Position numbers and translations under genes: made by a program
Shown: positions 1 to 47,287 of the stretch, in pieces
Position numbering within the stretch: the first letter of the stretch is position 1
Layout of the letters: each line of letters starts with the position of its first letter
From: a virus
Taxonomy: Duplodnaviria; Heunggongvirae; Uroviricota; Caudoviricetes
Length of the DNA: 47,287 nt
Virus record (IMG/VR): IMGVR_UViG_2870474514_000002
Strand: one strand, 5' to 3'
Notes under the pieces: model-generated
What the model saw: only the letters and a program-made list of their open reading frames with translations
What the model was told of the DNA's origin: nothing
Databases searched by the model: none

Positions 1-207
1 CAGGCTGAATAAGAGCAGATCAAATTATATATAACTGTTCACAATAAGGTAAGTGAACGGAAGATACAGTAATAGCTATCAACATCACACGCATGCCCAG
101 GCAACTGGATTACATAACTATGTTTTTTGTAACTGGTTAGATTCTTCCGTTCAGCATTTATATTGTAAAAATAGCGCTCCCATATAGAACTATATTTTTA
201 CCCTATA

Positions 208-299
208 GGTGCAGCTGGCCACTCGATATCCGGCACTAAGGAAGTGCCAACACGACATCAGCAAGACCCGATATTTCTTCCATGCCGCCAGCAACGATG
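208..299 (-). pseudogene. Degenerate remnant of a tfa 3' end (second, non-functional copy)
   Basis: About 91 bp resembling 939..1029 (3' end of the intact tfa) in direct orientation. The minus-strand reading gives [14 protein letters not shown], then a frame disruption, then PDIEWPAAP. No upstream tfa body; flanks are AT-rich. Confidence 0.5.
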
Positions 300-901
300 T
301 TAAGGTTAAATTAATTATAACAAATATAATATAATTCCATCTTCGCATTAAATTTTAACCTTTAATCTCCACACGGAACAAGTTGCATGGGTGACTATAT
401 TAAGAAAACTTATAACAAATAGAAAATATTTACATTATAAACAAACCTAAAGTCATTGACTCTAAGATAATTCTGATCTATCGTTTTGGTAATTAACGTT
501 ACTTAGCAATCTTTCGAAATGAAGATACAAAGCAAATTGATTATCTTATTAAACATTATTTTTGCACTAATACTCTTTAAACTTTTAGCTCAAAAGTTTG
601 GTTTATACACCTTATTTTAAGATAAACAATATAGATAACATTAACGCTTTACAATGAACGACTTACACTATACTCAAGAAATATTATTTACTTATCTTCC
701 CTATTGCTATAAGTTAACATAGTGGCTTATGCCACTCTACTTTCATCATATTTTGTACGTTTATGTACTCGCCATGAAACTCTTTCATGGCGCTTTCTTA
801 TTCTCAATCCATAATCGTACTCTCTATCCTATTGCAAATCACGCCTCAACAAACTCATAACACATTTAAGTGATTATTACTAACTTACTCAAAAACAGAT
901 A

Positions 902-1510
902 TTATTCACAGGTGATGAGTTCTAATGAATTACACTTCGGTGCTGCTGGCCAATCAACATCAGGTGCAGTTGATGTATCAACACGGTTCAGCAACACCCG
1001 ATACTTCTTCCATGCTGCCAGCAACGACGCCTCTTCTTCCGTTGCGATCTCCAGATCCACAGCATCCTGAAGCGGCGCTATATGCTCACTGGCTACCTGC
1101 ATCAGGCTGTTTTTTGTTTCTTCCGCCTCCCGGATCCGGAACAGTTTTTCTGCTTCTGCATCTTTCACCCAGGCTGTGCCGTTCCACTTCTGAAACTCCC
1201 CTTCCGGGGATAACCAGGTGACATTTTCCGGTAATGGGCCAAGTTCAGAAATAAATAACGCGTCGCCGGAAGCCACGTCATAGACGGTTTTACCCCGATG
1301 GTCTTCAACGAGATGCCACGATGCCTCATCACTGTTGAAAACAGCCACGAAACCAGCCGGAATATCTGGCGGTGCAATATCGGTACTGTTTGCTGGCAGA
1401 CCTGTATGAGGCGGAATATATGCATCACCTTCACCAATAAATTCATTAGTTCCGGACAGCAGATTATAAATTGTTATGGTCCGTGGTTGTTCACTCATTC
1501 TGAATGCCAT
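902..1510 (-). CDS. tfaR: Tail fibre assembly protein (Tfa, lambda/Rac type)
   Basis: 202 aa ORF immediately downstream of stf. C-terminal [20 protein letters not shown] motif typical of Tfa chaperones. Start codon overlaps the stf stop. Confidence 0.85.
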
Positions 1511-4500
1511 TATGCAAGCCTCACAATATAGTTAAATGCGATGTTTTTGACGGTGTTTTCCGCGTTACCAGCAGCGTTAACGGTGATGGTGTGTCCATGT
1601 GAGCCAATCGCAACAGAGTGCGTATGAGCACCAATACCGACAGTATGTGCGTGAGCACCTGCAGATGCAGCTGTGCCGCTGACACTATGAGTGTGCGCTC
1701 CTGCAGCACTTGTATTCACACTGGACGCAGACACTACCTTATGTACTGATCCATTTTGTGACCACTGGCTGACTGCTGATGCGCCTGTGACACTATGAGT
1801 ATGGTTTCCGGCACTTGCGGCTGTACCGCTCACACTGTGCGTATGTGCCCCGGTGTTATTCGTGGATTTAGTGCCGTAATCAAACGACGATGTGGTTTTC
1901 GTCCCCAAATCCGTACTGGATGCGCTGGCGCTGTGGGTGTGCGATTTAATGCCGTCCTGTTCCTGAGACAATACGGCCCGACCACTGGCAGGTTTGCCCT
2001 TAATCGTCCAGCCACGCATATCAGGGATCACGCCTGACGGATAAGCCGCTGCAAGTTTCGGGTATGCAGATTTGTCAAAAGTCTGCCCCTGCATCAGGGC
2101 ATAGCCAGACGGAACGGTATCTGATGGCCACGGGATTGGTGCGCCGACTGGGTAGCTTTCTGGTGGAAGATTTTTCGAGGTATAAACTTCTGCCCAGTCT
2201 TCCTCAAAACCATAGCCATCTCTTGAGGAACGGTAGAACAGACCTCCATTTCTGTAATGTGCCTTCATCTGCAGGGTCCGGCAACTTCCGACTCCGGTAT
2301 AGAAGTTAACCAGAATATAGCTGTCGCCAGAGCGGGTGACATTGTAAGCGCCTGATTCGGCATTCCATGGAACGCCCCCATCCGCATCGGCATACGTATC
2401 CGTTGCCCTTCTGGCAAAAGCAGCCACATGCGCGGCGGTTAAAGTAATATCTTTGGAACCATCAAACTCAACACCAGAAACCAGTCTTGGCGTTTGCAGC
2501 TTTGTTGCTGTTAATGCATTACCGTTCAGACTTGCGGACAGTTTGGTTCCAATAACCAGTTCGCCGGTTGCGTTATCAATAGCAAACGGTCTTAATGTAT
2601 TCCAGCCACCATAAACATCACCTTGATTGGTAAGCAGCAGGTAAGTTTTAGCGCCATCATTACGCCATAATGCACCATACTCCCCACCTATCATTCGAAT
2701 CTGATTACCACCACGCGCTACAATTTCGTCTGTGGCAAAAAGTTTTTTGCACGACAAGTTATCGTTAACGATTAACGAATGAGACTCATAAAAACCACGC
2801 CCACTCTTAAAATCAAGGATAACGTCCGCCGCGATACATTCAGTCGCTGGATTTGTTGCCCCAAACTTATAGGTCGTATCATTAACAACGAGATCAGCAC
2901 CAGGTGCGGATATTGACAGGCCATCTTCGATAAACGCAAAAACAGGGAAAGCAGCGCCATCAACATAGAACACAGAGCGCAAATCATCGCCCTTATTACT
3001 CATCATTATTGAGTGGATGGCTCGTTCATTGTTTTGATATTGCCAGAACATTCCATAAGCATAACGCCCCCTGTCAGTCCAGCCACCAGGCATAACAAAT
3101 CCGTTAAACTCGCAGTTATTCATCGGATCGCCTGCGGTTCGCGTTGCCGTGGTGATAATGACCCTTGATGCCAGTTCGCTTACTGAGCCAGCAGAACGCA
3201 TAACAACAACAGGGTAATATTTTCCAGATGTTGCACCTGCAGGAGCGTTAACCCGCACATAACGCATACCACGCTTATCAGCAAAGTCTGTTTTACTGAC
3301 CGCGTTAATGTTGTTCAGGAAGCGTCCCTTATCGGGTATATCAGCGCCGTTCTGGTCTTTCTGCAGACGTTTCTCTGCATTGTCATAGGCTGATTTTACT
3401 GCCTTTGGCGTTGCCGCCAGCGTTTCAGACGTGCTGTTGGTCGCACTGCTGAGCTGTACTATCCCCTTTTTCGTCGTACTTGCATCCTCAAGCGCCACGG
3501 CGGATGCAATATCCTCTGCCCGTTTTGCCGCTGTCTCGGCGCGCGTTGCCGCGGATTCTGCCGTACTTTTGCTCTGTGCTGCCGCCGTCGCACTGCCAGC
3601 TGCCTCTGTCGCCTTCGTGGATGCTGTCGTGGCGCTGCCCTTCGCTGCGGACGCTTGTCTGGTCGCCTCATCTTTTGAAGCAGACGCCGATGAGGCCGAT
3701 GACGCCGCCGAACTGGCGGACGATGCGGCAGCCGTTTTTGAGGATTCTGCGCTGGTTTCCGACGCTTTCGCGTTCGTCTCGGATGTCTTCGCTGCGGAAG
3801 CAGACCTCGCTGCTGCACTGGCCTGTTCAGTGGCTTCGCCAGCCTTCGTTGTGGCTGTTGAAGCGGACGATGCGGCGCTTTCTGCCGATTTTCCGGCGGC
3901 GCTAGCACTGGCTGAGGCCTGCCCGGCACTTGTTGACGCGGCACTGGCAGACGACGCAGCCGCTGTTTTTGAGCCTGCCGCAGCTGAGGCACTCTGTCCC
4001 GCTGCCGTTTCAGAAGACTTAGCGTTCGTCTCGGACGTTTTTGCCGCCTTCGCAGAATTTGCTGTCGCCGTTGCCGAGGAAGCTGCGCTGCTGGCGCTCG
4101 AGGCTGCGCTCGTTTCTGATGATTTTGCCGCCTCTTTTGAAGCTGACGCATCCCGGGCTGAGGTGGCAGCTTCTGACGCTTTCGTGGTCGCGGTGGATGC
4201 AGAAGTGGCTGCTGATTGTTGTGACTCTGCCGCATTCGTTTCTGACGTTTTCGCCGCAGCGGCACTGGTGGCCGCCGAGCTTTTTGAGGACTCTGCAGCG
4301 GCAGCACTTTTTGATGCTTCAGTGGCCTTTGTTGATGCCGTTCCTGCGCTGGAAGACGCTGACTGAGCCGACGACGCGGCCTGTCCGGCTGACGTGCTGG
4401 CTGCACGTGCTGAATCTGCAGCATCAGTCGCATGGGTTGCCGCCTCACGGGCAGATGTGCTGGCATCACTGGCTGACTTCTTCGCGGCTGCCGTGTTCTG

Positions 4501-4863
4501 TGCCACTGCGGACGCGTTACGCGCCACCTCTTCCACCATCAGTTCAAAACGTCGCAATGCCTCCGGACGGGCATCATCCTCCGTCATGGCACCGAGAAAA
4601 TCATTCAGCGTACCGGGTTGAGAATCTTCATACACGGTGATGGTCCCGGCATGTGACGGCGGGAATCCCTCCACCAACAGAATAACGCTGTACTGACCGT
4701 ACTCAACGTCCATGCTGTAACGCCCGGCTTCATCCGGATTTTCTGAGGCCACCGTGTTCACCACCACCGTGGTGCTGTTACGTTTTGCTTTCAGCTGGAT
4801 TGTGCAGTTCTGTACCGGTTTTCCTGTGCCGTCTTTCAGTACACCTGAAATCTTTACTGCCAT
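1510..4863 (-). CDS. stfR: Side tail fibre protein Stf
   Basis: About 1117 aa. N-terminus [26 protein letters not shown] is lambda Stf-like. Long Ala/Ser/Thr-rich central repeats. C-terminal His-rich GAHTHSVSG repeats typical of fibre receptor-binding tips. ATG at 4863 has a GGGGTG SD; the GTG at 4869 used by the ORF track is an alternative. Confidence 0.9.
3460..4540. repeat. Low-complexity Ala/Ser/Thr codon tandem repeats inside stf
   Basis: Stf residues about 110-470 are repeated A/S/T/K/E units (for example [18 protein letters not shown]). The GC-rich repeats create long spurious ORFs on both strands (3431..4366 plus, 3459..4469 minus). Confidence 0.6.
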
Positions 4864-4872
4864 ATTCACCCC

Positions 4873-4900
4873 ACAAAAAAGCCCGCCTGAAGCGGCGGGC
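4873..4900 (-). terminator. Intrinsic terminator-like hairpin downstream of lom, just upstream of the stf start
   Basis: Stem GCCCGCC / GGCGGGC with a 6-nt loop (4881..4900), followed on the minus strand by TTTTTT (4875..4880). Confidence 0.5.
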
Positions 4901-4927
4901 TGTCATAACACTGTGTTACCTGGCTAA

Positions 4928-5527
4928 TCAGAATTTATAACCGACACCCACGATGAAACCGTCAGTGCGCCAGTCACCACTGCCGGAGCCTTCATAAGCA
5001 ATATCAATGGCCACGGATTCGGTCGGGTTAAACTGCACGCCAGCTCCCCACGCCAGAGACGTGTTGCTGTGGCGACCGTCATCACTTCCGGTCAGCACAT
5101 CGTGCGTTTTCCCCTTATTGTCAGTTACGCGGAGATAATCCCCGGAAAAAGTCGACACACGGCTGTAAGCCACACCCGCCATCGCATACGCGCTGAACCA
5201 TTCATTCACGCGCACAGACGGCCCCGCCATTACGCTGAACCAGCGGTTACGAACGGAATCTTCATGCCAGCGGGTATCGCTGTAATGGGTCAGCTGGCGA
5301 TTCTTGTCTCCTGCATAGCTGAATGACGTCACCATCCCCAGTGTGTCCGTAAACTCATAACGGTATTTCACGTTAATCCCGTTAAAATCATCGCTGCCGG
5401 GAACGTTCGTCGAGGCATGAAGATACCCCGCGCTCAGCGTGGACTGATGTTCAGACGCCCATGCAGGCGCACCGGATACGGCCAGACAAATGGCTGCGGA
5501 CAAAATGGCGGCATAAAGTTTACGCAT
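4928..5527 (-). CDS. lomR: Outer-membrane protein Lom (Ail/Lom beta-barrel family)
   Basis: 199 aa with signal peptide MRKLYAAILSAAICLAVSGAPAWA, alternating beta-strand pattern and a C-terminal GVGYKF ending in Phe. Sits between J and stf as in lambda. Confidence 0.9.
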   Translation of the reverse strand: MRKLYAAILSAAICLAVSGAPAWASEHQSTLSAGYLHASTNVPGSDDFNGINVKYRYEFTDTLGMVTSFSYAGDKNRQLTHYSDTRWHEDSVRNRWFSVMAGPSVRVNEWFSAYAMAGVAYSRVSTFSGDYLRVTDNKGKTHDVLTGSDDGRHSNTSLAWGAGVQFNPTESVAIDIAYEGSGSGDWRTDGFIVGVGYKF

Positions 5528-5550
5528 AATTACCTCTCGCTTTTCTGCAA

Positions 5551-5575
5551 TAAAAAAGGCGTCATTTCTGACGCC
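5551..5575 (-). terminator. Intrinsic terminator-like hairpin between J and lom
   Basis: Stem GGCGTCA / TGACGCC with loop TTTC (5558..5575), followed on the minus strand by TTTTTTA (5551..5557). Confidence 0.5.
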
Positions 5576-5593
5576 CGTTCTGGGTTATAAAAT

Positions 5594-8995
<3,402 letters not shown>

Positions 8996-9052
8996 TCACA
9001 CTCCATAAACGACAAAACCGCCCGCAGGCGGTTTCACATAAAACATTTTGCA

Positions 9053-9700
9053 TCAGCGACCAATCACCACAACCTGACCACCGTCCCCTTCGTCTGCCGT
9101 GCTGATCTCCTGAGAAACCACGCGTGACCCCACGCGCATTTCCCCGTACAGAACAGGCAGAACATTGCCCTGGGCAACCATGTTGTCCAGTGACGAGAAA
9201 TACGTGTTCTGCTTACCGTTATCCGTTGTTTGTGTGCGGGGAGTTCTGGGTTTAGGGGCCAGCATCTGGGCCACACCGCCAAGGATCATACTGGCCCCCG
9301 CACCATACATTCCTGTAATTGCGGCAGCCCCCAACCAACCTGCAGGGTTCCACCATGCCACCGCAATCAGCGCCGCCCCCAGCACAGCCTGAAAAAGACC
9401 GCCACTTTTGGCTCCCGCCAGACGCGGCACAATGTGGATCACGGCACCATTTGCCAGCGGTTCATTAAGACGGGCTGATAATTCAGTTTCACCTGCATCA
9501 CGCCCGGCAATGCGTACCTGATACCAGCCGTCGCTCAGTTTCTGACGAAACGCCGGAAGCTGTGTGGCCAGTGCCCGGATGGCTTCGGCCCCCGTTTTCA
9601 CACGCAGGTCGATGCGGCGGCCAAATCGTTGTAAATCCCCGTAAAGGCAGATTCGCGCCATGCCCGGTGACGCCAGAGGGAGTGTGTGCGTCGCTGCCAT
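9053..9700 (-). CDS. I: Tail assembly protein I
   Basis: 215 aa. N-terminus MAATHTLPLASPGMARICLYGDLQRFGRR and C-terminal NGKQNTYFSSLDNMVAQGNVLPVLYGEMRVGSRVV are typical of lambda gpI. The 5' end overlaps the K 3' end out of frame, so the start is uncertain. Confidence 0.8.
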   Translation of the reverse strand: MAATHTLPLASPGMARICLYGDLQRFGRRIDLRVKTGAEAIRALATQLPAFRQKLSDGWYQVRIAGRDAGETELSARLNEPLANGAVIHIVPRLAGAKSGGLFQAVLGAALIAVAWWNPAGWLGAAAITGMYGAGASMILGGVAQMLAPKPRTPRTQTTDNGKQNTYFSSLDNMVAQGNVLPVLYGEMRVGSRVVSQEISTADEGDGGQVVVIGR

Positions 9701-10341
9701 TTGTCGGTATACCTCTCTCGTTTGCTCAGTTGTTCAGGAATATGGTGCAGCAGCTCGCCATCACCACAGTAAATGGCGGCATGATTCGGCACCGATGAAC
9801 CAAAACAGCACAGCAGCACATCGCCCGGCTGCGCCTCTGTCAGTGCGACACGGTAAAAACCAGTCGCCTCCATATTGTCAAGATAGAGATTCTGACCGTT
9901 ACGCCACCAGTCATCCCCGCGATGAAAATCCGGCATCTCAATCCCCGCCAGATGATAAGCATCCCGGAACAGCGTGTAACAGTCCGTCACCCCGTGCTCA
10001 AAGCGACGCCCGGTGAGATGCGGCACACAGCGGAACTTGTGAATCTCACCCCGGCAGACCAGCCACCACGGCAAATCACTCTGCACCTGCAGCCGCCGGT
10101 CGGCCTCACTCAGCCAGGGCAGACCACCGGGGTGGCTGTGGACCAGCGCCACAATCTCACCCTGCATTTCTACCTGCAGCCAGTCTTCCGGCGACATACG
10201 GAAATACGCCTCCGGCTCACCGGAGATATTCACGCAGGGGAAATATCTTTCCCCCTCCGGCGTGCTTACCACGAAGCCGCACGACTCCGCTGGCGCACAT
10301 CGCCGGGCGTGCGCCAGAATCGCTGATTCTGCCTGTGTCAT
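9598..10341 (-). CDS. K: Tail assembly protein K (MPN/JAB plus NlpC/P60-like domains)
   Basis: 247 aa ORF with a JAB-type HSHPGG motif and a Cys/His C-terminal peptidase-like region, as in lambda gpK. The annotated start may be downstream (lambda K is recalled as shorter). Confidence 0.8.
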   Translation of the reverse strand: MTQAESAILAHARRCAPAESCGFVVSTPEGERYFPCVNISGEPEAYFRMSPEDWLQVEMQGEIVALVHSHPGGLPWLSEADRRLQVQSDLPWWLVCRGEIHKFRCVPHLTGRRFEHGVTDCYTLFRDAYHLAGIEMPDFHRGDDWWRNGQNLYLDNMEATGFYRVALTEAQPGDVLLCCFGSSVPNHAAIYCGDGELLHHIPEQLSKRERYTDKWQRRTHSLWRHRAWRESAFTGIYNDLAAASTCV

Positions 10342-10346
10342 GGGAT

Positions 10347-11045
10347 TTACTGCGAAAGTTTGTTAATGGAAAGGAAGCCGCCAAAGTTGCCGACGTTATT
10401 GCGGAACTTACAACCGCTCAGGCATTTGCTGCATTTATCCTTCGTGATATCGGACGTCGGCTGGTCATATTCATCCGCGACCGCCGGACCGTGATAACCG
10501 CACTCATCGCCGCGATAGGTCCAGGTGCAGGTGTTGGCCAGCATGATACGTCCCGGAAAAACAGCGCCGTCCGTTTCCGTCGGCGTGGACAGTACAAAAG
10601 AGGCACTCACCGCGCTCAGTTCGCTGCACTGCTCAATGCGCCAACGGCTGATCACCTCCTGCTCCGGATCGGCGTCACTGTTTCCGTTGACGAAGTTCAC
10701 CGCATCCAGAAAACGGGCGTAAACCTTACGCCTGACCACCGTTCCGCCGACCAGACTCTGCATATCTTCCACCATACCGGTAACCATACCGTACAGGTTA
10801 GAAACCGTCAGCGTGGGGCGCGTACTGGTGCCTTTGCCATTCAGTTCAAAACCACTCCCCTGAATGGGATACGGCTGATACTGTCGCCCCTGCCAGGTGA
10901 CCGGCTCACCTTTTTCGTTCTGCTCATTACAGAAAAAATAACGTTCTCCACCGACCTCTGTCAGATCGATTTCCCAGAGCACCACGCTGGCCGACTGCTC
11001 CGCACAGGTGCATTCATTCAGTGTTTCCTGCCGGATATCCTGCAT
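10347..11045 (-). CDS. L: Tail tip protein L
   Basis: 232 aa, the same length as lambda gpL, with a C-terminal Cys cluster (CSKCLSGCKF) like the gpL iron-sulfur region. Lies between M and K. Confidence 0.9.
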   Translation of the reverse strand: MQDIRQETLNECTCAEQSASVVLWEIDLTEVGGERYFFCNEQNEKGEPVTWQGRQYQPYPIQGSGFELNGKGTSTRPTLTVSNLYGMVTGMVEDMQSLVGGTVVRRKVYARFLDAVNFVNGNSDADPEQEVISRWRIEQCSELSAVSASFVLSTPTETDGAVFPGRIMLANTCTWTYRGDECGYHGPAVADEYDQPTSDITKDKCSKCLSGCKFRNNVGNFGGFLSINKLSQ

Positions 11046-11383
11046 CAGATCACCACTTCGTCAAACTGACACGAAAAATCGGTATAGGTGATATGTTCTG
11101 TCGCTGACCACGTTCGACACACCACTCTGATTTTTCTGTTAATACCAGGCGGGCGCCAAAAAAAAGATTTATAGCCTTCATGCCGGGCTAAAAATTTTTC
11201 AAATGAATCACGTTCATTCGCCTCAACTTTGAAATCACAGGTGAAAACGCGCAGAGAATGATTAAGTCCATTTGGACTTCGTTGCTCATAACCATCGCCA
11301 AATCTTACAGTTTTTATCGATGGTTTATTTTCTGTTTTCATTCCATCCTCTGGTAACCAGTGAAATTCTTCCGTATTAGCCAC
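11045..11383 (-). CDS. M: Tail tip protein M
   Basis: 112 aa ORF immediately after the tape measure, lambda gpM-like. Overlaps L by 1 nt and the tape measure by 8 nt. Confidence 0.85.
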
Positions 11384-14300
11384 TTAACATTCCCCCATCA
11401 CGTCGCATATTTAACAGATTGCCCTGCACCCGCTGATCAACCATCCCCATAAGTGCTTTTATTGCCTGAGGGCCAATCTCTCCATTCTGGCCGTCATTTT
11501 GAATAGTGATTTGGTATACAGGGGCATAGGTAATATCTCCGCCTCCATTACCACTTTTACTATTAATAGCTCTGACACCAAGAGAACCATCGGAAGTTCG
11601 TGTTAATGGCATAATGGCTTCCGGACCAGCCTCACCAAAAACACCAGCCCCTTTTGCAAAAGCAAAAAATTGCGGGGAATCATAAATACCGTTCGAATAC
11701 GTGTTCAATGACGGAGACTCATAAACACCGCCCTTTGCATTCGGAATAAATTTACTAATAGCACTCCCGATAGTTCCTAAAATCCCCCCCGAAGAACTGT
11801 TACTAATGCTGTCGAAAATCCCAGTAATTGAAGCCTTTAATGCTATTCGACTAAGATCCGAAATCACGGAAGTAGCGAAAGAACGAAAATTTGCCTTGCC
11901 TGTCGTGACAAAATCACCCAGCGCATCGGTCATTCCATCAAACATCTGAGTCGTGGTTGATTTTATCTGCTCACTGATATCCTTAGTGTCATCAAGCCAG
12001 TTATTGAATCCCTGGGAAGCACCACTAACCCAGTCTCCTGCCTGAATATCGAGCTGCTCGTTTTTCTTTCTGACAATTTCTTTTTCCCGTTCCAGAGCAT
12101 CATTCAGAGCCTGCATTTTCTCATGAAAAACATGATTTGACATCCCACGGGATTTATCTGCATAGTCACGTTCAAGTTGCAGACGCTGATTGTTATATTC
12201 ACGTTCAATCCGCAGTAATTCCTGCTGGCGTTGCTGATTTTTATCGCCAACCCCATAACCAGCAATCTGAATATCATACCCCTGCTGACGATTATCAATT
12301 GAAGCCTGCAATGAATCACGCCATGCAGCTATTTCGGCGGATTCCTTGATTAGCCTGTTATTTTTTTCAATCGCAACATTTTTCTCCATCAACGCGGTTA
12401 TTTCTTCCCGGTGTAAGAGAAGCGATTTCTGATCCTGGGTTAATTTCGATGACGGTCGTGACTCCAGGTCGGCAATCTGCTGACGCCACTTAACCAGTTC
12501 TTGTTCAGAGGAACTTAATTTAACGGTCAATTCAGCTTGTGAACTTAGTAACGCATTCTGTTGATTCAGATGATCAATCACTCGTTGGGCAGCATCATCC
12601 GAATAACCTTTCGCCTTTGGTTGCTTTGGATCTTTATAACGCTCATTTATTTGAGCGATAAGATTATTATATTCTTCCTTTGAATACTGATTCTTTAGCT
12701 TTTCCAGTTTTGCAAGTTCACTAGCTCTCTGCTGCTCCCGGGTCTGATATTGTTTTGAAAAAGCATCTGCTCTCTGTCTGAGTTCAATTCCTTCCTGTTG
12801 TCGCTTGTTGTAATCGTTTATTGATGAATTTAGTACGTCCTGAGCAATTTTTTCTGCTTGAAGTACGCCCAATTGCTGCTTTAATCGTGCCAGCTTTTTA
12901 TTTTGAGCTCCGCCATCTCCAATGCCACCTAACCCGAAAACTCCGGGTCGGGTATTTTTTTCTATTTCATCAATTTGACGGAGAACATCTGAGATTTTTT
13001 GATCAAGGGAGGCCTCACGGCCAATATCCAGCATGGAATCCCATGCCCATTTTGCGGAGTTTGCGACTGCTTTCCATGCAGTCTCAAGATAACCAAGATT
13101 TTCTTTAATCTGGTTGGTGCGCTGGATCATTGAGGATGAGTATGCTTCTGTCGCAATGCGGGCGGCCTCCTGCTGGTTCCCTTCATCCTGTAGCGCCTTA
13201 ATCTGGTTATAGGTCGCAATTGTCAGAAAATGGTACTGATCATTAAGTTTTGATATGGCACTGACAGGATCCTTTGCAATTTCATTGAAGTCATTAACCA
13301 GTTGTTCGGTTGATATTCCTGTTACTTCGCTCGTTTTTACTATCGCTGTCGTCACTTGCTCCAGCGAACTGCTCGCTACCTTTCCCGAACGCACAAGCTG
13401 GTTTAATACTGCCGCCGCAGCGCCAGTTGTCGAATCAGCCGCATTCCCGGCACGTTGAGCTATATCGCCCAATTGCCCGCTGGTTGTCCCCAACTGATTT
13501 CCGGTAAGAATAAGAGATTTATTAAATTCGTCCTGCTCCTGAGAGCCTTTATAGTAAGCCAGCCCTAAGACGCCAACGGCTGCTGCGGCCAGGGTAAAAG
13601 GATTAATTAATCCCAGCACATAAGAACCAACACCTTTGATCGCCGGGCCAATCCCACCGAACATATCTTTTAGCTGGCCGCCCTGCTGCATTAACACCAT
13701 AAATGGCGACTGACCAGTGGACAACCCAACAACAATATCCGTCATTTGTGCAGGCAACATGCGCATAGCAAAAGCCGTTTGTTTTGCCGACATTCCGGTT
13801 TTGCTTAATTGTGATTGAGTAACCTCAAGCTCACTCCGCATAGCACGAAGTTTTCCAGAAAGCTCCTCATACATTTCAGGAGAAAGCATCCCCTTAGCTT
13901 TTGCTTCATTGAGCTGTTTCTGTTGTTCTACCAGACGATTAAAAGCAGTTCCGACAGGATCAAGTTGAGCAATCAGACGCTGCAAAGCAACAACCTGTTC
14001 ATCATGCGCTTTTGCTGCTTCTCGCTCTGCCTGAGCCTCTCCGGTAAGCTCTCGCCGTGTTTCCTGTATTTTTCGGCTATAATTCTCAAACTGAGAACCA
14101 TTTATTTTCCCGGATGCAAACGCAGCATTAAGTTCATCATGCTGTTGTTCAAGATTTCTTAGCGCCGCAGCCAGAGGGTCGATCTTGTCCAGCATTCTTT
14201 GAAAGGCCTGAGCCTGCGCTTCCTGCTGGGCGGCAGCAAGTTTTCCGGCCTTCTCGGCTTCTCTCTGCGCTTGCGCAACCCCGCTCAATTCCTCTGTGGT

Positions 14301-14609
14301 TTCATTAAGTTTACGGACAAGAAATTCATATTCTTCTTTATCAATAAGCCCTTTATCGAAAAATTTCTTTAATTCAGAATAGCGTCGACCGACAGTATCA
14401 ATTGCGGCACCAACTGGATCAATAGCTGCTTTTAATTTTGCGAGCGCGTTCTTCTCATCTTCTGTTGCCTTAGTCACTTTCCCTGCGCTATTTGCAGCAG
14501 TTTCCCCAGCCTGCGTCATTTTGACTAATGAGGAGGTCAGATTGTCAGCATTATTTTTCGCTCCAGTGCTATCAATAATTATTGCGAGACGCGAGGTTTG
14601 CTCTGCCAT
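11376..14609 (-). CDS. Tail tape measure protein
   Basis: 1077 aa, coiled-coil rich, with a hydrophobic glycine-rich central segment ([39 protein letters not shown]). Sits between G-T and M. The N-terminal 250 aa contain three copies of a roughly 60-aa IDPVGxA...EEL repeat. Confidence 0.9.
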
Positions 14610-14623
14610 TTATTAAAACTCCT

Positions 14624-14653
14624 GACAACAAAAAACCCACCGCGAAGTGGGTT
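14624..14653 (-). terminator. Hairpin plus U-run about 15 nt upstream of the tape measure start (terminator or attenuator)
   Basis: Stem AACCCAC / GTGGGTT with loop CGCGAA (14634..14653), followed on the minus strand by TTTTGTTG. Confidence 0.35.
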
Positions 14654-14774
14654 TCAGGCGACATAATAGTAGATATAGCGATTACGAGGCCACGCAATGC
14701 TTTTCTCCAGGAGCATCATCGATTTAATTAAAGACACCATCACATCTCTGTAACAGAGTGTACGTAATTAACAA

Positions 14775-15544
14775 CTACACACACTGCTCCTGAAAATACT
14801 GGTCATCCAGTGCAAAGATCACTGCTTCAAATTCATCGCGCTCAATCAATACCGGATGAGTGGCTAAATATTCATTTATCTCTGTCAGAGATAAAGGCAA
14901 AGGCACCCCAGCCATTCCAGCATAACGTCGGGCACGGGATATTACCGAATAGGCGTACAACAACTCCTTAAGCACCGGGTCTATTTCTGGTTCCGGTATC
15001 GGTGGCAACCTGAGTTTTTCTCGCTTCCATCTTGCCTTTTCCCCCCTTTCTCCCCCGAACTCCGATAACCACCGCTGGGCAGCTATGGCTTTTTTATCGT
15101 ATCCTGCTTCTGCTGCTCTTTACCCTGGGCGATGCTGGCTGCTTCTGCAAGGATCTGCCAGTACAACTCTGGATTCTGCTTAAGCAGCGCGATCCCTCGT
15201 TCTGCCGTATATTCCAGTGCAACCTCAACACCATTAACCAGTTCACCAACCCCTTTCCAGTCTTTCAGCAGATAACGAGCGGCATTATCAATGAGTAAAT
15301 CATCAACAGAATCCACCTCGGAAACCTTTGAAATATCAAACTCCTTCGTTCCGACGTGCAAACTGGCATCCATTTTCTCAATGTGGCGACGGATTAATGC
15401 ATTACGGGAGCGATACTGATCGTTATCGCTGCTTGCCACCAACAGTTTTAACCCGTCTACAGGTTTTAAGTCCTTCATTGGCGTAAACCAGCGTTCTCCA
15501 CCAATGATAATTTTCTGATTAAGAATAAACATCCATAACCTCAT
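14775..15544 (-). CDS. Tail assembly chaperone G-T fusion, made by a programmed -1 frameshift
   Basis: The G frame ends TIKKP-stop at 15083. From the slippery site at 15089..15095 the -1 frame stays open (AIAAQRWLSEFGGERGEKARWKREKLRLPPIPEPEIDP...) down to the stop at 14775. The 77-aa ORF in the track is the tail of this extension. Confidence 0.65.
15083..15544 (-). CDS. Tail assembly chaperone G (zero-frame product)
   Basis: 153 aa acidic ORF between the major tail protein and the tape measure. It ends 2 codons after the slippery site. Confidence 0.75.
   Translation of the reverse strand: MRLWMFILNQKIIIGGERWFTPMKDLKPVDGLKLLVASSDNDQYRSRNALIRRHIEKMDASLHVGTKEFDISKVSEVDSVDDLLIDNAARYLLKDWKGVGELVNGVEVALEYTAERGIALLKQNPELYWQILAEAASIAQGKEQQKQDTIKKP
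15089..15095 (-). other. Slippery heptanucleotide A AAA AAG (programmed -1 ribosomal frameshift site)
   Basis: The minus strand reads ACG AUA AAA AAG CCA UAG. The heptamer A_AAA_AAG sits 2 codons before the G stop, matching the conserved G/G-T frameshift geometry of long-tailed phages. Confidence 0.7.
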
Positions 15545-15592
15545 TCAATGCGTCCCCCTGTAGGGCAGTACCACAGGAGGAATAACGGAAAA

Positions 15593-16555
15593 TCAACTAA
15601 TCGCCTCAGCACTGGCTTTTGCGATCACGGCAGCCGGGGAATTTTTTTTTCTGGTTATCGTAGGTGCTTCATCTGCTGCGGTAATGCTCAATTGAACCTG
15701 GATAATGTCGCTATTACCCCCATCAGGCCATTCACCTGACACCTGAACCTTCGGGAAACTGAAAGTGTATGCCCCCTCTCCATTCGAAAGCGTGAAGCTG
15801 AACGGAACTGTTTCTCCAGTCAGTGTTTTACTCCAGATTTCCCACGCGGCTTTAGACCATGAAAGCGTCACCGTACCGGACGGTGTAAAAGTAGTCGGAA
15901 TATTTGCTCCTGCATAAGGCGAGCCAGTCCCGATACAACGCTGTGTCTGGAGTTTGTTATCGAACTGAATATCAAAACTGTCGATACAAAAACCGTTACC
16001 TCCGGCAACACCATTCAGGCTTACTGCTGAAACCTCCTTAAACGAATAACGTAGCTTTCCTGCACTATCCACAGGTTCGCCTTTGATAAAATTCGTATCA
16101 TCGGCCTTTGATTCCCAGTCCAGTCCGGCAAAGGTTACGGTCGCTGTAATATCGCCGTCGTTAGGGATCTGCATTTTCCATGAGCCAACCTGCGCTCCTC
16201 TGACGACAGAGGCAATTCCGACATCGGACGCATAGGTCGCCAGAGAAAATGTTATTCGCTCATTCCCCATTGTCAGAGAATCGCCTGACCATTCCGCGCC
16301 GAAACAGGATGCAAGAAAATCATCATGTTGACCCCAGCGAAATTTGGTACCAACATCACCGCCGACATCCACAGTGCCAGGCGTCGCCCCCTGACCCATC
16401 CGGGAGCCACCAATCTCATTATTTTCGCCTTTATTCTGGGTGGGTTTTACTCCCCAGCTTGTGCGTTTTAATAAACTCCAGTCACCACTTGCTGGCGTAG
16501 TGCCTGCAACCGTCTCCCGGATAAATGCCGAGATAACCTTTGCACCTGAACTCAC
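15593..16555 (-). CDS. Major tail (tube) protein
   Basis: 320 aa ORF immediately upstream of the G/G-T chaperone pair, Gly/Thr/Ser-rich and beta-rich. Called by position in the conserved module; not lambda V by sequence. Confidence 0.75.
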   Translation of the reverse strand: MSSGAKVISAFIRETVAGTTPASGDWSLLKRTSWGVKPTQNKGENNEIGGSRMGQGATPGTVDVGGDVGTKFRWGQHDDFLASCFGAEWSGDSLTMGNERITFSLATYASDVGIASVVRGAQVGSWKMQIPNDGDITATVTFAGLDWESKADDTNFIKGEPVDSAGKLRYSFKEVSAVSLNGVAGGNGFCIDSFDIQFDNKLQTQRCIGTGSPYAGANIPTTFTPSGTVTLSWSKAAWEIWSKTLTGETVPFSFTLSNGEGAYTFSFPKVQVSGEWPDGGNSDIIQVQLSITAADEAPTITRKKNSPAAVIAKASAEAIS

Positions 16556-16581
16556 AGGAGCCTCCTATGTCATTAATTGCG

Positions 16582-16974
16582 CTAGAGCGCGCGATATGGA
16601 ATTTGAAGATTAAGCTGGAACCAGCCATTCTTTTCGCCAACGGCTATTGAGGAAACAGCCTGGTAACTGAGACGATCGTCATCCTGAAACTCAAACAGTT
16701 CCCGCAATTTATCGGCTGTCTCAGTAATGAGTTTTGAACCAGAACCTGCGGGGACAAATAACTGAATAATGATTATCCCCGTGCGATAAACAATCGGCCC
16801 CGCGCCAATTTCATTAACTCCAGCCTGCCCGGGAATATTACTTAACCGCGCCCAGATTAACTTACCGGAAGGATCGAACGTTGGCGCGTTCGGATACAAT
16901 ACGTCTTTTCCATCAATAATCGTCTGTGCCGTCATTCTGGAAATAACCGTATTTCTGATTTCAGTAAACGTCAT
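16582..16974 (-). CDS. Tail terminator / minor tail protein (gpU-like, by position)
   Basis: 130 aa ORF directly upstream of the major tail gene. Confidence 0.5.
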   Translation of the reverse strand: MTFTEIRNTVISRMTAQTIIDGKDVLYPNAPTFDPSGKLIWARLSNIPGQAGVNEIGAGPIVYRTGIIIIQLFVPAGSGSKLITETADKLRELFEFQDDDRLSYQAVSSIAVGEKNGWFQLNLQIPYRAL

Positions 16975-17351
16975 TTGTAAGCCTGTAAAACACCATGAAA
17001 AGCGTTGGCATACACGCCAGTTGGCGCTTGTTGTGAATGACCGTTTTCAAGAGCCTCTGCATAAGGAAGGTTATTCTGGATATAAATAACTCCGTAATTT
17101 GCAGCTTTCGAAATAACCCCGATCCCACGCTGAACCGCAATCGTACCGTTCGGATCCACGTTATCAGATATACCAAAATCGGGATGCTGTAACGACACCA
17201 GGTTGTTATTTCTGAAACGTCCGGTATCAACCGGAGCAGCAATATCAATAGCAGTAAGAATCTGCATAGCGATGTAGCGAATTTTCAGCCCCACATCTTC
17301 CTCAATCATCCCGGCAAATATTGACGGTTCTATATCCCATGCCTTTGCCAT
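16971..17351 (-). CDS. Tail completion protein (HK97 gp10-like, by position)
   Basis: 126 aa ORF in the head-tail joining block, overlapping the next gene by 4 nt. Confidence 0.5.
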   Translation of the reverse strand: MAKAWDIEPSIFAGMIEEDVGLKIRYIAMQILTAIDIAAPVDTGRFRNNNLVSLQHPDFGISDNVDPNGTIAVQRGIGVISKAANYGVIYIQNNLPYAEALENGHSQQAPTGVYANAFHGVLQAYK

Positions 17352-17735
17352 TTACGCTCTCCTTAACTGGATAGAGTAAACTGATGCGGAAGGATCTACA
17401 CTCGCTGTAATTACCTCGTATCGTTGTAACTGCCTTAATACAGGATCATAAATCTCAATAATATGGTCGACAGCGGGTTTATCCGTAACCTCGCATACCA
17501 GAGCGGTTAATTTAAGGTCACCATGCAAAATATTAATCCCATCAATTCTGCCCAGCTTATAACGTGTCAACACGCCTCGCCCGGTATAGATTGCGGTGGA
17601 TTCGCCGCCAGTTTCCGTCACAGGATCCCAGTGCCGGTGCGTAACGTAAGAACCAGAAAAATCACTCACGGCGTCCGCTAAATCCTCATCAAAAGCAGCG
17701 GCAACCTCTGACTGAATCTCTTCACGAAGCCCCAT
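17352..17735 (-). CDS. Head closure / head-tail adaptor protein (by position)
   Basis: 127 aa ORF, tightly packed with flanking genes. Confidence 0.45.
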   Translation of the reverse strand: MGLREEIQSEVAAAFDEDLADAVSDFSGSYVTHRHWDPVTETGGESTAIYTGRGVLTRYKLGRIDGINILHGDLKLTALVCEVTDKPAVDHIIEIYDPVLRQLQRYEVITASVDPSASVYSIQLRRA

Positions 17736-18130
17736 TATCCCCCCCTCACAACTCTGACTTGTGAGCGACTAAGTCCGTACGGTTTCAGCAGTGCTATCGC
17801 AAGCTGTAAATCGGGTTCAAGCAATACAGTGCTGTTTGCTGGCAACTCAGCAAATGATTTCGATACACTGACCCCGTCAGCCGACACGGCTTTACTGATA
17901 ACAACGCCAGAATCATTTTTCTGCTGAAACAACTTACCGAATGAGGCAATTCTGGCTGCATATGCTCCCGCAAGTTTTACCTCTTCCGGAATACGGGATG
18001 GGTTAATTTTCAGGTTGAAGCCATTAAGCCAGGCATTAGCCATCAAAACAGCTTTATTTTTAGCGTTCTCACTCGTCCAAGCGTTCCCAAACGCATTATC
18101 AACGTCATCACAGGTCACGTAAGTGATCAT
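17735..18130 (-). CDS. Head-tail connector protein (by position)
   Basis: 131 aa ORF that follows the capsid gene and the small ORF. Confidence 0.45.
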   Translation of the reverse strand: MITYVTCDDVDNAFGNAWTSENAKNKAVLMANAWLNGFNLKINPSRIPEEVKLAGAYAARIASFGKLFQQKNDSGVVISKAVSADGVSVSKSFAELPANSTVLLEPDLQLAIALLKPYGLSRSQVRVVRGG

Positions 18131-18133
18131 GTG

Positions 18134-18310
18134 TTACTCCTGAGTTTTCCAGCCCATAGCCTTCCAGTTGTCAACTTCATCAGGATGAACATTAGCGATA
18201 GTTGGTGCGCCGGGAAACATCTGATAATCGGTCACCATAACCACTAACTCAATTTGCGTTTTTTGTGCGGCTTCACGCTGTGCTCTTTGCTCTTTAGTTA
18301 ATCCGGCCAT
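18134..18310 (-). CDS. Small hypothetical phage protein (58 aa)
   Basis: Not in the ORF track (under 60 aa); translated by hand as MAGLTKEQRAQREAAQKTQIELVVMVTDYQMFPGAPTIANVHPDEVDNWKAMGWKTQE. GGAGGG SD 5 nt upstream of the ATG at 18310. Fills the gap between capsid and connector. Confidence 0.45.
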   Translation of the reverse strand: MAGLTKEQRAQREAAQKTQIELVVMVTDYQMFPGAPTIANVHPDEVDNWKAMGWKTQE

Positions 18311-18320
18311 ATGCCCTCCA

Positions 18321-18342
18321 TTAAAAATGGGGCCGAAGCCCC
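18321..18342 (-). terminator. Hairpin plus U-run immediately after the major capsid gene
   Basis: Stem GGGGC / GCCCC with loop TTCG, followed on the minus strand by ATTTTTAA; 11 nt after the capsid stop. Confidence 0.45.
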
Positions 18343-18352
18343 GTTTGAATGT

Positions 18353-19492
18353 TTAACCAAGAATCAGACAACCATGTGCCGGCTTCACTGATGAAACACC
18401 CCATGCCAGTCCAACTTCATAGCGCACCTGGCGATACTGACGATACAGTGCAATCTGGAACGTAATCCCTGAAATCGGGTCCGTAACATTCATTACATCA
18501 TCAGCATTATCGCCACCTTCCGGCATTGCCGGAGTACGGGATGCCAGCAGAAACGCGTTGCGATCAAACGCCATATTTGCAGTAAAGGAGCCAAGAACTG
18601 TGATTGCAGTATCATCGGCCAGATCCTGACGCAGTCCGGGCGCTGCAAGAGTAATCAGATTGCTGGTCGCTGCTGCCACAACATACTGATTCGGATCGCC
18701 AGCGAACGTAACAATCTGACCTGCAGAAATACTCCCCGAACCAGTATCAATGGAAATAAGAACATCGCCTTCTTTTTTCTCGCCATTCACGAGATAACCA
18801 GTTGCAGCAACCTTTGGCGCTCGTTTTACACCTGCCGAACTGTGAATATTGAATCCCTCCAGACGCCCCAACACGCCCTCACGCAGTAGCTGTTCAGTGC
18901 CGGATTCATTCACTTTAAACAGTACAGACTGTTTTCCGCGCAAATTAGCAATGGCAGTGGAGCCAAGCACCATCTGCAGATCGGTAGTCGGTGCGCCGTT
19001 ATCCTCCAGAACCTGACGAGCCAGAGCAGCATCAGAAAGATCATCTTTAACACCAAACGGCGTTGTCCCTGCGGTTCCCACGGCGCGGGAAGCACCGAAA
19101 TACAACGCACCAAGATCAGCCTCAACCTCGTTTGCAAGGGCGCGAAAAGCCTGCTTGAACTGATCAGCCAGAATGGTGTTGTAAGTCCCTGAAGGGCCAA
19201 GAGCCAGTTGTTCTTCACCATTCCATTTAACCGGTGCCATTTTGGATTTAGTAATTTTCACATCAACAGTGCCAATATTTTGATCACCGGTATTCGGAGC
19301 TGACGGCCCCGGTACGATATCTTCGGTTTTCGCCTCAGGCGCAACTGGCGCGGTTACCGTCTGATCTTTTGCTGCGGCGTCAGCTTTTGCGTTTTTTGCT
19401 ACCGCAGGGATAAAACCTACCTGCTCACGGGATACAATATCCAGGGCGGTATAAATAGTCGGGATCAACCCGGTCAGGGTATTTCCAGCCAT
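18353..19492 (-). CDS. Major capsid (coat) protein, P22-coat-like
   Basis: 379 aa from the internal ATG at 19492 (the 410 aa track ORF has an unlikely N-terminal extension). Follows the scaffold gene. A GQIVTFAGD segment resembles the P22 coat GDKISFAGV region. Confidence 0.75.
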   Translation of the reverse strand: MAGNTLTGLIPTIYTALDIVSREQVGFIPAVAKNAKADAAAKDQTVTAPVAPEAKTEDIVPGPSAPNTGDQNIGTVDVKITKSKMAPVKWNGEEQLALGPSGTYNTILADQFKQAFRALANEVEADLGALYFGASRAVGTAGTTPFGVKDDLSDAALARQVLEDNGAPTTDLQMVLGSTAIANLRGKQSVLFKVNESGTEQLLREGVLGRLEGFNIHSSAGVKRAPKVAATGYLVNGEKKEGDVLISIDTGSGSISAGQIVTFAGDPNQYVVAAATSNLITLAAPGLRQDLADDTAITVLGSFTANMAFDRNAFLLASRTPAMPEGGDNADDVMNVTDPISGITFQIALYRQYRQVRYEVGLAWGVSSVKPAHGCLILG

Positions 19493-19590
19493 AATTAAAT
19501 ATTCCTTAAAAATTTGCGTAATTGTGAATAGATGGAGTAATGAGCTATCCAGCCCTGACACCAGCTCCCATCCGGAAGCTGACAAATCTG

Positions 19591-20355
19591 TTAATCAACA
19601 ATTGTGATACCGTCTTTCAATGCGTTTTGCTTACCTGCAACATCCAGTGCATCAAAAGCAGAGCGTTTCATCGTTTTCTGACCAATATCATGCTGTGTCG
19701 GACGGGAGCCGCCGCCATTGTTGCCACTGGCTTTCAGGATGTAGTCTTTCTGAGGGTAATTTTCGACGAGGAACTCCAGCGCCTCATCAAACTGCGCCAG
19801 TTCGCCAGGCTTCGCGCGGGAATAAATTTTGTTGCCGGAAGCGTCATAAGCAACGATCTTCCCTTCTTCCACTTTGAATGCCTGCCCGAAGCGGGCTTGT
19901 AATAAATCTGCCGGGATCGCAATTTTATCGGCAATATATTTTGAACCCGCAAAACTACCGCCAATCATAGAATCGTAAAGCTGCGTCTCCAGCATCTGAG
20001 AGCGTTGCTTTTCTTCATCTAATTGCTGCTGAAAATTTTTCGTAATTTCTGCCTTAACCTGGTCAACCTGTCCCGCATCGATCAGCTTTTTCTGGTCGAT
20101 TTTTGACAGCATTTCCAGTGCCTCGATCGCCTTCTTCGGGTCTTCGATAGCGGCAAACTTAGCCAGTTTTTCCTCTGCAGCTTCTTTAGCCAGGCGATGA
20201 TTTTTTGCCTCGCCATTAAGCTCTGTAATTCTTTTTATCGCCAGCGGTGCATCGAAGCCGATTTCTTTACCATCGTCGTGCACATAAACTGGCAGGCCAA
20301 CAGTATCAATTTCTGCGTATTGTTTTCCGTTAATCTCGATCGTTTTCAGTTTCAT
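19591..20355 (-). CDS. Capsid scaffolding protein
   Basis: About 254 aa from the ATG at 20355 (MKLKTIEINGK), highly charged and helical (EEKLAKFAAIEDPKKAIEALEMLSKIDQKK). Lies between the head morphogenesis and coat genes. Confidence 0.6.
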   Translation of the reverse strand: MKLKTIEINGKQYAEIDTVGLPVYVHDDGKEIGFDAPLAIKRITELNGEAKNHRLAKEAAEEKLAKFAAIEDPKKAIEALEMLSKIDQKKLIDAGQVDQVKAEITKNFQQQLDEEKQRSQMLETQLYDSMIGGSFAGSKYIADKIAIPADLLQARFGQAFKVEEGKIVAYDASGNKIYSRAKPGELAQFDEALEFLVENYPQKDYILKASGNNGGGSRPTQHDIGQKTMKRSAFDALDVAGKQNALKDGITIVD

Positions 20356-20459
20356 ATTAGTACCTGGTTTAAGTCTTCCGACAGTTACGCTGCTCACCAT
20401 CCGGATCGCAGCAATAAAAAAGGCCACCCGAAGGTAGCCTGTTGTAATAAATGATTTAT

Positions 20460-21575
20460 TTAAATCCCTGCTTTTCTGAATACCTGTGCATCACGCTCAC
20501 GGAGTTGCTTCAGCGTCAGCCATTCGCCTTTATCGGTGTAAAATTCATCTGGCGACATACCGCCATCCCGAATCAGCTTTGCCCGGGTTTCCCCCACAAT
20601 CTGTTTTTGTCTGGTGTAAGGCTGACGCAAAAACCATTCCCTGTAGGTTGTATCTCCGGCCACCACGCCATCCATGCTGGCCCGCTCAACCGGGGAAATA
20701 TCACGAACATCAATACCCAGTTCCTTCGCTGATTTCAGAATGAACGTTTCCGTTGAGCGGCAGCAGAAATGAATTTTTCCCGGCCCATGCAAATAAGGCA
20801 CACTGTGACCTACAGGTTTATTATCCAGCGTATATTTGAGGCGATCCCTGATTCGACATTGTGGCGTAGTACGATTATCAAGCGTTGATAACCATTGCTT
20901 ACCCTTAATCAAATCATTATTCGCGCTGGCAAAACTCTCACGGGCAGTAGCAGCAAGATGTCCAACCGCTGTTTTTGCAATGCTGGCCGCATTAGCCCGG
21001 CTCATCTGCAATGCACCATCCTGAAATCCCTTGCTGACATGTCCCCGAATTTTTCTTGCGATCTGCTCATTGGTATCCCCCAGCAAAAAACCCTGACGCA
21101 CCGTATTTGTTATGCGTCTGAGCCGATCCGCCTCAAGATCCGAGGCCCACTCACTGAGCAGTCGTCCCTGGAATGGTCGCGCCATTGCAGCGGCGTAAAG
21201 TGCATCAGAAGATATACCAACCAGAGGGTGAACATCAGCAACAAAATCAGGTAGCAGAGAATCAAACAGACTTAACTGATAACCAGCCTCATAAATTGCC
21301 AGCTCGTTCAGCTCTCCGGAGAGACTGGTAAACATGCTGTTAATAGCAGCGCGGTTAACCTCTCTGACACTCGCCAGAAGTGACTCCAGGCGCGTAACGG
21401 TAAAACTACCAGGATCGAGGCTGTCCAGTGCTACCAGCAGGCGAGCTGTAAGCTCCGCATCGCTGTCATTCAGTATTTTCACCATTCTGGCAGCCACACC
21501 AGTGCTATAGCGGGATATCCAGACTACATGAGCAATTGATTCATCACGCAGCCGTTCATTCACGGTTTGCATCAT
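20460..21575 (-). CDS. Head morphogenesis protein (Mu F / SPP1 gp7 family minor head protein)
   Basis: 371 aa ORF directly downstream of the portal gene, overlapping it by 20 nt; position and size are typical of this family. Confidence 0.7.
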   Translation of the reverse strand: MMQTVNERLRDESIAHVVWISRYSTGVAARMVKILNDSDAELTARLLVALDSLDPGSFTVTRLESLLASVREVNRAAINSMFTSLSGELNELAIYEAGYQLSLFDSLLPDFVADVHPLVGISSDALYAAAMARPFQGRLLSEWASDLEADRLRRITNTVRQGFLLGDTNEQIARKIRGHVSKGFQDGALQMSRANAASIAKTAVGHLAATARESFASANNDLIKGKQWLSTLDNRTTPQCRIRDRLKYTLDNKPVGHSVPYLHGPGKIHFCCRSTETFILKSAKELGIDVRDISPVERASMDGVVAGDTTYREWFLRQPYTRQKQIVGETRAKLIRDGGMSPDEFYTDKGEWLTLKQLRERDAQVFRKAGI

Positions 21576-22962
21576 TGATTTCCATCAGCATTACACTCTG
21601 ATTTTTTAATTCATCGATCACTTCCTCTGGACGGGAATCCTGATCGATAAATTTCAACGCCTGCAACACCCGAACCGCATCAATCTGACGTATATCACCG
21701 CCCTGACGCAATGACTGAACAGCCAGCGCGGAGGATGAGTCAAACACCTGGGCAGATACATCCAGTTCAGTGCGCACATCCACATTGCCACCGCAACTCT
21801 CTCCGCTCCATTCCGCCATTATCTGGAGAATATTATCGAGGGCATCTTCGAGGGAGTTCGCCATTGTATAAAGCGGCGAGTGTTCCTGCATCCGCTCTTC
21901 ATTAGTCTGATCAACAGATTTGGTGGATGTATTTTCAGCCCGCAGAAGTTTAGCGCCGGCATGACGCATCTGATTTTCCAGCTTCTCAAGTGATGTTTCG
22001 CCAGATTCTATCGCTGCGCCACTATGTTCAACATATTCGAGGCCATTTTTTGTTCTGTCCTCAAAAATCGTAGCGGTGGATGCACCAACCGTCAGTTCTT
22101 CATTCCTGTCCAGCCCGTAGGCCACCAGCAATGGAACGCGGGCAACATGAAGAATATTGTCCTGCTCGCTCTGGCTTTGCCAGTGCTTGATATTCAGCAA
22201 GCCAAGATTAAGCAATGGCGGTGTACCACGCATAAACCCTGTTTTCTTCGTATACAGTGTTACCAGAGGAATATCATCACGGCTGGTATTCCATGACTCA
22301 TGAAGCATCCAGACAGATTCGCCATTAGTACCTTCGCTGCGTCGATAAATTTCTACTCGACGGGGCATAATATGGCGGATCTGCTCCACCTTCTTCTGCC
22401 CGAAATCATCACCATCAATAATGATGACCTCTTTTATACGCAAATCAGTGAGAACAACTTTCCCTTTTTCAACTTTCGATTTCCATCCAATAATCTGGCG
22501 TGGATTCAGCATCGTAACGTACGGGCGACCACCGGCCGCGTTTTCATCGGCTTTTGTCCGAATCTCGTTCATATCCGTTCGTGGATAGTCCACCAGCGCA
22601 TGTGCCACACCATACTGAAATGCGAGACTGAAAAATTGCTGCGCCCACACATCCAGTCGGCTCCCCTCCATGTCGATATTTTCTGCATATTCCCTGATTT
22701 TTTCCGGCGTTTCCTCACTCAATACTGTCGGCTCTGCAAATATGCGCCCAATATTTTGTTTGATGCTTTCTTCATACACAGGAAGTAGCGTAGCCACAGA
22801 CAGGCGTTTTTTATAAGCGTCTTCATCTTCATTAGGCCATTTGGGGAGATAATTTTCCCCCTGCCTGCGCATTTCAAGCGTACCGCCCATCAATGCGTCG
22901 TTAATATCCCACGCCTCCAGCATATCGTTATAGTCGAGGTTGGGTGTTGATATATCAGCCAT
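21556..22962 (-). CDS. Portal protein
   Basis: 468 aa ORF immediately downstream of terL with a 2-nt gap and an acidic C-terminus. Confidence 0.8.
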   Translation of the reverse strand: MADISTPNLDYNDMLEAWDINDALMGGTLEMRRQGENYLPKWPNEDEDAYKKRLSVATLLPVYEESIKQNIGRIFAEPTVLSEETPEKIREYAENIDMEGSRLDVWAQQFFSLAFQYGVAHALVDYPRTDMNEIRTKADENAAGGRPYVTMLNPRQIIGWKSKVEKGKVVLTDLRIKEVIIIDGDDFGQKKVEQIRHIMPRRVEIYRRSEGTNGESVWMLHESWNTSRDDIPLVTLYTKKTGFMRGTPPLLNLGLLNIKHWQSQSEQDNILHVARVPLLVAYGLDRNEELTVGASTATIFEDRTKNGLEYVEHSGAAIESGETSLEKLENQMRHAGAKLLRAENTSTKSVDQTNEERMQEHSPLYTMANSLEDALDNILQIMAEWSGESCGGNVDVRTELDVSAQVFDSSSALAVQSLRQGGDIRQIDAVRVLQALKFIDQDSRPEEVIDELKNQSVMLMEINDANRE

Positions 22963-22964
22963 AA

Positions 22965-24275
22965 TTAAATCCGAAGTGATGTGACTCTTCCGGTCGGTTT
23001 GACAATAGGGAATTGCTTAACGATGAAATAACCTCCGGCATCATTCGGGTGATCATTGCCAGATTTTTTATCAGGCTCCCCCTTATCATCCCAGACCTGT
23101 TGCTCCAGAGATTCGGCATATACCGGACAACGCTTCACATTAACTTTATAGCGACGCTCACCATTGGCATTGCAGAACATTGCATTCATTGAGTTAACGC
23201 GATCTTTTACTGGAGGGTTCGAGCTGTTCACCACAACGTTAAAACCTGCCTGCTTAAGCTGGGCTATATCCGTCGTACTTGCGTTACTTGATTTTCTGGA
23301 ATCTCCGGAAGCATCTGGATAAATATAAATCTCCCTCACTTTCCGGTAATCATGCCCGTCATACAGCCAGAAGCGTTCTTTAATGAGGCGGATCATATCC
23401 GGCGTATCGTAGGCATTGATGATTTCAGTTACCGCACATGGAAGCCCCAAACGCAGCACATGGACGATTCCCGCCATCTTTCCAACGTTAAAATCCATCC
23501 CAATATAAATCGGCTCCCCTAGCTGCTCCACTTCTTCGCAATTATTCAGTTTCCGGTCAAACTGATGGTAAACAGTACCACTTGTCAGGTTAGTAAACCG
23601 TCCTAGAAGATAGGCTTTAATCAGCTCTGGAGGGTATGATTCAAGAAGTGAAGGAATGTAATCTGCTGGCAGGTTCTTTTCATTATCGAAAGTAGATGCC
23701 TGCACCAGACCATACAGTGAGGCCAGCTCTGTTTTTTCACGCACGGCTTTAACAAACTGCTCGTAGACAAATTTGAATCCTTCCGGCGTGGTTGTAACGT
23801 CAATACCGTTGCGAAGTCCATCAATCTTATAACGCATACGCGCAATTATCTTGCGCCACGCCGTTCTGGCTTTTTCCTTCGGCAAAATGTCCAGTTCATC
23901 CACCAGCGCATTACCAATTTTGAAACCGACGATCGTTTGTGGCTTCTCCATCGATCTGCAGATAGTGGTTCCCCGATACTGGCGTCCGTAATAAAAGTGA
24001 ACCTCTTTATTTCCCTCATTAATTTTTACGTTCAATCCCCAGTCAGCAGCAACTTCTTCCACTGTAGGGTAAAAAATATCGCGAATTTGGGGATACGTTG
24101 GCGCAAAATATCCCTGATTTATACTTGGATGCTCCCAAATCCCCTTGCATATGCCGCCACACCCAACCCATGTTTTGCCCGAGCCAAAACCAGCAATATA
24201 GGCTTTAAATTTATGGGGCATTGAAAGAAATCGCGCCTGAGGCACATTAAGCGTCGGAGAGATCATCTTCATCAC
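22965..24275 (-). CDS. Terminase large subunit
   Basis: 436 aa with a Walker A-like GFGSGKTW near the N-terminus and acidic nuclease-type motifs in the C-terminal half. The start overlaps terS. Confidence 0.85.
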   Translation of the reverse strand: MMKMISPTLNVPQARFLSMPHKFKAYIAGFGSGKTWVGCGGICKGIWEHPSINQGYFAPTYPQIRDIFYPTVEEVAADWGLNVKINEGNKEVHFYYGRQYRGTTICRSMEKPQTIVGFKIGNALVDELDILPKEKARTAWRKIIARMRYKIDGLRNGIDVTTTPEGFKFVYEQFVKAVREKTELASLYGLVQASTFDNEKNLPADYIPSLLESYPPELIKAYLLGRFTNLTSGTVYHQFDRKLNNCEEVEQLGEPIYIGMDFNVGKMAGIVHVLRLGLPCAVTEIINAYDTPDMIRLIKERFWLYDGHDYRKVREIYIYPDASGDSRKSSNASTTDIAQLKQAGFNVVVNSSNPPVKDRVNSMNAMFCNANGERRYKVNVKRCPVYAESLEQQVWDDKGEPDKKSGNDHPNDAGGYFIVKQFPIVKPTGRVTSLRI

Positions 24276-25341
24276 TCCTTAATCTGGCATCAACCACATT
24301 AATATTGATCGCCACAGGCTGGGGATGTTCATTATCCTCCACCGTTTCGATCTCTTTGCGCAGCTTCTGGTTTTCTATTCTGCGCCGTTCAATTTCCAGT
24401 TCCTGTAGCCGCTTATCTGCACATAATGCCCCGCCAGCAGAAAGCAAACGCAACAATTCACGCCGGGCGGCAGCCTTATCCTCCAGCAGGATCTCAACAC
24501 CGTATTTTCCGAGCTTTGACCCTGCATATAATTGCCGCGCATCCCCATCAAGCAGTGTGGTATCAGCCATATAAAGCTGTCCCGTTCCCTCACCGCAGCA
24601 CTTCGGGCAATCAGGATTGGGTATGGCGTTATCAACAAAGCCGATGCCTCCATATTCCGGCTCGGGTTTACCATCTCTGGAGGCCTGTGCCGCAGCCTTA
24701 TCGAATTCTGCAATATCACGCCACTGGTAGAGATGATTCTCGCCCCAGCAATAACGGCAGTTAACACGGCGAAATTGTGCCAACTGATTGGGGTCGGCCT
24801 GGACAATGGCCATCAACTGGCTCACCAGTAAATCCAGGTCTGCGGTATAGCGTTTCTGGTACTGATTGCGGAAGTAGCTGATAGCACGATAAACCCTGGC
24901 ATTTCTAAGCATACGGCTGGCGTTGCTGTTAGCTGTCGCACCTTGCCCCTCATAACCAGCCAGTCGGTATGCCTCTGTCGGCTTTTTCCCCTGAGCAACC
25001 AACATGGCGAATTTTGCCTGCTGGTCAGAAATACCGAATTCATCGGGGCAGAACGAAATTTCTTCCGTGTCCCCCTCAATCAGGAGTGCATCGGATACAG
25101 CCTTTTTTTTCTGAGATTTTCCGTTCTGCCTTTGCGCAGTCTGCGCAGTTTTTTTTCGCGCACTTTTTTGCGCAGTTTTGCGCATTTCTTTCTGCGCATT
25201 TTTCGGAGTTTTTTTGATGTAACGACGGGCTGTTGCGTAGTTCAGTCCCCTTGCTTCACACCATGCCACCGGAGATATACCGGAGCGGGTGTATTCAGCA
25301 ATATACTCCTGCTGCAACGCCCCCCAGTCCGGTCTGCTCAT
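24247..25341 (-). CDS. Terminase small subunit (unusually long)
   Basis: 364 aa: an N-terminal HTH-like segment (ISPVAWCEARGLNYATARRYIKK), a Lys-rich linker, a central region resembling P27-type small terminase (DQQAKFAMLVAQGKKPTEAYRLAGYE), a Cys cluster (CRYCW...CPKCCGEG) and a C-terminal coiled coil. Confidence 0.6.
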   Translation of the reverse strand: MSRPDWGALQQEYIAEYTRSGISPVAWCEARGLNYATARRYIKKTPKNAQKEMRKTAQKSARKKTAQTAQRQNGKSQKKKAVSDALLIEGDTEEISFCPDEFGISDQQAKFAMLVAQGKKPTEAYRLAGYEGQGATANSNASRMLRNARVYRAISYFRNQYQKRYTADLDLLVSQLMAIVQADPNQLAQFRRVNCRYCWGENHLYQWRDIAEFDKAAAQASRDGKPEPEYGGIGFVDNAIPNPDCPKCCGEGTGQLYMADTTLLDGDARQLYAGSKLGKYGVEILLEDKAAARRELLRLLSAGGALCADKRLQELEIERRRIENQKLRKEIETVEDNEHPQPVAININVVDARLRSDEDDLSDA

Positions 25342-25344
25342 CAG

Positions 25345-25596
25345 TTAGTCCTGATTTTTATCCACCCTGAGTAGTTCGCGCAGAGCAAAGGCATCCCCTT
25401 TTCTGGCAAGCTTAAACAATGCCGCTCGTAACTCGGCTTCACCTTTCGCTCTGCCCTTACGGATGGCCGCATAAAAATCTGTCATTGCTTCCCGATTTTC
25501 TTTCAGTCGGTTCAGATCAACATCCAGAACGTCAGCGATTTGTTGTGCAGTCATCCGGCACGCTGCCAGAGACTCGACTTTCGAATACGGAATCAT
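25345..25596 (-). CDS. Small HTH-like DNA-binding protein (83 aa), packaging-associated by position
   Basis: GGGGGTGA SD upstream of the ATG at 25596. MTAQQIADVLDVDLNRL helix-turn-helix-like segment. Stop is 1 codon before the terS ATG. The 5' end overlaps the 3' end of the GT-A-like gene by 65 nt. Confidence 0.5.
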   Translation of the reverse strand: MIPYSKVESLAACRMTAQQIADVLDVDLNRLKENREAMTDFYAAIRKGRAKGEAELRAALFKLARKGDAFALRELLRVDKNQD

Positions 25597-26464
25597 TTGT
25601 CACCCCCATTGATATGCAGGGTGTCTTCTTCCTGTATTTTTCGTGAAGGATTTTTACTGCAGCGTTGTTCCAGGTGACCTGATGGTGAATGCGTTTATGG
25701 CTGGCACCCATCAGTGAGATTTTTACGCACGACGGCGAATACATGACGGAGTAAAAACTTTTAACGTAGGTTCCGGAATCCAGATACAGCTCGGTCATTC
25801 CGCCGCTGTTTTTCTGCGTCTGCTTCTGCCCTAACTGGACAGCACCGATCGTCATAAACAATTCACCACAGCGACCGAGATTCGTGTACGTATTCACATC
25901 CTCGTTAATGCGCCCCATGAATGAGAACGGTCGATCAACCGAACAGATAAAGCTGTTCATTGCCTTGCGTTTCACCCACGAAGCATGGCCGCCATTGTCA
26001 CCAAGAAAATCCCCGCCCTGCGACATAGCGATGGAAAGCGCGGGTATTGATTCGTAATACGCCAGCATTTCAGAAAGGATCGCATCCAGTTTCCTTATCG
26101 GGAAATAGGCCTGGTCATAGTTGCGATCCACCCGAAACTGGAACTCGTGATAATCATCATCGAGCTGAATGAAGTATTTACACCCGACCAGTTTTGCCAG
26201 GTCGAAACAGGCATTACGGGCGTAAAAAATTGAGCGGCGGTCACCAAAATTATCGGCTTCGTCAAAACGACTAGCAATATCGGCTTTGGAAAATACCAGC
26301 ACCTGTTCACCAAATTCAGCCATGTACTGATGCCGTGTCTTATCTTCATCATCAACAACGATAAAAATTTTCCCGGTATAGCCAGCACGACGCAACGTCC
26401 GGTAAGTCAGAACTTTGTCCGGTCGCCCGTGAGTCAGAATAAAGGCGCAAAAATCATCACGCAT
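25532..26464 (-). CDS. GT-A-fold-like putative nucleotide-sugar transferase (possible full-length ydaY)
   Basis: 310 aa from the ATG at 26464, which has a GGAGGAGGAGGAGG SD and overlaps the ParB-like stop (ATGCGTGA). N-terminal beta-alpha-beta AFILTHGRPDKVLTYRTLRR then acidic IFIVVDDEDK and a DxD-like IQLDDDY. Family assignment is from motif inspection only. Confidence 0.5.
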   Translation of the reverse strand: MRDDFCAFILTHGRPDKVLTYRTLRRAGYTGKIFIVVDDEDKTRHQYMAEFGEQVLVFSKADIASRFDEADNFGDRRSIFYARNACFDLAKLVGCKYFIQLDDDYHEFQFRVDRNYDQAYFPIRKLDAILSEMLAYYESIPALSIAMSQGGDFLGDNGGHASWVKRKAMNSFICSVDRPFSFMGRINEDVNTYTNLGRCGELFMTIGAVQLGQKQTQKNSGGMTELYLDSGTYVKSFYSVMYSPSCVKISLMGASHKRIHHQVTWNNAAVKILHEKYRKKTPCISMGVTNDSVFESRVSGSVPDDCTTNR

Positions 26465-27251
26465 ATTCCTCCTCCTCCTCCCCGCCATGCATGATCTCCA
26501 CCATGCGCTGCGTCATTCGGACAAATCCATTTTCAATAGCCTGCTGATAATCAATGATCACCAGCGCCGACTCCTCGAAAAGGCACTGAATTTCAGCGGG
26601 GGCATGAGCGTAATAGTCCGCAATTCTGCTGAAATTGAACACCGTGTGACGTTCTGCCGCACACAGGAGGAATTTCTCAATATCAGGATCAAGGGACGCC
26701 GAACGTATCCGGCTGATCAGCTCCTGAGTTTTCGTATCGTCGTACAGTTCACGGATATCCGGTTTACCGCCCGACGGCTCATAAACAGGCGTATCAATTT
26801 TCGTCGTATACGGCTCCTCCTTATTTCCTGTACCGGACAAAACATCCGTCAACAGTTCATCAATTTCTGTCGGGCCGAAGCCTGTCAGGGAGACATCAAA
26901 ATCAGCATTGATTAGGTCCGACAGCTCCATCCGCAACAGATCTTCATCCCAGCCAGCATTCATCGGCAGGCGATTATCTGCCAGGCGGTACGCCTTTTTC
27001 TGCTCATCCGTCAGGCCAGACAGAACAATGACCGGAACAGAATCCATTTTGAGCATTTCAGCCGCCATAACACGATCGTGACCCGCAATAATTTCGCCCT
27101 TTTCGTCAATCAGCACCGGATTAGTCCAGCCGAATTGCTTAATACTTTCTACCAGTTGTGCCACCTGCTCAGTACTGTGCGTCCTGGCGTTGTGCGCATA
27201 CGGTGACAATTCTTGTAATGGGCGATAGACTATCTTTAATTTCTCGCTCAT
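26457..27251 (-). CDS. ynaK: ParB N-terminal (ParB/sulfiredoxin nuclease-like) domain protein
   Basis: 264 aa with a ParB-box-like NPVLIDEKGEIIAGHDRVMAA near the N-terminus and an acidic tail (GGEEEEEYA). K-12 ynaK appears to be a short fragment of this gene. Confidence 0.75.
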   Translation of the reverse strand: MSEKLKIVYRPLQELSPYAHNARTHSTEQVAQLVESIKQFGWTNPVLIDEKGEIIAGHDRVMAAEMLKMDSVPVIVLSGLTDEQKKAYRLADNRLPMNAGWDEDLLRMELSDLINADFDVSLTGFGPTEIDELLTDVLSGTGNKEEPYTTKIDTPVYEPSGGKPDIRELYDDTKTQELISRIRSASLDPDIEKFLLCAAERHTVFNFSRIADYYAHAPAEIQCLFEESALVIIDYQQAIENGFVRMTQRMVEIMHGGEEEEEYA

Positions 27252-27388
27252 ACAGCCTTGCTTTATGAATAAAACGCACCCCAGCAGCCAGTGCTACTGG
27301 GGGCGGAGGTGTTGCTGGTAAAGTTAGGTATTGGATCAATGAGTGAGTCAACATAATATTAAACTCACAATTATAAATCAGCCATATA

Positions 27389-28846
27389 TTAGGAGCGCCA
27401 AAAAAAACCTGAAAATAATATAATAACAGGATAAATTTCAAGGCGACCAAGAATCATAGCTATGCACATTAAATATTTTGCAATGTCATTAAGCACTCCG
27501 AATGACGATGCAGTAGCCCCAAAACCTAATCCCATATTATTAATACATGCAGCCACTGTTGCAAATGATGTAAGAAAATCATATCCCATACCATTTAACA
27601 CCAGTATAAAAAACACCGTGAAGAGAGTATAAAGAAAAAAGAAACTCCATACAGACCTCATTACACGATCTGTAACTATCTTCCCTCCTACATTTACACT
27701 CAACAACGCTCTGGGATGAGAAAGCTGATTTATCTCGTGTTTGCTTTGTTTGAAAAGTATAAGAAATCGAAGTGACTTAATTCCACCACAAGTTGAACCT
27801 ATACATCCCCCAAAGAAACTTGACAACAGCAAAAATACTATCGTGTGCGTGGGCCAGTTTGCATAATCTTGCGTAGCTAAACCATTATCAGTGAGCATGG
27901 AGCTGGCAAGAAAAAACGAATGAATAAAACTTCCATGCAAGTCATACATACCTATATGCCAGACCTGGAAAGAGGTAACAATGATCACCACTAAGGCTAT
28001 TAACAGAAAGAAACGAAGTTCAATATCTCTGATTAAAGGTTTTATCGTTTTCCTGCTAATAACAATATACCAAAGAGTGAAGTTGAAAGCCGATAGCAGG
28101 GAAAAAGAACCAGCCACCAGCTCAACCAAATAGTTATTAAAATATCCGATACTCTCGCTATGAGTTGAGAAACCACCAAGCGAAACTGTGGAAATCCCGT
28201 GACAAATAGCATCAAACAAAGGCATTCCTGCAAGTCTATAACAGACAATACAAGCAATACCTAATAAAGAATAAGTTATCCACAGTGTCCGTGACGTATC
28301 GGCCAGGCGGGGAGTGAGTTTGTCATCCTTAAATGGCCCCGGCATTTCTGACTGATAAAGCTTTGCACCACCAATACCCAATAATGGCAATACAGCAACC
28401 GCCAGAACAATAACTCCTAAACCACCTATAAAATTTAACTGTGACCGATAGTACAAATATGCCCGAGGTAATGAACTAACATCATCAATTACAGTTGCTC
28501 CTGTTGTTGTTATTCCAGAAACCCCTTCAAAAAGAGCATCAATGAACGTTAAATTAAGTTCTGAGTCAATCCATAAAGGGAATGCACTAATAACAGAAAA
28601 CAAAATCCAAAACATTACAATTATAATAAACCCATCACGGGTACGTAATTGAATGCCAGATTTCTTAGTTGTATACCACGCTCCGCCACCAATGCAAAAA
28701 AATATAACGAAGGTTATAAAGAAAACGAACAGGCTTTTTTCTTTATAAAACAATGCTACAACCATTGGTGGCAACATTGAAAGACTATAGAGCCAAACCA
28801 GGAACCCACACATATGAGTAACAACTCTTACATGAGATGTATTCAT
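27389..28846 (-). CDS. trkG: TrkG/TrkH-family potassium uptake protein
   Basis: 485 aa from MNTSHVRVV, polytopic membrane protein with the repeated glycine selectivity-filter-like motifs of Trk/Ktr transporters (GITTTGATV, SLGGFSTHS). AT-rich relative to the flanking phage genes. Confidence 0.9.
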   Translation of the reverse strand: MNTSHVRVVTHMCGFLVWLYSLSMLPPMVVALFYKEKSLFVFFITFVIFFCIGGGAWYTTKKSGIQLRTRDGFIIIVMFWILFSVISAFPLWIDSELNLTFIDALFEGVSGITTTGATVIDDVSSLPRAYLYYRSQLNFIGGLGVIVLAVAVLPLLGIGGAKLYQSEMPGPFKDDKLTPRLADTSRTLWITYSLLGIACIVCYRLAGMPLFDAICHGISTVSLGGFSTHSESIGYFNNYLVELVAGSFSLLSAFNFTLWYIVISRKTIKPLIRDIELRFFLLIALVVIIVTSFQVWHIGMYDLHGSFIHSFFLASSMLTDNGLATQDYANWPTHTIVFLLLSSFFGGCIGSTCGGIKSLRFLILFKQSKHEINQLSHPRALLSVNVGGKIVTDRVMRSVWSFFFLYTLFTVFFILVLNGMGYDFLTSFATVAACINNMGLGFGATASSFGVLNDIAKYLMCIAMILGRLEIYPVIILFSGFFWRS

Positions 28847-28983
28847 ATCTAAATATTCTTTCAATTATAACCACCTTGCTGCAATATTATGATTATACTG
28901 TATAAAATTTAACTCCTCTTAGATCTTACTTCACTGTTCCTTATGAAACAATCATCAAAATAAATCATATTGTAGTTAAGATT

Positions 28984-29448
28984 TTACTTTAAACACTGTT
29001 CGGTTATGTATTGCTGAGCTCCTTCAAGTTGGGCCTGCATCATTACCAGTCGTTCCCGGAGGGTGAAATAATCCCGTTCAGCGGTGTCTGCCAGTCGGGG
29101 GGATGCTGCATTATCCACGCCGGAGGCGGTGGTGGCTTCACGCACTGACTGACAGACTGCTTTGATGTGCAACCGACGACGACCAGCGGCAACATCATCA
29201 CGCAGAGCATCATTTTCAGCTTTCGCATCAGCTAACTCCTTCGTGTATTTTGCATCGAGCGCAGCAACATCACGCTGACGCATCTGCATGTCAGTAATTG
29301 CCGCGTTCGCCAGCTTCAGTTCTCTGGCATTTTTGTCGCGCTGGGCTTTATAGGTAATGGCGTTATCACGGTAATGATTAACAGCCCATGACAGGCAGAC
29401 GATGATGCAGATAACCAGAGCGGAGATAATCGCGGTTACTCTGTTCAT
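28984..29448 (-). CDS. rzpR: Rz-like i-spanin
   Basis: 154 aa from the ATG at 29448, which forms an ATGA overlap with the endolysin stop. N-terminal transmembrane helix then a coiled-coil periplasmic domain. Confidence 0.8.
29043..29228 (-). CDS. rzoR: Rz1-like o-spanin lipoprotein, embedded in Rz in another frame
   Basis: 61 aa with a lipobox (LVVVGCTSK) and a proline-rich stretch ([10 protein letters not shown]), lying entirely inside Rz. Confidence 0.75.
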
Positions 29449-29942
29449 TGCTGACCCCACAAACAGATTTCACGCTCAATCTCACGACGAGTCATGAGAC
29501 CTTTCCATTGCTTACCGCCAGCATATGTCCAGCGACGTAGCTGATCACATGCGCCTTTGATATCGCCCTGGTTTATTTTGCGAAGAAGCGTCGATGTTCT
29601 GAAATTGCCAGCACCCACGTTGTAAACGAATGAGTAAAGAGCGCCGCGCGTTGTTTCCGGTATATCGACTTTGATGTACGGGTTAATTTGTCTGGCGACA
29701 GTGGCAAGGTCTTTATTCAAGAGTGCCTTGCATTCTGCTTTGGTATACGTTTTACCGAGCATGATGTCTTTTCCTGTATGCCCGTGACATACAGTCCATA
29801 CACCAACAATATCTTTGTATGGTATGTAGCTGACACCCTCCAGACCATCGTTACCACTTGAGCCAGTGATTAACACTGATGCTATAGCAATTGCTCCGCC
29901 ACCAATAGCAGCAGCAACGGCTTTTCGTAATGATGGAGGCAT
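29445..29942 (-). CDS. Endolysin, lysozyme-like with an N-terminal SAR signal-anchor
   Basis: 165 aa with a weakly hydrophobic Gly/Ala-rich N-terminus ([20 protein letters not shown]) and a lysozyme-like core. Start forms a TAATG overlap with the holin stop. Confidence 0.85.
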
Positions 29943-30157
29943 TATTCACCTCTCGCAGCCTTGCGCTTATCTTCTTTAATCTTGAAATAAAGGTTTGTCA
30001 GGTACGTCAGCAGGCCAAATACCAAGCTACCCAGCACACCTATTGCTGCCCACTGTGAGGGCGTGACTTTATCGAGCAGCTGTAAAAACCAGTAGCCAGC
30101 ACTGCCTGCGGAGGTGCCATAGGCGACACCCGTTGTTAACTTATCCATGGATTTCAT
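29942..30157 (-). CDS. Holin, phage 21 S-type pinholin with dual start
   Basis: 71 aa beginning MKSMDK, with two in-frame ATGs 3 codons apart (30157 and 30148), a GAGGTGGGGG SD, and two transmembrane segments. Resembles S21 68/71. Confidence 0.8.
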
Positions 30158-30497
30158 AACCCCCACCTCGCAGATGCGGGCGCTGTGTAACGGAAACAAA
30201 AAATGGCCACCAGCGGCCCGTAAAAAACACCCCGTCAAAAGCACCGGCATCCGCAGATGCCCTTTGCGTGGCGTTATTTGATGCGCGCCAGATGTGGCGC
30301 AAAGAAATGAAATAAGACTTATCGAAAATTAAGGTTAATTTGATGATTTAAACCACTTCTGAAGCTTAGTAGTATGAACATGTCCCCAGAAGAGGGCCAA
30401 TACTTATTATTCTTCATGGACTTTGTCCCGCGGTCTTAATCCGACGACCGCGCTACTTTTCACCCTCTCGCAAATTGCTATCTAAAGGACGTTGTCC

Positions 30498-30531
30498 CAC
30501 GAGTATTCCTGGATGCTCGTGTCTTTTTTTG
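30498..30531 (+). terminator. Plus-strand intrinsic terminator
   Basis: Stem CACGAG / CTCGTG with a 12-nt loop, followed by TCTTTTTTTG. Confidence 0.5.
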
Positions 30532-30540
30532 TCTGATGCA

Positions 30541-30569
30541 GGTATAAAAAAAACCGCCAGATATGGCGG
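30541..30569 (-). terminator. Minus-strand intrinsic terminator downstream of the tRNA pair
   Basis: Stem CCGCCA / TGGCGG with a 4-nt loop, followed on the minus strand by nine T residues. Convergent with the plus-strand terminator 10 bp away. Confidence 0.6.
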
Positions 30570-30935
30570 TTGGTCAATGTATAAGATAAATCATTTTAAT
30601 TGTAATAAAAATCGAGGTGTCGGGTGCCTCCCGAAATATCTGTCCCTACAACAAATATTGTGATTCCCCGCTAAACCACTATATAAACCACCCTCGCACT
30701 GAGGAACACCTCTGTGGTGCTTTTACAACACCAGAATGATGCATCACCGACCCTGCCAGGAAATACAAAATCTCCACCGATAATGCACCATTCTGCTGTC
30801 GTAAAAAAATCAGCACTGAGGCTACACCTGGCCTCAAATCATAGCCAGAGAACAGAATGCTTTTCCAAAACAACCTGCTCCCACGTAATAAAAAATACGC
30901 CAGTGCCGCAATACAATAAGGCTTGTTTCAAATGC

Positions 30936-31010
<75 letters not shown>

Positions 31011-31013
31011 ATA

Positions 31014-31089
<76 letters not shown>

Positions 31090-31159
31090 ATTGGTTCTTC
31101 AGGGGAGCGATATCACCGATCAAAGAAGAGTTCCCCCTCAGAACCGTTTTCGATAATAC

Positions 31160-31196
31160 GATTTAATATTCCAATCGCAACAACACTTTGCGTCAA
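31160..31196 (-). promoter_or_regulatory. Putative sigma70 promoter for the tRNA pair
   Basis: On the minus strand: TTGACG (31196..31191), 17-nt spacer, TGGAAT (31173..31168), about 70 nt upstream of the tRNA-Thr 5' end. Confidence 0.3.
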
Positions 31197-31320
31197 GTTA
31201 TGTAAATTTATTTATGTATTTTTATTTTATGTGAACATTTCACCTTCATTTAAAATATACGCGACAATATATAAACAAATTTATTTTGAAGGCAATTATT
31301 AAATGTCGTTTCTTATATCA

Positions 31321-31356
31321 CACCACAAAAACAACAAAACCCGCTCGATGCGGGTT
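31321..31356 (-). terminator. tR'-like intrinsic terminator about 90 nt downstream of the Q-like gene
   Basis: Stem AACCCGC / GCGGGTT with a 5-nt loop, followed on the minus strand by TTTTGTTGTTTTTG. Expected position for the Q-antiterminated late terminator. Confidence 0.5.
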
Positions 31357-31441
31357 CTATTAAAGTTTAATTGCGCTTGATTCGCCACGCGATACAGCTT
31401 TGCGAAGCGTAGCAAAATTGAAGCAGTTTATGCGTAAAAAA

Positions 31442-31852
31442 TCAAGCCGTTTTTTGAGCGAATGATTCTCGCATGGGAATGTATAGCGCATACTCAGCAA
31501 CGGCCAACCAATTAGCAATTCGCTTTTCGCATGTGCTAAAACACCACTCTGGGTGTGCATCATTTAGCAATTCAGCCATTTTGCGTTTGGTCATCCCCCG
31601 CCCCTCATACCGTTGCCGAAGGACGCTAATCAATCCTGGATGCTCTGCCAGCACCTCACTTATGACTCGATCAATACATAACGCCTCTGCATCAGTACAA
31701 TGCGCCAGCCAGCTCTTTTGCTTGCCGTTGATCATCTCTCTCAAAAACGCTTCCAGCTCAGCTTTCTCTATTCCCGCTTTTTTCATTCTGCGCAGGGCTT
31801 CATTGATGGCTGTTTTCGTCAATTTTTTGGATGCCAACAACTGATTGAACAT
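31442..31852 (-). CDS. Putative late-gene antiterminator (Q-like, by position)
   Basis: About 136 aa from the ATG at 31852 (AGGA SD); the 220 aa track ORF extends into the upstream gene. Last ORF before the late terminator, tRNAs and lysis genes. Not recognisably lambda Q. Confidence 0.4.
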   Translation of the reverse strand: MFNQLLASKKLTKTAINEALRRMKKAGIEKAELEAFLREMINGKQKSWLAHCTDAEALCIDRVISEVLAEHPGLISVLRQRYEGRGMTKRKMAELLNDAHPEWCFSTCEKRIANWLAVAEYALYIPMRESFAQKTA

Positions 31853-31980
31853 ATTTCCTGACCTGCCACCGCCAATATACGACCAGCGCCCCCACATACG
31901 CAGTTTGCCCTGAATCCAGACACTTTCCAGCGTGGCGAGACGAAGGTGTTCTCCGCTTTTTCCTGTATTCGTTGGGTAAA

Positions 31981-32271
31981 TCACAAATATCCCTCCTTTC
32001 TCCAGATTTCTTGTGTGCGAAAAACACCTTCTGCATGCATCAGGCGTAATTCTTCTTTGGTGTAATCGCTGGTTTTTACCCGCCCGTCGATTAGATCGTG
32101 GCATGAGCTACAGGCAATCGCCGCCTGCATATCGTGTGGTTTTGTCGCTGTTCCGCACGTTCCCGCCAGTCGGTAATGCGCCAGCACAGACGTTTCCGGA
32201 TCGTGATTGCAGTAGCCAGGAATTCTGACGGTGCACATCTGCCCCCGCGCCGCTTTACGTAAATCCACCAT
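31981..32271 (-). CDS. YbcO-like small Cys/His-rich protein (putative nin-region nuclease)
   Basis: 96 aa with Cys/His ligands (CTVRIPGYCNHD, CSSCHDLIDGR). ATGA overlap with the upstream gene. Size and composition resemble DLP12 YbcO, recalled from memory. Confidence 0.55.
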   Translation of the reverse strand: MVDLRKAARGQMCTVRIPGYCNHDPETSVLAHYRLAGTCGTATKPHDMQAAIACSSCHDLIDGRVKTSDYTKEELRLMHAEGVFRTQEIWRKEGYL

Positions 32272-32870
32272 TACGCAAACTCCAGCAGCTGCGCGGCCAC
32301 ATTTTCGACTTGTTCCAGAGAGGAAAATTTACGGAACAGAATCCAGTTCCACAGCACATTCAGAACAGATTTATAAACCTGCTGAAACTCGGTTTCGTCC
32401 ATATTCGCAAAAGCGATGGATTTCGCCCGACGCCCATGGCTACCGTCCGGATAAAAATGTTCGGTGTAAAATCCAGCCTGAATGGTTACCCACTCGCGAA
32501 AAGCCTCAAACGACTTTAGCAATGCCGTATCCCGGGTTCTGCGTGTCGCAACTGTATTCAGATATTGCTCTGCGGCATCACTCAGGGCTGGCGTGTGTTC
32601 CCGACCAACTGATTCGCACAGGTAATCAACGAAACCAGACAGCAGTTCTCGTTCGCGAGGCGTGATCGCCCCACCGACCGGAGTCCAGTAATCGAATCCC
32701 AGTTGCAGGAGTTTGAAAAAACGCTTGTGGAATGCGTAGTTACGCACACGCTTAAAATCAGCGTGTATCCACTCGCCTATTTTAATTTGATGCAGAAAAT
32801 CACAACTCTCCGGCGTCGCCGGGAGAAGTAAACCAGAAGAAGTTTGTTTGACCAGTTGTATATGCGCCAT
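32271..32870 (-). CDS. Nin-region phage protein of unknown function
   Basis: 199 aa ORF upstream of the YbcO-like gene, at the boundary of the AT-rich island. Confidence 0.5.
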   Translation of the reverse strand: MAHIQLVKQTSSGLLLPATPESCDFLHQIKIGEWIHADFKRVRNYAFHKRFFKLLQLGFDYWTPVGGAITPRERELLSGFVDYLCESVGREHTPALSDAAEQYLNTVATRRTRDTALLKSFEAFREWVTIQAGFYTEHFYPDGSHGRRAKSIAFANMDETEFQQVYKSVLNVLWNWILFRKFSSLEQVENVAAQLLEFA

Positions 32871-33150
32871 TTCTCAATCTCTCTATGGCGCAGTGCAGCA
32901 GATGCCAGTTGTTCAGGCTGACGAATAAAGTATAAATAAACTGGCTATGGTGTAAAGCCCCACATAGCATGAACAAACACTACATATCAAATAGCTGGTA
33001 CAAGGATAGAAATACGACACTTATTATTAAAAACGATTAGCTAAATTACATTTTAATGTTATGAAAAAGTTCTTTTTTATCATAACATTTCAATAAAAGC
33101 ATTACAGATGCAATCATCCCGTCATCATCAATTATTTAAGGTGGTTAAAC

Positions 33151-33237
33151 ATGGAAAATAACAAGTTTGCACATCTCGCTCCTTTTTTATCCGTAATCCT
33201 TTTCGCTTGTTGTTTTATATGGGCATTATTTTTATAA
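33151..33237 (+). CDS. Candidate small hydrophobic peptide (28 aa)
   Basis: ATG at 33151 with an AAGGTGG SD 6 nt upstream; encodes MENNKFAHLAPFLSVILFACCFIWALFL, one predicted transmembrane helix. In AT-rich sequence about 500 bp upstream of the YeaR-like gene. Hand-translated; not in the ORF track. Confidence 0.3.
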   Translation: MENNKFAHLAPFLSVILFACCFIWALFL

Positions 33238-33742
33238 AGTAGCCACATGATAAGTTGCTGGAATCATGTTTCCCACTCAAGTCATTAACATTTGATTAAG
33301 ACATATCTAAAAGGATGCCTTTACATTATTTGATGCATATATGATTTATTTATATGCACAGTAAAGGCACCCTGGGAATAATCAAGATTAATGATATATT
33401 ACTTATCCTATTCCCAACTGTCTTTTACCTGGGAAAACATTTATCGTTAAAAAATATATCATAAATAATTAAGCTGAAATTTCAGAACACAACTAATGCA
33501 CACAATAAGGTTCAGTAACATTAATCTATGTGGAATACATCGAGATTTCTTGATTAAGCTTTAATAACTTATTCCTAACACACAGAATGCATAAACCAAA
33601 AGCAAAACAAGTAGTTATACGAAAAACAACCATATTTATCCTATCTTCTCCTCTAATCAACATATCAATTATGTGTTTCATAAGAGCTTGACATAACTCC
33701 TCAAAAGGTGCATTTATAATACATGTTTTATAGGAGGTGGTT

Positions 33743-34081
33743 ATGACACACAAGAGAATTCCTAAAGATTGGGTAATCAAACGCTCAACTCCGTTCTTCA
33801 CAAAAGAGAACGTACCTTCAGCGTTATTAACACATCATAATACAGCAGCAGGTGTTTTTGGGCAGTTGTGCGTAATGGAAGGCACTGTAACATATTATGG
33901 TTTTGCTGATGAGAATACTACTGAACCAGAGATAAAAGTAGTTATTAATGCTGGCTCTTTTGCAACAAGCCCACCACAATACTGGCACCGTGTTGAACTA
34001 AGCGATGATGCTCAGTTTAATATTAACTTTTGGGTCGCTCCAGACTTCTCAGGCGAAAAAGTCTATAGCACCAAAAAATAG
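33743..34081 (+). CDS. YeaR-like protein (DUF1971, TehB-associated domain family)
   Basis: 112 aa from the ATG at 33743, with an AGGAGG SD 5 nt upstream. Motifs RSTPFF...P, GVFGQLCVMEGTVTYYGFADE, INAGSFATSPPQYWH and FNINFWVAP match my recollection of E. coli YeaR. Confidence 0.7.
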   Translation: MTHKRIPKDWVIKRSTPFFTKENVPSALLTHHNTAAGVFGQLCVMEGTVTYYGFADENTTEPEIKVVINAGSFATSPPQYWHRVELSDDAQFNINFWVAPDFSGEKVYSTKK

Positions 34082-34110
34082 ATGATCATATTAAAAATAC
34101 TTTAACAATC

Positions 34111-34148
34111 AGACCCGGCAGAGCTATCCTCGACGGGTCTCGTTTTTG
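34111..34148 (+). terminator. Intrinsic terminator-like hairpin after the YeaR-like gene
   Basis: Stem AGACCCG / CGGGTCT with a long loop, followed by CGTTTTTGT; about 30 nt after the stop. Confidence 0.4.
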
Positions 34149-34693
34149 TAAATATTTTGGTTCTACATTGCCAGGAGACTTCGACCATAAGAAGTAATCT
34201 GAATACTTAAGAAATAAATTTACTTCAGATTAATGAGCGCACCTTGCCGGACAAAGATAAGCCAGGCAAACGCTTTTTTTTAGCCAGTATGTAATCAATC
34301 AGAAAGTCGCTCCATAAGAACAACAACAAGGCAATAAATTGCCACCACAGCCACTATTGCTAACGCACACTTCAGAACCAGCACAACAATCTCCTGTTTT
34401 TGACGTATACATACACTGATAAATATGTGGCTTTGTACTCACTACTTCAATACACAAGTGTCAGTGGTGCGTAATCAAATAATACAGTCTGTTTTCAGCC
34501 AGGAACAGACATCAGGTAAAAGAATGAAAAACTATTTTGAGCTACATCATAGCTACAAGATTTCTGCTAATTTCAAGATGAGCAGGTCATTGCTGGCATA
34601 GGTGACCTGCCTATTAGTCATGATGATTCGAAAATTACGGTCGGCATACCATATATAGAAACGTTGTGACACTCTGTTGACGTAATGTAAAAA

Positions 34694-35362
34694 TCATTCC
34701 TGCCCTTCTTCTTTACCGTAGTGGAGTTGACCAATTTTGATAAGAGGGCGTCCCTGGGATTTGCGGTGTAAATTGGTATCGCGAAGTGAATACACGCAAC
34801 CACAATATTCCTGCTGATAGAATTGTTCGCGTTTGCTGATTTCAATCATGCGGGACGAGCCTCCCTGCTTGCGCCAGTTATAATCCCAGTACACCATGCC
34901 CGGATAATGTGCGACAGCTCGCCGTCCGCTGTCGTTAACCTGCTGCATATTTTTCCAGCGTGAAATGCCCAGTGAACTGCTGATCACACTGAAACCATTT
35001 TCAGCGGCGTACAGCGCCGTCCGTTCAAAACGCATGTCAAAACACATAGTACAACGCCTCCCACGTTCGGGCTCCCATTCCATTCCTTTGGCTCGCTCAA
35101 ACCAGTTGTCAGTGTCGTAATCAGCATCGATAAACGGTACACCATGTTGTTCAGCAAATCGAATATTCTCATTCTTACGAATCAAATACTCTTTCTGAGG
35201 ATGAATGTTCGGATTATAGAAGAAGATGGTGTAGTCGATTCCTGAGGCCTGAAGAGCCTCCATCACTTCACCGGAACATGGTGCACAACAAGAGTGCAAT
35301 AGTAGTTTGTTTGCCCCGTTTGGGAGCTCCAACTTAGGACGTTTGAAATCAGCAACTGTCAT
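34694..35362 (-). CDS. QueH-like protein (DUF208, epoxyqueuosine reductase family)
   Basis: 222 aa with the N-terminal [11 protein letters not shown] motif and later Cys motifs ([19 protein letters not shown]) that I associate with DUF208/QueH iron-sulfur enzymes. Confidence 0.7.
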
Positions 35363-35632
35363 AAATGTTTACGTCGGGGTAATGAAACTTGCAAGTTGTG
35401 TAGCATCAGAGTGTACTGCCCCAAAAAGTTGGCAGTTAAACGAGAGGCTACACATTTTGAGCAAGATTTCAAGATCAACTAATCCCCCTTTTTTGAACAG
35501 CGTCCTGATGATACCAATCAGATCGCATTACAATGCCACCTTAGCTGATAAGTCAGTTGATTGTTTCGTCAAAATGCTTCTTAATACTGTAAACTTATTA
35601 CTCCAGCACAGATAACATATAATGAAATAGCC

Positions 35633-35905
35633 ATGAAAATAGACATTAAAAATAAAAATGGGAATACACAACACCTGGACGTGTCATCGTTGATTATTAC
35701 GCTTAATAATGGGGAAACGATTGAAATCACAGATGAAAACAAAAGTCGCCCAATCGATATACCTGAGGGAGTTACAGTGTGGGGAGGCCGGGCTCCCGAT
35801 AAAGAAGCAAGCATAGATCAACTAAAAAAGACAACTCGTAGCATAGGAATATATCCACTAGCCTCCAATATGGTGCACATATTCCCTTATTCTTTAAAAA
35901 AGTAA
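35633..35905 (+). CDS. Hypothetical protein (90 aa)
   Basis: ORF in the AT-rich island with no clear SD and no recognisable motifs; could be non-coding. Confidence 0.3.
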   Translation: MKIDIKNKNGNTQHLDVSSLIITLNNGETIEITDENKSRPIDIPEGVTVWGGRAPDKEASIDQLKKTTRSIGIYPLASNMVHIFPYSLKK

Positions 35906-36041
35906 AATTTTATGTAGCGTTTTAGCAGATACGAAATAAAGAGTGGAACTAAATTTGATTTTAGCGCAGTGCCAGATGAGGCGATGGCTCTGCGCCGTAG
36001 ATACACCAACTTAAACTTGAGCGATTACATTTTGATTTTGC

Positions 36042-36464
36042 TTACCGAATAAATTCCTGGATACTTCCTCGATAAAACATCAGTACACGCTTCATAACTT
36101 CGCTCTTACGGCACTCGCTACAGATTATATTCAGACGCCCGTCATATCGGCGTATTTCTCCGTCTGGTAATGACCAGATAAGGTCAGGATCAACCACAAC
36201 CGTTTTTTTCACCTTTGCCCTGGATAGTTTTTTGCGGGCGTTATTCCAGTCCTTACGAGCCTGTTCAGAGGTAAATAACCCATAGCCAGAGTTGTATACA
36301 TCGCCACTGGCAACCAACTCTCTGGCAAGAATGCTCATCAGATATCTTGTCGCCCCTGTCTTGGCCTCCAGTTGCCTTAACGTCTCGCGCCCACTCTGGC
36401 GTACCAGCTCAACAACCTGCTCCTTAATTTTTTCACGCTCTTCCTGTGTAAAAACTTTTGCCAT
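36042..36464 (-). CDS. Hypothetical phage protein (nin-like region)
   Basis: 140 aa from the ATG at 36464 (MAKVFTQEEREK), with a GGAGG SD 6 nt upstream. Confidence 0.5.
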   Translation of the reverse strand: MAKVFTQEEREKIKEQVVELVRQSGRETLRQLEAKTGATRYLMSILARELVASGDVYNSGYGLFTSEQARKDWNNARKKLSRAKVKKTVVVDPDLIWSLPDGEIRRYDGRLNIICSECRKSEVMKRVLMFYRGSIQEFIR

Positions 36465-36479
36465 AAGCGCCTCCGGCAA

Positions 36480-37241
36480 TCACTTTTCCGACACAATACG
36501 ACTGGAGGAATCGACAATCTGTCGAACAATATCCCGGTGCTTGTTCAGCTCCCGCAGCGCGGCGCAGACACGCTCCCACTTCTGGACATGATTTTTCGCC
36601 CGACGCAGTTCGCGGTTTGCTATATGCAGCGATGGTAAAACCAAGTCATCCGCTTGCGTTTCAGTAAACGATGGCAGCGACTGCACAATGTCCGCCACAG
36701 TTTCTGTTTTAATATCTTCCTGTGTTGCCGCTTCCTGTACTGGTAACGCAGCACCGGCTGGCTGAGGAAAGGCTTTACCATCATTTTTCGTTACCAATGC
36801 AGCTTTCGGTTCTGCTGGTAAATTATCGCCCGGCATGCAGTAACGAAATTTACCGTTCTGATTTACGCGAATCAGACGCCCCTTGCTGATTGCCATTGCC
36901 AGCGTTGAAGCCACTTTGCGTGATGTGGTACCGAACAACGTAGCCAGTTCATCCGCAGTTAGTGGACCACGTTGTTCAATCGTCGCGGTTAAATCGCACT
37001 CCGATATTTTCGTCACTGTTGCTGTGGCGATTTCTTCCGGCTGTTCTTCCGGCACTGGATGTTCCTGCTGAACGTTGTTATCGGCCACACGCCAGGTGTA
37101 TACGCTTTTATCAACGAATCCAGCCTTTTTCAGTTCCCACAGCTCGTTCAGCACTTCTTCACGACTGATATCAAGTCGCGCAGCCAGTTCTACCGACGCG
37201 GCTTTTCCCATTGCTTTCAGTGCATCAAAAACGGTTTCCAT
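36480..37241 (-). CDS. Tandem winged-helix-like protein (possible full-length YdaW)
   Basis: About 253 aa from the ATG at 37241 (GGGAGG SD). Two similar HTH-like segments ([40 protein letters not shown] and [33 protein letters not shown]). Follows ydaV, as ydaW does in K-12. Confidence 0.5.
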
Positions 37242-37263
37242 TAAAATTTCCTCCCGGTAAAAA

Positions 37264-38010
37264 TCACTTCGCAATTCCTAGCTGGACGACATTCGGACGC
37301 CAGCTCTCCCAGTTAAAATTCACCCATCGCCCGCCGTTCATGGTCATGCGATCCATAATCCTCTCGCCGAGCAATGTTTTCATGGCCTCATAGTTCAGGT
37401 TTGTCAGCATCCCCACGCTGCGCATCGACGCTGTCCGGCGATCAACAATCTGGTGCAGCACCACCTGCTCGTTTTTTGTCTCGCGCTGAATGCCAATTTC
37501 ATCAAGAACCAGCAGATCCACTTGGCACAGTTCCCGCAAAAATTTTTCGCCTGATTGCCCGTCGTCATAGCTAGCGTGTAGAGCACTCATGACATCAGCC
37601 ACGGTAACCACAATCACTGTCTGGCCATCTTTCAGCAGGCGATTCCCGATAGCCGCCGCCAGATGGTTTTTTCCGGTACCAGGTTTTCCGCTGAACGCAA
37701 AATTTGTACACCCGGTCATCAGTTCATCAGCGATAGATTTCGCCTGGTTCAACGCATATCGCTGACCGTCGTTCTGCACCTGGTAATTCGCAAACGAGCA
37801 TTTGCGGTGCAATGGCTGGATGCCAGAGCGATTCAGAATTTTTTCCACCCGCAACTGACGATTCTGACGGTTGATCTCCTCACAACGTTTCTGGCCTTCG
37901 GAAAGTTGCCACTCACGCCACTCCGCCACCGTCTTGAATGGCGCGGTTACATGTGACGGGGCCAGTCTGCGGATACGTTCAAGAACGCCGCCTGTCGCAA
38001 TATTTTTCAT
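37264..38010 (-). CDS. ydaV: DnaC-like replication helicase loader
   Basis: 248 aa with Walker [16 protein letters not shown] and Walker B LLVLDEIG. Confidence 0.85.
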
Positions 38011-38016
38011 GGTCAG

Positions 38017-38874
38017 TTACCCCCTGAAGCCTGGCGGGATCGCACTGTCCGGTAACGAAACGGTGTTAACCCGTCGGAGTAACGTCTCAGGTCGAACACC
38101 TTTCGGCGCGAACAAGCCCTGGTATTCGTTGGCGATGCTGTGTCGAATCACCTGCTCAGGTGAAAAACCCTGCTGGCGGAATTTTTCCAGCTCCCGTATC
38201 GCCCCGTTAGCGCCCTGCTCCGTTCGAATCGGTTTACGCAATGCCTGGCGAAATTCAACCCACTCACGCCAAAGCGAGACAGAAATCCAGTTCGGCAAAG
38301 CAATATCCAGAGGGTCAAACTTTTTGACACCTCGATTCCCCCGGGGGGGATTTAGGGGGGGAGCTGTTTTTAGATCTTTATCTGTATCTTTATTAGTTGC
38401 CTTTGTGTTGACATCATGTTCAAACACCACTTCAACATCTGTTTGAACACCTGTTAAATTTCTCTCTTGTTTTGTTTGAACATCTGCTTCCTTTCTGCTT
38501 CTTCTGGCCTGAACAGATGCTTTTCCTGCGGCTGATTTTTTGGTTAATTTTTCCCTGACTGATGCCAGATCTTCCTCAATCCGAAGATGTACCCATTCCT
38601 CGCCGTTATCGCAAAAAAACTCCCGCAAGGATGGTTCAACATCAGCCCATCGCTCGTTAGTCAGACGGGCAATTTTTGCCAGCCTGTTTTTGGGTATTGG
38701 CTTTCCTGTTTGCCAGTAATTGAACATCAGCAACAAATACGCGCCATGCTCCTCTGCTGACAAATGCATGGTGTCAGCCAGGTAATCAGCTATGTACAGT
38801 TGCATGTATGGTAATGCGGCCATAATTGCCCCGTATGATGCTGCCCGGTGGCTTAGAATAAGCACAAACAGCAT
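38017..38874 (-). CDS. ydaU: Replication initiation protein (O-like), YdaU-like
   Basis: 285 aa ORF directly upstream of the DnaC-like gene, with a Lys/Thr/Asp-rich linker. An alternative start exists at 38823. Confidence 0.6.
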   Translation of the reverse strand: MLFVLILSHRAASYGAIMAALPYMQLYIADYLADTMHLSAEEHGAYLLLMFNYWQTGKPIPKNRLAKIARLTNERWADVEPSLREFFCDNGEEWVHLRIEEDLASVREKLTKKSAAGKASVQARRSRKEADVQTKQERNLTGVQTDVEVVFEHDVNTKATNKDTDKDLKTAPPLNPPRGNRGVKKFDPLDIALPNWISVSLWREWVEFRQALRKPIRTEQGANGAIRELEKFRQQGFSPEQVIRHSIANEYQGLFAPKGVRPETLLRRVNTVSLPDSAIPPGFRG

Positions 38875-38886
38875 GGAAACTTTTGC

Positions 38887-39309
38887 TTAATGAACAATGA
38901 CAGAATCGTCGGAAGACCCGCCGCCGCTGAAATGCGCTTTCCGGTAAACGGCCTGGACTGCATCATCATGCGCATCAATTGCCGTACTTAACGCTTCCTG
39001 CGCCGCCAGTAATGCACGGCGTTCCAGGGTATCGAAGATGCAGAGTCGGTGACGCAGCTCGCGCGGAAGGATTGCCAGAATTGCAGGGATCAGTTTCTGA
39101 ATTTTTTCCCTTTGCGCTTCCGTTTCACCTTTTAACCAACGGTGATAGATGTTCTGCTGATTATTCCAGTCCTTGCCTGGTACCAGGGGCAATTCGCCGC
39201 CCCCCTGGCGCAGATATTCTTCAGTAATGGCATTGGCTACCCATGCCTGCCCTTTTTCGGCTGCCAGGGCTAACAACACTGACTCGATGTGCTCATGCTT
39301 GATTTTCAT
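38887..39309 (-). CDS. ydaT: YdaT-like protein (CII-like regulator / cryptic toxin)
   Basis: 140 aa ORF immediately downstream of the Cro-like ydaS homologue, overlapping it by 4 nt. Confidence 0.7.
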   Translation of the reverse strand: MKIKHEHIESVLLALAAEKGQAWVANAITEEYLRQGGGELPLVPGKDWNNQQNIYHRWLKGETEAQREKIQKLIPAILAILPRELRHRLCIFDTLERRALLAAQEALSTAIDAHDDAVQAVYRKAHFSGGGSSDDSVIVH

Positions 39310-39560
39310 GAATCAACTCCCATCAGCTTTTTCGTAGTAGTTTTATTTCTGCCAATAGTTAAAATCACATCGGCAGAAAATAATCCGTTTGATGCATGAG
39401 CGATTTTTTCAGCGTAATTTGTTTCGCCGGTATATTCTGTGCGAGGCAATTTTCCGTTATCCATCCATTTGTAGATTGCTCTTTGGCTGACACCACAAAC
39501 GTCGGCCACAACAGAAACGCGAACAGTTTTGATTACATCTTCAAGTGTTTTCTGGTTCAT
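39306..39560 (-). CDS. ydaS: Cro-like HTH regulator YdaS
   Basis: 84 aa from the ATG at 39560 (GAGGGTGA SD); HTH segment VADVCGVSQRAIYKWMDNGKLP. Divergent from racR. Confidence 0.7.
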   Translation of the reverse strand: MNQKTLEDVIKTVRVSVVADVCGVSQRAIYKWMDNGKLPRTEYTGETNYAEKIAHASNGLFSADVILTIGRNKTTTKKLMGVDS

Positions 39561-39639
39561 ATCACCCTCACAATGTGAACTTTGAGTACATGCTATAACA
39601 GAACTGACAGTACATTCAAGAGCGAATATCATTGAACTT
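39561..39639. promoter_or_regulatory. Divergent promoter/operator region between ydaS and racR
   Basis: 79-bp intergenic region with two direct AGTACAT repeats (39585..39591 and 39609..39615, 24 bp apart). Confidence 0.35.
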
Positions 39640-40059
39640 ATGGTTCATGAAGATAAAGCGCGTAAAGAGTTCGCCAGTAGGCTTGCGCTAGCCTGTGAAA
39701 ACGCTGGTTATGAACAACATGGAAGGCAGGCAGAAATTGCCCGTCGAATGAAATTAACACCAAAAGCGGTTAGCAAATGGTTTAATGGCGAAACAATTCC
39801 TCGCCGAGAGAAATTAAGGGAATTAGCAACACTCATTGGAACAACACCAACCTATCTTTTGGGAGAGGATACAGAAGAAAGTGGACAGGTACGTTTCTAT
39901 CAGGAGTTAAATCCAAGACAAAAAATCATCATTGACCTTCTGGACGAGCTCCCTGACAGTGAGACAGATGAACTTTTAAAAACTCTTGAGGAGAAAAAAC
40001 AGAAGTACAATGCAATTTACGAAGAATTAGCACGAAAGAAAAAACAAAAAGCCTCTTAA
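39640..40059 (+). CDS. racR: Prophage repressor (XRE-family HTH), RacR-like
   Basis: 139 aa with an N-terminal HTH (RQAEIARRMKLTPKAVSKWFNGETIP) and an acidic/Lys-rich C-terminus; divergent from ydaS. Confidence 0.75.
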   Translation: MVHEDKARKEFASRLALACENAGYEQHGRQAEIARRMKLTPKAVSKWFNGETIPRREKLRELATLIGTTPTYLLGEDTEESGQVRFYQELNPRQKIIIDLLDELPDSETDELLKTLEEKKQKYNAIYEELARKKKQKAS

Positions 40060-40349
40060 ACCAGCATAAATCCGGTAGCGTCCCCCTCCGGGTTTGTGCT
40101 TCACTTTATCCCATCTCATTTTTTTACACACAAGATGTACTTAAAGTACTTTACATCAATGAACACAAAGTACATTATATACCTACCAACCCACCCCGCC
40201 CCACAGAACGCAGGGCAATACTTCGAGTTACCAGGCAGTGGTCAGGGGTTAAGTAGCCAGCCCGAGGCGTATGAACATGACGGCAGGGTTCAGATTTTGC
40301 AGTGCAGCAGGTTTCAGTTCCGCCACCCGGCGTTAAGGGGAGAGATAAG

Positions 40350-40484
40350 ATGGTGCATTACGAAGTAGTTCAGTATTTGATGGATTGTTGCGGTATCACT
40401 TACAACCAGGCTGTGCAGGCTTTACGCAGCAACGACTGGGATTTCTGGCAGGCAGAAGTCGCTATACGCAGCAACAAGATGTGA
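40350..40484 (+). CDS. ydaG: YdaG-like small protein
   Basis: 44 aa from the ATG at 40350 (AAGGGGAG SD): MVHYEVVQYLMDCCGITYNQAVQALRSNDWDFWQAEVAIRSNKM. Confidence 0.7.
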   Translation: MVHYEVVQYLMDCCGITYNQAVQALRSNDWDFWQAEVAIRSNKM

Positions 40485-40494
40485 GATTCGCAAA

Positions 40495-40647
40495 ATGCAA
40501 AAAATCGACCTCGGCAACAACGAATCCCTAGTGTGCGGCGTGTTCCCCAACCAGGATGGAACGTTCACTGCCATGACTTATACCAAAAGCAAGACATTCA
40601 AAACTGAAACGGGCGCACGTCGCTGGCTTGCCAGAAATACTTGCTAA
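40495..40647 (+). CDS. ydaF: YdaF-like small protein
   Basis: 50 aa, hand-translated: MQKIDLGNNESLVCGVFPNQDGTFTAMTYTKSKTFKTETGARRWLARNTC. Confidence 0.65.
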   Translation: MQKIDLGNNESLVCGVFPNQDGTFTAMTYTKSKTFKTETGARRWLARNTC

Positions 40648-40845
40648 TCCATTATTTGGATTAATTCAATATTCTCGCTGTAGGGGTATAGCAGAAACCA
40701 CCGAAGCCCGGAGGTGGTGAAATAAAACTGGGCGCAACACGAAGGCGCATTTCCGATATCCATAAAGAGTCGGTCTTGTCTGTTAAATTTAAATGGTGGG
40801 AGTGCGCCTCCGGTTGTAAATAACGACATTGCTGTGTGTAGTCTT

Positions 40846-40892
40846 GGCGGCATCAGTTTTTTCTTGAAGTTCGGCTGATGTCCGCCCTTTTT
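40846..40892 (+). terminator. Terminator-like hairpin in the sieB-equivalent gap
   Basis: Stem GGCGGCATCAG / CTGATG(T)CCGCC with an 18-nt loop, followed by CTTTTT. Confidence 0.35.
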
Positions 40893-41057
40893 AAAGTGAA
40901 TTTTGTGATGCGGTGAATGCGGCTAAGCGCACGCGGAACAGTTAAAAGCATCAGTGTTATGGGTGGATTATCCGGCGTTAATTGTTAACTGGTTAACGTC
41001 ACCTGGAGGCACCAGGCACCGCATCAACAAAGTTCATTTGTGAAAATGGAGATAATT

Positions 41058-41279
41058 ATGATTGCTCATCACTTCGGAACTGATGAAATACCTCGTCAGT
41101 GTGTGACTCCTGGTGATTATATTCTTCATAACGGCCGGACATATATTGCCTCGGCAAACAATATTAAAAAGCGAAAACTTTATATTCGTAACCTGACCAC
41201 AAAAACATGCATTACTGACTGCATGATTAAAGTCTTCCTCGGTCGTGATGGTTTACCTGTAAAGGCGGAGTCATGGTGA
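41058..41279 (+). CDS. kilR: KilR (FtsZ inhibitor / killing protein)
   Basis: 73 aa from [21 protein letters not shown], with a GGAG SD. Confidence 0.8.
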
Positions 41280-41449
41280 TGACTAAGAAAATAAAATGTG
41301 CTTACCATCTTTGCGATAAAGAAGTTAAAGAAAGCAAAAGCATTAAAAGACCACTTCATTTCATGCGTGGAGTTATCCCAACGACGGAAATGAAAAAATA
41401 TTGTAGTGAAATATGTGCCGAAAAAGACCAGATGGCACACGAACTTTAA
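41279..41449 (+). CDS. ydaE: YdaE-like small zinc-ribbon protein
   Basis: 56 aa, hand-translated: [56 protein letters not shown]. Start overlaps the kilR stop (TGATG). Confidence 0.7.
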   Translation: MTKKIKCAYHLCDKEVKESKSIKRPLHFMRGVIPTTEMKKYCSEICAEKDQMAHEL

Positions 41450-41523
41450 TTAACTGACTATGCGAAACTGAATTTATGCCAGCAATGGCAGGGATTCGCT
41501 CAACCTTAATTAAGGAGAAAAAC

Positions 41524-41799
41524 ATGATTACCAGTTATGAAGCCACTGTTGTAACTACTGATGACATTGTTCACGAAGTTAATCTGGAAGGAAAGCGTAT
41601 TGGCTACGTGATTAAAACAGAAAATAAAGAAACCCCATTCACTGTGGTTGATATCGACGGTCCATCAGGCAACGTTAAAACACTTCACGAAGGTGTCAAA
41701 AAAATGTGCCTGGTGCATACCGGAAAGAATCTGCCCGCAGAAAAAAAAGCCGAATTTCTGGCAACTCTAATTGCAATGAAATTAAAAGGTGAAATCTGA
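41524..41799 (+). CDS. racC: RacC
   Basis: 91 aa from MITSYEATVV, with an AAGGAG SD. Confidence 0.8.
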   Translation: MITSYEATVVTTDDIVHEVNLEGKRIGYVIKTENKETPFTVVDIDGPSGNVKTLHEGVKKMCLVHTGKNLPAEKKAEFLATLIAMKLKGEI

Positions 41800-41900
41800 A
41801 AGAAATAGCCTGCGTATGGCGCAGGCTATGAACAGTGTGTATCCGGCAAGATCATTCACTGAACAAAACGAATTTTAATCTGAGTTGAGGTTAAAAAACA

Positions 41901-44501
41901 ATGAGCACAAAACCACTCTTCCTGTTACGGAAAGCGAAAAAATCATCCGGTGAACCTGACGTCGTCCTGTGGGCAAGCGACGATTTTGAATCGACCTGTG
42001 CCACTCTGGACTACCTGATCGTTAAGTCAGGTAAAAAACTGAGCAGCTATTTTAAAGCTGTTGCCACGAATTTTCCTGTCGTTAATGACCTGCCCGCTGA
42101 AGGTGAGATCGATTTTACCTGGAGTGAACGCTATCAACTCAGCAAAGACTCCATGACATGGGAACTAAAACCGGGAGCAGCACCAGACAACGCTCACTAT
42201 CAAGGCAATACCAACGTCAACGGCGAAGACATGACTGAGATTGAGGAGAATATGCTACTCCCAATTTCTGGCCAGGAACTGCCCATTCGTTGGCTTGCTC
42301 AACACGGCAGCGAAAAACCGGTAACGCACGTTTCACGCGACGGACTCCAGGCATTACACATTGCTCGGGCTGAAGAACTACCGGCTGTTACTGCCCTGGC
42401 TGTTTCCCACAAAACCAGCCTGCTCGACCCGCTGGAAATTCGCGATCTCCACAAACTGGTTCGTGACACTGACAAAGTTTTCCCTAATCCTGGTAATTCA
42501 AACCTGGGACTGATAACTGCTTTTTTCGAAGCATACCTGAACGCTGACTACACCGATCGAGGACTGCTGACAAAAGAGTGGATGAAGGGTAATCGTGTTT
42601 CACACATCACTCGCACGGCTTCCGGTGCTAATGCTGGCGGCGGAAACCTCACCGATCGCGGCAAAGGTTTCGTACACGATCTGACGTCACTGGCGCGCGA
42701 CGTAGCCACTGGCGTACTGGCCCGTTCAATGGATCTGGACATCTATAACATTCATCCGGCACACGCTAAACGCATTGAGGAAATTATCGCTGAAAATAAA
42801 CCGCCCTTTTCTGTTTTCCGCGACAAATTCATCACCATGCCTGGCGGGCTGGATTATTCCCGCGCCATCGTGGTTGCGTCCGTAAAAGAAGCACCAATTG
42901 GGATCGAGATCATCCCCGCGCACGTCACTGAATATCTGAACAAAGTACTGACTGAAACCGATCATGCCAACCCTGATCCGGAAATCGTGGATATTGCCTG
43001 CGGTCGCTCCTCTGCCCCGATGCCGCAGCGAGTAACAGAAGAAGGAAAACAGGATGATGAAGAAAAACCGCAACCATCTGGAACAACGGCAGTTGAACAG
43101 GGAGAGACTGAAACAATGGAACCGGACGCAACTGAACATCATCAGGACACGCAGCCGCTGGATGCTCAGTCACAGGTAAATTCTGTTGATGCGAAATATC
43201 AGGAACTGCGGGCAGAACTCCATGAAGCCCGGAAAAACATTCCATCAAAAAATCCTGTCGATGCCAATAAATTGCTTGCTGCATCACGTGGTGAATTTGT
43301 TGACGGAATTAGCGACCCGAACGATCCGAAATGGGTAAAGGGGATCCAGACTCGCGATTCTGTGTACCAGAACCAGCCAGAAACGGAAAAAACCAGCCCG
43401 GATATGAATCAACCTGAGCCAGTAGTGCAACAGGAACCGGAAATAGCCTGCAATGCCTGCGGCCAGACTGGCGGGGATAACTGCCCTGACTGTGGTGCGG
43501 TGATGGGCGACGCAACATACCAAGAAACATTCGATGAAGAGAGTCAGGTTGAAGCTAAGGAAAATGATCCGGAGGAAATGGAAGGCGCTGAACATCCGCA
43601 CAATGAGAATGCTGGCAGCGATCCGCATCGCGATTGCAGTGATGAAACTGGCAAAGTCGCAGATCCCGTAATCGTAGAAGACATAGAGCCAGGTATTTAT
43701 TACGGAATTTCGAATGAGAATTACCACGCGGGTCCCGGTGTCAGTAAGTCTCAGCTCGATGACATTGCTGATACTCCGGCATTGTATTTGTGGCGTAAAA
43801 ATGCCCCCGTGGACACCACAAAGACAAAAACGCTCGATTTAGGAACCGCTTTCCACTGCCGGGTACTTGAACCGGAAGAATTCAGTAACCGCTTTATCGT
43901 AGCACCTGAATTTAACCGCCGTACAAACGCCGGAAAAGAAGAGGAGAAAGCGTTTCTGATGGAATGCGCAAGCACAGGAAAAACGGTTATCACTGCGGAA
44001 GAAGGCCGGAAAATTGAACTCATGTATCAAAGCGTTATGGCTTTGCCGCTGGGGCAATGGCTTGTTGAAAGCGCCGGACACGCTGAATCATCAATTTACT
44101 GGGAAGATCCTGAAACAGGAATTTTGTGTCGGTGCCGTCCGGACAAAATTATCCCTGAATTTCACTGGATCATGGACGTGAAAACTACGGCGGATATTCA
44201 ACGATTCAAAACCGCTTATTACGACTACCGCTATCACGTTCAGGATGCATTCTACAGTGACGGTTATGAAGCACAGTTTGGAGTGCAGCCAACTTTCGTT
44301 TTTCTGGTTGCCAGCACAACTATTGAATGCGGACGTTATCCGGTTGAAATTTTCATGATGGGCGAAGAAGCAAAACTGGCAGGTCAGCTGGAATATCACC
44401 GCAATCTGCGAACCCTGGCTGACTGCCTCAATACCGATGAATGGCCAGCTATTAAGACGTTATCACTGCCCCGCTGGGCTAAGGAATATGCAAATGACTA
44501 A
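41901..44501 (+). CDS. recE: Exonuclease VIII (RecE)
   Basis: 866 aa, the same length as K-12 RecE, with an acidic low-complexity middle region and a C-terminal nuclease domain. Followed by recT with an 8-nt overlap. Confidence 0.95.
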
Positions 44502-45303
44502 GCAACCACCAATCGCAAAAGCCGATCTGCAAAAAACTCAGGGAAACCGTGCACCAGCAGCAATTAAAAATAACGACGTGATTAGTTTTATTAACCAGCC
44601 ATCAATGAAAGAGCAACTGGCAGCAGCTCTTCCACGCCATATGACGGCTGAACGTATGATCCGTATCGCCACCACAGAAATTCGTAAAGTTCCGGCGTTA
44701 GGAAACTGTGACACTATGAGTTTTGTCAGTGCAATCGTACAGTGTTCACAGCTCGGACTTGAGCCCGGTAGCGCCCTCGGTCATGCATATTTACTGCCTT
44801 TTGGTAATAAAAACGAAAAGAGCGGTAAAAAAAACGTTCAGCTAATCATTGGCTATCGCGGCATGATTGATCTGGCTCGCCGTTCAGGTCAAATCGCCAG
44901 CCTGTCAGCCCGTGTTGTCCGTGAAGGTGACGAGTTTAATTTCGAATTTGGCCTTGATGAAAAGTTAATACACCGCCCAGGAGAAAACGAAGATGCCCCG
45001 GTTACCCACGTCTATGCTGTCGCAAGACTGAAAGACGGAGGTACTCAGTTTGAAGTTATGACGCGCAAACAGATTGAGCTGGTGCGCAGCCAGAGTAAAG
45101 CTGGTAATAACGGGCCGTGGGTAACTCACTGGGAAGAAATGGCAAAGAAAACGGCTATTCGTCGCCTGTTCAAATATCTGCCCGTATCAATTGAGATCCA
45201 GCGTGCAGTATCAATGGATGAAAAGGAACCACTGACAATCGATCCTGCAGATTCCTCTGTATTAACCGGGGAATACAGTGTAATCGATAATTCAGAGGAA
45301 TAA
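44494..45303 (+). CDS. recT: Recombinase RecT (single-strand annealing protein)
   Basis: 269 aa from [13 protein letters not shown]. Confidence 0.95.
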
Positions 45304-45359
45304 TTCAGCCTGGCGGTGTAATGCACCGCCAACTTGAAATATTTTTTATGAGAAAAATT

Positions 45360-45554
45360 ATGAGATATGACAATGTTAAACCATGTCCATTTTGTGGTTG
45401 TCCATCAGTAACGGTGAAAGCCATTTCAGGATATTACCGAGCGAAGTGTAACGGATGCGAATCCCGAACCGGTTATGGTGGAAGTGAAAAAGAAGCACTC
45501 GAAAGATGGAATAAACGAACCACTGGAAATAATAATGGAGGTGTTCATGTATAA
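45360..45554 (+). CDS. ralR: Restriction alleviation protein RalR (Lar)
   Basis: 64 aa: MRYDNVKPCPFCGCPSVTVKAISGYYRAKCNGCESRTGYGGSEKEALERWNKRTTGNNNGGVHV, with a CxxC...CxxC zinc ribbon. Confidence 0.85.
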   Translation: MRYDNVKPCPFCGCPSVTVKAISGYYRAKCNGCESRTGYGGSEKEALERWNKRTTGNNNGGVHV

Positions 45555-45735
45555 AATTACCGCCACTATTGAAAAGGAAGGTGGCACTCCTACTAACTGG
45601 ACAAGATATTCAAAATATAAACTAACTAAATCAGAATGCGAAAAAATGCTCTCAGGTAAAAAAGAAGCAGGCGTTTCCAGAGAGCAGAAAGTAAAACTGA
45701 TAAATTTTAATTGCGAGAAACTTCAGTCCTCGTGA
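45547..45735 (+). CDS. ydaC: YdaC-like small protein
   Basis: 62 aa from MYKITATIEK, with a GGAGG SD 5 nt upstream; overlaps the ralR stop by 8 nt. An alternative start lies 4 codons upstream. Confidence 0.55.
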   Translation: MYKITATIEKEGGTPTNWTRYSKYKLTKSECEKMLSGKKEAGVSREQKVKLINFNCEKLQSS

Positions 45736-45834
45736 ATTGCATTGTATTCAAATTAAAACTTCATAGCTGATTATTAATAATCAACATCGGGCGTCAATTT
45801 AAGTCTAACATTGGCGCCTGCCAGAGGTGATGCG

Positions 45835-46050
45835 ATGGCACAAGTAATCTTTAATGAAGAGTGGATGGTTGAATACGGCCTGATGCTTCGCACTGGTCTG
45901 GGGGCCAGACAAATTGAAGCATACCGCCAGAACTGTTGGGTGGAAGGCTTCCACTTCAAACGAGTATCTCCTTTAGGGAAGCCAGACAGTAAGCGAGGAA
46001 TTATCTGGTACAACTATCCAAAGATAAATCAGTTTATCAAAGACTCATGA
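45835..46050 (+). CDS. xisR: Excisionase (XisR/YdaQ-like)
   Basis: 71 aa from [16 protein letters not shown], with a GAGGTGA SD; ends 1 nt before the integrase start. Confidence 0.65.
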
Positions 46051-46051
46051 T

Positions 46052-47287
46052 ATGTCTAAATTACCAACAGGTGTCGAGATTCGAGGTAAATACATTCGCA
46101 TCTGGTTCATGTTTCGAGGAAAACGATGTCGGGAAACATTGAAAGGCTGGGAGGTTACTAACAGTAACATTAAAAAAGCCGGGAATTTAAGAGCGTTGAT
46201 AGTTCATGAAATCAATTCCGGTGAGTTTGAGTATTTAAGACGTTTTCCCCAGTCCAGCACTGGGGCAAAAATGGTGACAACGAGGGTCATAAAAACGTTC
46301 GGGGAGCTTTGTGATATCTGGACAAAAATTAAAGAAACAGAGTTAACAACAAACACAATGAAGAAAACGAAATCACAATTAAAAACACTCAGGATAATAA
46401 TTTGTGAGAGTACCCCGATATCGCATATTCGTTATAGCGATATCTTAAACTACCGGAATGAACTGCTGCATGGAGAAACGCTTTACCTAGATAATCCAAG
46501 ATCCAACAAAAAAGGAAGAACCGTGCGCACAGTTGATAATTATATCGCCCTGCTCTGTTCGTTGTTACGTTTTGCGTATCAGTCGGGATTTATATCAACC
46601 AAACCATTTGAAGGAGTAAAAAAATTACAGAGAAACAGAATAAAGCCTGACCCGTTATCTAAAACAGAATTCAATGCATTAATGGAAAGTGAAAAAGGAC
46701 AGAGCCAGAACTTGTGGAAATTTGCCGTATACTCCGGGCTTCGTCACGGGGAACTGGCTGCTCTGGCGTGGGAGGATGTGGATTTCGAGAAGGGAGTTGT
46801 GAATGTCAGAAGAAACCTGACGATACTTGATATGTTCGGTCCCCCAAAAACAAATGCGGGGATCCGGACGGTAACACTACTGCAGCCTGCTCTTGAAGCA
46901 CTGAAGGAGCAATACAAACTGACCGGGCATCATCGCAAAAGCGAAATCACTTTTTATCATCGGGAGTACGGCAGAACCGAAAAGCAAAAACTGCATTTTG
47001 TTTTCATGCCCAGAGTGTGTAACGGAAAACAGAAACCTTATTACTCGGTAAGCAGTTTGGGTGCGAGATGGAATGCAGCAGTAAAACGTGCTGGTATTCG
47101 CCGCCGTAATCCGTACCATACGCGGCATACTTTTGCCTGCTGGCTGTTGACGGCAGGAGCGAACCCGGCGTTTATAGCCAGCCAGATGGGGCATGAAACT
47201 GCGCAGATGGTGTATGAAATTTACGGTATGTGGATTGATGACATGAACGACGAACAGGTAGCCATGTTGAATGCGCGGTTATCGTAG
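46052..47287 (+). CDS. intR: Tyrosine integrase
   Basis: 411 aa with the C-terminal catalytic signature of tyrosine recombinases (R...HTRHTFA...G...Y region: NPYHTRHTFACWLLTAGANPAFIASQMGHET). Stop coincides with the window end. Confidence 0.9.
   Translation: MSKLPTGVEIRGKYIRIWFMFRGKRCRETLKGWEVTNSNIKKAGNLRALIVHEINSGEFEYLRRFPQSSTGAKMVTTRVIKTFGELCDIWTKIKETELTTNTMKKTKSQLKTLRIIICESTPISHIRYSDILNYRNELLHGETLYLDNPRSNKKGRTVRTVDNYIALLCSLLRFAYQSGFISTKPFEGVKKLQRNRIKPDPLSKTEFNALMESEKGQSQNLWKFAVYSGLRHGELAALAWEDVDFEKGVVNVRRNLTILDMFGPPKTNAGIRTVTLLQPALEALKEQYKLTGHHRKSEITFYHREYGRTEKQKLHFVFMPRVCNGKQKPYYSVSSLGARWNAAVKRAGIRRRNPYHTRHTFACWLLTAGANPAFIASQMGHETAQMVYEIYGMWIDDMNDEQVAMLNARLS

Follow-up and report, generated by a model that had tools for sequence, protein, structure and literature searches.

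The window, i.e., the whole stretch of 47,287 nucleotides analysed here, corresponds with 100% identity to positions 749223-796509 of the E. coli AR_0374 chromosome (NZ_CP027126.1). The locus is bordered by ttcA-dbpA on one side and by uspF on the other, a context identical to that of the Rac prophage of E. coli K-12. Each of the 54 annotated coding sequences is translated from a single ORF (54/54), a full functional gene set was assigned with Pfam and PHROGs, and the genes follow the lambdoid order: int-xis, recombination, kil, divergent repressor/cro with operators, replication, nin, Q, lysis, terminase, head, and tail. The only pseudogene or transposase flag raised by PGAP concerns a 100-bp remnant of a tail fibre assembly gene (198-297), and no IS elements are annotated by PGAP in the window; the absence of internal stops and insertion sequences reported in an earlier sequence-only reading was thus borne out.

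The right end of the window (45835-47287, plus strand) encodes the excisionase XisR and the integrase IntR, 100% and 98.8% identical, respectively, to the K-12 proteins. The attL site begins approximately 76 bp past the window end, within ttcA, and attR, with the duplicated core (ttcC), adjoins uspF. The core common to both sites comprises 26 bp, of which 15 consecutive ones match perfectly; TTTGCCCC repeats are present in the flanking arms, and in genomes with an empty site the match ends at the core. Relative to K-12, the IntR-proximal arm is unchanged over the part compared, and identity is 96.9% for the segment on the attR side. K-12 Rac, with nearly identical Int and Xis proteins, is able to excise (PMC4632033); judging by these sequences, the AR_0374 prophage is likely to be excised as well.

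To the left of the window the prophage extends for a further 5.8 kb, with an MFS transporter gene, sitDCBA, and attR, giving an att-to-att span of approximately 53.2 kb with the sit/MFS cargo counted in. With attR this far out, sitABCD and the MFS transporter gene are prophage cargo. SitABCD is a manganese and iron uptake virulence factor; nothing relevant was found in the literature on sitABCD within Rac-type prophages, and there are no convincing repeats around the sit cassette. Within the window, the tail-fibre end is an AT-rich non-coding spacer (1-901, minus strand; 33% GC) holding the 198-297 remnant, which derives from a second tail fibre assembly gene. Beyond tfa this end is unlike the pinR-ynaE-ynaM segment of K-12, MFS-sitDCBA being present instead. 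The claim that an intact prophage fills positions 1-47287 stands in part: with attL and attR both located in the flanks the prophage is not truncated, but the window is not the whole of it, because the 5.8 kb with the sitABCD/MFS cargo and both att sites fall outside.

The early-left region (40350-45735, plus strand) comprises ydaG, ydaF, kilR, ydaE, racC, recE, recT, ralR, and an rcbA-like gene; on the opposite strand, at 45553-45731, Rfam recognized the antitoxin sRNA RalA. The recE-recT, ralR/RalA, kilR, racC, and ydaT-U-V genes occur in the K-12 order, and protein identity is 94-100% except for YdaE (73%). No sieB gene is found in the window, 46 bp being present in its place (blastn versus K-12). 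The immunity region (39306-40059, both strands) is composed of a gene for a Cro-like HTH protein of 84 aa (39306-39560, minus strand), a gene for an HTH_3 repressor of 139 aa that has no peptidase domain (39640-40059, plus strand), and three operator-like repeats of 17 nt each (39576-39649). Window positions 39316-40183 gave no blastn match to racR/ydaS of K-12. Since lambdoid relatives commonly exchange their immunity regions, neither this mismatch nor the lack of sieB excludes membership in the Rac family. The repressor contains HTH_3 only, with no S24 autocleavage domain, and no LexA box (CTGT-N8-ACAG) occurs anywhere in the window; to judge from these features, SOS induction may be weak or absent.

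The replication and early-right genes (36042-39309, minus strand) encode DUF977 (Ren-like), DUF1627 (full-length YdaW), YdaV, YdaU, and YdaT (cII-like) proteins; no N-like antiterminator was identified in the window. They are followed by a low-GC cargo island (32871-36041), including approximately 870 bp devoid of genes, with a gene for a YeaR-like DUF1971 protein (33743-34081, plus strand), queH (34694-35362, minus strand), and a 90-aa ORF (35633-35905, plus strand). A PADLOC search with the cargo and unknown proteins revealed no defence system. The nin/Q region (31442-32870, minus strand) encodes DUF1367 and YbcO (DUF1364) proteins and a DUF1133 protein (31442-31984, minus strand), the candidate Q-like antiterminator. 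Its match to PF06530 is borderline (27.4 bits versus a cut-off of 26), that to phrog_753 'Q-like' reaches 3e-79, and the depositors of MN652886 name the DUF1133 gene Q. Between this gene and the lysis genes lie tRNA-Gly(TCC) and tRNA-Thr(TGT) (30936-31089, minus strand). The lysis cassette (28984-30157, minus strand) encodes the holin EssD, the endolysin RrrD, and Rz, with an embedded Rz1 that has a lipobox (29043-29228, minus strand); next comes trkG for a potassium transporter (27389-28846, minus strand), low-GC cargo that K-12 Rac also has.

Three ORFs separate trkG from the terminase genes (25345-27251, minus strand): one of 69 aa, one for a 310-aa protein of the TAGT family (TET-associated glycosyltransferase), and one for a 264-aa ParB/Srx N-domain protein. 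No PDB entry matched the TAGT-like protein in a sequence search. The ParB/TAGT gene pair also occurs in Lactobacillus, Nocardia, and haloarchaeal viruses, and the sole PADLOC match was due to the ParB N-domain, which resembles the N-terminus of some methyltransferases. The terminase genes (22965-25341, minus strand) encode a headful-type TerL (Terminase_6N and 6C) and a TerS of 364 aa that gives a full-length match to phrog_51. The 69-aa ORF (25345-25554) is in the terS frame, with a stop and one codon between the two. A nonsense mutation in terS was considered and rejected: the 364-aa TerS spans phrog_51 end to end, and strain H10 has the same two proteins.

The head module (18353-22962, minus strand) is of the HK639 type and encodes a P22-family coat protein, a DUF6651 protein in the scaffold position, a MuF-like minor head protein, and a DUF4055 portal; the coat protein scores 47.8 bits against PF11651 (P22_CoatProtein), the cut-off being 24. 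Genes for the tail tube (Phage_tube_2), the tail terminator, Neck1, Hc1, Ad1, and a 58-aa protein follow (15593-18310, minus strand), and then those for tail chaperone G (a 153-aa ORF) and the G-T fusion of 256 aa (14775-15544, minus strand), the latter made via a -1 frameshift at A_AAA_AAG (15095-15089). PGAP calls a shorter G, which it names 'YdaY'. The tape measure protein (TMP) has 1077 aa (11376-14609, minus strand). The tail tip genes J, I, K, L, and M (5594-11383, minus strand), in which a mosaic joint and a step in GC content lie near 11067, are followed by an intact lom for an Ail/Lom outer membrane protein (4928-5527, minus strand), the StfR side tail fibre gene (1510-4863, minus strand), and the gene for the Tfa tail fibre assembly protein (902-1510, minus strand). 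The sequence-only reading had listed a Q-like gene, tRNAs, a complete lysis cassette, a terminase, and a head module with a P22-type coat protein, and all of these are present.

Its description of the tail as fully lambda-like proved only partly correct. Window positions 6036-11067 are 93.4% identical to positions 13407-18461 of lambda (NC_001416), with protein identities of 98% for L, 89% for J, 88.5% for K, 76% for I, and 93% for Tfa (lambda orf-194), whereas M, Lom, and TMP share merely 29-46% with their lambda counterparts. The window terminase, head, connector, tube, terminator, and G/T genes have no BLAST match in lambda (V, U, Z, and G/T by tblastn, E<1e-3); equivalents of the lambda tube, terminator, and chaperone are present by function, the G/G-T frameshift being of the same design. 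The overall lambdoid gene order is common to both, although recombination is of the RecET kind in the window and of the Red kind in lambda, and the replication and immunity genes differ. The head genes find their relatives in HK639 (NC_016158), an isolated lambdoid phage with a head module in the same order, whose gp03-07 proteins are 68.5% (portal), 50% (MuF), 66% (scaffold position), 74.7% (coat), and 62% (small protein) identical to those of the window. The HK639 terminase is unrelated by BLAST, its connectors are mostly unrelated, its tail proteins are 30-33% identical, and its early region differs and uses put-type antiterminator RNAs. The mosaic of a P22/SPP1-like head with a lambda-like tail proposed in the sequence-only reading needs correction in that the head is of the HK639 type, and since an isolated phage has it, the mosaic is not new.

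KingRac, an active Rac-like phage from mouse E. coli (Frazao et al. 2019, PMC6731689), was located in NZ_CP054662.1, ending at ttcA near position 2,906,780, and the comparison covered its terL-to-attL part. Like the window prophage it is integrated at ttcA and has tRNA genes after the Q-like gene; int-xis-ralR, the ydaT-DUF977 replication block, DUF1367-YbcO-DUF1133, and ydaG/F are 92-97% identical at the nucleotide level. It differs in having a lambda-type terminase with no match to the window terminase genes, other lysis genes, and four tRNAs; exo/bet/gam accompany a shortened recE, a Rha gene is present, and trkG and ParB are lacking. In KingRac, the sole demonstrably active Rac-like phage found in this analysis, the Rac-type region for early, replication, and Q functions is at work (PMC6731689). 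As proof of activity of the window late region KingRac had to be rejected, for the sharing is limited to the early, replication, and Q blocks; with its different late genes it is uninformative on this point. Phages vB_EcoS-683R6, -666R9, -673R7, and -613R10, as well as Salmonella phage SPF_0923, belong to the same lineage as the window (96-98% nucleotide identity over 81-86% of either half). The vB_EcoS records, several of them partial, were not accepted as evidence of virions, being PHASTER-predicted prophage regions from draft genomes. [quoted passage not shown]

By homology with known lambdoid systems, the 139-aa HTH repressor would silence the prophage at the three operator-like repeats beside the divergent Cro-like gene. 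Derepression would open two operons: the leftward one would supply KilR, RecE/RecT, Xis, and Int, and the rightward one YdaT/U/V for replication, the nin gene products, and DUF1133 as a Q-like antiterminator. The latter may then promote late transcription across the tRNAs, the lysis genes, trkG, ParB/TAGT, terminase, head, and tail. Headful packaging of DNA is predicted, the capsid being of the HK639 type with a coat of the P22 fold; the attached tail would be that of a siphovirus, with the tip proteins L, K, I, and J those of lambda. On the gene content, the production of infectious particles by the prophage is plausible, the chances being about even.

The strongest competing explanation, to which we give somewhat less than an even chance, is that the prophage is grounded: its ORFs are open, yet no infectious particles are made, either because the genome became oversized after the gain of sitABCD/MFS or because of regulatory or cis-site defects, and it is kept by vertical inheritance together with selection on its cargo (trkG, sit, lom, and recET). 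The att-to-att length of 53.2 kb, against 49.6 kb in HK639 with its related coat protein, could exceed a headful, and the repressor without an autocleavage domain and the missing LexA box point the same way. The occurrence of the lineage in hundreds of genomes at the same site with 97-99% identity fits vertical descent. The phage collection searched contained no isolated phage genome with the whole window gene set, and ParB is already truncated in the H10 copy. Against grounding speak the 54 open genes out of 54, the intact programmed frameshift site, Rz1 lipobox, and att arms, and the dN/dS values of 0.1-0.2 of the tail genes relative to the H10 copy. The late genes as a whole are under purifying selection in this comparison (pooled dN/dS 0.14), the head genes being too similar to those of H10 for selection to be measured. 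That the lineage is instead a temperate phage that remains active, the living version of a classical Rac never isolated with these late genes, is unlikely; such a phage would move sitABCD, trkG, and QueH among E. coli strains by lysogeny, and the ParB/TAGT pair next to the terminase might modify or mark phage DNA.

The relationship with the Rac prophage of K-12 MG1655 (NC_000913.3, 1411899-1434958) was established by blastn. Seven blocks are collinear from intR to tfaR with 94.9-99.9% nucleotide identity, in agreement with the gene content and order asserted in the sequence-only reading: 94.9-96.3% for tfaR-stfR-lomR (stfR/tfaR 94.9%), 99.9% for tmpR/ynaA-ydaY, 99.0% for ynaK-trkG-rzpR, 96.0% for ydaW-ydaT, 95% for ydaG/F, and 97.3% for kilR to intR. 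Proteins common to both are 90-100% identical apart from YdaE, e.g., RecE/RecT 98.5% and TrkG 99.4%. The ttcA integration site, the neighbouring genes, and the intR-to-tfaR gene order are the same; K-12 Rac differs by the IS5 insertion in lomR and by the presence of sieB and of racR/ydaS as immunity genes. A different prophage lineage having only a Rac-like early region in common with K-12 could be imagined from the mosaic nature of Rac-like prophages, KingRac and Rac-SA53 sharing the early but not the late region, and from the dissimilar immunity region of the window. It is very improbable, as the K-12 late markers rzpR/rzoR, trkG, ynaK, ydaY, tmpR, lomR, stfR, and tfaR are all matched in order with 95-99.9% identity, and the likeness is therefore not confined to the early region.

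The sequences missing from K-12 Rac sum to 27.3 kb and correspond to three deletions, each a single junction with 2-bp microhomology: window positions 5326-13676 (8351 bp; TG), 15435-26999 (11565 bp; TT), and 29429-36793 (7365 bp; TA). The junctions cut genes on both sides, lom/TMP, G/ParB, and Rz/DUF1627, respectively, which means that the K-12 prophage is the deleted form and that the late region of the window is of the type it lost. The opposite polarity, with the short K-12 form ancestral and three blocks gained by insertion in the window copy, is the least credible reading of all, being refuted by the truncation at every junction of ORFs that are complete in the window (lom, TMP, G, ParB, Rz, and DUF1627) and disfavoured by the presence of the joined junction 2 in 348 of the 5426 complete genomes, as against approximately 1190 further genomes with one or both halves unjoined; no evidence was found in its favour. 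The window thus very probably represents most of a full-length Rac-family lambdoid prophage, integrated by IntR at the 5' end of ttcA in AR_0374, and K-12 Rac a deletion derivative of a close cousin. With collinear blocks, single-junction deletions, and all coding sequences open, the view of the element as a sequence-intact Rac-type prophage that holds what K-12 Rac lost is upheld.

This provides a clear origin for the textbook cryptic Rac, namely a 53-kb lambdoid phage altered by illegitimate deletion at three places, by insertion of IS5, and by the exchange of modules. The K-12 orphan genes are explained as fragments, which is useful for annotation and teaching: ynaK is the first 84 codons of the 264-aa ParB gene, ydaY is tail chaperone G without its start, ynaA/tmpR comprises tape measure codons 1-311 only, ydaW is the N-terminal part of DUF1627, and rzpR is Rz without its start. 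Additionally, lom of K-12 contains IS5, and deletion 1 removed the first 67 codons of the gene. Intact Rac-like prophages have already been described (PMC6379469, PMC4632033, PMC6731689). The present lineage is common, already deposited and annotated, and hence ordinary, with 80% or more of one window half or the other present in approximately 300-480 of the 5426 complete genomes. Existing knowledge is therefore unchanged, as such prophages and their mobility are documented and the lineage is common in sequenced E. coli.

Comparison of the window with positions 1408000-1438000 of the E. coli K-12 MG1655 chromosome by blastn gave seven collinear blocks, including tfaR, stfR and lomR (window 930-5325, 94.9-96.3% identity to K-12), tmpR/ynaA and ydaY (13675-15434, 99.9%), ynaK, trkG and rzpR/rzoR (26998-29428, 99.0%), ydaW to ydaT (36792-39315, 96.0%), ydaG and ydaF (40184-40626, 95%), and kilR to intR (40673-47287, 97.3%). 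The proteins common to the window and K-12 Rac are 90-100% identical, YdaE excepted at 73%; the values reach 100% for XisR, 99.4% for TrkG, 98.8% for IntR, and 98.5% for RecE and RecT. The gene content and order of K-12 Rac, proposed in the sequence-only reading, are thus borne out. The departures from K-12 are the immunity region (39316-40183), which bears no similarity to racR/ydaS, 46 bp in place of sieB, and a different end beyond tfa. Both halves of the window are found with 100% identity at 749223-796509 of the chromosome of E. coli strain AR_0374, NZ_CP027126.1. RefSeq annotates 54 protein-coding and two tRNA genes in this stretch, among them intR, xisR, ralR, recT, recE, kilR, ydaT/U/V, trkG, rrrD, essD, gpJ, and stfR. 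The observation as a whole is confirmed and its interpretation supported, with corrections concerning the boundaries and the sit cargo, the restriction of lambda homology to the tail tip, the HK639-type head, and the different immunity region.

K-12 lacks three stretches of the window: 5326-13676 (8351 bp), 15435-26999 (11,565 bp), and 29429-36793 (7365 bp). At each gap the flanking bases are adjacent in K-12, with a 2-bp overlap between the two alignments (TG, TT, and TA, respectively), the signature of illegitimate recombination. All the deletion ends lie inside genes that are complete in the window, and K-12 Rac is therefore the derived, deleted form. In K-12, lom has lost its first 67 codons and chaperone G its first 37, only codons 1-311 of the tape measure gene remain, about 84 codons of the ParB gene persist as ynaK, Rz has lost 7 codons to become rzpR, and about 150 codons of the DUF1627 gene are kept as ydaW. 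Among 5426 complete genomes, 348 have the second deletion's K-12 junction in its joined form, while about 1190 others contain one or both of its halves, unjoined. The incompleteness of K-12 Rac and the existence of intact counterparts in other strains have been stated in reviews (PMC6379469, citing Lawrence 2001), and PMC4632033 describes ttcA-integrated Rac-like prophages of O157, Shigella, and Salmonella. In the collection searched, 484 genomes contain 80% or more of the left window half and 295 contain as much of the right half. The finding is thus ordinary and already known; the exact three-deletion reconstruction, not found stated in the papers searched, is a refinement rather than a discovery.

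The window does contain the Q-like gene, tRNAs, lysis cassette, terminase, and head module with a P22-type coat listed in the sequence-only reading. The Q-like DUF1133 protein (31442-31984) matches Pfam Phage_antitermQ at a borderline 27.4 bits (cut-off 26) and, over its full length, phrog_753, 'anti-termination protein Q-like' (3e-79); its gene is followed by tRNA-Thr(TGT) and tRNA-Gly(TCC). The lysis cassette is complete, comprising a 71-aa holin, the endolysin RrrD, Rz, and, nested within it, a lipobox-containing Rz1 of 61 aa. The match of the 364-aa TerS to phrog_51 is full-length, and TerL, with Terminase_6N and 6C domains, is of the headful type. Directly upstream of terS and in the same frame lies a 69-aa ORF (25345-25554, minus strand), kept in strain H10, which matches the middle (positions 157-218) of a different TerS family, phrog_309, and looks like a stray HTH module. 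The head genes encode a DUF4055 portal, a MuF-like protein, a DUF6651 protein in the scaffold position, and a coat protein of the Pfam P22_CoatProtein family, and Ad1, Hc1, Neck1, the terminator, and the tube were also recognised with PHROGs and Pfam.

The gene annotated as ydaY is that of tail chaperone G, a 153-aa ORF (15083-15544, minus strand) matching phrog_313. At A_AAA_AAG (15095-15089, minus strand), a -1 shift fuses it with the following ORF (14775-15095, minus strand) into a 256-aa G-T product. This product is absent from the PGAP annotation, whose 119-aa 'YdaY' apparently follows the truncated K-12 gene. A terminator-like hairpin followed by a T run (GAAACCCACTTCGCGGTGGGTTTTTTGTTG, 14625-14660, minus strand) separates G-T from the start of the tape measure gene, a position within the late operon that is odd for a terminator. 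The distal tail consists of a 1077-aa tape measure followed by M, L, K, I, J, lom, stf, and tfa. All 54 CDS translations are free of internal stops, the annotated window contains no transposase, and its sole pseudogene is a 100-bp tfa remnant (198-297), so that the claimed lack of internal stops and IS insertions holds. An sRNA candidate of Rfam family IS009 (RF02111; 218.9 bits) lies within the tail fibre assembly gene (969-1167, minus strand).

The tail had been described as fully lambda-like, which is correct for its tip only. L, J, K, I, and Tfa share 98%, 89%, 88.5%, 76%, and 93% protein identity with lambda, and window 6036-11067 is 93.4% identical at the DNA level to lambda 13407-18461; identity is low for M (42%), Lom (46%), and the tape measure (29%), and the tube, terminator, G, connectors, head, and terminase gave no BLAST match to lambda. 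The mosaic joint is marked by a shift in GC content near 11000, from 58% to 43%. The combination of a P22-type head with a lambda-tipped siphovirus tail is real yet not new, since the cultured lambdoid phage HK639 already has it, with a head module in the same order (portal 68.5%, MuF 50%, scaffold-position protein 66%, coat 74.7% identity).

The window was also taken for an intact whole; its genes are open, but the element extends a further 5.8 kb to the left, on the attR side. To the right lie ttcA, dbpA, and zntB, the same neighbours as beside K-12 Rac, while the K-12 ttcC region with the adjacent prophage arm matches a site 5.8 kb left of the window, adjoining uspF. Both attachment sites were thus located in the flanks. 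Their common sequence, AAGAAAGAA..ATACAACCTGAACAA, is a core of 26 bp that differs at two positions and includes an uninterrupted 15-bp match (attL, within ttcA, at 23363-23388 of flanking record L002; attR at 199-224 of flanking record L001; both outside the window), unlike in K-12, where the two cores are identical to each other. In empty-site genomes the match reaches the core and no further. TTTGCCCC repeats occur in both prophage arms; the IntR-proximal arm is identical to that of K-12 over the compared stretch, and the TtcA N-terminus supplied by the phage differs between AR_0374 and K-12. The att-to-att span is about 53.2 kb.

The part of the prophage left of window position 1, which separates attR/ttcC from the tail fibre genes, carries the Mn/Fe uptake genes sitABCD and a gene for an MFS transporter (L001 385-6000, record 743607-749222), and sit would leave with the phage DNA on excision. 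Strain H10 has the same uspF-ttcC-sitABCD-cargo-tfaR arrangement with a diguanylate cyclase gene replacing the MFS gene, whereas K-12 has 34 bp at the place of the 3.8-kb sit cassette. A low-GC (32-41%) cargo island (window 32871-36041), between the nin and replication genes, holds a YeaR-like DUF1971 protein, the epoxyqueuosine reductase QueH (E. coli's own enzyme is QueG), a 90-aa ORF without a family, and about 870 geneless bp; it gave no PADLOC match. Directly upstream of the terminase, a 264-aa protein with a ParB/Srx N-domain, of which K-12 YnaK is a remnant, overlaps a 310-aa protein of the TAGT (TET-associated glycosyltransferase) family (25532-27251, minus strand; Pfam TAGT, 5.5e-35, whole domain). 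The same overlapping pair, at 40-47% identity, occurs in Lactobacillus phage phi jlb1, Nocardia phage NTR1, and haloarchaeal virus HHTV-2 (records L009 3274-4849, L010 3196-4858, and L011 3-1720), directly upstream of the terminase or a few genes before it; in NTR1 it abuts terL directly. Roles in DNA modification and in packaging are both possible, and the window contains no dioxygenase or C5-methyltransferase.

Activity of the prophage is favoured by its open reading frames, by intact frameshift and lysis signals, and by att sites and Int/Xis nearly identical to those of K-12 Rac, which is excision-proficient (PMC4632033). The pooled dN/dS against the H10 copy is 0.14, with 0.1-0.2 for the tail genes and too few differences in the head genes to judge. 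What may speak against activity is the 139-aa repressor, whose only domain is HTH_3 and which lacks an autocleavage domain, together with the absence of a LexA box from the window. The repressor gene and a divergent Cro-like gene are separated by three operator-like repeats of 17 nt (TGAACTTTGAGTACATG and variants, 39576-39649, with spacings of 24 and 33 nt), in a region unrelated to K-12 racR/ydaS. The element is also larger than HK639 (53.2 versus 49.6 kb), a difference that could affect headful packaging.

Known phages likewise do not speak for activity: the 'phage' records nearly identical to the window were predicted with PHASTER, and the phage collection contained no complete isolated phage with the gene set of the window. 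KingRac, the one Rac-like phage shown to be inducible and transmissible (PMC6731689), was located here in NZ_CP054662.1. Its similarity to the window is confined to the int-xis, replication, nin/Q, and tRNA blocks (85-97% nucleotide identity); it has a lambda-type terminase and neither trkG nor ParB. Its DUF1627 (YdaW) gene (14836-15597 of the KingRac region, L007) is annotated with an internal stop, which suggests that phage growth does not require DUF1627. The phage record PP818812.1, 'Actinobacillus phage vB_Apl-pPE4', also contains eight segments of the Rac early region (recE, recT, primosomal protein) with 91% nucleotide identity to the window. This would be surprising in a phage of Pasteurellaceae, and the host may have been misassigned.

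Follow-up and report, generated by a model that had tools for sequence, protein, structure and literature searches.

A probable programmed -1 ribosomal frameshift in the putative tail assembly chaperone gene of a Rac-like siphovirus prophage

The stretch of DNA analysed here (the window) comprises 47,287 nucleotides of a virus of the class Caudoviricetes (IMG/VR record IMGVR_UViG_2870474514_000002). On its minus strand, between the genes for the major tail tube protein and the tape measure protein, lies a putative tail assembly chaperone gene, here termed G, that is followed by an open segment in the -1 frame, here termed T. The features of the locus are:

15593..16555, minus strand: major tail tube gene, upstream neighbour (Pfam Phage_tube_2, E 2.7e-31)
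15083..15532, minus strand: gene G, putative tail assembly chaperone of the YdaY family, 149 aa plus stop
15095..15089, minus strand: slippery heptamer A_AAA_AAG in zero-frame register, codon phase checked
14775..15089, minus strand: T segment, predicted -1 extension of G, 104 codons plus TAG
14775..15008, minus strand: 77-aa ORF with a TTG start, an ORF-calling artefact within the T segment
11376..14609, minus strand: tape measure gene, downstream neighbour (Pfam TMP_2, E 2.7e-81; TMP_4; Tape_meas_lam_C)

All frames were recomputed from the minus-strand read of positions 14600..15800. The G ORF (15083..15544, minus strand) ends in GAT ACG ATA AAA AAG CCA TAG, and the encoded protein ends in ...QDTIKKP*. 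The first A of AAAAAAG is the third base of the codon ATA, which places the heptamer in the X_XXY_YYZ register as A_AAA_AAG, and in the zero frame just one sense codon (CCA) separates it from the stop codon TAG. The -1 frame opens 10 codons upstream of the heptamer. The first codon after a -1 slip is GCC, which re-uses the G at 15089, and from there the frame continues for 104 sense codons (AIAAQRWLSEFGGERGEKARWKREKLRLPPIPEPEID...QEQCV, beginning with AIAAQRWLSEF...) until a TAG at 14777..14775, with ...TIKK/AIAAQ... as the predicted junction. The original prediction, made from the letters of the window, had stated that the G ORF ends shortly behind this heptamer, that a -1 shift adds 104 codons down to 14775 with the junction TIKK/AIAAQ, and that the 77-aa ORF with its TTG start is only the tail of this extension. 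All of this agrees with the recomputed frames, in which the 77-aa ORF makes up the last three quarters of the -1 frame.

As regards the extent of G, the coordinates given earlier for the ORF stand, but the start of the gene had to be moved from the ATG at 15544, which would add four codons, to the second ATG at 15532 (MFILNQ...). The latter is the start in 25 of 25 aligned homologues as well as in the record of Salmonella phage SPF_0923, and it is preceded by GAGG at a spacing of 6 nt. Based on this start, G is predicted to have 149 aa and the G-T fusion 252 aa in total, and not 153 and 256 aa.

The order tube, G, T and tape measure on one strand is shared by the relatives. PHROG 313, a profile of 258 positions named 'tail assembly chaperone', is matched by G at 13-149 (E 4e-46), and the extension gives a weak match to it at 173-246 (E 0.0099) with no matched stretches. 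The extension matches PHROG 1189, a family of unknown function, with an E-value of 1.4e-36, and its match to Pfam Phage_TAC_18 is sub-threshold (E 4.9e-4, 20.6 bits versus a cut-off of 27). Pfam PF27119 (Phage_YdaY) is precomputed on all G homologues; this family is newer than the Pfam version used, and G was assigned to it via the homologues. None of G, T and the fusion is represented in NCBIfam. Neither G nor T matched Pfam Phage_TAC_2 or Phage_tail_T, whereas lambda's own proteins match these models with E-values of 9e-62 and 2e-14, and a comparison of the G alignment with lambda G by hhalign resulted in a probability of 0.1%. A structure model of G, which is of low confidence (pLDDT 62), gave no significant fold match in comparisons with, for example, the tail assembly chaperone of HK97 (PDB 2ob9). 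Since no significant similarity to lambda was detected and the weak structure model is without a significant match, the designation of G as a putative tail assembly chaperone rests on synteny and on the PHROG and annotation names.

The bare string A_AAA_AAG is not enriched in the window, where 23 copies were found compared to 14.4 expected, and at least 23 copies occurred in 7 of 100 shuffles. A long open -1 frame past the stop is also nothing unusual: 20 of the 71 ORFs of at least 100 aa in the window possess one, and such frames are common in a tightly packed genome because the next gene often overlaps. In register, however, A_AAA_AAG occurs in only 2 of these 71 ORFs, and G is the only one in which it lies inside a -1 overlap. 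Since the string is not enriched and the combination is rare, the case rests on register, position and conservation. The other in-register heptamer is located at 25102..25108 on the minus strand, within the ORF 24247..25341 (minus strand). The -1 frame closes there after 8 codons, and recoding at this site was rejected, since with so few open codons a slip would only shorten the protein.

The conservation of the slip site was followed in 8 loci from species-representative genomes and 80 loci from viral contigs, and in further loci for distant homologues. In the first round, 92 of 92 loci possess A_AAA_AAG in register and a T homologue in the -1 frame. These include Citrobacter prophages (G 76-80% and T 61-72% identical), in which the codons flanking the heptamer vary (ACG ATA versus ACC GTA or ACC GCA) and the distance from the heptamer start to the zero-frame stop is 10, 28 or 112 nt, so that the tail of G is P, PSKRKSG or 35 aa long. 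Overall, the zero-frame stop is found at 7 to 112 nt from the heptamer start. The heptamer is also kept in register in the loci L094-L097. In relatives from Klebsiella, Serratia and two metagenome contigs with a G identity of 57-65%, an in-register A_AAA_AAG is again accompanied by T in the -1 frame, and one of these relatives has its zero-frame stop directly behind the heptamer. The conservation of the heptamer in related prophages, which had been proposed as a check of the original prediction, is thus found throughout the first-round loci and in L094-L097.

Some relatives deviate from A_AAA_AAG at this site. Locus L098 carries GTG GGA AAG, that is G_GGA_AAG, the heptamer of the lambda G-T frameshift, at the identical codon position. 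This replacement of Lys-Lys by Gly-Lys, from one canonical slippery heptamer to another, would be hard to explain other than by selection for slipperiness. Locus L093 and Erwinia phage Gungnir39 possess C_GCA_AAG followed at once by TAA, Pseudomonas phage Aurca01 possesses G_GAA_AAG and Acinetobacter phage TCUAN1 G_GGA_AAG, in each case with T in the -1 frame. In the more distant phages Gungnir39, Aurca01 and TCUAN1, with an identity of 31-55%, the A_AAG core is kept. Listed by locus, C_GCA_AAG occurs in L093 and L101, G_GAA_AAG in L100 and a slippery variant also in L102, and the constant element over all sites is A_AAG. The variants A_AAA_AAG, G_GGA_AAG, G_GAA_AAG and C_GCA_AAG-stop would constitute a natural series for relating the heptamer and the adjacent stop codon to the G:GT ratio.

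The -1 frame itself is conserved from the first codon past the heptamer on, where the window and the Citrobacter prophages share the peptide AI(A/E)AQ(R/K)W(L/I)(S/N)EFGGE.GEKA.W.R.KL.LPP.PEPEID. When the 26 codons past the heptamer were compared between the window and 12 relatives, 18-24 of 26 residues were identical in the -1 frame in 11 of the 12 relatives, and there were no stop codons in any of them. The exception is L101 (9 of 26 residues identical), in which an insertion breaks the ungapped comparison. Over the same 26 codons, the zero frame yields 4-19 identical residues and the +1 frame 2-19; stops occur in both. The summed pairwise substitutions per codon position, which stem from pairs that are not independent, amount to 35/16/109 upstream of the heptamer, with an excess at position 3 of the zero frame, and to 66/58/141 downstream, with the excess at position 3 of the -1 frame. 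Counted by alignment column, the 25 codons past the heptamer show no significant third-position bias (17/17/23, p 0.53), and we therefore rely on the amino acid identity per frame and on the absence of stops.

Alternatively, T could be a separate small gene that is started from the TTG at 15008 or from a GTG or ATG further inside, perhaps by ribosomes re-initiating behind the stop of G, with the heptamer being merely a pair of lysine codons. We consider this very unlikely. Gene callers and RefSeq do indeed give an ORF of 77 aa (TTG) or 61 aa at this place, and the C-terminal Lys-Lys of G could be conserved for protein reasons alone. However, in none of 13 sequences does the part of the -1 frame from its upstream stop to the heptamer contain an ATG, GTG or TTG. 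The earliest start codon within T is the TTG at codon 28, which is present only in the E. coli lineage and absent from Citrobacter, Klebsiella and Serratia, and to which an AGG abuts directly with zero spacer. The first conserved ATG is codon 59 of T, where it lies inside the conserved domain and lacks a Shine-Dalgarno sequence. The 27 codons between heptamer and TTG are nevertheless conserved and free of stops in 13 diverged sequences, while no start codon would give access to them. Moreover, a requirement for Lys-Lys would permit AAG AAA or AAA AAA just as well, and it leaves the exchange to Gly-Lys in G_GGA_AAG unexplained. The databases call the T ORF with lengths of 60 to 138 aa, corresponding to 27-97% of T, which suggests that there is no real start. 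With these varying call lengths and the unconserved TTG, the earlier advice against annotating the 77-aa ORF as a gene of its own holds.

The change of frame from G to T could in principle occur during transcription instead of translation, if RNA polymerase inserted or skipped an A within the A6 run. For E. coli RNA polymerase, appreciable slippage takes place on runs of about 8-9 or more A, and the six A present here fall short of this length. Furthermore, the relatives with G_GGA_AAG, C_GCA_AAG and G_GAA_AAG, which have only 3-4 A at the site, keep the arrangement of G and a -1 T, so that re-pairing of tRNAs fits the pattern and transcriptional slippage does not. The A6 run at the site is the feature that speaks for slippage of the polymerase, for which the slippage of bacterial RNA polymerases on A/T runs, reviewed in PMC5009743, provides the precedent. 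We regard this explanation as very improbable in comparison with a ribosomal frameshift.

It is highly unlikely that the two frames go back to one continuous G-T gene of an ancestor which was disrupted by a 1-nt indel in a defective prophage. Homopolymer runs are prone to indels, and the Rac prophage of E. coli K-12 holds an evident remnant with a truncated ydaY and a truncated ynaA, both of which would be in line with decay. In contrast, 92 of 92 first-round loci possess the two-frame layout, and it recurs in separate genera, isolated phages included (SPF_0923, the vB_EcoS series, Klebsiella phages and Gungnir39); both frames are under purifying selection. The sole in-frame fusion found is P0001 (240 aa, E. 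coli, NB16F79_39920), in which T is in frame with G. It is the exact translation of the window minus 35 nt, and thus derived from the two-frame form by a deletion between direct repeats. These are 10-nt repeats (GCAGAAGCAG) just upstream of the heptamer, at 15148..15139 and 15113..15104 on the minus strand, 35 nt apart. The P0001 allele, which would make GT but no free G, looks derived and is probably defective. It also shows that the -1 frame encodes a continuous protein.

What the comparisons show, at the level of sequence, are two overlapping frames under selection whose only link is a conserved slippery site, at the place where tail chaperone genes are typically located. Taken together, the locus, part of a Rac-like siphovirus prophage, very probably is a tail assembly chaperone gene with a programmed -1 ribosomal frameshift, whereas we infer the slippage itself, its efficiency and the binding partners. 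Most ribosomes would read G to its stop and produce the 149-aa chaperone. A minority would slip back by one base, when a single tRNA-Lys species, bound to AAA and AAG, re-pairs with AAA AAA, and would go on in the -1 frame to produce the 252-aa G-T fusion. By analogy to lambda, the G part might coat the tape measure protein and the T part might recruit the tube protein; the G:GT ratio, fixed by the slip frequency, would then let the tube polymerise around the tape measure, with neither G nor GT being present in the finished virion. Accordingly named by analogy, the predicted partner of the G domain is the tape measure protein and that of the T domain the tube protein.

Elements that might stimulate the frameshift were also sought. 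RNAalifold revealed no conserved 3' RNA structure in 11 diverged sequences covering the heptamer plus 80 nt (-5.6 kcal/mol, no compensatory pairs). A hairpin directly behind the heptamer in the window (-11.8 kcal/mol) was rejected, as it is no better than in shuffled sequences (z +0.5). A Shine-Dalgarno-like AGGA located 6 nt before the heptamer is present in most Enterobacteriaceae but lost in L093 and L094, and is part of conserved Gln-Asp/Glu codons; a role as stimulator is not supported for it. Since there is no conserved 3' structure and the hairpin does not exceed shuffled sequences, the shift efficiency probably depends on the heptamer alone. Presumably, this would result in a low-level, heptamer-dependent shift as in lambda.

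The G/G-T frameshift of lambda is the closest known system (Levin, Hendrix and Casjens 1993; Xu, Hendrix and Duda 2004, 2013, 2014; all as cited in PMC5009743). According to the account of lambda in that source, the tape measure protein is bound by G and by the G part of GT, the T part interacts with the tube protein and initiates its polymerisation, and the ratio set by slippage matters. The gene order of lambda, V (tube), G, T and H (tape measure), is the same as in the window. As in lambda, T is a -1 frame that overlaps G at its 3' end and lacks a start of its own, the heptamer ends in A_AAG, and no RNA stimulator is evident. The exact lambda heptamer G_GGA_AAG is carried by the relative L098, while the window itself has A_AAA_AAG. 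There are also clear differences. No sequence similarity to lambda is detectable: lambda G belongs to Phage_TAC_2 and lambda T to Phage_tail_T, whereas the G of the window belongs to PF27119 (Phage_YdaY) and its T has only the sub-threshold match to Phage_TAC_18. Moreover, the zero-frame stop is located one sense codon past the site here.

With respect to the heptamer, the site of the window resembles dnaX of E. coli (gamma/tau), which uses the identical A_AAA_AAG, read by the single E. coli tRNA-Lys (PMC5009743). Unlike the window, where no conserved downstream structure was found, dnaX possesses an upstream Shine-Dalgarno-like element and a downstream stem-loop and reaches about 50% shifting. 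In addition, the shifted product of dnaX is the shorter one, whereas here it would be the longer one. Several properties by which the G/GT class is recognised (Xu et al. 2004) are found at the locus: a position between the tube and tape measure genes on the same strand, a second ORF that overlaps the first and has no initiation site of its own, an in-register slippery sequence within the overlap, and conservation of the slip site and the two-frame layout across diverged relatives. The original prediction had named this as the conserved G/G-T arrangement of long-tailed phages, and synteny, the match to PHROG 313, the conserved heptamer and the conserved -1 peptide support this assignment.

The 1.2-kb region around the site matches Salmonella phage SPF_0923 with 100% identity and nine E. 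coli vB_EcoS phages with 97.9%, and the module occurs in 1073 of 5426 complete E. coli genomes (about a fifth). In E. coli K-12, the Rac prophage shares 100% DNA identity with the window over 14600..15434; heptamer and T segment are completely preserved there, as is the beginning of the tape measure gene. Its genes ydaY (119 aa) and ynaA (tmpR) are what truncation has left of G and of the tape measure gene. The locus of the window is the intact counterpart of this shortened ydaY-ynaA region. Whereas the window contains a complete tail module, K-12 lacks the tube gene and has a truncated tape measure gene and, at a deletion junction, a replaced 5' third of G. The remnant retains a shortened ydaY, the A_AAA_AAG site and all of T. 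It is unlikely that these three form an intact recoding cassette which, if transcribed, would yield a YdaY-T fusion in the best-studied bacterium by a programmed frameshift left unannotated in the records inspected.

The module is also present in several isolated phages. None of the GenBank and RefSeq records inspected carries an annotation of ribosomal slippage. In the RefSeq records inspected (L002, L003), 'protein YdaY' begins at the internal TTG 15442 (119 aa), even in intact prophages; this gene model is carried over from the 5'-truncated gene of the K-12 Rac prophage. The T segment appears in the inspected records as a hypothetical protein of 77 aa or is not called at all, and it is unannotated in the K-12 record. 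We found no description of a ydaY frameshift in the literature searched, to which neither the survey of A_AAA_AAG in E. coli cited in PMC5009743 nor Xu et al. 2004 belonged. The locus is a case of a well-known phage feature in a family, YdaY, for which the records inspected leave the slippage unannotated. Its main value lies in the annotation and not in any new biology of frameshifting: a corrected annotation would give the YdaY family (PF27119) a function, namely that of a tail assembly chaperone, and would drop a spurious small ORF.

Some further observations concern the neighbouring genes. The tube protein of the window has 320 aa and contains only the Phage_tube_2 domain; the tube proteins of the L093-L098 modules (Klebsiella, Serratia and metagenome contigs) have 389-390 aa and an extra C-terminal Big_2 (Ig-like) domain. 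The tube gene also contains an A9 homopolymer at 15642..15650 (minus strand), 17 codons ahead of its stop, where a change of frame would lead to a stop after 15 or 8 codons. The relatives have A9, A8 (with a broken frame, 5 loci) or A7GC (of the same length) at this position. This run looks like a hot spot of indels or sequencing errors rather than a recoding site.

Between the stop of T and the start of the tape measure gene there is a gap of 165 nt, which includes a terminator-like hairpin at 14632..14655 (minus strand) with a 10-bp stem followed by a T run. In the relatives, the same gap contains inserted genes: in L004 it is occupied by one for an outer membrane protein of the Ail/Lom type, and in L097, L093 and L098 by an ORF of 110, 165 and 227 aa, respectively. 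The gap between GT and the tape measure gene thus looks like an insertion spot for extra 'moron' genes.

Follow-up and report, generated by a model that had tools for sequence, protein, structure and literature searches.

What do the genes between the trkG moron and the terminase genes of this Rac-like prophage do, and what is the acceptor of their predicted glycosyltransferase (GT)? The window, that is, the whole stretch of 47,287 nucleotides that we analyzed, carries at this place a ParB-like gene, a GT gene and a small HTH gene. An initial annotation had read the three as one module, with the working hypothesis that it serves virion-DNA modification or anti-restriction, or acts as a pac-recognition accessory. 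Our literature search returned nothing relevant on a ParB-TAGT pairing or on the function of ynaK, the remnant of the ParB-like gene in K-12.

Layout and translational coupling of the locus

An open reading frame check recovered the three module genes at the coordinates in Table 1 and placed the ParB-like (partner), GT, small HTH, terS and terL genes all on the minus strand. As the initial annotation had described, the stop of the partner gene and the start of the GT gene share ATGCGTGA behind a strong Shine-Dalgarno (SD) sequence, GGAGGAGGAGGAGG, which stands immediately before it. The DNA encoding the EEEEE tail of the partner doubles as the GGAGG-repeat SD of the GT gene. This coupling is real: of the related loci in which we could resolve where the GT begins, 111/111 have an overlap of 1-11 nt between partner stop and GT start. 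Since the overlap is kept in every one of these loci and 867 of 5426 complete E. coli genomes carry the partner-GT module intact, the coupled layout is more than chance. An in-frame ATG further upstream opens a longer GT reading frame to 26488; the 310-aa start has the support of homologues, whose first residues are MRDDF. The small HTH reading frame overlaps the 3' end of the GT gene by 65 nt and runs into terS through a TAA-CTG-ATG junction, and so both the overlap and the stop one codon ahead of terS had been called correctly. We prefer the 83-aa HTH start over the 69-aa PGAP call because the N-terminal 14 aa are conserved among homologues.

Table 1 Features of the partner-GT locus and its surroundings, in window positions
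Feature	Position	Strand	Basis or content
Terminator-like hairpin, between trkG moron and ParB-like gene	27279..27302	-	10-bp stem, 7 GC pairs, T-run
ParB-like partner gene, 264 aa	26457..27251	-	N-module, linker, CTD, acidic tail in order
Partner N-module, aa 1-135	26847..27251	-	ParB/Srx NTP-binding fold and short helical segment
Partner C-terminal domain (CTD), aa ~145-255	26487..26819	-	Domain without annotation; no Pfam/NCBIfam family
Partner acidic C-terminal tail, HGGEEEEEYA	26460..26486	-	Sequence; recurs in homologues
Coupling element: SD (26468..26481) and stop/start overlap (26457..26464)	26457..26481	-	
GT gene, 310 aa, TAGT-family GT-A	25532..26464	-	Profile matches, fold, homologue alignment
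Small basic HTH gene, 83 aa	25345..25596	-	phrog_309 terS 8e-23 and co-occurrence pattern
terS, 364 aa	24247..25341	-	Terminase_2 1.3e-8; phrog_51 7e-75
terL, 436 aa	22965..24275	-	Terminase_6N 7e-33; Terminase_6C 8e-11

The hairpin upstream of the partner gene is a predicted terminator that appears to insulate the partner-GT module from moron (trkG) transcription. Together with the place of the pair ahead of terS/terL, a late-operon position, this separation from trkG is consistent with late expression. In K-12, a BLAST junction map showed that the Rac deletion corresponds to window 15435..26997, and given this span ynaK comprises ~85 codons from the beginning of the ParB-like gene. The second fragment that had been assigned to this locus, ydaY, corresponds to the gene flanked by those for the tail tube and the tape measure (window ~15083..15544); it lies outside the locus and was ruled out as a GT remnant by the same map.

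The glycosyltransferase and its partner

A Pfam profile search matched the GT to PF20691 (TET-associated glycosyltransferase, TAGT) at an E-value of 5.5e-35 and 121.6 bits against a 27.5-bit cutoff, with GT aa 8-222 aligned to profile positions 4-205 of 205, and a PHROG search matched it to phrog_842 (E 1.4e-103). Foldseek searches with AlphaFold models of both proteins had been proposed in the initial annotation. For the 310-aa GT (AF2 model, pTM 0.70), they returned a GT-A fold, and all of the best matches were GT-A enzymes; those in the PDB were LARGE1, ColGalT1, GnT-I, SpsA, GalNAc-T2 and glycogenin (E 5e-5 to 1e-3, probability ~1.0). The earlier GT-A call was right and can be sharpened to the TAGT family, which was reportedly defined by Iyer and colleagues in 2013; the peptides that it had singled out (AFILTHGRPDK, IVVDDEDK and QLDDDY) are present in the protein. 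When we aligned 25 homologues with identity down to 59%, R14, D38/D41, D102-D103-D104, E188-D189 and H260-H261 were invariant, as were the complete motifs D102-D103-D104-Y105 and N187-E188-D189-V190, the third motif being EDV rather than EDY/F. The resulting R..DDD..ED set matches the one reported for JGT, the base-J glucosyltransferase of trypanosomes, and for phage GT-A enzymes that modify DNA. Invariance of the catalytic residues implies that the GT is under selection for activity, and, judged from family membership and intact catalytic motifs, it appears catalytically competent. Residues 216-282 are conserved and modeled at low confidence, while aa ~283-310 form a non-conserved, E. coli-specific extension. 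A PDB sequence search with the GT profile gave no match, hence there is no solved relative among PDB sequences, and PADLOC, which covers defence systems, matched neither the GT nor the small HTH protein.

The partner was ParB-like, as claimed, by three measures. It matched PF02195 (ParB_N; E 4.5e-7, 30.3 bits vs a 26.3-bit cutoff), its profile matches among PDB sequences were Noc, ParB and Spo0J, and Foldseek with the model of the 264-aa protein found Noc, CTP-bound ParB, PadC and KorB at ~1e-6, the full-length matches being dominated by the N-module. Serine-kinase and sulfiredoxin structures were also among the Foldseek matches. Secondary structure and the pLDDT profile give the protein an NBD-helices-linker-CTD layout. 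We found neither an HTH nor a ParB_C Pfam match in it, and TIGR00180 reached 37.9 bits against a cutoff of 58.45 bits and covered aa 11-94 alone. Box II reads A56-G57-H58-D59-R60, with the GxxR arginine retained and the GERR glutamate changed to His. Across 149 representatives, the box II glycine occurs in 125 of 127 non-gap sequences and the arginine in 101 of 126, and the Glu position is held by His (80) or Asn (37). CTP hydrolysis by ParB requires the GERR glutamate. Neither the annotated prophage nor the neighborhoods that we inspected contained a ParA ATPase. With GERR, a parS-binding HTH, the canonical C-terminal dimerization domain and ParA all missing, the partner does not fit the partition ParB of a ParABS system. 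The protein has a pI of 4.5 and a net charge of about -24, and such a strongly acidic protein without HTH is unlikely to bind DNA alone. The low pI, the lack of an HTH and the His or Asn in place of the GERR Glu are observations against a DNA model.

The N-module belongs to a type found in 439 phage records, many of them labeled adenine methyltransferases (MTases), and it matches the phage DNA MTase families phrog_498 (1.3e-50) and PADLOC MTase_II (2.8e-38). In phage ParB-N-DNA MTase fusions of these two families (orphan N6/N4 enzymes), the homologous segment covers aa ~3-141 (E 1e-38 to 1e-50), and the fusion genes occupy the same niche just upstream of terminase as the present pair. There, the module is covalently joined to a catalytic domain that methylates canonical A or C, whereas here it is joined to an adaptor CTD and the catalytic GT is a separate, translationally coupled protein.

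The CTD itself spans ~110 aa with the extremely conserved consensus YTxKIxxPIYEP...FLxxAAxRHTVF...IAEYYAHA...SALVIIDF..AIENGF, in which 149/149 representatives share Y157, R201, A211 and D234 without exception; an acidic C-terminal tail follows in 99/149. No Pfam or NCBIfam family matched it, and PF23887 alone recurred below threshold (E 0.007-0.05). From its distribution, the CTD, not ParB-N, is the constant partner of the GT clade. CTD-only partners occur in jumbo Vibrio phages, pv27 among them, and in several contigs, showing that the core function does not need the ParB/Srx pocket, and in a Porphyromonas phage the CTD is still detectable beside a GT of only 27% identity. In a mirror-tree comparison of divergent pairs, the N-module tracked the GT at a rho of 0.56, and on this ground we dropped the idea that N-modules are freely swapped. 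The lower value for CTD versus GT (0.23) reflects the saturated identity of the CTD (sd 0.038).

A conserved pair and the missing acceptor pathway

Pairing of the CTD with the GT is obligate: a partner homologue stands immediately upstream of the GT in 87/87 GT-seeded loci, and every CTD-seeded locus (79/79, or 77/77 when only loci with space downstream are counted) carries the GT. The initial annotation had counted three genes, but the conserved unit is the partner plus the GT. The small HTH protein matches phrog_309 terS over profile positions 145-218 of 319 at an E-value of 8.3e-23, and its gene was found only in enterobacterial GT-seeded loci, followed in almost every case by a homologue of the window terS. 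It was absent from every GT-seeded locus with another terminase type. By this pattern it belongs, as an accessory, with the Terminase_6-type packaging genes rather than with the pair. Sequence identity of partner and GT stays at 40-60% across E. coli, Lactobacillus, Nocardia, Vibrio and haloarchaeal viruses, which points to an acceptor that is universal, DNA for example.

The pair is carried by ~600 viral contigs. We found no recognized source of 5hmC or 5hmU (TET/JBP with C5-MTase, ThyS-like hydroxymethylase or a primary alpha/beta-GT) in the window, which covers the Rac-like prophage, in two complete phage genomes or, among the best 25 of 50 Pfam families, in six divergent loci. In the window, PGAP annotation and a Pfam search of 22 non-structural ORFs (E < 3e-4) revealed no TET/JBP, ThyS-like hydroxymethylase or C5-MTase, and each scanned non-structural ORF of at least ~100 aa was confidently placed in another family. 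Two complete annotated phage genomes, jlb1 at 38 kb and c5 at 32 kb, contain no TET/JBP, thymidylate-synthase-like or C5-methyltransferase gene, and their non-structural regions have no unassigned ORF longer than ~210 aa. Among 139 ORFs of the six divergent loci, no hydroxymethyl-pyrimidine source appeared among the best 25 of 50 Pfam families. To our knowledge, known TAGT and JGT reactions all need a hydroxyl on 5hmC, on 5hmU or on a sugar already attached to them, and E. coli DNA has no 5hmC/5hmU pathway. With the acceptor pathway absent, ordinary hmC glucosylation is very unlikely to be the answer. A glycosylated queuosine, suggested by the QueH and tRNA genes of the prophage, was also rejected, as these genes lie 8 kb off and are missing from other pair-carrying phages; we know of no queuosine in haloarchaea.

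The characterized relatives of the GT, namely the T2/T6 beta-glucosyl-HMC-alpha-GT, phage 5hmC GTs and JGT, have DNA substrates. The founding TAGT, the T2/T6 enzyme, is also phage-encoded and shares PF20691, the PHROG annotation, the GT-A fold, a DxD-type motif and presumably a UDP-sugar donor with our GT. However, it is a remote relative that tblastn did not recover at 1e-5, the nearest T4-like match being that of Aeromonas phage Ah1 at 24.7% identity. Moreover, the T-even enzyme adds a second glucose onto alpha-glucosyl-5hmC from a dCMP-hydroxymethylase plus alpha-GT pathway, which is absent here. The TAGT gene of Ah1, a T4-like phage, has no CTD partner within 3 kb, and the present clade thus differs from this hmC-pathway type. 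The R..DDD..ED motif set is shared with JGT and the phage 5mYOX/TET-associated GT-A enzymes, which act post-replicatively at the polymer level and are often encoded near ParB-like and terminase genes. Unlike the present clade with its obligate CTD partner, the 5mYOX/TET-associated GTs adjoin a C5-MTase and a TET/JBP (or T-dioxygenase) that make the hydroxymethyl acceptor.

Earlier surveys left many GTs of this kind unexplained: ~65% of ~25,000 GT-containing contigs were without a recognized pathway in one study, and 288 of 753 GT-bearing phages in another carried 'solitary' TAGT-type GTs. For a large share of these solitary TAGTs, our results supply a signature, an obligate ~110-aa domain that is usually fused to an MTase-type ParB module. 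They also add evidence that the usual TAGT acceptor pathway is truly absent, with an example that sits in an E. coli prophage.

Candidate acceptors and the role of the partner

For 5mYOX to act on dsDNA, it needs as activators ParB-like proteins that lack a DNA-binding domain (PNAS 2026, PMC13229309). Compared by description, ParB176 of the 5mYOX176/ParB176 system (PMC13229309) and our partner share the order of NBD, short helices, disordered linker and CTD and a gene beside that of the enzyme, and Noc, MxParB and PadC are Foldseek neighbors of both. The client differs, being a dioxygenase there and a glycosyltransferase here, and in our clade a CTD can be the partner by itself.

At somewhat less than even confidence, we favor the reading that partner and GT form a two-component, late-expressed, partner-dependent DNA glycosylation module whose acceptor is neither 5hmC nor 5hmU. 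The GT, with its TAGT/JGT-like active site, would be the catalytic subunit and would draw on a nucleotide-sugar donor for the sugar that it transfers. The acidic partner would bind the GT through the conserved CTD, and translational coupling would set a fixed partner:GT ratio. The ParB/Srx N-module may be the adaptor or activator, dependent on NTP, through which the GT gains productive access to replicated double-stranded phage DNA, much as ParB-like proteins activate one subclass of phage thymine dioxygenases. The sugar would be added to phage DNA shortly before or during packaging and so shield it from the nucleases of the next host. Because the phage makes no 5-hydroxymethyl-pyrimidine, the acceptor would have to be something other than 5hmC or 5hmU. 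We infer DNA as the acceptor, the partner as activator of the GT and anti-restriction as the function; the DNA-modification or anti-restriction hypothesis of the initial annotation is compatible with everything that we found.

A bolder form of this proposal, which we consider unlikely but worth stating, is that the pair represents a new enzyme class. It would place sugar directly onto a canonical, non-hydroxymethylated component of dsDNA, for example a purine exocyclic amine or ring nitrogen, the CTD giving an access to the acceptor that hydroxymethyl-dependent TAGTs do not need. We know of no Leloir glycosyltransferase that acts on canonical DNA. If this were true, the virions of Rac-like phages, which ~16% of complete E. 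coli genomes carry, would contain an unrecognized DNA glycosylation that would extend to many bacterial and haloarchaeal viruses. Any DNA acceptor of the pair would mean new DNA modification chemistry, with a bearing on restriction and type IV evasion, phage therapy host range, base-calling artefacts and enzymatic DNA labeling. It would also widen the principle of 'ParB as activator of DNA-modifying enzymes' from dioxygenases to glycosyltransferases.

Glycosylation of protein, which we hold to be distinctly unlikely, would turn the ParB-like protein from a DNA adaptor into a substrate or a scaffold. The GT would act on its own partner, for example on Tyr148/Thr149/Tyr157 of YTxKIxxPxYEP in glycogenin style, or on a packaging or virion protein. 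Two invariant Tyr and one Thr/Ser are indeed among the most conserved partner residues and lie in a segment modeled as disordered; the pair adjoins head and packaging genes, and no DNA acceptor pathway was found. Glycogenin and peptide GalNAc-transferases are among the Foldseek matches, though these are generic GT-A matches. GREB1 belongs to the same GT family, and its TAGT-family GT domain O-GlcNAcylates ER-alpha (PMC7968844). PGAP calls the window GT a 'GREB1-related protein', but GREB1 is a 1949-aa cytoplasmic animal protein (PMC7968844) and, unlike the window GT, has neither a ParB/CTD partner nor a viral context. That a TAGT-family member glycosylates protein is an observation against a DNA model. 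Conversely, the GT keeps its 40-60% identity between viruses that differ in the families of their terminases, portals and capsids. Such conservation makes a phage-specific protein acceptor unlikely and leaves only the partner as conserved enough. The N-module is moreover of the kind fused to DNA methyltransferases, and the pair of jumbo phages lies among replication rather than structural genes. A protein acceptor, if true, would give GREB1-type protein glycosylation its first counterpart in a virus.

Some other universal acceptor, such as RNA, a nucleotide or a small molecule, seems to us improbable. The GT could then modify a nucleotide from the ParB/Srx pocket or a host immune-signaling nucleotide, in an anti-defence or metabolic role unrelated to virion DNA. 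ParB/Srx folds include some small-molecule kinases and bind ATP, GTP or CTP, and the missing 5hmC/5hmU acceptor counts here too. In five loci, a His-phosphatase and cytidylyltransferase-like fusion gene is inserted between partner and GT. This nucleotidyltransferase/phosphatase gene would suit a nucleotide acceptor, and it is also a plausible, putative donor-synthesis gene. However, CTD-only partners show that the pocket is dispensable, the MTase-type N-module gave the sole PADLOC match, and position and late-expression pattern fit DNA-modifying enzymes. We also know of no TAGT-family member that acts on small molecules.

Conventional TAGT chemistry on 5hmC or 5hmU, or on a sugar attached to them, is very improbable in our view. 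It would be in keeping with the PF20691 membership and PHROG annotation, and the acceptor would come from the host, a co-resident element or an unrecognized phage enzyme; in the six divergent loci, where the best 25 of 50 Pfam families for the 139 ORFs were covered, a TET/JBP match may have been missed. Against it stand the lack of TET_JBP, ThyS and C5-MTase genes in the window, jlb1 and c5, the lack of an E. coli source and the Ah1 TAGT, which follows the hmC pathway without a nearby CTD partner.

We give hardly any credence to a packaging or partition accessory, in which the ParB-like protein would mark the pac/cos region or organize DNA for terminase and the GT would be incidental or inactive: the pair is directly beside terS/terL in most phages, and ParB has been suggested elsewhere to steer DNA-modification machinery to specific sites during packaging, but the catalytic residues of the GT are invariant and the partner lacks an HTH/parS-binding domain, a ParA and a TIGR00180 score above cutoff. 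The pure pac-recognition role that had been proposed is likewise unlikely, since across bacterial and haloarchaeal viruses one and the same pair precedes terminases of four different and unrelated families, of the cos as well as the pac type. Jumbo Vibrio phages have the pair amid primase, exonuclease and helicase genes with no adjoining terminase.

Organization of the locus

The window holds an intact Rac-like prophage of the lambdoid type, running from side tail fibre genes at one end to an integrase at the other, and the genes of interest lie on its minus strand. With an annotated copy of 99.9% identity as our guide, we read the minus strand, 5′ to 3′, as lysis cassette, trkG, hairpin, ParB-like gene, glycosyltransferase (GT) gene, a gene for an 83-aa helix-turn-helix (HTH) protein, terS, and terL. 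The gene junctions described in the initial annotation were all seen in the sequence: ATGCGTGA joins the stop of the ParB-like partner to the GT start, GGAGGAGGAGGAGG precedes this overlap, the 83-aa gene overlaps the 3′ end of the GT gene (by 65 nt), and its junction with terS reads TAA-CTG-ATG. GGAGGAGGAGGAGG doubles as the coding sequence for the EEEEE tail of the partner.

Table. Features of the locus, with positions in the window
Feature	Position	Strand
trkG moron	27389..28864	-
Terminator-like hairpin, between trkG and ParB-like gene	27302..27279	-
ParB-like partner gene, 264 aa	27251..26457	-
GT gene, 310 aa	26464..25532	-
83-aa HTH gene	25596..25345	-
terS	25341..24247	-
terL	24275..22965	-

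The HTH gene had been counted as the third member of a module with the other two. However, its product is limited to enterobacterial loci, is followed by a terS homologue in almost every case, and matches a terS PHROG; it belongs to the packaging module rather than to the partner-GT pair. The overlap with the GT gene is due solely to a nonconserved 3′ extension in the E. coli GT: the final ∼28 residues are specific to E. coli, and GT homologues are mostly 283 to 297 aa long. PGAP calls the small gene as 69 aa (25345..25596 (-) in the window; 20046..20255 in strain GPEC657, L001). Since homologues at 58 to 66% identity keep the 14 residues with which the 83-aa form begins, the longer start is probably correct. 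At the other end of the locus, morons insert between the lysis genes and the partner gene, a site held by trkG in E. coli and by a heat-labile-enterotoxin-like A/B pair (Enterotoxin_a and LT-IIB) in a Yersinia prophage contig (L006, 2180..3332), and empty in the sibling locus L007.

The glycosyltransferase and its partner

The 310-aa protein matched Pfam PF20691 (TET-associated glycosyltransferase, TAGT) with an E-value of 5.5e-35 (121.6 bits, cutoff 27.5) and phrog_842 at 1e-103; PGAP at present names it "GREB1-related protein." In Foldseek, the top PDB neighbours of its AF2 model (pTM 0.70) were all GT-A enzymes. Across 25 homologues, with identity down to 59%, the invariant residues were R14, D38/D41, D68-E69-x-D71-N72-F73, D102-D103-D104-Y105, E188-D189, and H260-H261, which is the R..DDD..ED motif set of the base-J glucosyltransferase and of phage GT-A enzymes that modify DNA. 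Profile, fold, and motifs alike make the protein a PF20691 member, so the GT-A call first made by motif inspection was right, and the enzyme appears to be active.

The ParB-like call was likewise borne out at the level of fold. The N terminus of the partner is a ParB/Srx fold, matching ParB_N (E 4.5e-7), Noc/ParB/Spo0J in PDB profiles, and CTP-bound ParB, Noc, PadC, and KorB in Foldseek at about 1e-6. We rejected a partition ParB, since we found neither an HTH in the partner nor an accompanying ParA, Box II is GHDR rather than the GERR of ParB, the score against the full-length ParB model is below that model's cutoff, and the protein is very acidic (pI 4.5, net charge about -24). Judged by its sequence matches, the first ∼140 residues (N-module) correspond specifically to the module found fused to DNA methyltransferases in phages: they matched phrog_498 (1.3e-50), PADLOC MTase_II (2.8e-38), and 439 phage records, many with an adenine methylase annotation. 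Such fusions occupy the same genomic niche as the pair, and in layout and position the partner also resembles 5mYOX ParB activators. In Escherichia phage vB_EcoM-613R2 (L175), a 196-aa protein (3935..4525) with an N-module sharing 61% identity with that of the window adjoins the terminase on its upstream side without a CTD (the partner's C-terminal domain) or GT, and a second ParB-like gene is followed by a nuclease gene (646..2642). This suggests that several client enzymes of different kinds use the N-module at one genomic position.

The constant companion of the GT is the CTD (residues ∼145-255), rather than the ParB fold. We found no Pfam or NCBIfam family for it; a search of 1.84 billion proteins gave 1193 cluster representatives at E ≤ 1e-3, in which it is C-terminal without exception. 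Y157, R201, A211, and D234 are the same in all 149 representatives compared, and some fifteen more positions are kept in at least 143. In 87/87 GT-seeded loci the gene directly upstream encodes a partner homologue, one locus (L078) having a CTD-only gene downstream instead. Conversely, GT was present in 79/79 CTD-seeded loci (77/77 where downstream room exists), usually within 50 nt. Vibrio jumbo phage pv27, like several contigs, has a CTD-only partner (130-150 aa), and in a Porphyromonas phage the GT is merely 27% identical, yet the order ParB(CTD)-GT-terS-terL is kept. In a T4-like Aeromonas phage, no CTD was found within 3 kb of the TAGT that belongs to the hmC pathway. In all 111 loci with a resolvable GT start, the stop of the partner gene overlaps that start by 1 to 11 nt. 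In the monomer models, highly conserved segments are of low confidence in both proteins (partner 137-159 and 232-264; GT 216-282), a hint that the two may fold on each other. An acidic tail follows the CTD (net charge ≤ -3 over the last 15 residues) in 99 of the 149 aligned homologues; in E. coli (window 26460..26486) its GAG/GGA codons are also the Shine-Dalgarno sequence for GT.

Distribution and decay

Of 5426 complete E. coli genomes, 867 carry the module intact, as do ten deposited genomes of E. coli and Salmonella phages. Homologues of the pair at 40 to 60% identity were found in Klebsiella, Salmonella, Yersinia, and Pantoea prophages, Lactobacillus phages jlb1, c5, LL-Ku, Ld17, and phiLdb, Nocardia phage NTR1, and haloarchaeal virus HHTV-2. 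The pair usually lies immediately upstream of terS/terL, although the terminase families behind it differ (Terminase_6, Terminase_3, TerL_ATPase with Terminase_4 and HNH, and others). In phage c5 the two are the first genes after cos, whereas in jumbo Vibrio phages they sit among primase, exonuclease, and helicase genes.

In K-12 (MG1655 1421000-1433000), an 11.6-kb deletion corresponding to window 15435..26997 removed GT, terS, terL, portal, head, and tail-tube genes and fused codon ∼85 of the ParB-like gene directly to ydaY. Of the two K-12 fragments previously assigned to this locus, only ynaK, the first ∼85 partner codons, is a remnant of the pair; ydaY is an unrelated tail-region gene. 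Because of this loss, K-12 is unsuitable for testing the pair, which is otherwise common and can be tested directly in E. coli. An IS3-family element splits the ParB-like gene in several E. coli strains (genome hits H9-H15; the match spans ∼3.2 kb and the gene is annotated twice), and PGAP annotates it in GPEC657 as an incomplete ynaK pseudogene, which indicates ongoing decay in some lysogens.

The acceptor

All characterized TAGT reactions place a sugar on 5hmC, 5hmU, or a sugar already on them, with the exception of animal GREB1, which O-GlcNAcylates a protein (PMC7968844). Two recent papers leave "solitary" TAGTs explicitly unexplained, and we found no description of ParB/CTD-TAGT pairing in the literature. 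What is new here is an obligate CTD partner combined with an absent acceptor pathway. The GT lacks the family's contextual hallmark, a linked hydroxymethyl-pyrimidine source: by annotation and Pfam, there was no gene able to make 5hmC/5hmU and no TET_JBP, thymidylate synthase, or C5-methyltransferase match among the prophage's non-structural ORFs down to about 100 aa. All of these ORFs were confidently assigned elsewhere (RecE, RecT, QueH, YdaU, YdaV, YdaT, a DUF1133 protein, a Q-like antiterminator match, YbcO, lysis genes, and several DUFs). Nor were hydroxymethyl-pyrimidine genes found in the complete genomes of jlb1 (38 kb) and c5 (32 kb), or among the best 25 of 50 families in 139 ORFs of six divergent loci.

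We tentatively favor, at a little under even odds, a late-expressed two-component nucleic-acid glycosylation enzyme. GT would be the catalytic subunit and the CTD its obligatory subunit, while the N-module, dependent on NTP, would serve as its adaptor or activator for phage DNA in double-stranded form; acting before or during packaging, the enzyme would leave DNA protected in the next host. DNA as acceptor is argued for by the chemistry known for the family, the methyltransferase type of the N-module and the niche held in common with ParB-methyltransferase fusions, the replication-gene surroundings in jumbo phages, and a cross-domain conservation that demands a universal acceptor. It also draws on a 2026 study in which phage thymine dioxygenases were activated on dsDNA by ParB-like proteins that have no DNA-binding domain (PMC13229309). 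Genuine sugar transfer is further supported by an ∼322-aa His_Phos_1 and CTP_transf_like fusion lying between the partner and GT genes in five loci (L131, L134 at 4338..5306, L136, L137, and L165), plausibly a candidate nucleotide-sugar donor-synthesis enzyme travelling with the module. The weakness of the DNA model is that the acceptor would need to be something new; direct glycosylation of a canonical base seems doubtful, at about one chance in four.

Protein glycosylation, for which GREB1 is the family precedent, is somewhat less probable still; the partner's own invariant YTxKIxxPxYEP segment would be the particular target. Some other universal, non-DNA acceptor is improbable. Conventional hmC/hmU chemistry would require the base to be supplied in trans, given the gene searches described here, and we regard it as quite improbable. 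Least credible is a packaging or partition role with GT incidental or inactive: the pair usually adjoins the terminase, but the partition-ParB identity was rejected and the catalytic motifs are invariant. Genuine sugar transfer is further supported by an ∼322-aa His_Phos_1 and CTP_transf_like fusion lying between the partner and GT genes in five loci (L131, L134 at 4338..5306, L136, L137, and L165), plausibly a candidate nucleotide-sugar donor-synthesis enzyme travelling with the module.

The nin/late-regulatory region of the prophage also carries a QueH epoxyqueuosine reductase gene (Pfam E 1e-65), a DUF1971 cupin-like gene, tRNA-Gly(UCC), and tRNA-Thr(UGU) (34694..35362 (-), 33737..34081 (+), and 30936..31089 (-)). 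We found no link between this set and GT, and it is possibly a phage tRNA-modification or translation moron set.

Follow-up and report, generated by a model that had tools for sequence, protein, structure and literature searches.

The question raised by this locus is whether the AT-rich DNA lying in the nin region of a prophage is one acquired island or an assembly of separate cassettes, and what its genes could do for the phage or for the host. The window (the whole stretch of DNA that was analysed, 47,287 nucleotides) is 100% identical to Escherichia coli AR436. The element that it holds is a Rac-like lambdoid prophage of E. coli at full length; its 56 annotated features include intR, xisR, ralR, recET, kilR, ydaSTUV and trkG, besides genes for lysis, head and tail. 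In the first-pass annotation, the segment at 32871-35910 was described as a single cargo island with two non-phage genes, one YeaR-like and one QueH-like. The explanation that is considered probable here is another one: a variable slot of the early-right region, filled with mosaic cassettes, which holds a B12-independent QueH and a DUF1971 moron putatively controlled by NsrR.

Composition and mosaic structure of the early-right slot

The slot is a variable cargo site in the early-right (nin) region, located between the Ren-like DUF977 gene and ninB (DUF1367). The GC profile bears out the AT-rich character that had been noticed at first: 38.4% GC at 32871-35910, compared to 49.5% in both flanks (31442-32870 and 36042-39560) and 47.5% in the window as a whole. 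This low value is caused by the spacers (31-38%), DUF1971 (40%) and ORF90 (38%), and not by the queH gene itself, which, at 47.4%, is at the window mean. The long non-coding stretches are also real, with no annotated gene over ~60% of 32871-36041, the stretch between the flanking phage genes. The count of two genes, however, was too low. Three are annotated, DUF1971 (+ strand), queH (− strand) and ORF90 (+ strand), the first two indeed on opposite strands, and two conserved small ORFs have to be added. Nor are the two genes foreign to phages: PHROG families exist for both, RefSeq already has names for them, and both are common among lambdoid prophages. Their regulation and their role in the phage had not been described before, and the new element is a predicted NsrR operator over the −10 region of DUF1971.

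The island is a mosaic of separately acquired cassettes and not one unit. Among 5,426 complete E. coli genomes, QueH is present in 995 (18%) and DUF1971 in 458 (8%), but the whole island in only 43; the two genes are distributed independently and, hence, do not form a single island, as had been proposed. Breakpoints of homology are found at ~33240 and ~34283. In the alignment with strains WEC and AST215, homology stops near 33240-33310, where hokD sits in those strains, and the DUF1971 cassette occupies the position of hokD in most QueH-bearing prophages. The spacer adjoining ninB (32871-33240) is common to hokD-bearing lambdoid prophages and forms the left boundary of this cassette; it has 76-78% identity to ~330 E. 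coli genomes, with nothing annotated there. The DUF1971 cassette would, in this arrangement, extend over ~33240-34283, in the hokD slot and against the direction of phage early transcription, and the queH cassette probably over ~34284-35411. In a sibling Rac-like prophage, QueH is replaced by TPR and DUF262 genes, and the contents encountered in the slot comprise hokD, TPR plus DUF262, DUF1971, ORF90 and a methyltransferase fragment. Genes near the slot are sometimes pseudogenised, like a frameshifted DUF977.

Three other reading frames are probably further conserved passengers. ORF90 (35633-35905, + strand), which points away from queH and against the early-right operon, encodes an orphan protein of 90 aa (WP_000686865.1). 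Its 14 protein clusters, all of ~90 aa and with 36 invariant columns, are found only in Escherichia, Citrobacter and Enterobacter. No match was identified in Pfam, PHROG, NCBIfam or PADLOC, and the pLDDT of the AlphaFold model (48.5) is too low for use. The two small ORFs are unannotated and hydrophobic, and neither has a Pfam match. sORF28 (33151-33237, + strand; MENNKFAHLAPFLSVILFACCFIWALFL), with a TAAGGTG Shine-Dalgarno sequence, is intact in 50 of 50 loci, always at 28 aa; its 8 nucleotide alleles encode 6 peptide variants, and the Shine-Dalgarno sequence is retained. sORF29 (34295-34384, − strand; MLVLKCALAIVAVVAIYCLVVVLMERLSD), 29 aa long, is part of the queH cassette, downstream of QueH, and has a GTG start and an AGGAG Shine-Dalgarno sequence. 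It is intact in all 44 loci, the 11 alleles showing 13 synonymous versus 9 mostly conservative nonsynonymous variants. Its identification as a hok remnant was rejected, as BLASTP finds no alignment.

Identity, position and possible function of queH

The queH gene (34694-35362, − strand) encodes the epoxyqueuosine reductase QueH, of 222 aa (WP_001595668.1). The first assignment to DUF208/QueH is confirmed by a score of 221.5 bits against PF02677 (DUF208; cut-off 23.5), over profile positions 1-174 of 175, and residues 20-196 align to residues 4-178 of the Thermotoga maritima QueH chain 7lc5 (E = 3e-22). The ORF contains the conserved Cys motif and CGC, and the full ligand pattern searched for (H-x-CC-x-x-C/D, C-x-x-C and C-x-C) is present. 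In an alignment of 13 diverse sequences, including 7lc5 and homologues at 31-51% identity, no variation is seen at H23, C25, C26, C104, C107, C187 or C189. At position 29, Cys is replaced only in T. maritima, by Asp (Asp13 of the crystallised protein), the prophage thus having the majority state. The assignment of these residues to the metals is reportedly that of Li et al. (2021). The full-length domain and the conserved Cys/His columns are shared with the T. maritima structures 7lc5, 7lc7 and 9deu; the context is different, since the prophage gene sits in the early-right operon of a temperate phage, and its host always has QueG.

Prophage QueH is 80-86% identical to the chromosomal QueH of Erwinia, Providencia, Proteus and Photorhabdus, and the gene was probably captured from an Enterobacterales chromosome. 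The comparison of alleles points to an intact gene under strong purifying selection: dN/dS is 0.03-0.06 at a dS of 0.27-0.44, codons 1-33 contain 16 synonymous versus 2 nonsynonymous variants, and none of the 27 alleles has an internal stop or is otherwise broken.

In 75 of 80 IMG/VR viral loci, DUF977 is followed by QueH on the same strand, with hokD next in 66. This slot is seen on several lambdoid backbones (Rac-like, Qin-like and phage HannyBb), and HannyBb, which has queH at the same place, is an isolated phage. The gene is sense to the early-right operon, and the − strand has no predicted terminator-like site from DUF977 to QueH. For queH itself, neither a consensus sigma-70 promoter nor a stable hairpin terminator directly after the stop codon was detected. 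The homology between QueH alleles spans only 34690-35411; hence, a leader of ~49 nt (35363-35411, − strand) travels with the gene. Upon comparison of the upstream variants, most alleles carry TGCTACACT in this leader, while the version of the window is TGCTACACA. The former is a candidate promoter element, as it resembles an extended −10. In the first-pass annotation, queH was regarded as a moron, but, sense to the operon, with the composition of the window and no promoter and terminator pair of its own, it is not built like one and resembles a regular part of the operon. QueH is most likely produced at least during lytic development, considering its orientation and the absence of a predicted terminator ahead of it, and queH may belong to the delayed-early lytic genes instead of, or in addition to, acting in lysogenic conversion.

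By homology, QueH, an iron-sulfur and cobalamin-independent enzyme, would reduce epoxyqueuosine-34 (oQ) to queuosine-34 in the host tRNAs for Asp, Asn, His and Tyr, the GUN-anticodon tRNAs to which queuosine is restricted (PMC9508795). QueG needs cobalamin for this step (PMC4646009, PMC5175355), and the QueH family, defined by Zallot et al. in 2017 (as cited in PMC5372724 and PMC6461909), is the cobamide-independent alternative (PMC6461909, PMC5372724). Staphylococcus aureus retains both enzymes, with different expression (PMC13443448). As all 5,426 complete E. coli genomes have queG, QueH invariably duplicates it there and cannot bring a new activity; the only possible gain, a plausible one, is queuosine maturation without imported B12. 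To our knowledge, no phenotype distinguishes oQ from Q in tRNA. Deletion of queG left growth unchanged in one tested setting (PMC11841063). Taken together, these two points mean that the benefit of QueH could be negligible, and any fitness benefit of the cargo is presumptive.

The DUF1971 cassette and its predicted NsrR operator

The DUF1971 gene (33743-34081, + strand; WP_001326322.1, phrog_34268) encodes a protein of 112 aa of the YeaR/TehB-N-terminal-domain family, matching PF09313 with 91.8 bits (cut-off 23.1) over profile positions 1-80 of 80. Its start is the ATG at 33743 and not the GTG at 33737, according to the PGAP annotation and the alignment to PDB 3dl3. The earlier description as YeaR-like holds at the level of the family (YeaR 3bb6, E = 3e-25), but the protein is far closer to another subfamily, represented by 3dl3 (E = 3e-59). 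E. coli YeaR is a DUF1971 protein encoded in the yeaR-yoaG operon, under the control of NsrR and NarL. Besides the Pfam family, the prophage gene has the NsrR-type operator upstream in common with yeaR. It differs in its subfamily, in being monocistronic with its own terminator and without a yoaG partner, and in the distance between operator and ATG, 15 nt versus 66 nt in K-12 yeaR. No gene is annotated downstream of it on the + strand, where the terminator is located, and the one + strand ORF in the vicinity (34425-34601) gives no significant Pfam match, YoaG (DUF1869) being expected for an operon of the yeaR-yoaG type.

An identity as TehB was also considered and rejected. The N-terminal domain of Haemophilus influenzae TehB (3m70, E = 2e-10) is homologous, but residues 16-111 of the prophage protein match NCBIfam NF008992 only over profile positions 11-106 of 289, with 48.4 bits versus an equivalog cut-off of 303, and the 112-aa protein is without the methyltransferase domain. 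Some copies bear the PGAP label "TehB family protein", which claims more than is established.

The DUF1971 cassette, alone in the island, looks like a textbook moron, with a predicted promoter. The classic lambdoid morons are bor and lom of lambda and trkG of Rac. Like these, it combines promoter-like elements, a Shine-Dalgarno sequence, a terminator and a deviant composition (40% GC) between conserved phage genes, and it is antisense to the phage operon. The −35 hexamer TTGACA (33688-33693) does not vary among the prophage copies. Between its end and the operator lie 11 nt, as is the case for TTTACA in the Kluyvera orthologues. A perfect TATAAT is present at 33715-33720, at a non-optimal spacing of 21 nt from the −35. 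The working −10 is therefore uncertain, and every candidate falls inside the operator. The AGGAGG Shine-Dalgarno sequence (33732-33737, 5 nt before the ATG) and the terminator had both been recognised in the first-pass annotation. The latter (34107-34150) consists of a GACCCGG...CGGGTC hairpin followed by TCGTTTTTGT, with its T-run; the hairpin, at 34107-34144, has an energy of −15.4 kcal/mol (z = −3.13), and 1 of 200 shuffles is as stable. Further on, at 34235-34281, there is another hairpin with a T8 run, which is weaker (z = −1.1). The difference from the classic morons is the promoter, which carries a predicted operator for a host stress sensor.

This operator, AAGGTGCATTTATAATACATGTT (33705-33727), is an 11-1-11 inverted repeat. 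With a matrix of the 26 published CFT073 sites (PMC5320621, Table 4), predicted and ChIP-supported and all from one strain, it scores 25.2 bits and would rank second among them, above 25 of the 26, being itself outside the training set. The next best site in the window reaches 11.8 bits, and the operator score is attained in none of 500 composition-matched random islands, generated by a first-order Markov model rather than drawn from a genomic background. In its left half, the operator does not differ from the ygbA site, and the right half matches the hcp site at 9 of 11 positions. The NsrR regulon of E. coli comprises ytfE, hmp, hcp-hcr, ygbA and yeaR-yoaG. The prophage repeat agrees with the published motif of this regulon and overlaps the −10, as expected of a repressor site; its target is absent from K-12 and most strains, and the site is a predicted one. 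E. coli yeaR is a known NsrR target, induced 160-fold under nitrate/nitric oxide conditions (PMC5320621). In a lysogen, the host [Fe-S] nitric oxide sensor NsrR would be expected to bind this operator and repress DUF1971, and nitric oxide to de-repress it.

All 36 prophage DUF1971 copies have retained the operator (17.7-29 bits, 9 sequence variants), at 15 nt from the ATG in 34, although these copies are closely related, and the counts do not represent independent events. Its phylogenetic footprint extends to bacterial chromosomes: 54 of 80 chromosomal orthologues have an NsrR site of at least 18 bits, located 15-27 nt before the ATG in 53 of the 54, whereas the best site in control windows of 253 nt averages 0.8 bits. 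Near-consensus AAGATGYATWTTAAATRCATCTT palindromes, with 28-30 bits, are found in the Kluyvera, Citrobacter and Klebsiella orthologues. The remaining 26 loci are without such a site, and 20 of these sit downstream of norV, with norW also present in 19 (NorV 978 bits and NorW 564 bits against the NCBIfam equivalogs). The norVW-linked orthologues of Vibrionaceae and Shewanella, 75-80% identical to the prophage copy, follow norV-norW and, unlike the prophage copy, have no NsrR site. Operator conservation and norVW linkage together suggest that this DUF1971 subfamily is a nitric oxide stress gene wired into the host regulon. The subfamily appears to be tied to nitric oxide stress across Gammaproteobacteria, and the prophage gene to derive from the form usual in Enterobacteriaceae, which stands alone under NsrR control.

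Alternative explanations and biological meaning

One horizontally acquired AT-rich island with two non-phage morons, in which QueH is a lysogenic-conversion gene that remodels the tRNA modification of the host and is tied in function to the tRNAs of the prophage, is an unlikely reading. It fits with the AT-richness of the region overall, with the identities of both genes, which were correct, and with the two tRNA genes of the prophage. These are, however, Gly-UCC and Thr-UGU, which are not substrates for queuosine; hence, the proposed link with QueH fails. The single origin is likewise contradicted by the independent distribution of the genes, with the complete island in so few genomes, and the GC content of queH, its sense orientation without a promoter and terminator pair, and the constant presence of queG in the host argue in the same direction. 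The palindrome upstream of DUF1971 could, instead of an NsrR operator, be the site of another regulator or an AT-rich promoter element. It is indeed AT-rich and contains TATAAT, and its assignment rests on sequence, with a matrix from a single study. This is, nevertheless, quite improbable in view of its rank above nearly all published sites, the ygbA and hcp half-site matches, the near-consensus palindromes of the enterobacterial orthologues and the norVW operons in which the orthologues without a site sit; moreover, NsrR is established as a regulator of the paralogue yeaR (PMC5320621).

The cargo could also consist of neutral or decaying passengers in a recombination-prone slot, kept silent by, for instance, H-NS acting on the AT-rich DNA, and inert in E. 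coli. The highly variable contents, the occasional pseudogenisation of neighbours (DUF977) and the duplication of a universal host gene by QueH are in agreement with this, but it is made very unlikely by the low dN/dS and unbroken alleles of queH, by the operator present in every prophage copy, all 9 variants being still good sites, by the intact small ORFs, and by the prevalence of both genes in complete genomes. Hardly credible is an action of QueH away from tRNA epoxyqueuosine, like phage 7-deazaguanine DNA modification or counter-defence. Phages are known to modify their DNA with queuosine-pathway enzymes (PMC6884629, PMC10516641), but no homologue of Tgt/DpdA, QueC, QueD, QueE or FolE, and thus no 7-deazaguanine DNA-modification cluster, was identified among the 56 annotated features, the PADLOC defence models gave no match for DUF1971, QueH or ORF90, and QueH is closely similar to the housekeeping chromosomal enzyme. 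A tentative alternative of more weight is that QueH serves the phage itself: early-right expression after induction or infection would complete Q34 on host tRNAs whatever the B12 status of the cell, and either tune NAY decoding or avoid a disadvantage of oQ-tRNA while phage proteins are synthesised. The fixed place and sense orientation over several lambdoid backbones, the lack of a predicted upstream terminator and the strong purifying selection within prophage lineages all favour it. On the other hand, tRNA modification turnover may be too slow for one lytic cycle, a decoding difference between oQ and Q is not documented, and the leader, with its extended −10-like TGnTACACT, could instead drive constitutive expression in the lysogen. 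This alternative is compatible with the explanation preferred here, the variable slot with mosaic cassettes, and differs only in who benefits.

A broader reading of the variable slot, in which the QueH kept by phages uncouples queuosine maturation from B12, the moron is switched by nitric oxide through NsrR, and the slot acts as a niche-adaptation module, is speculative, a possibility rather than the expected outcome. If it is true, ~18% of complete E. coli genomes would carry, as a conserved gene of the early operon of temperate lambdoid phages, a phage-encoded enzyme that edits how host tRNAs are modified, and a prophage cargo would be switched on by nitric oxide, a signal of the inflamed gut. 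With both parts true, the slot would suit B12-poor, nitric oxide-rich environments rather than hold random passengers.

Composition and mosaic origin of the island

Over all its 47,287 bases, the window matches part of the E. coli AR436 chromosome with 100% identity, and RefSeq annotation describes it as a complete Rac-like lambdoid prophage. The gene set starts with intR, xisR, ralR with RalA, recT, recE, kilR, ydaF, a divergent repressor pair, ydaT, ydaU and ydaV, followed by DUF1627, DUF977 (Ren-like, phrog_142), the island and DUF1367 (NinB-like, phrog_319). Beyond these lie DUF1364, a DUF1133/Q-like antiterminator, tRNA-Thr, tRNA-Gly, lysis genes, trkG, a ParB-like gene, terminase, head and tail genes. 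All genes from the cro-like gene to the tail fibres are on the minus strand; hence, the minus-strand genes of the island are sense to the early-right transcript and its plus-strand genes are antisense. A RalR/RalA type I toxin-antitoxin pair is located at 45360-45735. The RalA sRNA (RF02694, 217 bits), encoded on the minus strand opposite ralR, overlaps a DUF1187 ORF.

The GC content of the island (32871-35910) is 38.4%, against 49.5% in both flanks and 47.5% in the whole window, which bears out the AT-rich character claimed in the first-pass annotation. The exception is queH: with 47.4% GC, the gene itself is not AT-rich, and the low value is due to the spacers, the DUF1971 gene and a third gene, ORF90. 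The potassium transporter gene trkG (27389-28846, minus strand), the known Rac moron, is situated between the lysis and the ParB-like/terminase genes in a second AT-rich patch (32-40% GC in 27501-29000). At the Rfam gathering threshold, the window contains only the two tRNAs, RalA and IS009, all outside the island, and a search of 32700-36150 gave no structured-RNA match, even at E <= 1. The IS009 match (RF02111, full length, 218.9 bits, 969-1167, minus strand) lies within an AT-rich stretch (33-34% GC, 1-1000) and overlaps the annotated tail-fibre assembly gene at 902-1510.

Both genes first proposed for the island exist. The QueH-like product (34694-35362, minus strand, 222 residues) matches PF02677 with 221.5 bits and the DUF1971 product (33743-34081, plus strand, 112 residues) matches PF09313 with 91.8 bits, in each case over the whole profile. 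Their description as non-phage genes was mistaken, as both have PHROG families and both are named by PGAP; they belong to the gene pool of lambdoid prophages. The inventory of two genes was also incomplete, having overlooked the annotated ORF90 (WP_000686865.1, 35633-35905, plus strand), a 90-residue orphan divergent from queH. The ORF90 family comprises 14 clusters with 36 invariant columns, from Escherichia, Citrobacter and Enterobacter only. It matched none of the domain libraries, and its AlphaFold model (pLDDT 48.5, pTM 0.30) was too poor for a fold search. A PADLOC search with the island proteins assigned none of them to a defence system.

Two small hydrophobic ORFs, both unannotated in RefSeq, have a fixed length and a retained Shine-Dalgarno sequence. 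The 28-residue sORF28 (33151-33237, plus strand; MENNKFAHLAPFLSVILFACCFIWALFL; TAAGGTG as Shine-Dalgarno) is intact and constant in length in 50/50 related loci, including hokD-bearing prophages at ~77% nucleotide identity. No Pfam match was found; the product is possibly a small membrane protein or toxin. The 29-residue sORF29 (34295-34384, minus strand; MLVLKCALAIVAVVAIYCLVVVLMERLSD), downstream of queH, has a GTG start preceded by AGGAG and is intact in 44/44 loci, where 13 variants are synonymous and 9 conservative; a sibling prophage without queH carries it too. It is not a hok remnant: BLASTP gave no alignment to HokD, and strain HZ13 carries sORF29 as well as hokD.

The layout of the island, DUF977, ORF90 (antisense), QueH, DUF1971 (antisense) and NinB, was encountered in only 3 of the 80 viral loci. 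The common arrangement is DUF977-QueH-hokD-NinB: queH directly follows DUF977 on the same strand in 75 of these loci, and hokD comes next in 66. The DUF1971 cassette is bordered on the left by a stretch (32871 to ~33240) with homology to the ninB-hokD interval of other prophages, and on the right by one (34284-34690) that corresponds to the queH-hokD spacer of HZ13, the homology ending at the start of the hok locus. These two homology edges place the cassette, of ~1 kb, in the position of hokD. A further insertion, ORF90, separates DUF977 from queH. In the sibling Rac-like prophage of E. coli 2017-03-3CC, the DUF1971 module is present, and a TPR and a DUF262 gene replace queH and ORF90 (6731-9990 of that locus; the pair is defence-like). 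Because of this replacement, the DUF977-ninB interval behaves as a cargo or defence hot-spot. Functional coupling between QueH and DUF1971 is not supported, as the whole island is shared by only 43 of 5,426 complete E. coli genomes, compared with 995 for queH and 458 for the DUF1971 module.

QueH, a predicted second route to queuosine

The window QueH matches the solved T. maritima enzyme at E = 3e-22. An alignment of 13 sequences (T. maritima, four homologues of 31-51% identity from phage-labelled contigs and the chromosomal QueH of seven Enterobacterales) shows H23, C25, C26, C104, C107, C187 and C189 to be invariant. Position 29 is Cys in all sequences except T. maritima, where it is Asp; hence, the CCAPC motif, as opposed to CCAPD, is no divergence from characterised QueH, Cys being the majority state. 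The closest chromosomal relatives, at 80-86% identity, are found in Erwinia, Providencia, Proteus, Photorhabdus, Gibbsiella and Arsenophonus. The window protein is a captured enzyme of the housekeeping type and no divergent paralogue. Between prophage queH alleles, dN/dS is 0.03-0.06 at a dS of 0.27-0.44, and none of the 27 alleles from the 80 IMG/VR loci contains a stop codon. A start at Met34, where the PHROG profile begins, is ruled out by codons 1-33, which include the CCAPC motif and have 16 synonymous versus 2 nonsynonymous variants. We conclude that the gene encodes a working QueH, with its catalytic activity predicted by homology. Phage annotations of the gene often seem N-terminally truncated or unnamed: the phrog_3217 profile starts at residue 34, past the metal-binding CCAPC motif, and in phage HannyBb (5980-6724 of its locus) queH is annotated as two hypothetical proteins.

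The gene was initially read as a moron, a view that its surroundings do not favour. Between DUF977 and queH, no terminator-like site is predicted on the minus strand; the two minus-strand hits in the scanned stretch sit further upstream, within ydaV and ydaU, and the overall hit count does not depart from chance. No stable hairpin was found past the queH stop. A sigma-70 scan gave counts at or below chance, with nothing convincing for queH or ORF90 and no consensus promoter for queH. Since no terminator is predicted before the gene, no stable hairpin follows it and no consensus promoter was found, queH, in its early-right orientation, behaves as an early-right operon member and not as a moron. 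The homology between queH alleles is limited to the ORF and ~49 nt upstream (34690-35411). This conserved leader contains an extended -10-like element, TGCTACACT in most alleles and TGCTACACA in the window, which as a candidate promoter is only a lead.

QueH and QueG are the textbook non-orthologous enzymes for one shared step, and de novo cobalamin synthesis is absent in E. coli. To our knowledge, no physiological difference has been described between tRNA carrying epoxyqueuosine (oQ) and tRNA carrying queuosine (Q). Among the 5,426 E. coli genomes, queH is present in 995, of which 43 have the window allele and 952 an allele at 90-95% identity; the isolated phage HannyBb also carries it. As queG is present in all 5,426, QueH never fills a missing step, and displacement of queG in the queH-bearing strains is ruled out. 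A role of QueH in a 7-deazaguanine DNA-modification pathway is unlikely, the prophage being without Tgt/DpdA or QueC/D/E. The first-pass annotation had further tied QueH to the tRNAs of the prophage. This link fails, because tRNA-Gly(UCC) and tRNA-Thr(UGU) (30936-31089, minus strand, between the Q-like antiterminator and the lysis genes) are not among the GUN-anticodon tRNAs that carry queuosine (PMC9508795). Thr and Ile tRNAs occupy the corresponding place in other queH-bearing prophages.

The two enzymes differ in their cofactor: QueG, one of the four cobamide-dependent enzymes of E. coli (PMC11841063), requires cobalamin (PMC4646009, PMC5175355), while QueH is the alternative that needs no cobamide (PMC6461909, PMC5372724). 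On the most parsimonious interpretation, QueH would free the oQ-to-Q step from imported B12, and the beneficiary could be the lysogen or the phage in lytic growth. In S. aureus, QueG and QueH are both kept with differing expression profiles, in which the authors see a response to the availability of cofactors (PMC13443448).

The DUF1971 gene and its NsrR-type operator

The actual start of the DUF1971 gene is the ATG at 33743. As described at first pass, it has its own Shine-Dalgarno sequence (AGGAGG, 33732-33737) and its own terminator, in which a T-run follows a hairpin at 34107-34144 (-15.4 kcal/mol, z = -3.1). The YeaR-like label holds: PDB 3bb6 is matched at E = 3e-25, but PDB 3dl3 is much closer (E = 3e-59). 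The product is not TehB, as the NCBIfam score is 48 bits for a cut-off of 303 and the methyltransferase domain is absent.

Reading of the upstream sequence revealed an NsrR-type site, AAGGTGCATTTATAATACATGTT, at 33705-33727. With a symmetrised weight matrix built from 26 distinct sites (PMC5320621, Table 4), it scores 25.2 bits, a value exceeded by only one of the published sites; the runner-up in the window reaches 11.8 bits. In 500 random islands of matched composition, the highest score was 22.6 bits. Situated between a perfect TTGACA (33688-33693) and the Shine-Dalgarno sequence, the predicted operator covers every candidate -10 hexamer, which is the geometry expected of a repressor site. 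Its distance to the -35 element, 11 nt, is equal in Kluyvera orthologues. All 36 prophage copies with upstream sequence have kept the site, in 9 variants of 17.7-29 bits, exactly 15 nt from the ATG in 34 of them.

The same site was found in chromosomal relatives. Among 80 orthologues at 75-97% identity, 54, essentially all the Enterobacteriaceae loci, have a site of at least 18 bits, usually a near-perfect palindrome of 28-30 bits; in control windows of 253 nt taken from these loci, the top-scoring site averages 0.8 bits. The distance to the ATG is 15-27 nt in 53 loci and 43 nt in one (Photobacterium). Of the 26 loci without such a site, 20 have DUF1971 downstream of norV, 19 of these also with norW, and in 14 the gene lies less than 400 nt after norW. 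NCBIfam equivalogs confirmed NorV and NorW (978 and 564 bits). The order norV-norW-DUF1971 on one strand is seen in locus L065 (294-3339) and 19 more loci from Vibrio, Photobacterium, Shewanella, Aliivibrio and Agarivorans, an apparent operon without an NsrR site. Four loci (L070, L076, L082 and L083; Neptunomonas, Parendozoicomonas and Vibrio sp. EA2) have no NsrR-type site directly upstream of DUF1971, and sites of 20-24 bits occur elsewhere within 3 kb; DUF1971 may there lie downstream within an operon under NsrR control.

In total, 74 of the 80 orthologues are tied to nitric oxide (NO) by one of two independent routes, the NsrR operator or norVW. NsrR is known to target the paralogue yeaR, which is induced ~160-fold under nitrate/NO conditions (PMC5320621). 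From these ties and the regulation of yeaR, it is predicted that in a lysogen NsrR would repress the DUF1971 moron and NO would induce it.

Significance for phage and host

Nothing here overturns current understanding, as queH and DUF1971 are ordinary members of known families. A literature search on QueH with prophage, on DUF1971 and on the WP accessions found nothing about these prophage genes. For queH, the context is new: a conserved phage-borne and, by homology, B12-independent duplicate of a universal host tRNA-modification step. Strong purifying selection on phage QueH, in a species in which QueG is universal, is evidence from nature that a B12-independent way to complete queuosine is worth retaining, and its value is directly testable, E. 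coli being so tractable. On the practical side, some phage resources appear to mis-annotate queH.

For DUF1971, the assignment of this subfamily to NO stress is new and firm, and gives a poorly characterised family a firm physiological address. New as well is the context of a prophage moron with a predicted operator for the host NO sensor: through this captured, predicted NsrR operator, the moron would be plugged into a host stress regulon.

Follow-up and report, generated by a model that had tools for sequence, protein, structure and literature searches.

Does a 28-codon open reading frame (ORF) in an unannotated gap of an E. coli prophage encode a peptide, and, if so, what might so small a product do? 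The DNA analyzed here (hereafter, the window) spans 47,287 nucleotides and constitutes an E. coli lambdoid prophage of the Rac-like type. Its landmarks include ydaS/T/U/V-type replication genes, nin-type genes on the minus strand, tRNA-Gly and tRNA-Thr, and RalA, identified by its Rfam match as the sRNA antitoxin in the ralR/ralA type I system of Rac (Table 1). A gap of 872 bp, flanked by a DUF1367 gene and a YeaR-like DUF1971 gene, houses the ORF. RefSeq annotates no feature in this gap and its GC content is 29–33%; an earlier, sequence-only reading had placed the ORF in otherwise non-coding, AT-rich DNA. Strain AR_0374 showed 100% identity to an 870-bp query covering the gap (32871–33740).

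The ORF starts with ATG and ends with a TAA stop codon at 33235–33237. Its Shine-Dalgarno (SD) sequence includes AAGGTGG (33138–33144), which is followed by the six nucleotides TTAAAC and then by the start codon. Our own reading of the sequence and of the ORF list agreed exactly with the ORF, translation, AAGGTGG motif and 6-nt spacing reported earlier. The gap contained seven ATG-initiated ORFs with 28 or more codons. When the gap was randomized 3000 times in a composition-matched, first-order Markov model, 15.6% of the randomized sequences held at least one ATG-initiated ORF of ≥28 codons behind a 5-mer SD. A hydrophobic translation is the default for T-rich DNA. We concluded that the ORF and its SD were by themselves not beyond chance, and that the case for this ORF being special would be a comparative one.

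Table 1. Coordinates of the 28-codon ORF, its associated signals, and other features of the window.
Feature	Position	Strand	Remarks
33-codon ORF MKIQSKLIILLNIIFALILFKLLAQKFGLYTLF	519..620	+	YncL-like; outside the cassette
tRNA-Gly and tRNA-Thr	30936-31089	-	window landmarks
DUF1367 gene, first of the nin region	32271-32870	-	left border of the gap
Weak terminator-like counterpart, CGTTT-8-AAGTG then TCGTATTTCT	33018..33035	-	stem needs G-U pairs
Nearly invariant 43-nt block TTATTATTAAAAACGATTAGCTAAATTACATTTTAATGTTATG	33021..33063	+	5' boundary of the cassette; 0.19 substitutions per column
Candidate sense -10, TATTAT	33022-33027	+	start of the 43-nt block
Leader hairpin AATGTTATGA...TCATAACATT	33055..33089	+	predicted in every lineage
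Candidate antisense promoter: -35 TTTCCA (33157-33152), 15-nt spacer, -10 AATAAT (33136-33131)	33131..33157	-	
Shine-Dalgarno sequence TAAGGTGG	33137..33144	+	6 nt before the ATG
28-codon ORF MENNKFAHLAPFLSVILFACCFIWALFL, predicted single-pass membrane peptide	33151..33237	+	sequence, ORF list
DUF1971 (YeaR-like; YeaR/TehB-N-like) cargo gene	33743-34081	+	Pfam E = 2.7e-26
Epoxyqueuosine reductase QueH gene	34694-35362	-	after the DUF1971 gene
90-aa hypothetical gene	35633-35905	+	cargo, replication-to-nin interval
RalA sRNA	45553-45731	-	window landmark; Rfam gathering-level match

Of 5426 complete E. coli genomes, 1174 (~22%) had a relative in a sensitive blastn search (query 33040–33340). 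One class consisted of near-identical copies, termed the F lineage, and included the window copy. The other class showed 72–75% identity and aligned over 33042–33238 only, stopping at the stop codon; in one of its subclasses the alignment began ~20 nt before the ATG. E. coli 042, a carrier of the S lineage, had the same 28-codon frame with a diverged peptide, MENNKSAHYAPFLSVILFVLCCVWALFL. The SD of the relatives was TAAGGTGAG or one of the weaker forms TAAAGTGAG, TAAGGTAAG, and TAAGGTAGT, and was weakened to TAAAG in a lineage adjoining DUF968.

Two pattern scans of IMG/VR extended this sample. The scan via the N-terminal codons of the ORF returned 130 copies, every one intact (130/130). The scan via the conserved upstream block, which was blind to the state of the ORF, returned 139 occurrences, two of them cut at a contig end; the remaining ~137 all kept the 28 codons with no indel and no stop, and two peptide variants were added. 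The frame was kept in every full-length copy retrieved from related prophages, which is where its loss had been proposed as the thing to look for. The sample held 47 distinct sequences of the cassette defined below, 18 ORF sequences, and 14 peptides. The median was one copy per genome, and there was no tandem duplication. Among 185,579 GTDB species representatives, a pattern scan matched only Shigella flexneri and E. ruysiae, and tblastn against 50,697 phage records gave four matches, all of them induced E. coli prophages. The family is narrow and confined to Escherichia and Shigella.

Comparison of these copies revealed the substitution pattern of coding DNA. The alignment contained 0 indels in the 84 nt of the ORF, versus 9 gap columns among 135 in the leader. 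The minimum numbers of substitutions at codon positions 1, 2, and 3 were 5, 11, and 22 (P = 0.0016), and 19 of the 38 variants were synonymous against 21% expected. An excess was present among transitions (13/23 synonymous versus a fraction of 0.36 expected, P = 0.034) as well as among transversions (6/15 versus 0.14, P = 0.01), and pairwise pN/pS values were 0.13–0.45. The excess of third-position and synonymous changes was distributed over the entire ORF and was specific to the sense frame, the sole frame of the six that was open in all copies; an overlapping 38-codon antisense ORF gained stops in the relatives. The nine other gap ORFs of at least 20 codons served as controls, and six of them were broken in relatives that were 93% identical overall. 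The four differences between the window ORF and its closest lineage were all non-synonymous. These statistics draw on only 38 minimum substitutions in related sequences and are of moderate strength (P ~1e-3); at that level of significance, the kept frame, the lack of indels, and the frame-specific excess of synonymous and third-position changes together form the comparative signature of a protein-coding gene. The missing stops were not decisive, because the probability of zero stops among 38 substitutions was 0.08. We concluded that the ORF is very probably a real, translated, and previously unannotated gene for a membrane peptide.

The same alignments bear on an opposing explanation, in which the frame is untranslated, the conservation reflects a function of the DNA or RNA (overlapping promoters of the sense and antisense strands, a leader RNA or an antisense RNA, nucleation of H-NS on AT-rich DNA, or a recombination boundary of phage modules), and the open frame is a by-product. 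Conservation did peak in a non-coding 43-nt block rather than in the ORF: the number of substitutions per column was 0.19 in the block, 0.45 in the ORF, and highest in the mid-leader, at 0.94. The first codons of the ORF overlap a candidate antisense −35, and the stretch CCTTTTTTA (codons 11–13) was almost invariant with its third positions included. The occurrence of a chance ORF with an SD in 16% of random gaps, the indecisive absence of stops (0.08), and the weakening of the SD to TAAAG beside DUF968 all sit comfortably with a silent frame. What such a frame accounts for poorly is the sense-frame-specific excess of third-position and synonymous changes over the whole ORF, the 84 nt free of indels next to a leader that has them, the similarity of diverged copies that ends exactly at the stop codon, and the decay of the neighboring ORFs. 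We consider an untranslated frame unlikely.

With its stop codon the ORF measures 87 nt, and the minimum gene length of Prodigal is 90 nt; the ORF is unannotated probably because it falls under the minimum length of common gene callers. An exact look-up of seven peptide variants in a collection of 15 billion predicted proteins found none of them present, and a full-text literature search for the peptide strings gave no match. Supplements of Ribo-seq work on E. coli O157:H7 Sakai contained neither MENNK, nor the ORF start, nor hokD; Sakai itself may lack the cassette. In the Qin prophage of K-12, rem occupies the position of the cassette and the cassette is absent, and K-12 Ribo-seq data are therefore unusable for this ORF. 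The ylcH gene of K-12 DLP12 was considered as an equivalent of the ORF and rejected, ylcH being co-oriented with ybcN. If the ORF is translated as we propose, it would be a widespread prophage gene of E. coli and Shigella, present in about one-fifth of complete E. coli genomes and missed by every annotation pipeline. More generally, comparative genomics alone can validate ORFs of 28–33 codons, and gene-length cut-offs probably conceal conserved genes.

The predicted product has 28 amino acids, a GRAVY of 1.41, and a best 19-residue Kyte-Doolittle window of 2.46. After a short polar N-terminus (MENNK), a hydrophobic stretch of 23 residues extends to the C-terminus, the profile of a small hydrophobic peptide with one predicted transmembrane helix. 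Across the 14 peptides, the invariant residues were Met1–Asn4, His8, Pro11, Leu13–Ser14, Ile16–Phe18, Cys21, Trp24–Ala25, and Phe27–Leu28; a second cysteine was always present, at position 20 or 22. By the positive-inside rule, the lone lysine near the N-terminus suggests an N-in/C-out topology. A lipoprotein signal peptide was rejected, since the LFAC ‘lipobox’ was not conserved (VLCC and VFCC in relatives). Searches of the Pfam, NCBIfam, and PHROGs profiles with the 28-aa peptide gave only noise at E ≤ 10, and the Hok/Gef profile (PF01848) did not match it.

The ORF belongs to a self-contained cassette of ~215 bp, in which it is preceded by the 43-nt block, a leader hairpin, and the SD, and which is located at the replication/nin junction of Escherichia lambdoid prophages. 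The block lies 130 nt 5′ of the ATG. The boundaries were clearest in the most diverged copy (L113), in which similarity ran from the 43-nt block to the stop codon only and the flanks were unrelated, its neighbors being a tail-fiber gene and an integrase remnant. When a 1.2-kb query from L113 was compared with complete E. coli genomes, no match extended beyond about a third of it, and the best matches covered only an integrase-like stretch at 77–80% identity. The cassette boundaries, which like the ORF, its conservation, its coding-type substitutions, and the promoter- and terminator-like sites described below can be observed directly, remained constant although the DNA downstream differed in at least four ways and the DNA upstream was in one case unrelated. 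In the commonest downstream context the neighbor was a convergent hokD, arranged tail-to-tail, with the hok terminator ~22 nt past the stop codon. Elsewhere, truncated hok remnants followed the cassette; in L013 the cassette had its own strong terminator, and in L113 the DNA past the stop codon was unrelated. In the window it is followed by an AT-rich spacer and then by DUF1971, which F-lineage cassettes always precede. A tblastn search of the window with HokD found no hok remnant, and the ORF is thus independent of hok. The variable contexts argue for a self-contained ‘moron’ at a variable cargo/defense slot. Cargo found near the cassette elsewhere comprised AAA/P-loop ATPases, an ATP-dependent nuclease, and DUF5677.

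Other prophages carry, in the same slot, hok together with ATPase/nuclease defense-like genes. The terminator hairpin of hokD (CCCGC-N4-GCGGG; L002 3216–3240 and equivalents) was degenerate in many copies, and hok itself was truncated in several; a regular expression for a Hok-like motif matched 75 of 128 full-length downstream regions. Beside degenerate hok terminators or truncated hok genes, the 28-codon ORF was intact every time.

The downstream contexts also speak to a proposal of the sequence-only reading, namely that the ORF encodes a leader peptide for the YeaR-like gene. Such a peptide would control DUF1971 by attenuation or translational coupling. The ORF and DUF1971 are co-oriented, DUF1971 always follows an F-lineage cassette, and a scan of the window found no terminator-like site between them. 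They are separated, however, by a 505-nt spacer that has a 57-bp indel in close relatives, and no alternative terminator/antiterminator structure overlapped the ORF. Most copies have no co-oriented gene downstream at all: the context differs from that of the window or is convergent, as with hok, the L013 terminator, and the unrelated DNA of L113. Because the downstream contexts vary in this way, we rejected a leader-peptide role, which we regard as very improbable.

The spacer between the ORF and DUF1971 has features of its own. At 33317–33368 and 33371–33435, this AT-rich DNA carries a long nested inverted repeat (GCCTTTAC..TGCATATA..TATATGCA..GTAAAGGC) and, beside it, a 57-bp segment between direct repeats of CCTGGGAA; the 57-bp segment is absent in the close relatives L007 and L123. 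On the other side of the cassette, the strongest promoter-like site of the region (32929–32956, minus strand; TTTACA-16-TATACT, 10/12) is directed into DUF1367 and the nin genes. It was kept in all lineages with the nin flank, even where a 92-aa gene plus DUF968 replaces DUF1367. In a lysogen, one would not expect a constitutive promoter to precede the operon of the Q-type antiterminator.

In the window, the predicted leader fold was more stable than its shuffles (z = −2.6) and placed the SD and AUG in pairing with codons 5–9. The RNAalifold consensus for the leader (−11.4 kcal/mol) was weak except for one hairpin. Within the leader hairpin, 33 sequences had a G-U pair and 14 a G-C pair at alignment columns 38/66, a variation that fits a plus-strand RNA. 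The weak consensus, and an AGCGGTT/AACCGCT helix that occurs in some S-lineage copies only, led us to reject a conserved long-range structure in the leader.

A consensus scan found promoter- and terminator-like signals independently in several relatives. On the sense strand, only L002 had a promoter-like site within our scan criteria (TTGCCG-16-TATTAT); other S-lineage copies had weaker versions with TTGCTG or TTGTTG as the −35 by our own scoring, and the window has a poor −35 (TACAAG, spacer 17). On the minus strand, four copies (L002, L004, L013, and L113) had a promoter-like TTTCCA-16-TATGAT/CATAAT/AATAAT at the homologous position. The corresponding candidate in the window overlies the start codon and SD and, with its 15-nt spacer, falls outside the scan criteria. 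Three of these copies (L002, L004, and L013) also had a minus-strand terminator-like hairpin within the 43-nt block, CGCTT-TTAATAAT-AAGCG (8-nt loop) followed by a T-run, which sits ~90–120 nt downstream of the antisense promoter-like site; L113 had a compensatory stem, CACTT/AAGTG, without the T-run. A search for an antisense promoter, as recommended earlier, thus yielded a candidate over the start codon in most relatives, but a degenerate one in the window copy. In the window lineage the antisense spacer, the terminator stem, and the sense −35 are all degenerate. The signals are consensus matches in AT-rich DNA and are suggestive only; at that same suggestive level, they would together give rise to an antisense RNA of ~110 nt that matches the leader over its full length. 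Rfam 15 gave no gathering-level match at the cassette on either strand of the window and only chance-level hits (E ≥ 1) in 32700–34300, and the cassettes of L002, L013, and L113 had no match. Another antisense promoter-like site, past the stop codon (33253→33225), was rejected, its −10 and −35 being lost by eye in the L013 and L113 contexts.

Candidate antisense signals placed in this way recall the organization of type I toxin-antitoxin loci, a resemblance that is suggestive only. Our best full explanation, held tentatively at somewhat less than an even chance, is that the cassette may be a type I-toxin-like module. The gene product would be a 28-residue single-pass inner-membrane peptide that inserts into the inner membrane and perturbs it. 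The leader of ~115–130 nt, able to sequester the SD by pairing, would limit how much peptide is made; most relatives would in addition rely on a cis-antisense RNA of ~110 nt, starting just upstream of the SD and ending at the hairpin inside the conserved block. Translation, membrane insertion, the sense and antisense transcripts, and any toxicity are steps that we infer. Of the functions suggested from composition by the sequence-only reading, a single-pass membrane peptide stands as the best reading, now backed by coding-type substitutions, and a type I toxin is possible, in view of the candidate antisense signals. More doubtful is the specific claim that the cassette represents an undescribed type I toxin-antitoxin family present in ~22% of complete E. 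coli genomes, with a 28-aa toxin and a cis-antisense RNA of ~110 nt over the leader. If that claim were true, read-through of the cassette or of hok would be antisense to the other, and two membrane-toxin modules could be RNA-coupled.

The known system nearest at hand is hok/sok (Hok/Gef; sok RNA, RF01794), which likewise has a small membrane peptide and a long leader in prophages, and to whose antisense RNA the candidate complementary to our leader would correspond; hokD is moreover the physical neighbor of the cassette in most relatives. In contrast to that system, the cassette showed no similarity to Hok (tblastn, Pfam) or to sok (Rfam), its peptide has 28 aa compared with ~50 for Hok, it lacks a mok-like overlapping frame, and it persists where hok is truncated or absent, the window included. 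Closer in size are the toxins of IbsC (19 aa)/SibC, ShoB (26 aa)/OhsC, ZorO (29 aa)/OrzO, and DinQ/AgrB. These short toxins resemble the 28-aa peptide, with its one predicted transmembrane helix, in having a single such helix, a tail with few or no charges, cysteines in some cases, and an intergenic location. As a group, type I toxins span the membrane, are small, and have no common sequence (PMC8309996), and the short E. coli examples have an sRNA partner and an intergenic location (PMC8309996; PMC3919570). IbsC, ShoB, and DinQ lack charged (positive) C-terminal residues, and the cysteines of type I toxins have been proposed to mediate oligomerization (PMC8309996). The present family differs in having no sequence relationship to IbsC, ShoB, ZorO, or DinQ, no tandem duplication, and an antisense partner that is only predicted.

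An ORF that is intact throughout, even where the antisense signals have degenerated, is as readily explained by a harmless or useful peptide as by a toxin. Many E. coli membrane proteins of less than 35 aa are non-toxic regulators. We therefore weighed a second reading as a real gene, to which every argument for coding applies: a ‘moron’ peptide that binds a host or phage membrane protein and modulates it, as the small-subunit or regulator peptides AcrZ, MgtS, CydX, and KdpF do, or alternatively one involved in superinfection exclusion or lysis timing, with the antisense signals being incidental. This non-toxin role is a serious possibility, which we place only just behind the type I-toxin-like module and likewise at somewhat less than an even chance. 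The ORF remained intact despite degenerate antisense elements and a truncated or absent hok, and the invariant His8, Pro11, Cys21, and Trp24 suggest a specific interaction surface. Against this, no partner could be inferred because the neighbor genes vary, and the recurrent antisense promoter and terminator layout and the long conserved leader would be left unexplained. Among proteins of this kind, YncL, YohP, KdpF, CydX, and AcrZ resemble the 28-aa peptide in being shorter than 35 aa, in having one hydrophobic helix, and in having been overlooked by annotation before targeted searches. The peptide differs from them in that it matches none of them, is prophage-borne, and occurs in Escherichia and Shigella only. 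Membrane peptides this small either act as toxins in persistence, phage defense, and prophage maintenance or regulate transporters and sensors. Whether it is type I-toxin-like, as we tentatively prefer, or regulatory, the peptide would, if translated, add an accessory function at a known moron/defense hotspot of lambdoid prophages.

A second small ORF in the window gave related results. It was present as described earlier, with 33 codons and no SD. It had been called the weaker candidate, a description that holds for the missing SD but not for conservation, as this ORF is also conserved and is YncL-like, its score lying under the cut-off. Its match to the NCBIfam profile NF000537 (YncL, a stress response membrane protein according to NCBIfam) had E = 3.7e-5 and 23.5 bits against a curated cut-off of 35, with residues 1–28 aligned to profile positions 1–28 of 30. 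About 800 E. coli genomes had 74%-identical relatives, located at a Qin-type prophage end near ydfJ and tfaQ, in which all 33 codons were preserved. By eye from the alignment, the codon differences comprised 8 synonymous and 5 non-synonymous changes. RefSeq has no annotation at 519–620; one variant of the ORF is present in JGI and ENA gene calls.

Two minor observations concern neighboring annotation. Inside the minus-strand ORF 902–1510, the position assigned to tfa in the sequence-only reading, lies a gathering-level Rfam match to IS009 RNA (969–1167, minus strand). In the Qin prophage of K-12 MG1655, between ydfU and rem (L005 4307–4585, minus strand), there is a 92-codon ORF that is unannotated in MG1655 and that, judging by position and length only, appears to be the counterpart of a ‘hypothetical protein’ that other strains have annotated beside the DUF968 gene.

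Follow-up and report, generated by a model that had tools for sequence, protein, structure and literature searches.

The question raised by this locus is why a short word, AGTACWT, recurs in both early control regions that flank the immunity genes of a Rac-family prophage, and which regulator would use it. The window, meaning the whole stretch of 47,287 bp that was analysed, is an apparently complete Rac-family prophage, extending from tail fibres to intR, with structural, lysis and integration genes all represented. Its immunity genes comprise a gene for an 84-aa Cro-like protein (39306..39560, minus strand) and a gene for a 139-aa immunity repressor with an HK022/933W-type HTH N-terminal domain (39640..40059, plus strand). 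These had been called ydaS and racR, respectively, in a sequence-only reading, which proposed that the recurrent word represents operator half-sites of RacR or YdaS. The 79-bp gap between the ATG of the cro-like gene (39560, minus strand) and that of the repressor gene (39640, plus strand) holds two copies of AGTACAT, at 39585-39591 and 39609-39615, situated 24 bp apart, and the region downstream of the repressor gene holds ATGTACTT at 40135, AAGTACTT at 40144 and AAGTACAT at 40168, exactly where that reading had placed them. The GTAC-N5-GTAC inverted arrangement that it had described in the downstream region is likewise present, with positions 40137-40149 forming the perfect 13-bp palindrome GTACTTAAAGTAC.

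Over the whole window, no enrichment of AGTACWT could be observed, with 11 strand matches where 7.1 are expected, a count attained in 10 of 100 shuffles. Six of these 11 matches are, however, located inside two non-coding stretches amounting to 369 bp or 0.78% of the window (binomial P 1e-10), where 0.10 matches are expected from the local composition and where none of 20,000 shuffles reached six. Clustering of the word at both early control regions is far above chance, and the recurrence claimed by the sequence-only reading is borne out.

The word AGTACWT constitutes one half of a longer unit, a 17-bp pseudo-palindrome ATGWACT-N3-AGTWCAT, which is present in five copies. Exact matches to GWACWNNNAGTAC occur at four sites (5 strand matches) in 47 kb, all within the two control regions, against 0.06 expected. 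The two AGTACAT copies between the divergent genes had been considered direct repeats, and their positions hold; but both are preceded by GAACT at equal distance, with ACT-N3-AGT forming a dyad, and each forms, together with a left half of the GAAC variant, an inverted repeat of 17 bp in which it occupies the right side. These partner half-sites escaped notice because they represent the ATGAACT version, the 7-mer being the ATGTACT version on the other strand. A fifth, weaker site GAACTTATGGTTC (39634-39646), with one deviation from the pattern and spanning the repressor start codon, was overlooked because both of its halves are of the GAAC/GTTC variant.

The five sites, to which no strand is assigned, are designated here as OR1, OR2 and OR3 in the divergent region and OL2 and OL1 downstream of the repressor gene. 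OR1 (39575..39591; GTGAACTTTGAGTACAT) is an exact GWACWNNNAGTAC match, has AGTACAT at 39585 as its right half-site and covers the start region of the predicted promoter PR. OR2 (39599..39615; CAGAACTGACAGTACAT) follows 24 bp from OR1 with AGTACAT at 39609 as its right half-site, fills the spacer of predicted PR and contains the -35 hexamer of the predicted maintenance promoter PRM. OR3 (39632..39648; TTGAACTTATGGTTCAT), 33 bp from OR2, spans the repressor ATG at 39640 and the predicted PRM start. On the other side of the repressor gene, OL2 (40135..40151; ATGTACTTAAAGTACTT), with its perfect 13-bp palindromic core, holds the motifs at 40135 and 40144 and abuts the -35 element of the predicted promoter PL with a 2-bp overlap, and OL1 (40159..40175; ATGAACACAAAGTACAT), 24 bp from OL2, holds the motif at 40168 and overlaps the predicted PL spacer together with 3 bp at the start of its -10 element. 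The 13-mer cores start at 39577, 39601 and 39634 in OR and at 40137 and 40161 in OL, so that neighbouring site centres are 24 and then 33 bp apart within OR, and 24 bp apart within OL.

Using a position weight matrix (PWM) trained solely on 20 sites from other phages (HK022, Salmonella, Klebsiella and 933W-type), the top five scores in the 47,287-bp window, ranging from 16.1 to 21.0 bits, were obtained for exactly these five sites, with the sixth score at 10.7. OR3 scored best in the window (21.0), followed by OL2 (19.7), OR1 (19.4, third best), OR2 (16.3) and OL1 (16.1). When 500 block shuffles were scored in the same manner, a mean of 0.08 and a maximum of 2 scores of at least 16 were found. 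Over the whole window the PWM revealed neither a third OL site nor an HK022-like extra operator, only the five sites scoring at least 12 bits, and one-mismatch matches at 4690 and 15152 were dismissed as further sites, since they fall within chance expectation. From their sequence, the five sites are very probably operators of the HK022/933W type, and would add one more set to an operator family that is already known.

These sites are interlaced with three predicted promoters. Predicted PR (39592..39619, minus strand), which would serve the cro-like gene and ydaT, has a -35 element TTGAAT (39619-39614), a 16-nt spacer and a -10 element TATAGC (39597-39592), the latter positioned within the OR1-OR2 spacer. 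Its assignment is based on positional homology to the annotated 933W-type pR, TTGCAA-16-CATAAT, and to HK022 TTGACT-16-CATAAT. No minus-strand promoter was called in a consensus promoter scan, and the -10 TATAGC does not end in the conserved T; a weak PR, or one located a few bases away, is conceivable. Predicted PRM (39604..39632, plus strand), CTGACA-17-TATCAT, was obtained in the scan with 10/12 matches, and its -10 element ends seven bases before the repressor ATG with a predicted start at about 39639/39640. The repressor ATG is not preceded by a Shine-Dalgarno sequence, which suggests that the PRM transcript is leaderless, as annotated for 24B, and in the supplement of PMC8053113 a 'PM -10' label next to the sequence upstream of HK022 cI points to a leaderless layout as well. 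Because OR2 has the PRM -35 element at its centre, one cannot assume that OR2-bound repressor activates PRM in the manner of lambda. Predicted PL (40150..40178, plus strand; 9/12 matches in the scan), TTTACA-17-CATTAT, would serve ydaG, ydaF, kilR and recET, and its -35 TTTACA is kept in phage Tritos, HK022 and Salmonella phage ABTNLsp11242. When the PL leader (40184-40349), which is conserved, was considered as an antitermination RNA of the HK022 put kind, it exhibited no excess folding stability (z=+1.0), no Rfam match and no blastn similarity to HK022.

The two proteins encoded on either side of OR resemble those of HK022 rather than those of the Rac prophage of E. coli K-12. HK022 Cro and the Cro-like protein share 62% identity over 73 aa (E=2e-34); identity of the latter as a YdaS orthologue was ruled out, with 6/18 residues common with K-12 YdaS. 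Likewise, the repressor is no RacR orthologue, with 12/33 HTH residues common with K-12 RacR. Identity of the repressor to HK022 CI amounts to 47% over the first ~100 residues and to 933W-type CI to 51% over the first 73, and the protein annotated as CI in Escherichia phage Tritos matches it at 100%. For the recognition helix, the sequence is TPKAVSKWFNGE as compared to TPKAISKWFNGE in HK022, and when the repressor is aligned with HK022 and 933W CI, K42, S45, K46, W47 and F48 do not vary. In the 933W repressor, K42 and K46 are needed for specific binding, which is abolished by the K46A substitution (PMC3317979).

The C-terminal part of the repressor follows a different plan. No S24 or LexA-like cleavage domain is present in the 139 aa, in which Pfam finds HTH families only, and alignment with HK022 and 933W CI places an unrelated tail of about 50-60 aa in this part. 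In the AlphaFold2 model (mean pLDDT 82), an HTH domain of five helices is followed by a linker predicted as disordered (residues 79-86) and by a helical hairpin with helices at residues 92-103 and 106-138. Full-length relatives with 62-89% identity were found in E. coli and Salmonella; other relatives match the N-terminal domain only, and the full-length proteins among them (about 235-240 aa) carry S24 peptidase domains. Foldseek comparison of the repressor model to the PDB returned nothing at E<=0.001, the weak matches being HTH-family regulators, many of them aligned over the N-terminal domain only. SinR/SinI, an arbitrium repressor complex and the Salmonella SPC32H repressor are included among these weak matches, as leads only. 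The predicted fold suggests, again as a lead, that dimerisation may be mediated by the tail and that control may be exerted by means other than RecA-stimulated autocleavage. Since the repressor lacks the C-terminal dimerisation/cooperativity domain of HK022 CI, neither a particular oligomeric state nor cooperativity between OR1 and OR2 or between OL and OR can be assumed.

The genes and their sites together form an immunity cassette (cro-OR-repressor-OL/PL; 39316..40183, no strand assigned) of 868 bp that is situated in place of the ydaS-racR cassette of K-12. Using blastn against K-12 Rac, 95-96% identity is observed up to 39315 and from 40184 on, with nothing in between, and matches to HK022 are confined to the cassette, at 39465-39710 and 40119-40179. 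Because similarity to K-12 breaks at both ends of the cassette and the HK022 matches lie inside it, the cassette must have been exchanged as a unit. All five sites lie within it, and K-12 Rac has RacR and TTAGGC-type operators at the equivalent places; judged by sequence, the operators co-vary with the regulator pair, as would be expected of cognate sites. The window matches E. coli strains such as AR_0374, in which a 1.2-kb query is 100% identical and RefSeq CDS coordinates equal those of the ORFs of the window, and the cassette is found at coverage of at least 80% in 1041 of 5426 complete E. coli genomes, about one fifth.

Comparison with relatives revealed that the sites are conserved in position and in core sequence. 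Among 60 half-sites from 9 genomes, the core reads G (58/60), W (60/60), A (60/60) and C (60/60), followed by T in 47 and C in 10, and these counts reproduce the published 933W specificity, established by experiment as a symmetric 15-bp site with positions 2-5 critical and T or C at position 6 (PMC3317979). HK022, phage Tritos and Salmonella phage ABTNLsp11242 all show the distances seen in the window, 24/33 bp for OR and 24 bp for OL; in Klebsiella phage 2b the OR distances are likewise those of the window, and in 933W-type phages they are 24/32 bp. Two Salmonella prophages with short repressors at 62-65% identity keep the five-site layout despite an insertion of higBA after the repressor gene, which displaces OL by about 900 bp but leaves its two sites at a distance of 24 bp, and in each of these 5.4-kb loci no exact GWAC-N5-GTWC match occurs outside the five sites. 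Between the window and HK022, 35/36 core positions are identical as compared to 68/107 other aligned non-coding positions (P=2e-5). At closer range, across 81 IMG/VR and Shigella loci with repressors 99-100% identical, a set which informs on polymorphism and not on divergence and whose genome-contig part is one Shigella flexneri chromosome with an identical repressor, polymorphic positions account for 1/36 in the GWAC cores versus 35/167 elsewhere (P=0.004). Variable positions cluster in the spacers between operators and at the central N3/T positions, and OR2 exhibits none across the 81 loci. Conservation in related prophages, on which the sequence-only reading had itself made its claim depend, is thereby observed. 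Full-text literature searches yielded no mention of these operator sequences or of phage Tritos.

Of the explanations other than a working switch, the one that survives best, though it is still improbable, holds that these are genuine HK022-type operators in a decaying relic, the switch being dead due to a weak PR and a truncated repressor. Rac of K-12 is a cryptic prophage, and the PR -10 TATAGC with no minus-strand promoter called in the scan and a repressor without the S24 domain would be in line with such decay. However, the 139-aa form is not truncated, having its own conserved helical tail and stop codon, as seen from the full-length E. coli and Salmonella relatives, and an identical repressor is encoded by phage Tritos, which was deposited as a complete 46-kb phage genome. 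The presence of the cassette in roughly one complete E. coli genome in five, a polymorphism that avoids the operator cores, and the full structural, lysis and integration gene set of the window also argue against a relic.

Highly unlikely is the explanation that A+T-rich promoter DNA gives rise to the recurrence, by chance or through -10, -35 or UP elements, with no protein-specific operator involved. The sites do overlap predicted promoters and AGTACWT is not over-represented across the window as a whole, but six matches against a local-composition expectation of 0.10 are not accounted for in this manner, and the core GWAC-N5-GTWC is dyad-symmetric, unlike any sigma-70 element. Moreover, the cores are fixed between relatives while promoter hexamers and spacers drift, and in 933W the same kind of site is bound by the repressor in experiment (PMC3317979).

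Still less credible is the assignment of the motifs as operators of K-12-type RacR and/or YdaS. It draws on a gene order and position equal to those of racR/ydaS in K-12 Rac, with flanks 95-96% identical, and on the fact that RacR likewise has three inverted-repeat operators O1-O3, (T/A)TAGGC-n3-GCCTA(T/A), the third of them over the racR ATG (PMC9638921). However, besides the lack of orthology of both proteins, the RacR motif is absent from both non-coding control regions of the window, even when 2 mismatches are allowed, and in the K-12 sequence the RacR motifs are visible but no GWACT-N3-AGTWC sites are present. Hence, the original proposal of operator half-sites at both early regions stands, but the proteins named for them, RacR and YdaS, do not. 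That the motifs are binding sites of YdaT, the CII-like, DNA-binding activator of the module (PMC9986795), whose gene directly follows the cro-like gene, has next to no probability, since YdaT recognises TTGATT-N6-AATCAA, whose sole exact copy in the window (39299-39316) is at the junction of the cro stop and the ydaT start, outside OR and OL.

The reading preferred here is that of operator half-sites in a real but ordinary lysis/lysogeny switch with a textbook lambdoid arrangement. The sites exist, are non-random, have positions and cores that are conserved in relatives, and travel with the repressor/cro pair; the identity of the protein that binds them, the order of binding and the regulatory outcome we infer. 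According to the proposed mechanism, dimers of the 139-aa CI-like repressor would bind the five two-fold symmetric operators through their helix-turn-helix domains. Occupancy of OR1 and OR2 would bracket the PR -10 element and cover its spacer and start, switching off the operon of the cro-like gene, ydaT and replication genes, and occupancy of OL1 and OL2 would cover the PL -35 and -10 elements, switching off the ydaG-kilR-recET operon. OR3 is centred on the predicted PRM +1, and binding there of excess repressor or of the Cro-like protein, which is expected to use the same operators as the repressor, would turn down the repressor gene.

The mildly novel part of this switch is the pairing of HK022-type operators with a short, non-cleavable repressor. 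It is conceivable, though doubtful at present, that the set is governed by a domain-swapped repressor, in which an HK022-like DNA-binding domain is joined to a helical hairpin that replaces the RecA-cleavable S24 domain. If this were true, lysogeny would be independent of autocleavage, induction would proceed via a small antirepressor engaging the tail (cf. SinR/SinI and the SPC32H repressor) or would not occur, and the host would possess a standing immunity against superinfecting phages of HK022 immunity, as the recognition helix and the operators are nearly the same. The assignment also corrects an error of annotation by position: Rac-family prophages exist in several heteroimmune versions, and the widespread one in the window uses an HK022-type switch, for which reason conclusions drawn with K-12 RacR, concerning operators, the lethality of racR loss and cross-talk with restriction-modification C proteins, should not be carried over to it. 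Exact coordinates for five operators and three predicted promoters are now available and directly mutable, and the locus offers a natural case for studying how CI-type DNA-binding domains recombine with different control domains and whether cryptic-looking resident prophages protect against HK022-like phages.

Among known switches, that of CP-933P, with PaaR2, YdaS and YdaT (PMC8630535, PMC9986795), has in common with the window lambda-like OR and OL sets, a leaderless repressor gene, YdaT as a CII analogue and a YdaT box where the cro-like gene ends. However, it differs by its operator consensus GTTTAGTAA, of which no match with up to 1 mismatch occurs in 39000-40400, by another repressor family and by a toxin-antitoxin pair after the repressor. 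The K-12 Rac switch (PMC5700373, PMC9638921) belongs to the same element family, with the same gene positions, three n3-spaced inverted repeats and a repressor that, like that of the window, is without a LexA-like domain, but its recognition sequence TTAGGC-n3-GCCTAA is unrelated and its repressor and Cro-like proteins are not orthologous, which defines a heteroimmune cassette.

Correspondence is also found with 933W and with 24B, a phage of 933W immunity (GenBank HM208303), whose annotated OR1-3, pR -10/-35 and pRM map base for base onto the predictions made for the window. In 24B, OR2 contains the pRM -35, seven nt separate the -10 from the cI ATG, and transcription from pRM is annotated to start at the base preceding this ATG. 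Both share with the window the tripartite OR, a pR -10 between OR1 and OR2, OR3 over a leaderless cI start, the half-site core of G-(A/T)-A-C followed by T or C, and the conserved K42 and K46. Only two OL sites are reported for 933W (933W/24B system of the Koudelka laboratory: PMC3317979, PMC5977221), as in the window. Differences concern the OR2-OR3 spacing of 32 bp as compared to 33 bp in the window, outer bases CG... instead of AT/GT..., S41 in place of P41, the S24 domain of the 933W repressor and its Stx phage backbone.

The HK022 immunity region (Carlson & Little 1993, as cited in PMC8053113) provides a close counterpart in operator layout. Its OR consists of GTGAACTTATGGTTCAT, CGGAACTGATAGTACAG and TTGAACTTATGGTTCAA, with 13-mer starts at 2432, 2456 and 2489 corresponding to 39577, 39601 and 39634 of the window. 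Its sites are thus spaced 24/33 and the third covers the cI ATG, both as in the window, and OR3 of the two is equal at 16/17 positions. HK022 OL is arranged as ATGTACTATTGGTACTT-TACATTA-ATGAACTTTAAGTACAT, with OL2 of the window homologous to ATGTACTATTGGTACTT and OL1 to ATGAACTTTAAGTACAT, and in both systems the PL -35 TTTACA is situated between OL2 and OL1 and overlaps OL2 by 2 bp. HK022 CI, which binds adjacent OR and OL operators cooperatively and loops OL to OR, as reported in the loopometer paper (PMC8053113), is a protein of 235 aa with an S24 autocleavage/oligomerisation domain, in contrast to the 139-aa window repressor with its unrelated helical tail. HK022 also has OL3 and an extra operator downstream of cro, seen at position 2165 of the HK022 sequence about 270 bp from OR, neither of which is found in the window, and its flanks carry cII and nun, whereas those of the window are of Rac type (ydaT, ydaG/F, kilR, recET). 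Thus, the switch of the window departs from the HK022/933W set in lacking the S24 domain, which is a matter of protein architecture and not of operators, and from HK022 proper in OL3 and the extra operator, but it agrees with the set in the form of the sites, the OR triplet, the OL cluster, the recognition helix and the type of Cro.

The left junction of the swapped immunity cassette (39315/39316) coincides exactly with a YdaT-type palindrome, TTGATTTTCATGAATCAA, which is perfect, occupies 39299-39316 and covers both the stop codon of the cro-like gene and the ATG of ydaT. In CP-933P, a prophage with a PaaR2/YdaS/YdaT switch, the recognition site of the CII-like activator YdaT, TTGATT-N6-AATCAA, was defined by footprinting at the end of ydaS (PMC9986795), and the sole exact match to this site in the window is the one at 39299-39316. 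A YdaT-type box with one mismatch is also present in the Rac prophage of E. coli K-12.

The divergent region that separates the cro-like gene from the repressor gene has one copy of the repeat TT(C/A)TGGTTCAT at each end: the copy at 39550-39560 overlies the start codon of the cro-like gene, and the one at 39638-39648 that of the repressor gene. The right copy constitutes one half of OR3, the predicted operator spanning the repressor ATG. Since no recognisable partner half-site accompanies the left copy, a sixth operator at this position is unlikely.

Residues of about 90-139 of the repressor (gene at 39640-40059) form a conserved helical-hairpin tail (LLKTLEEKK..Y..Y.EL..KKK) in the place of the S24 peptidase domain, which suggests a domain swap at the tail as compared to HK022 CI and an induction without dependence on RecA-stimulated cleavage. 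An unannotated homologue of the repressor, with 63% identity over residues 1-102, is found in Klebsiella phage 2b LV-2017 (1501-2211 of its locus, L006), where a separate CDS designated 'C2' begins 43 bp past the end of the match; this may reflect a CI gene that has been split or frameshifted, or else an annotation error.

The interval between ydaF and kilR contains on the plus strand a DicF-like antisense RNA at 40833-40887 (41.1 bits, E=7e-7, against a gathering score of 48) and directly after it an STnc100-like sRNA at 40889-41072 (42.6 bits against 47), each match being slightly under the Rfam threshold. DicF is annotated at the equivalent position in Escherichia phage Tritos. Based on the RefSeq annotation of the E. 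coli AR_0374 chromosome, whose CDS coordinates coincide with ORFs of the window, a trkG potassium-transporter gene (27389-28846) lies with lysis genes to one side and the head-gene region to the other, and two tRNA genes (Gly and Thr, 30936-31089) adjoin the lysis cassette. From tail fibres to intR this prophage looks structurally complete, unlike K-12 Rac.

In two Salmonella enterica prophages carrying relatives of the short repressor, a HigB-toxin/HTH-antitoxin gene pair (3053-3720 in locus L090, 3088-3755 in L091) is inserted with the repressor gene on one side and the OL operators on the other. Lambda has rexAB in this same slot, and CP-933P has paaA2-parE2 there.
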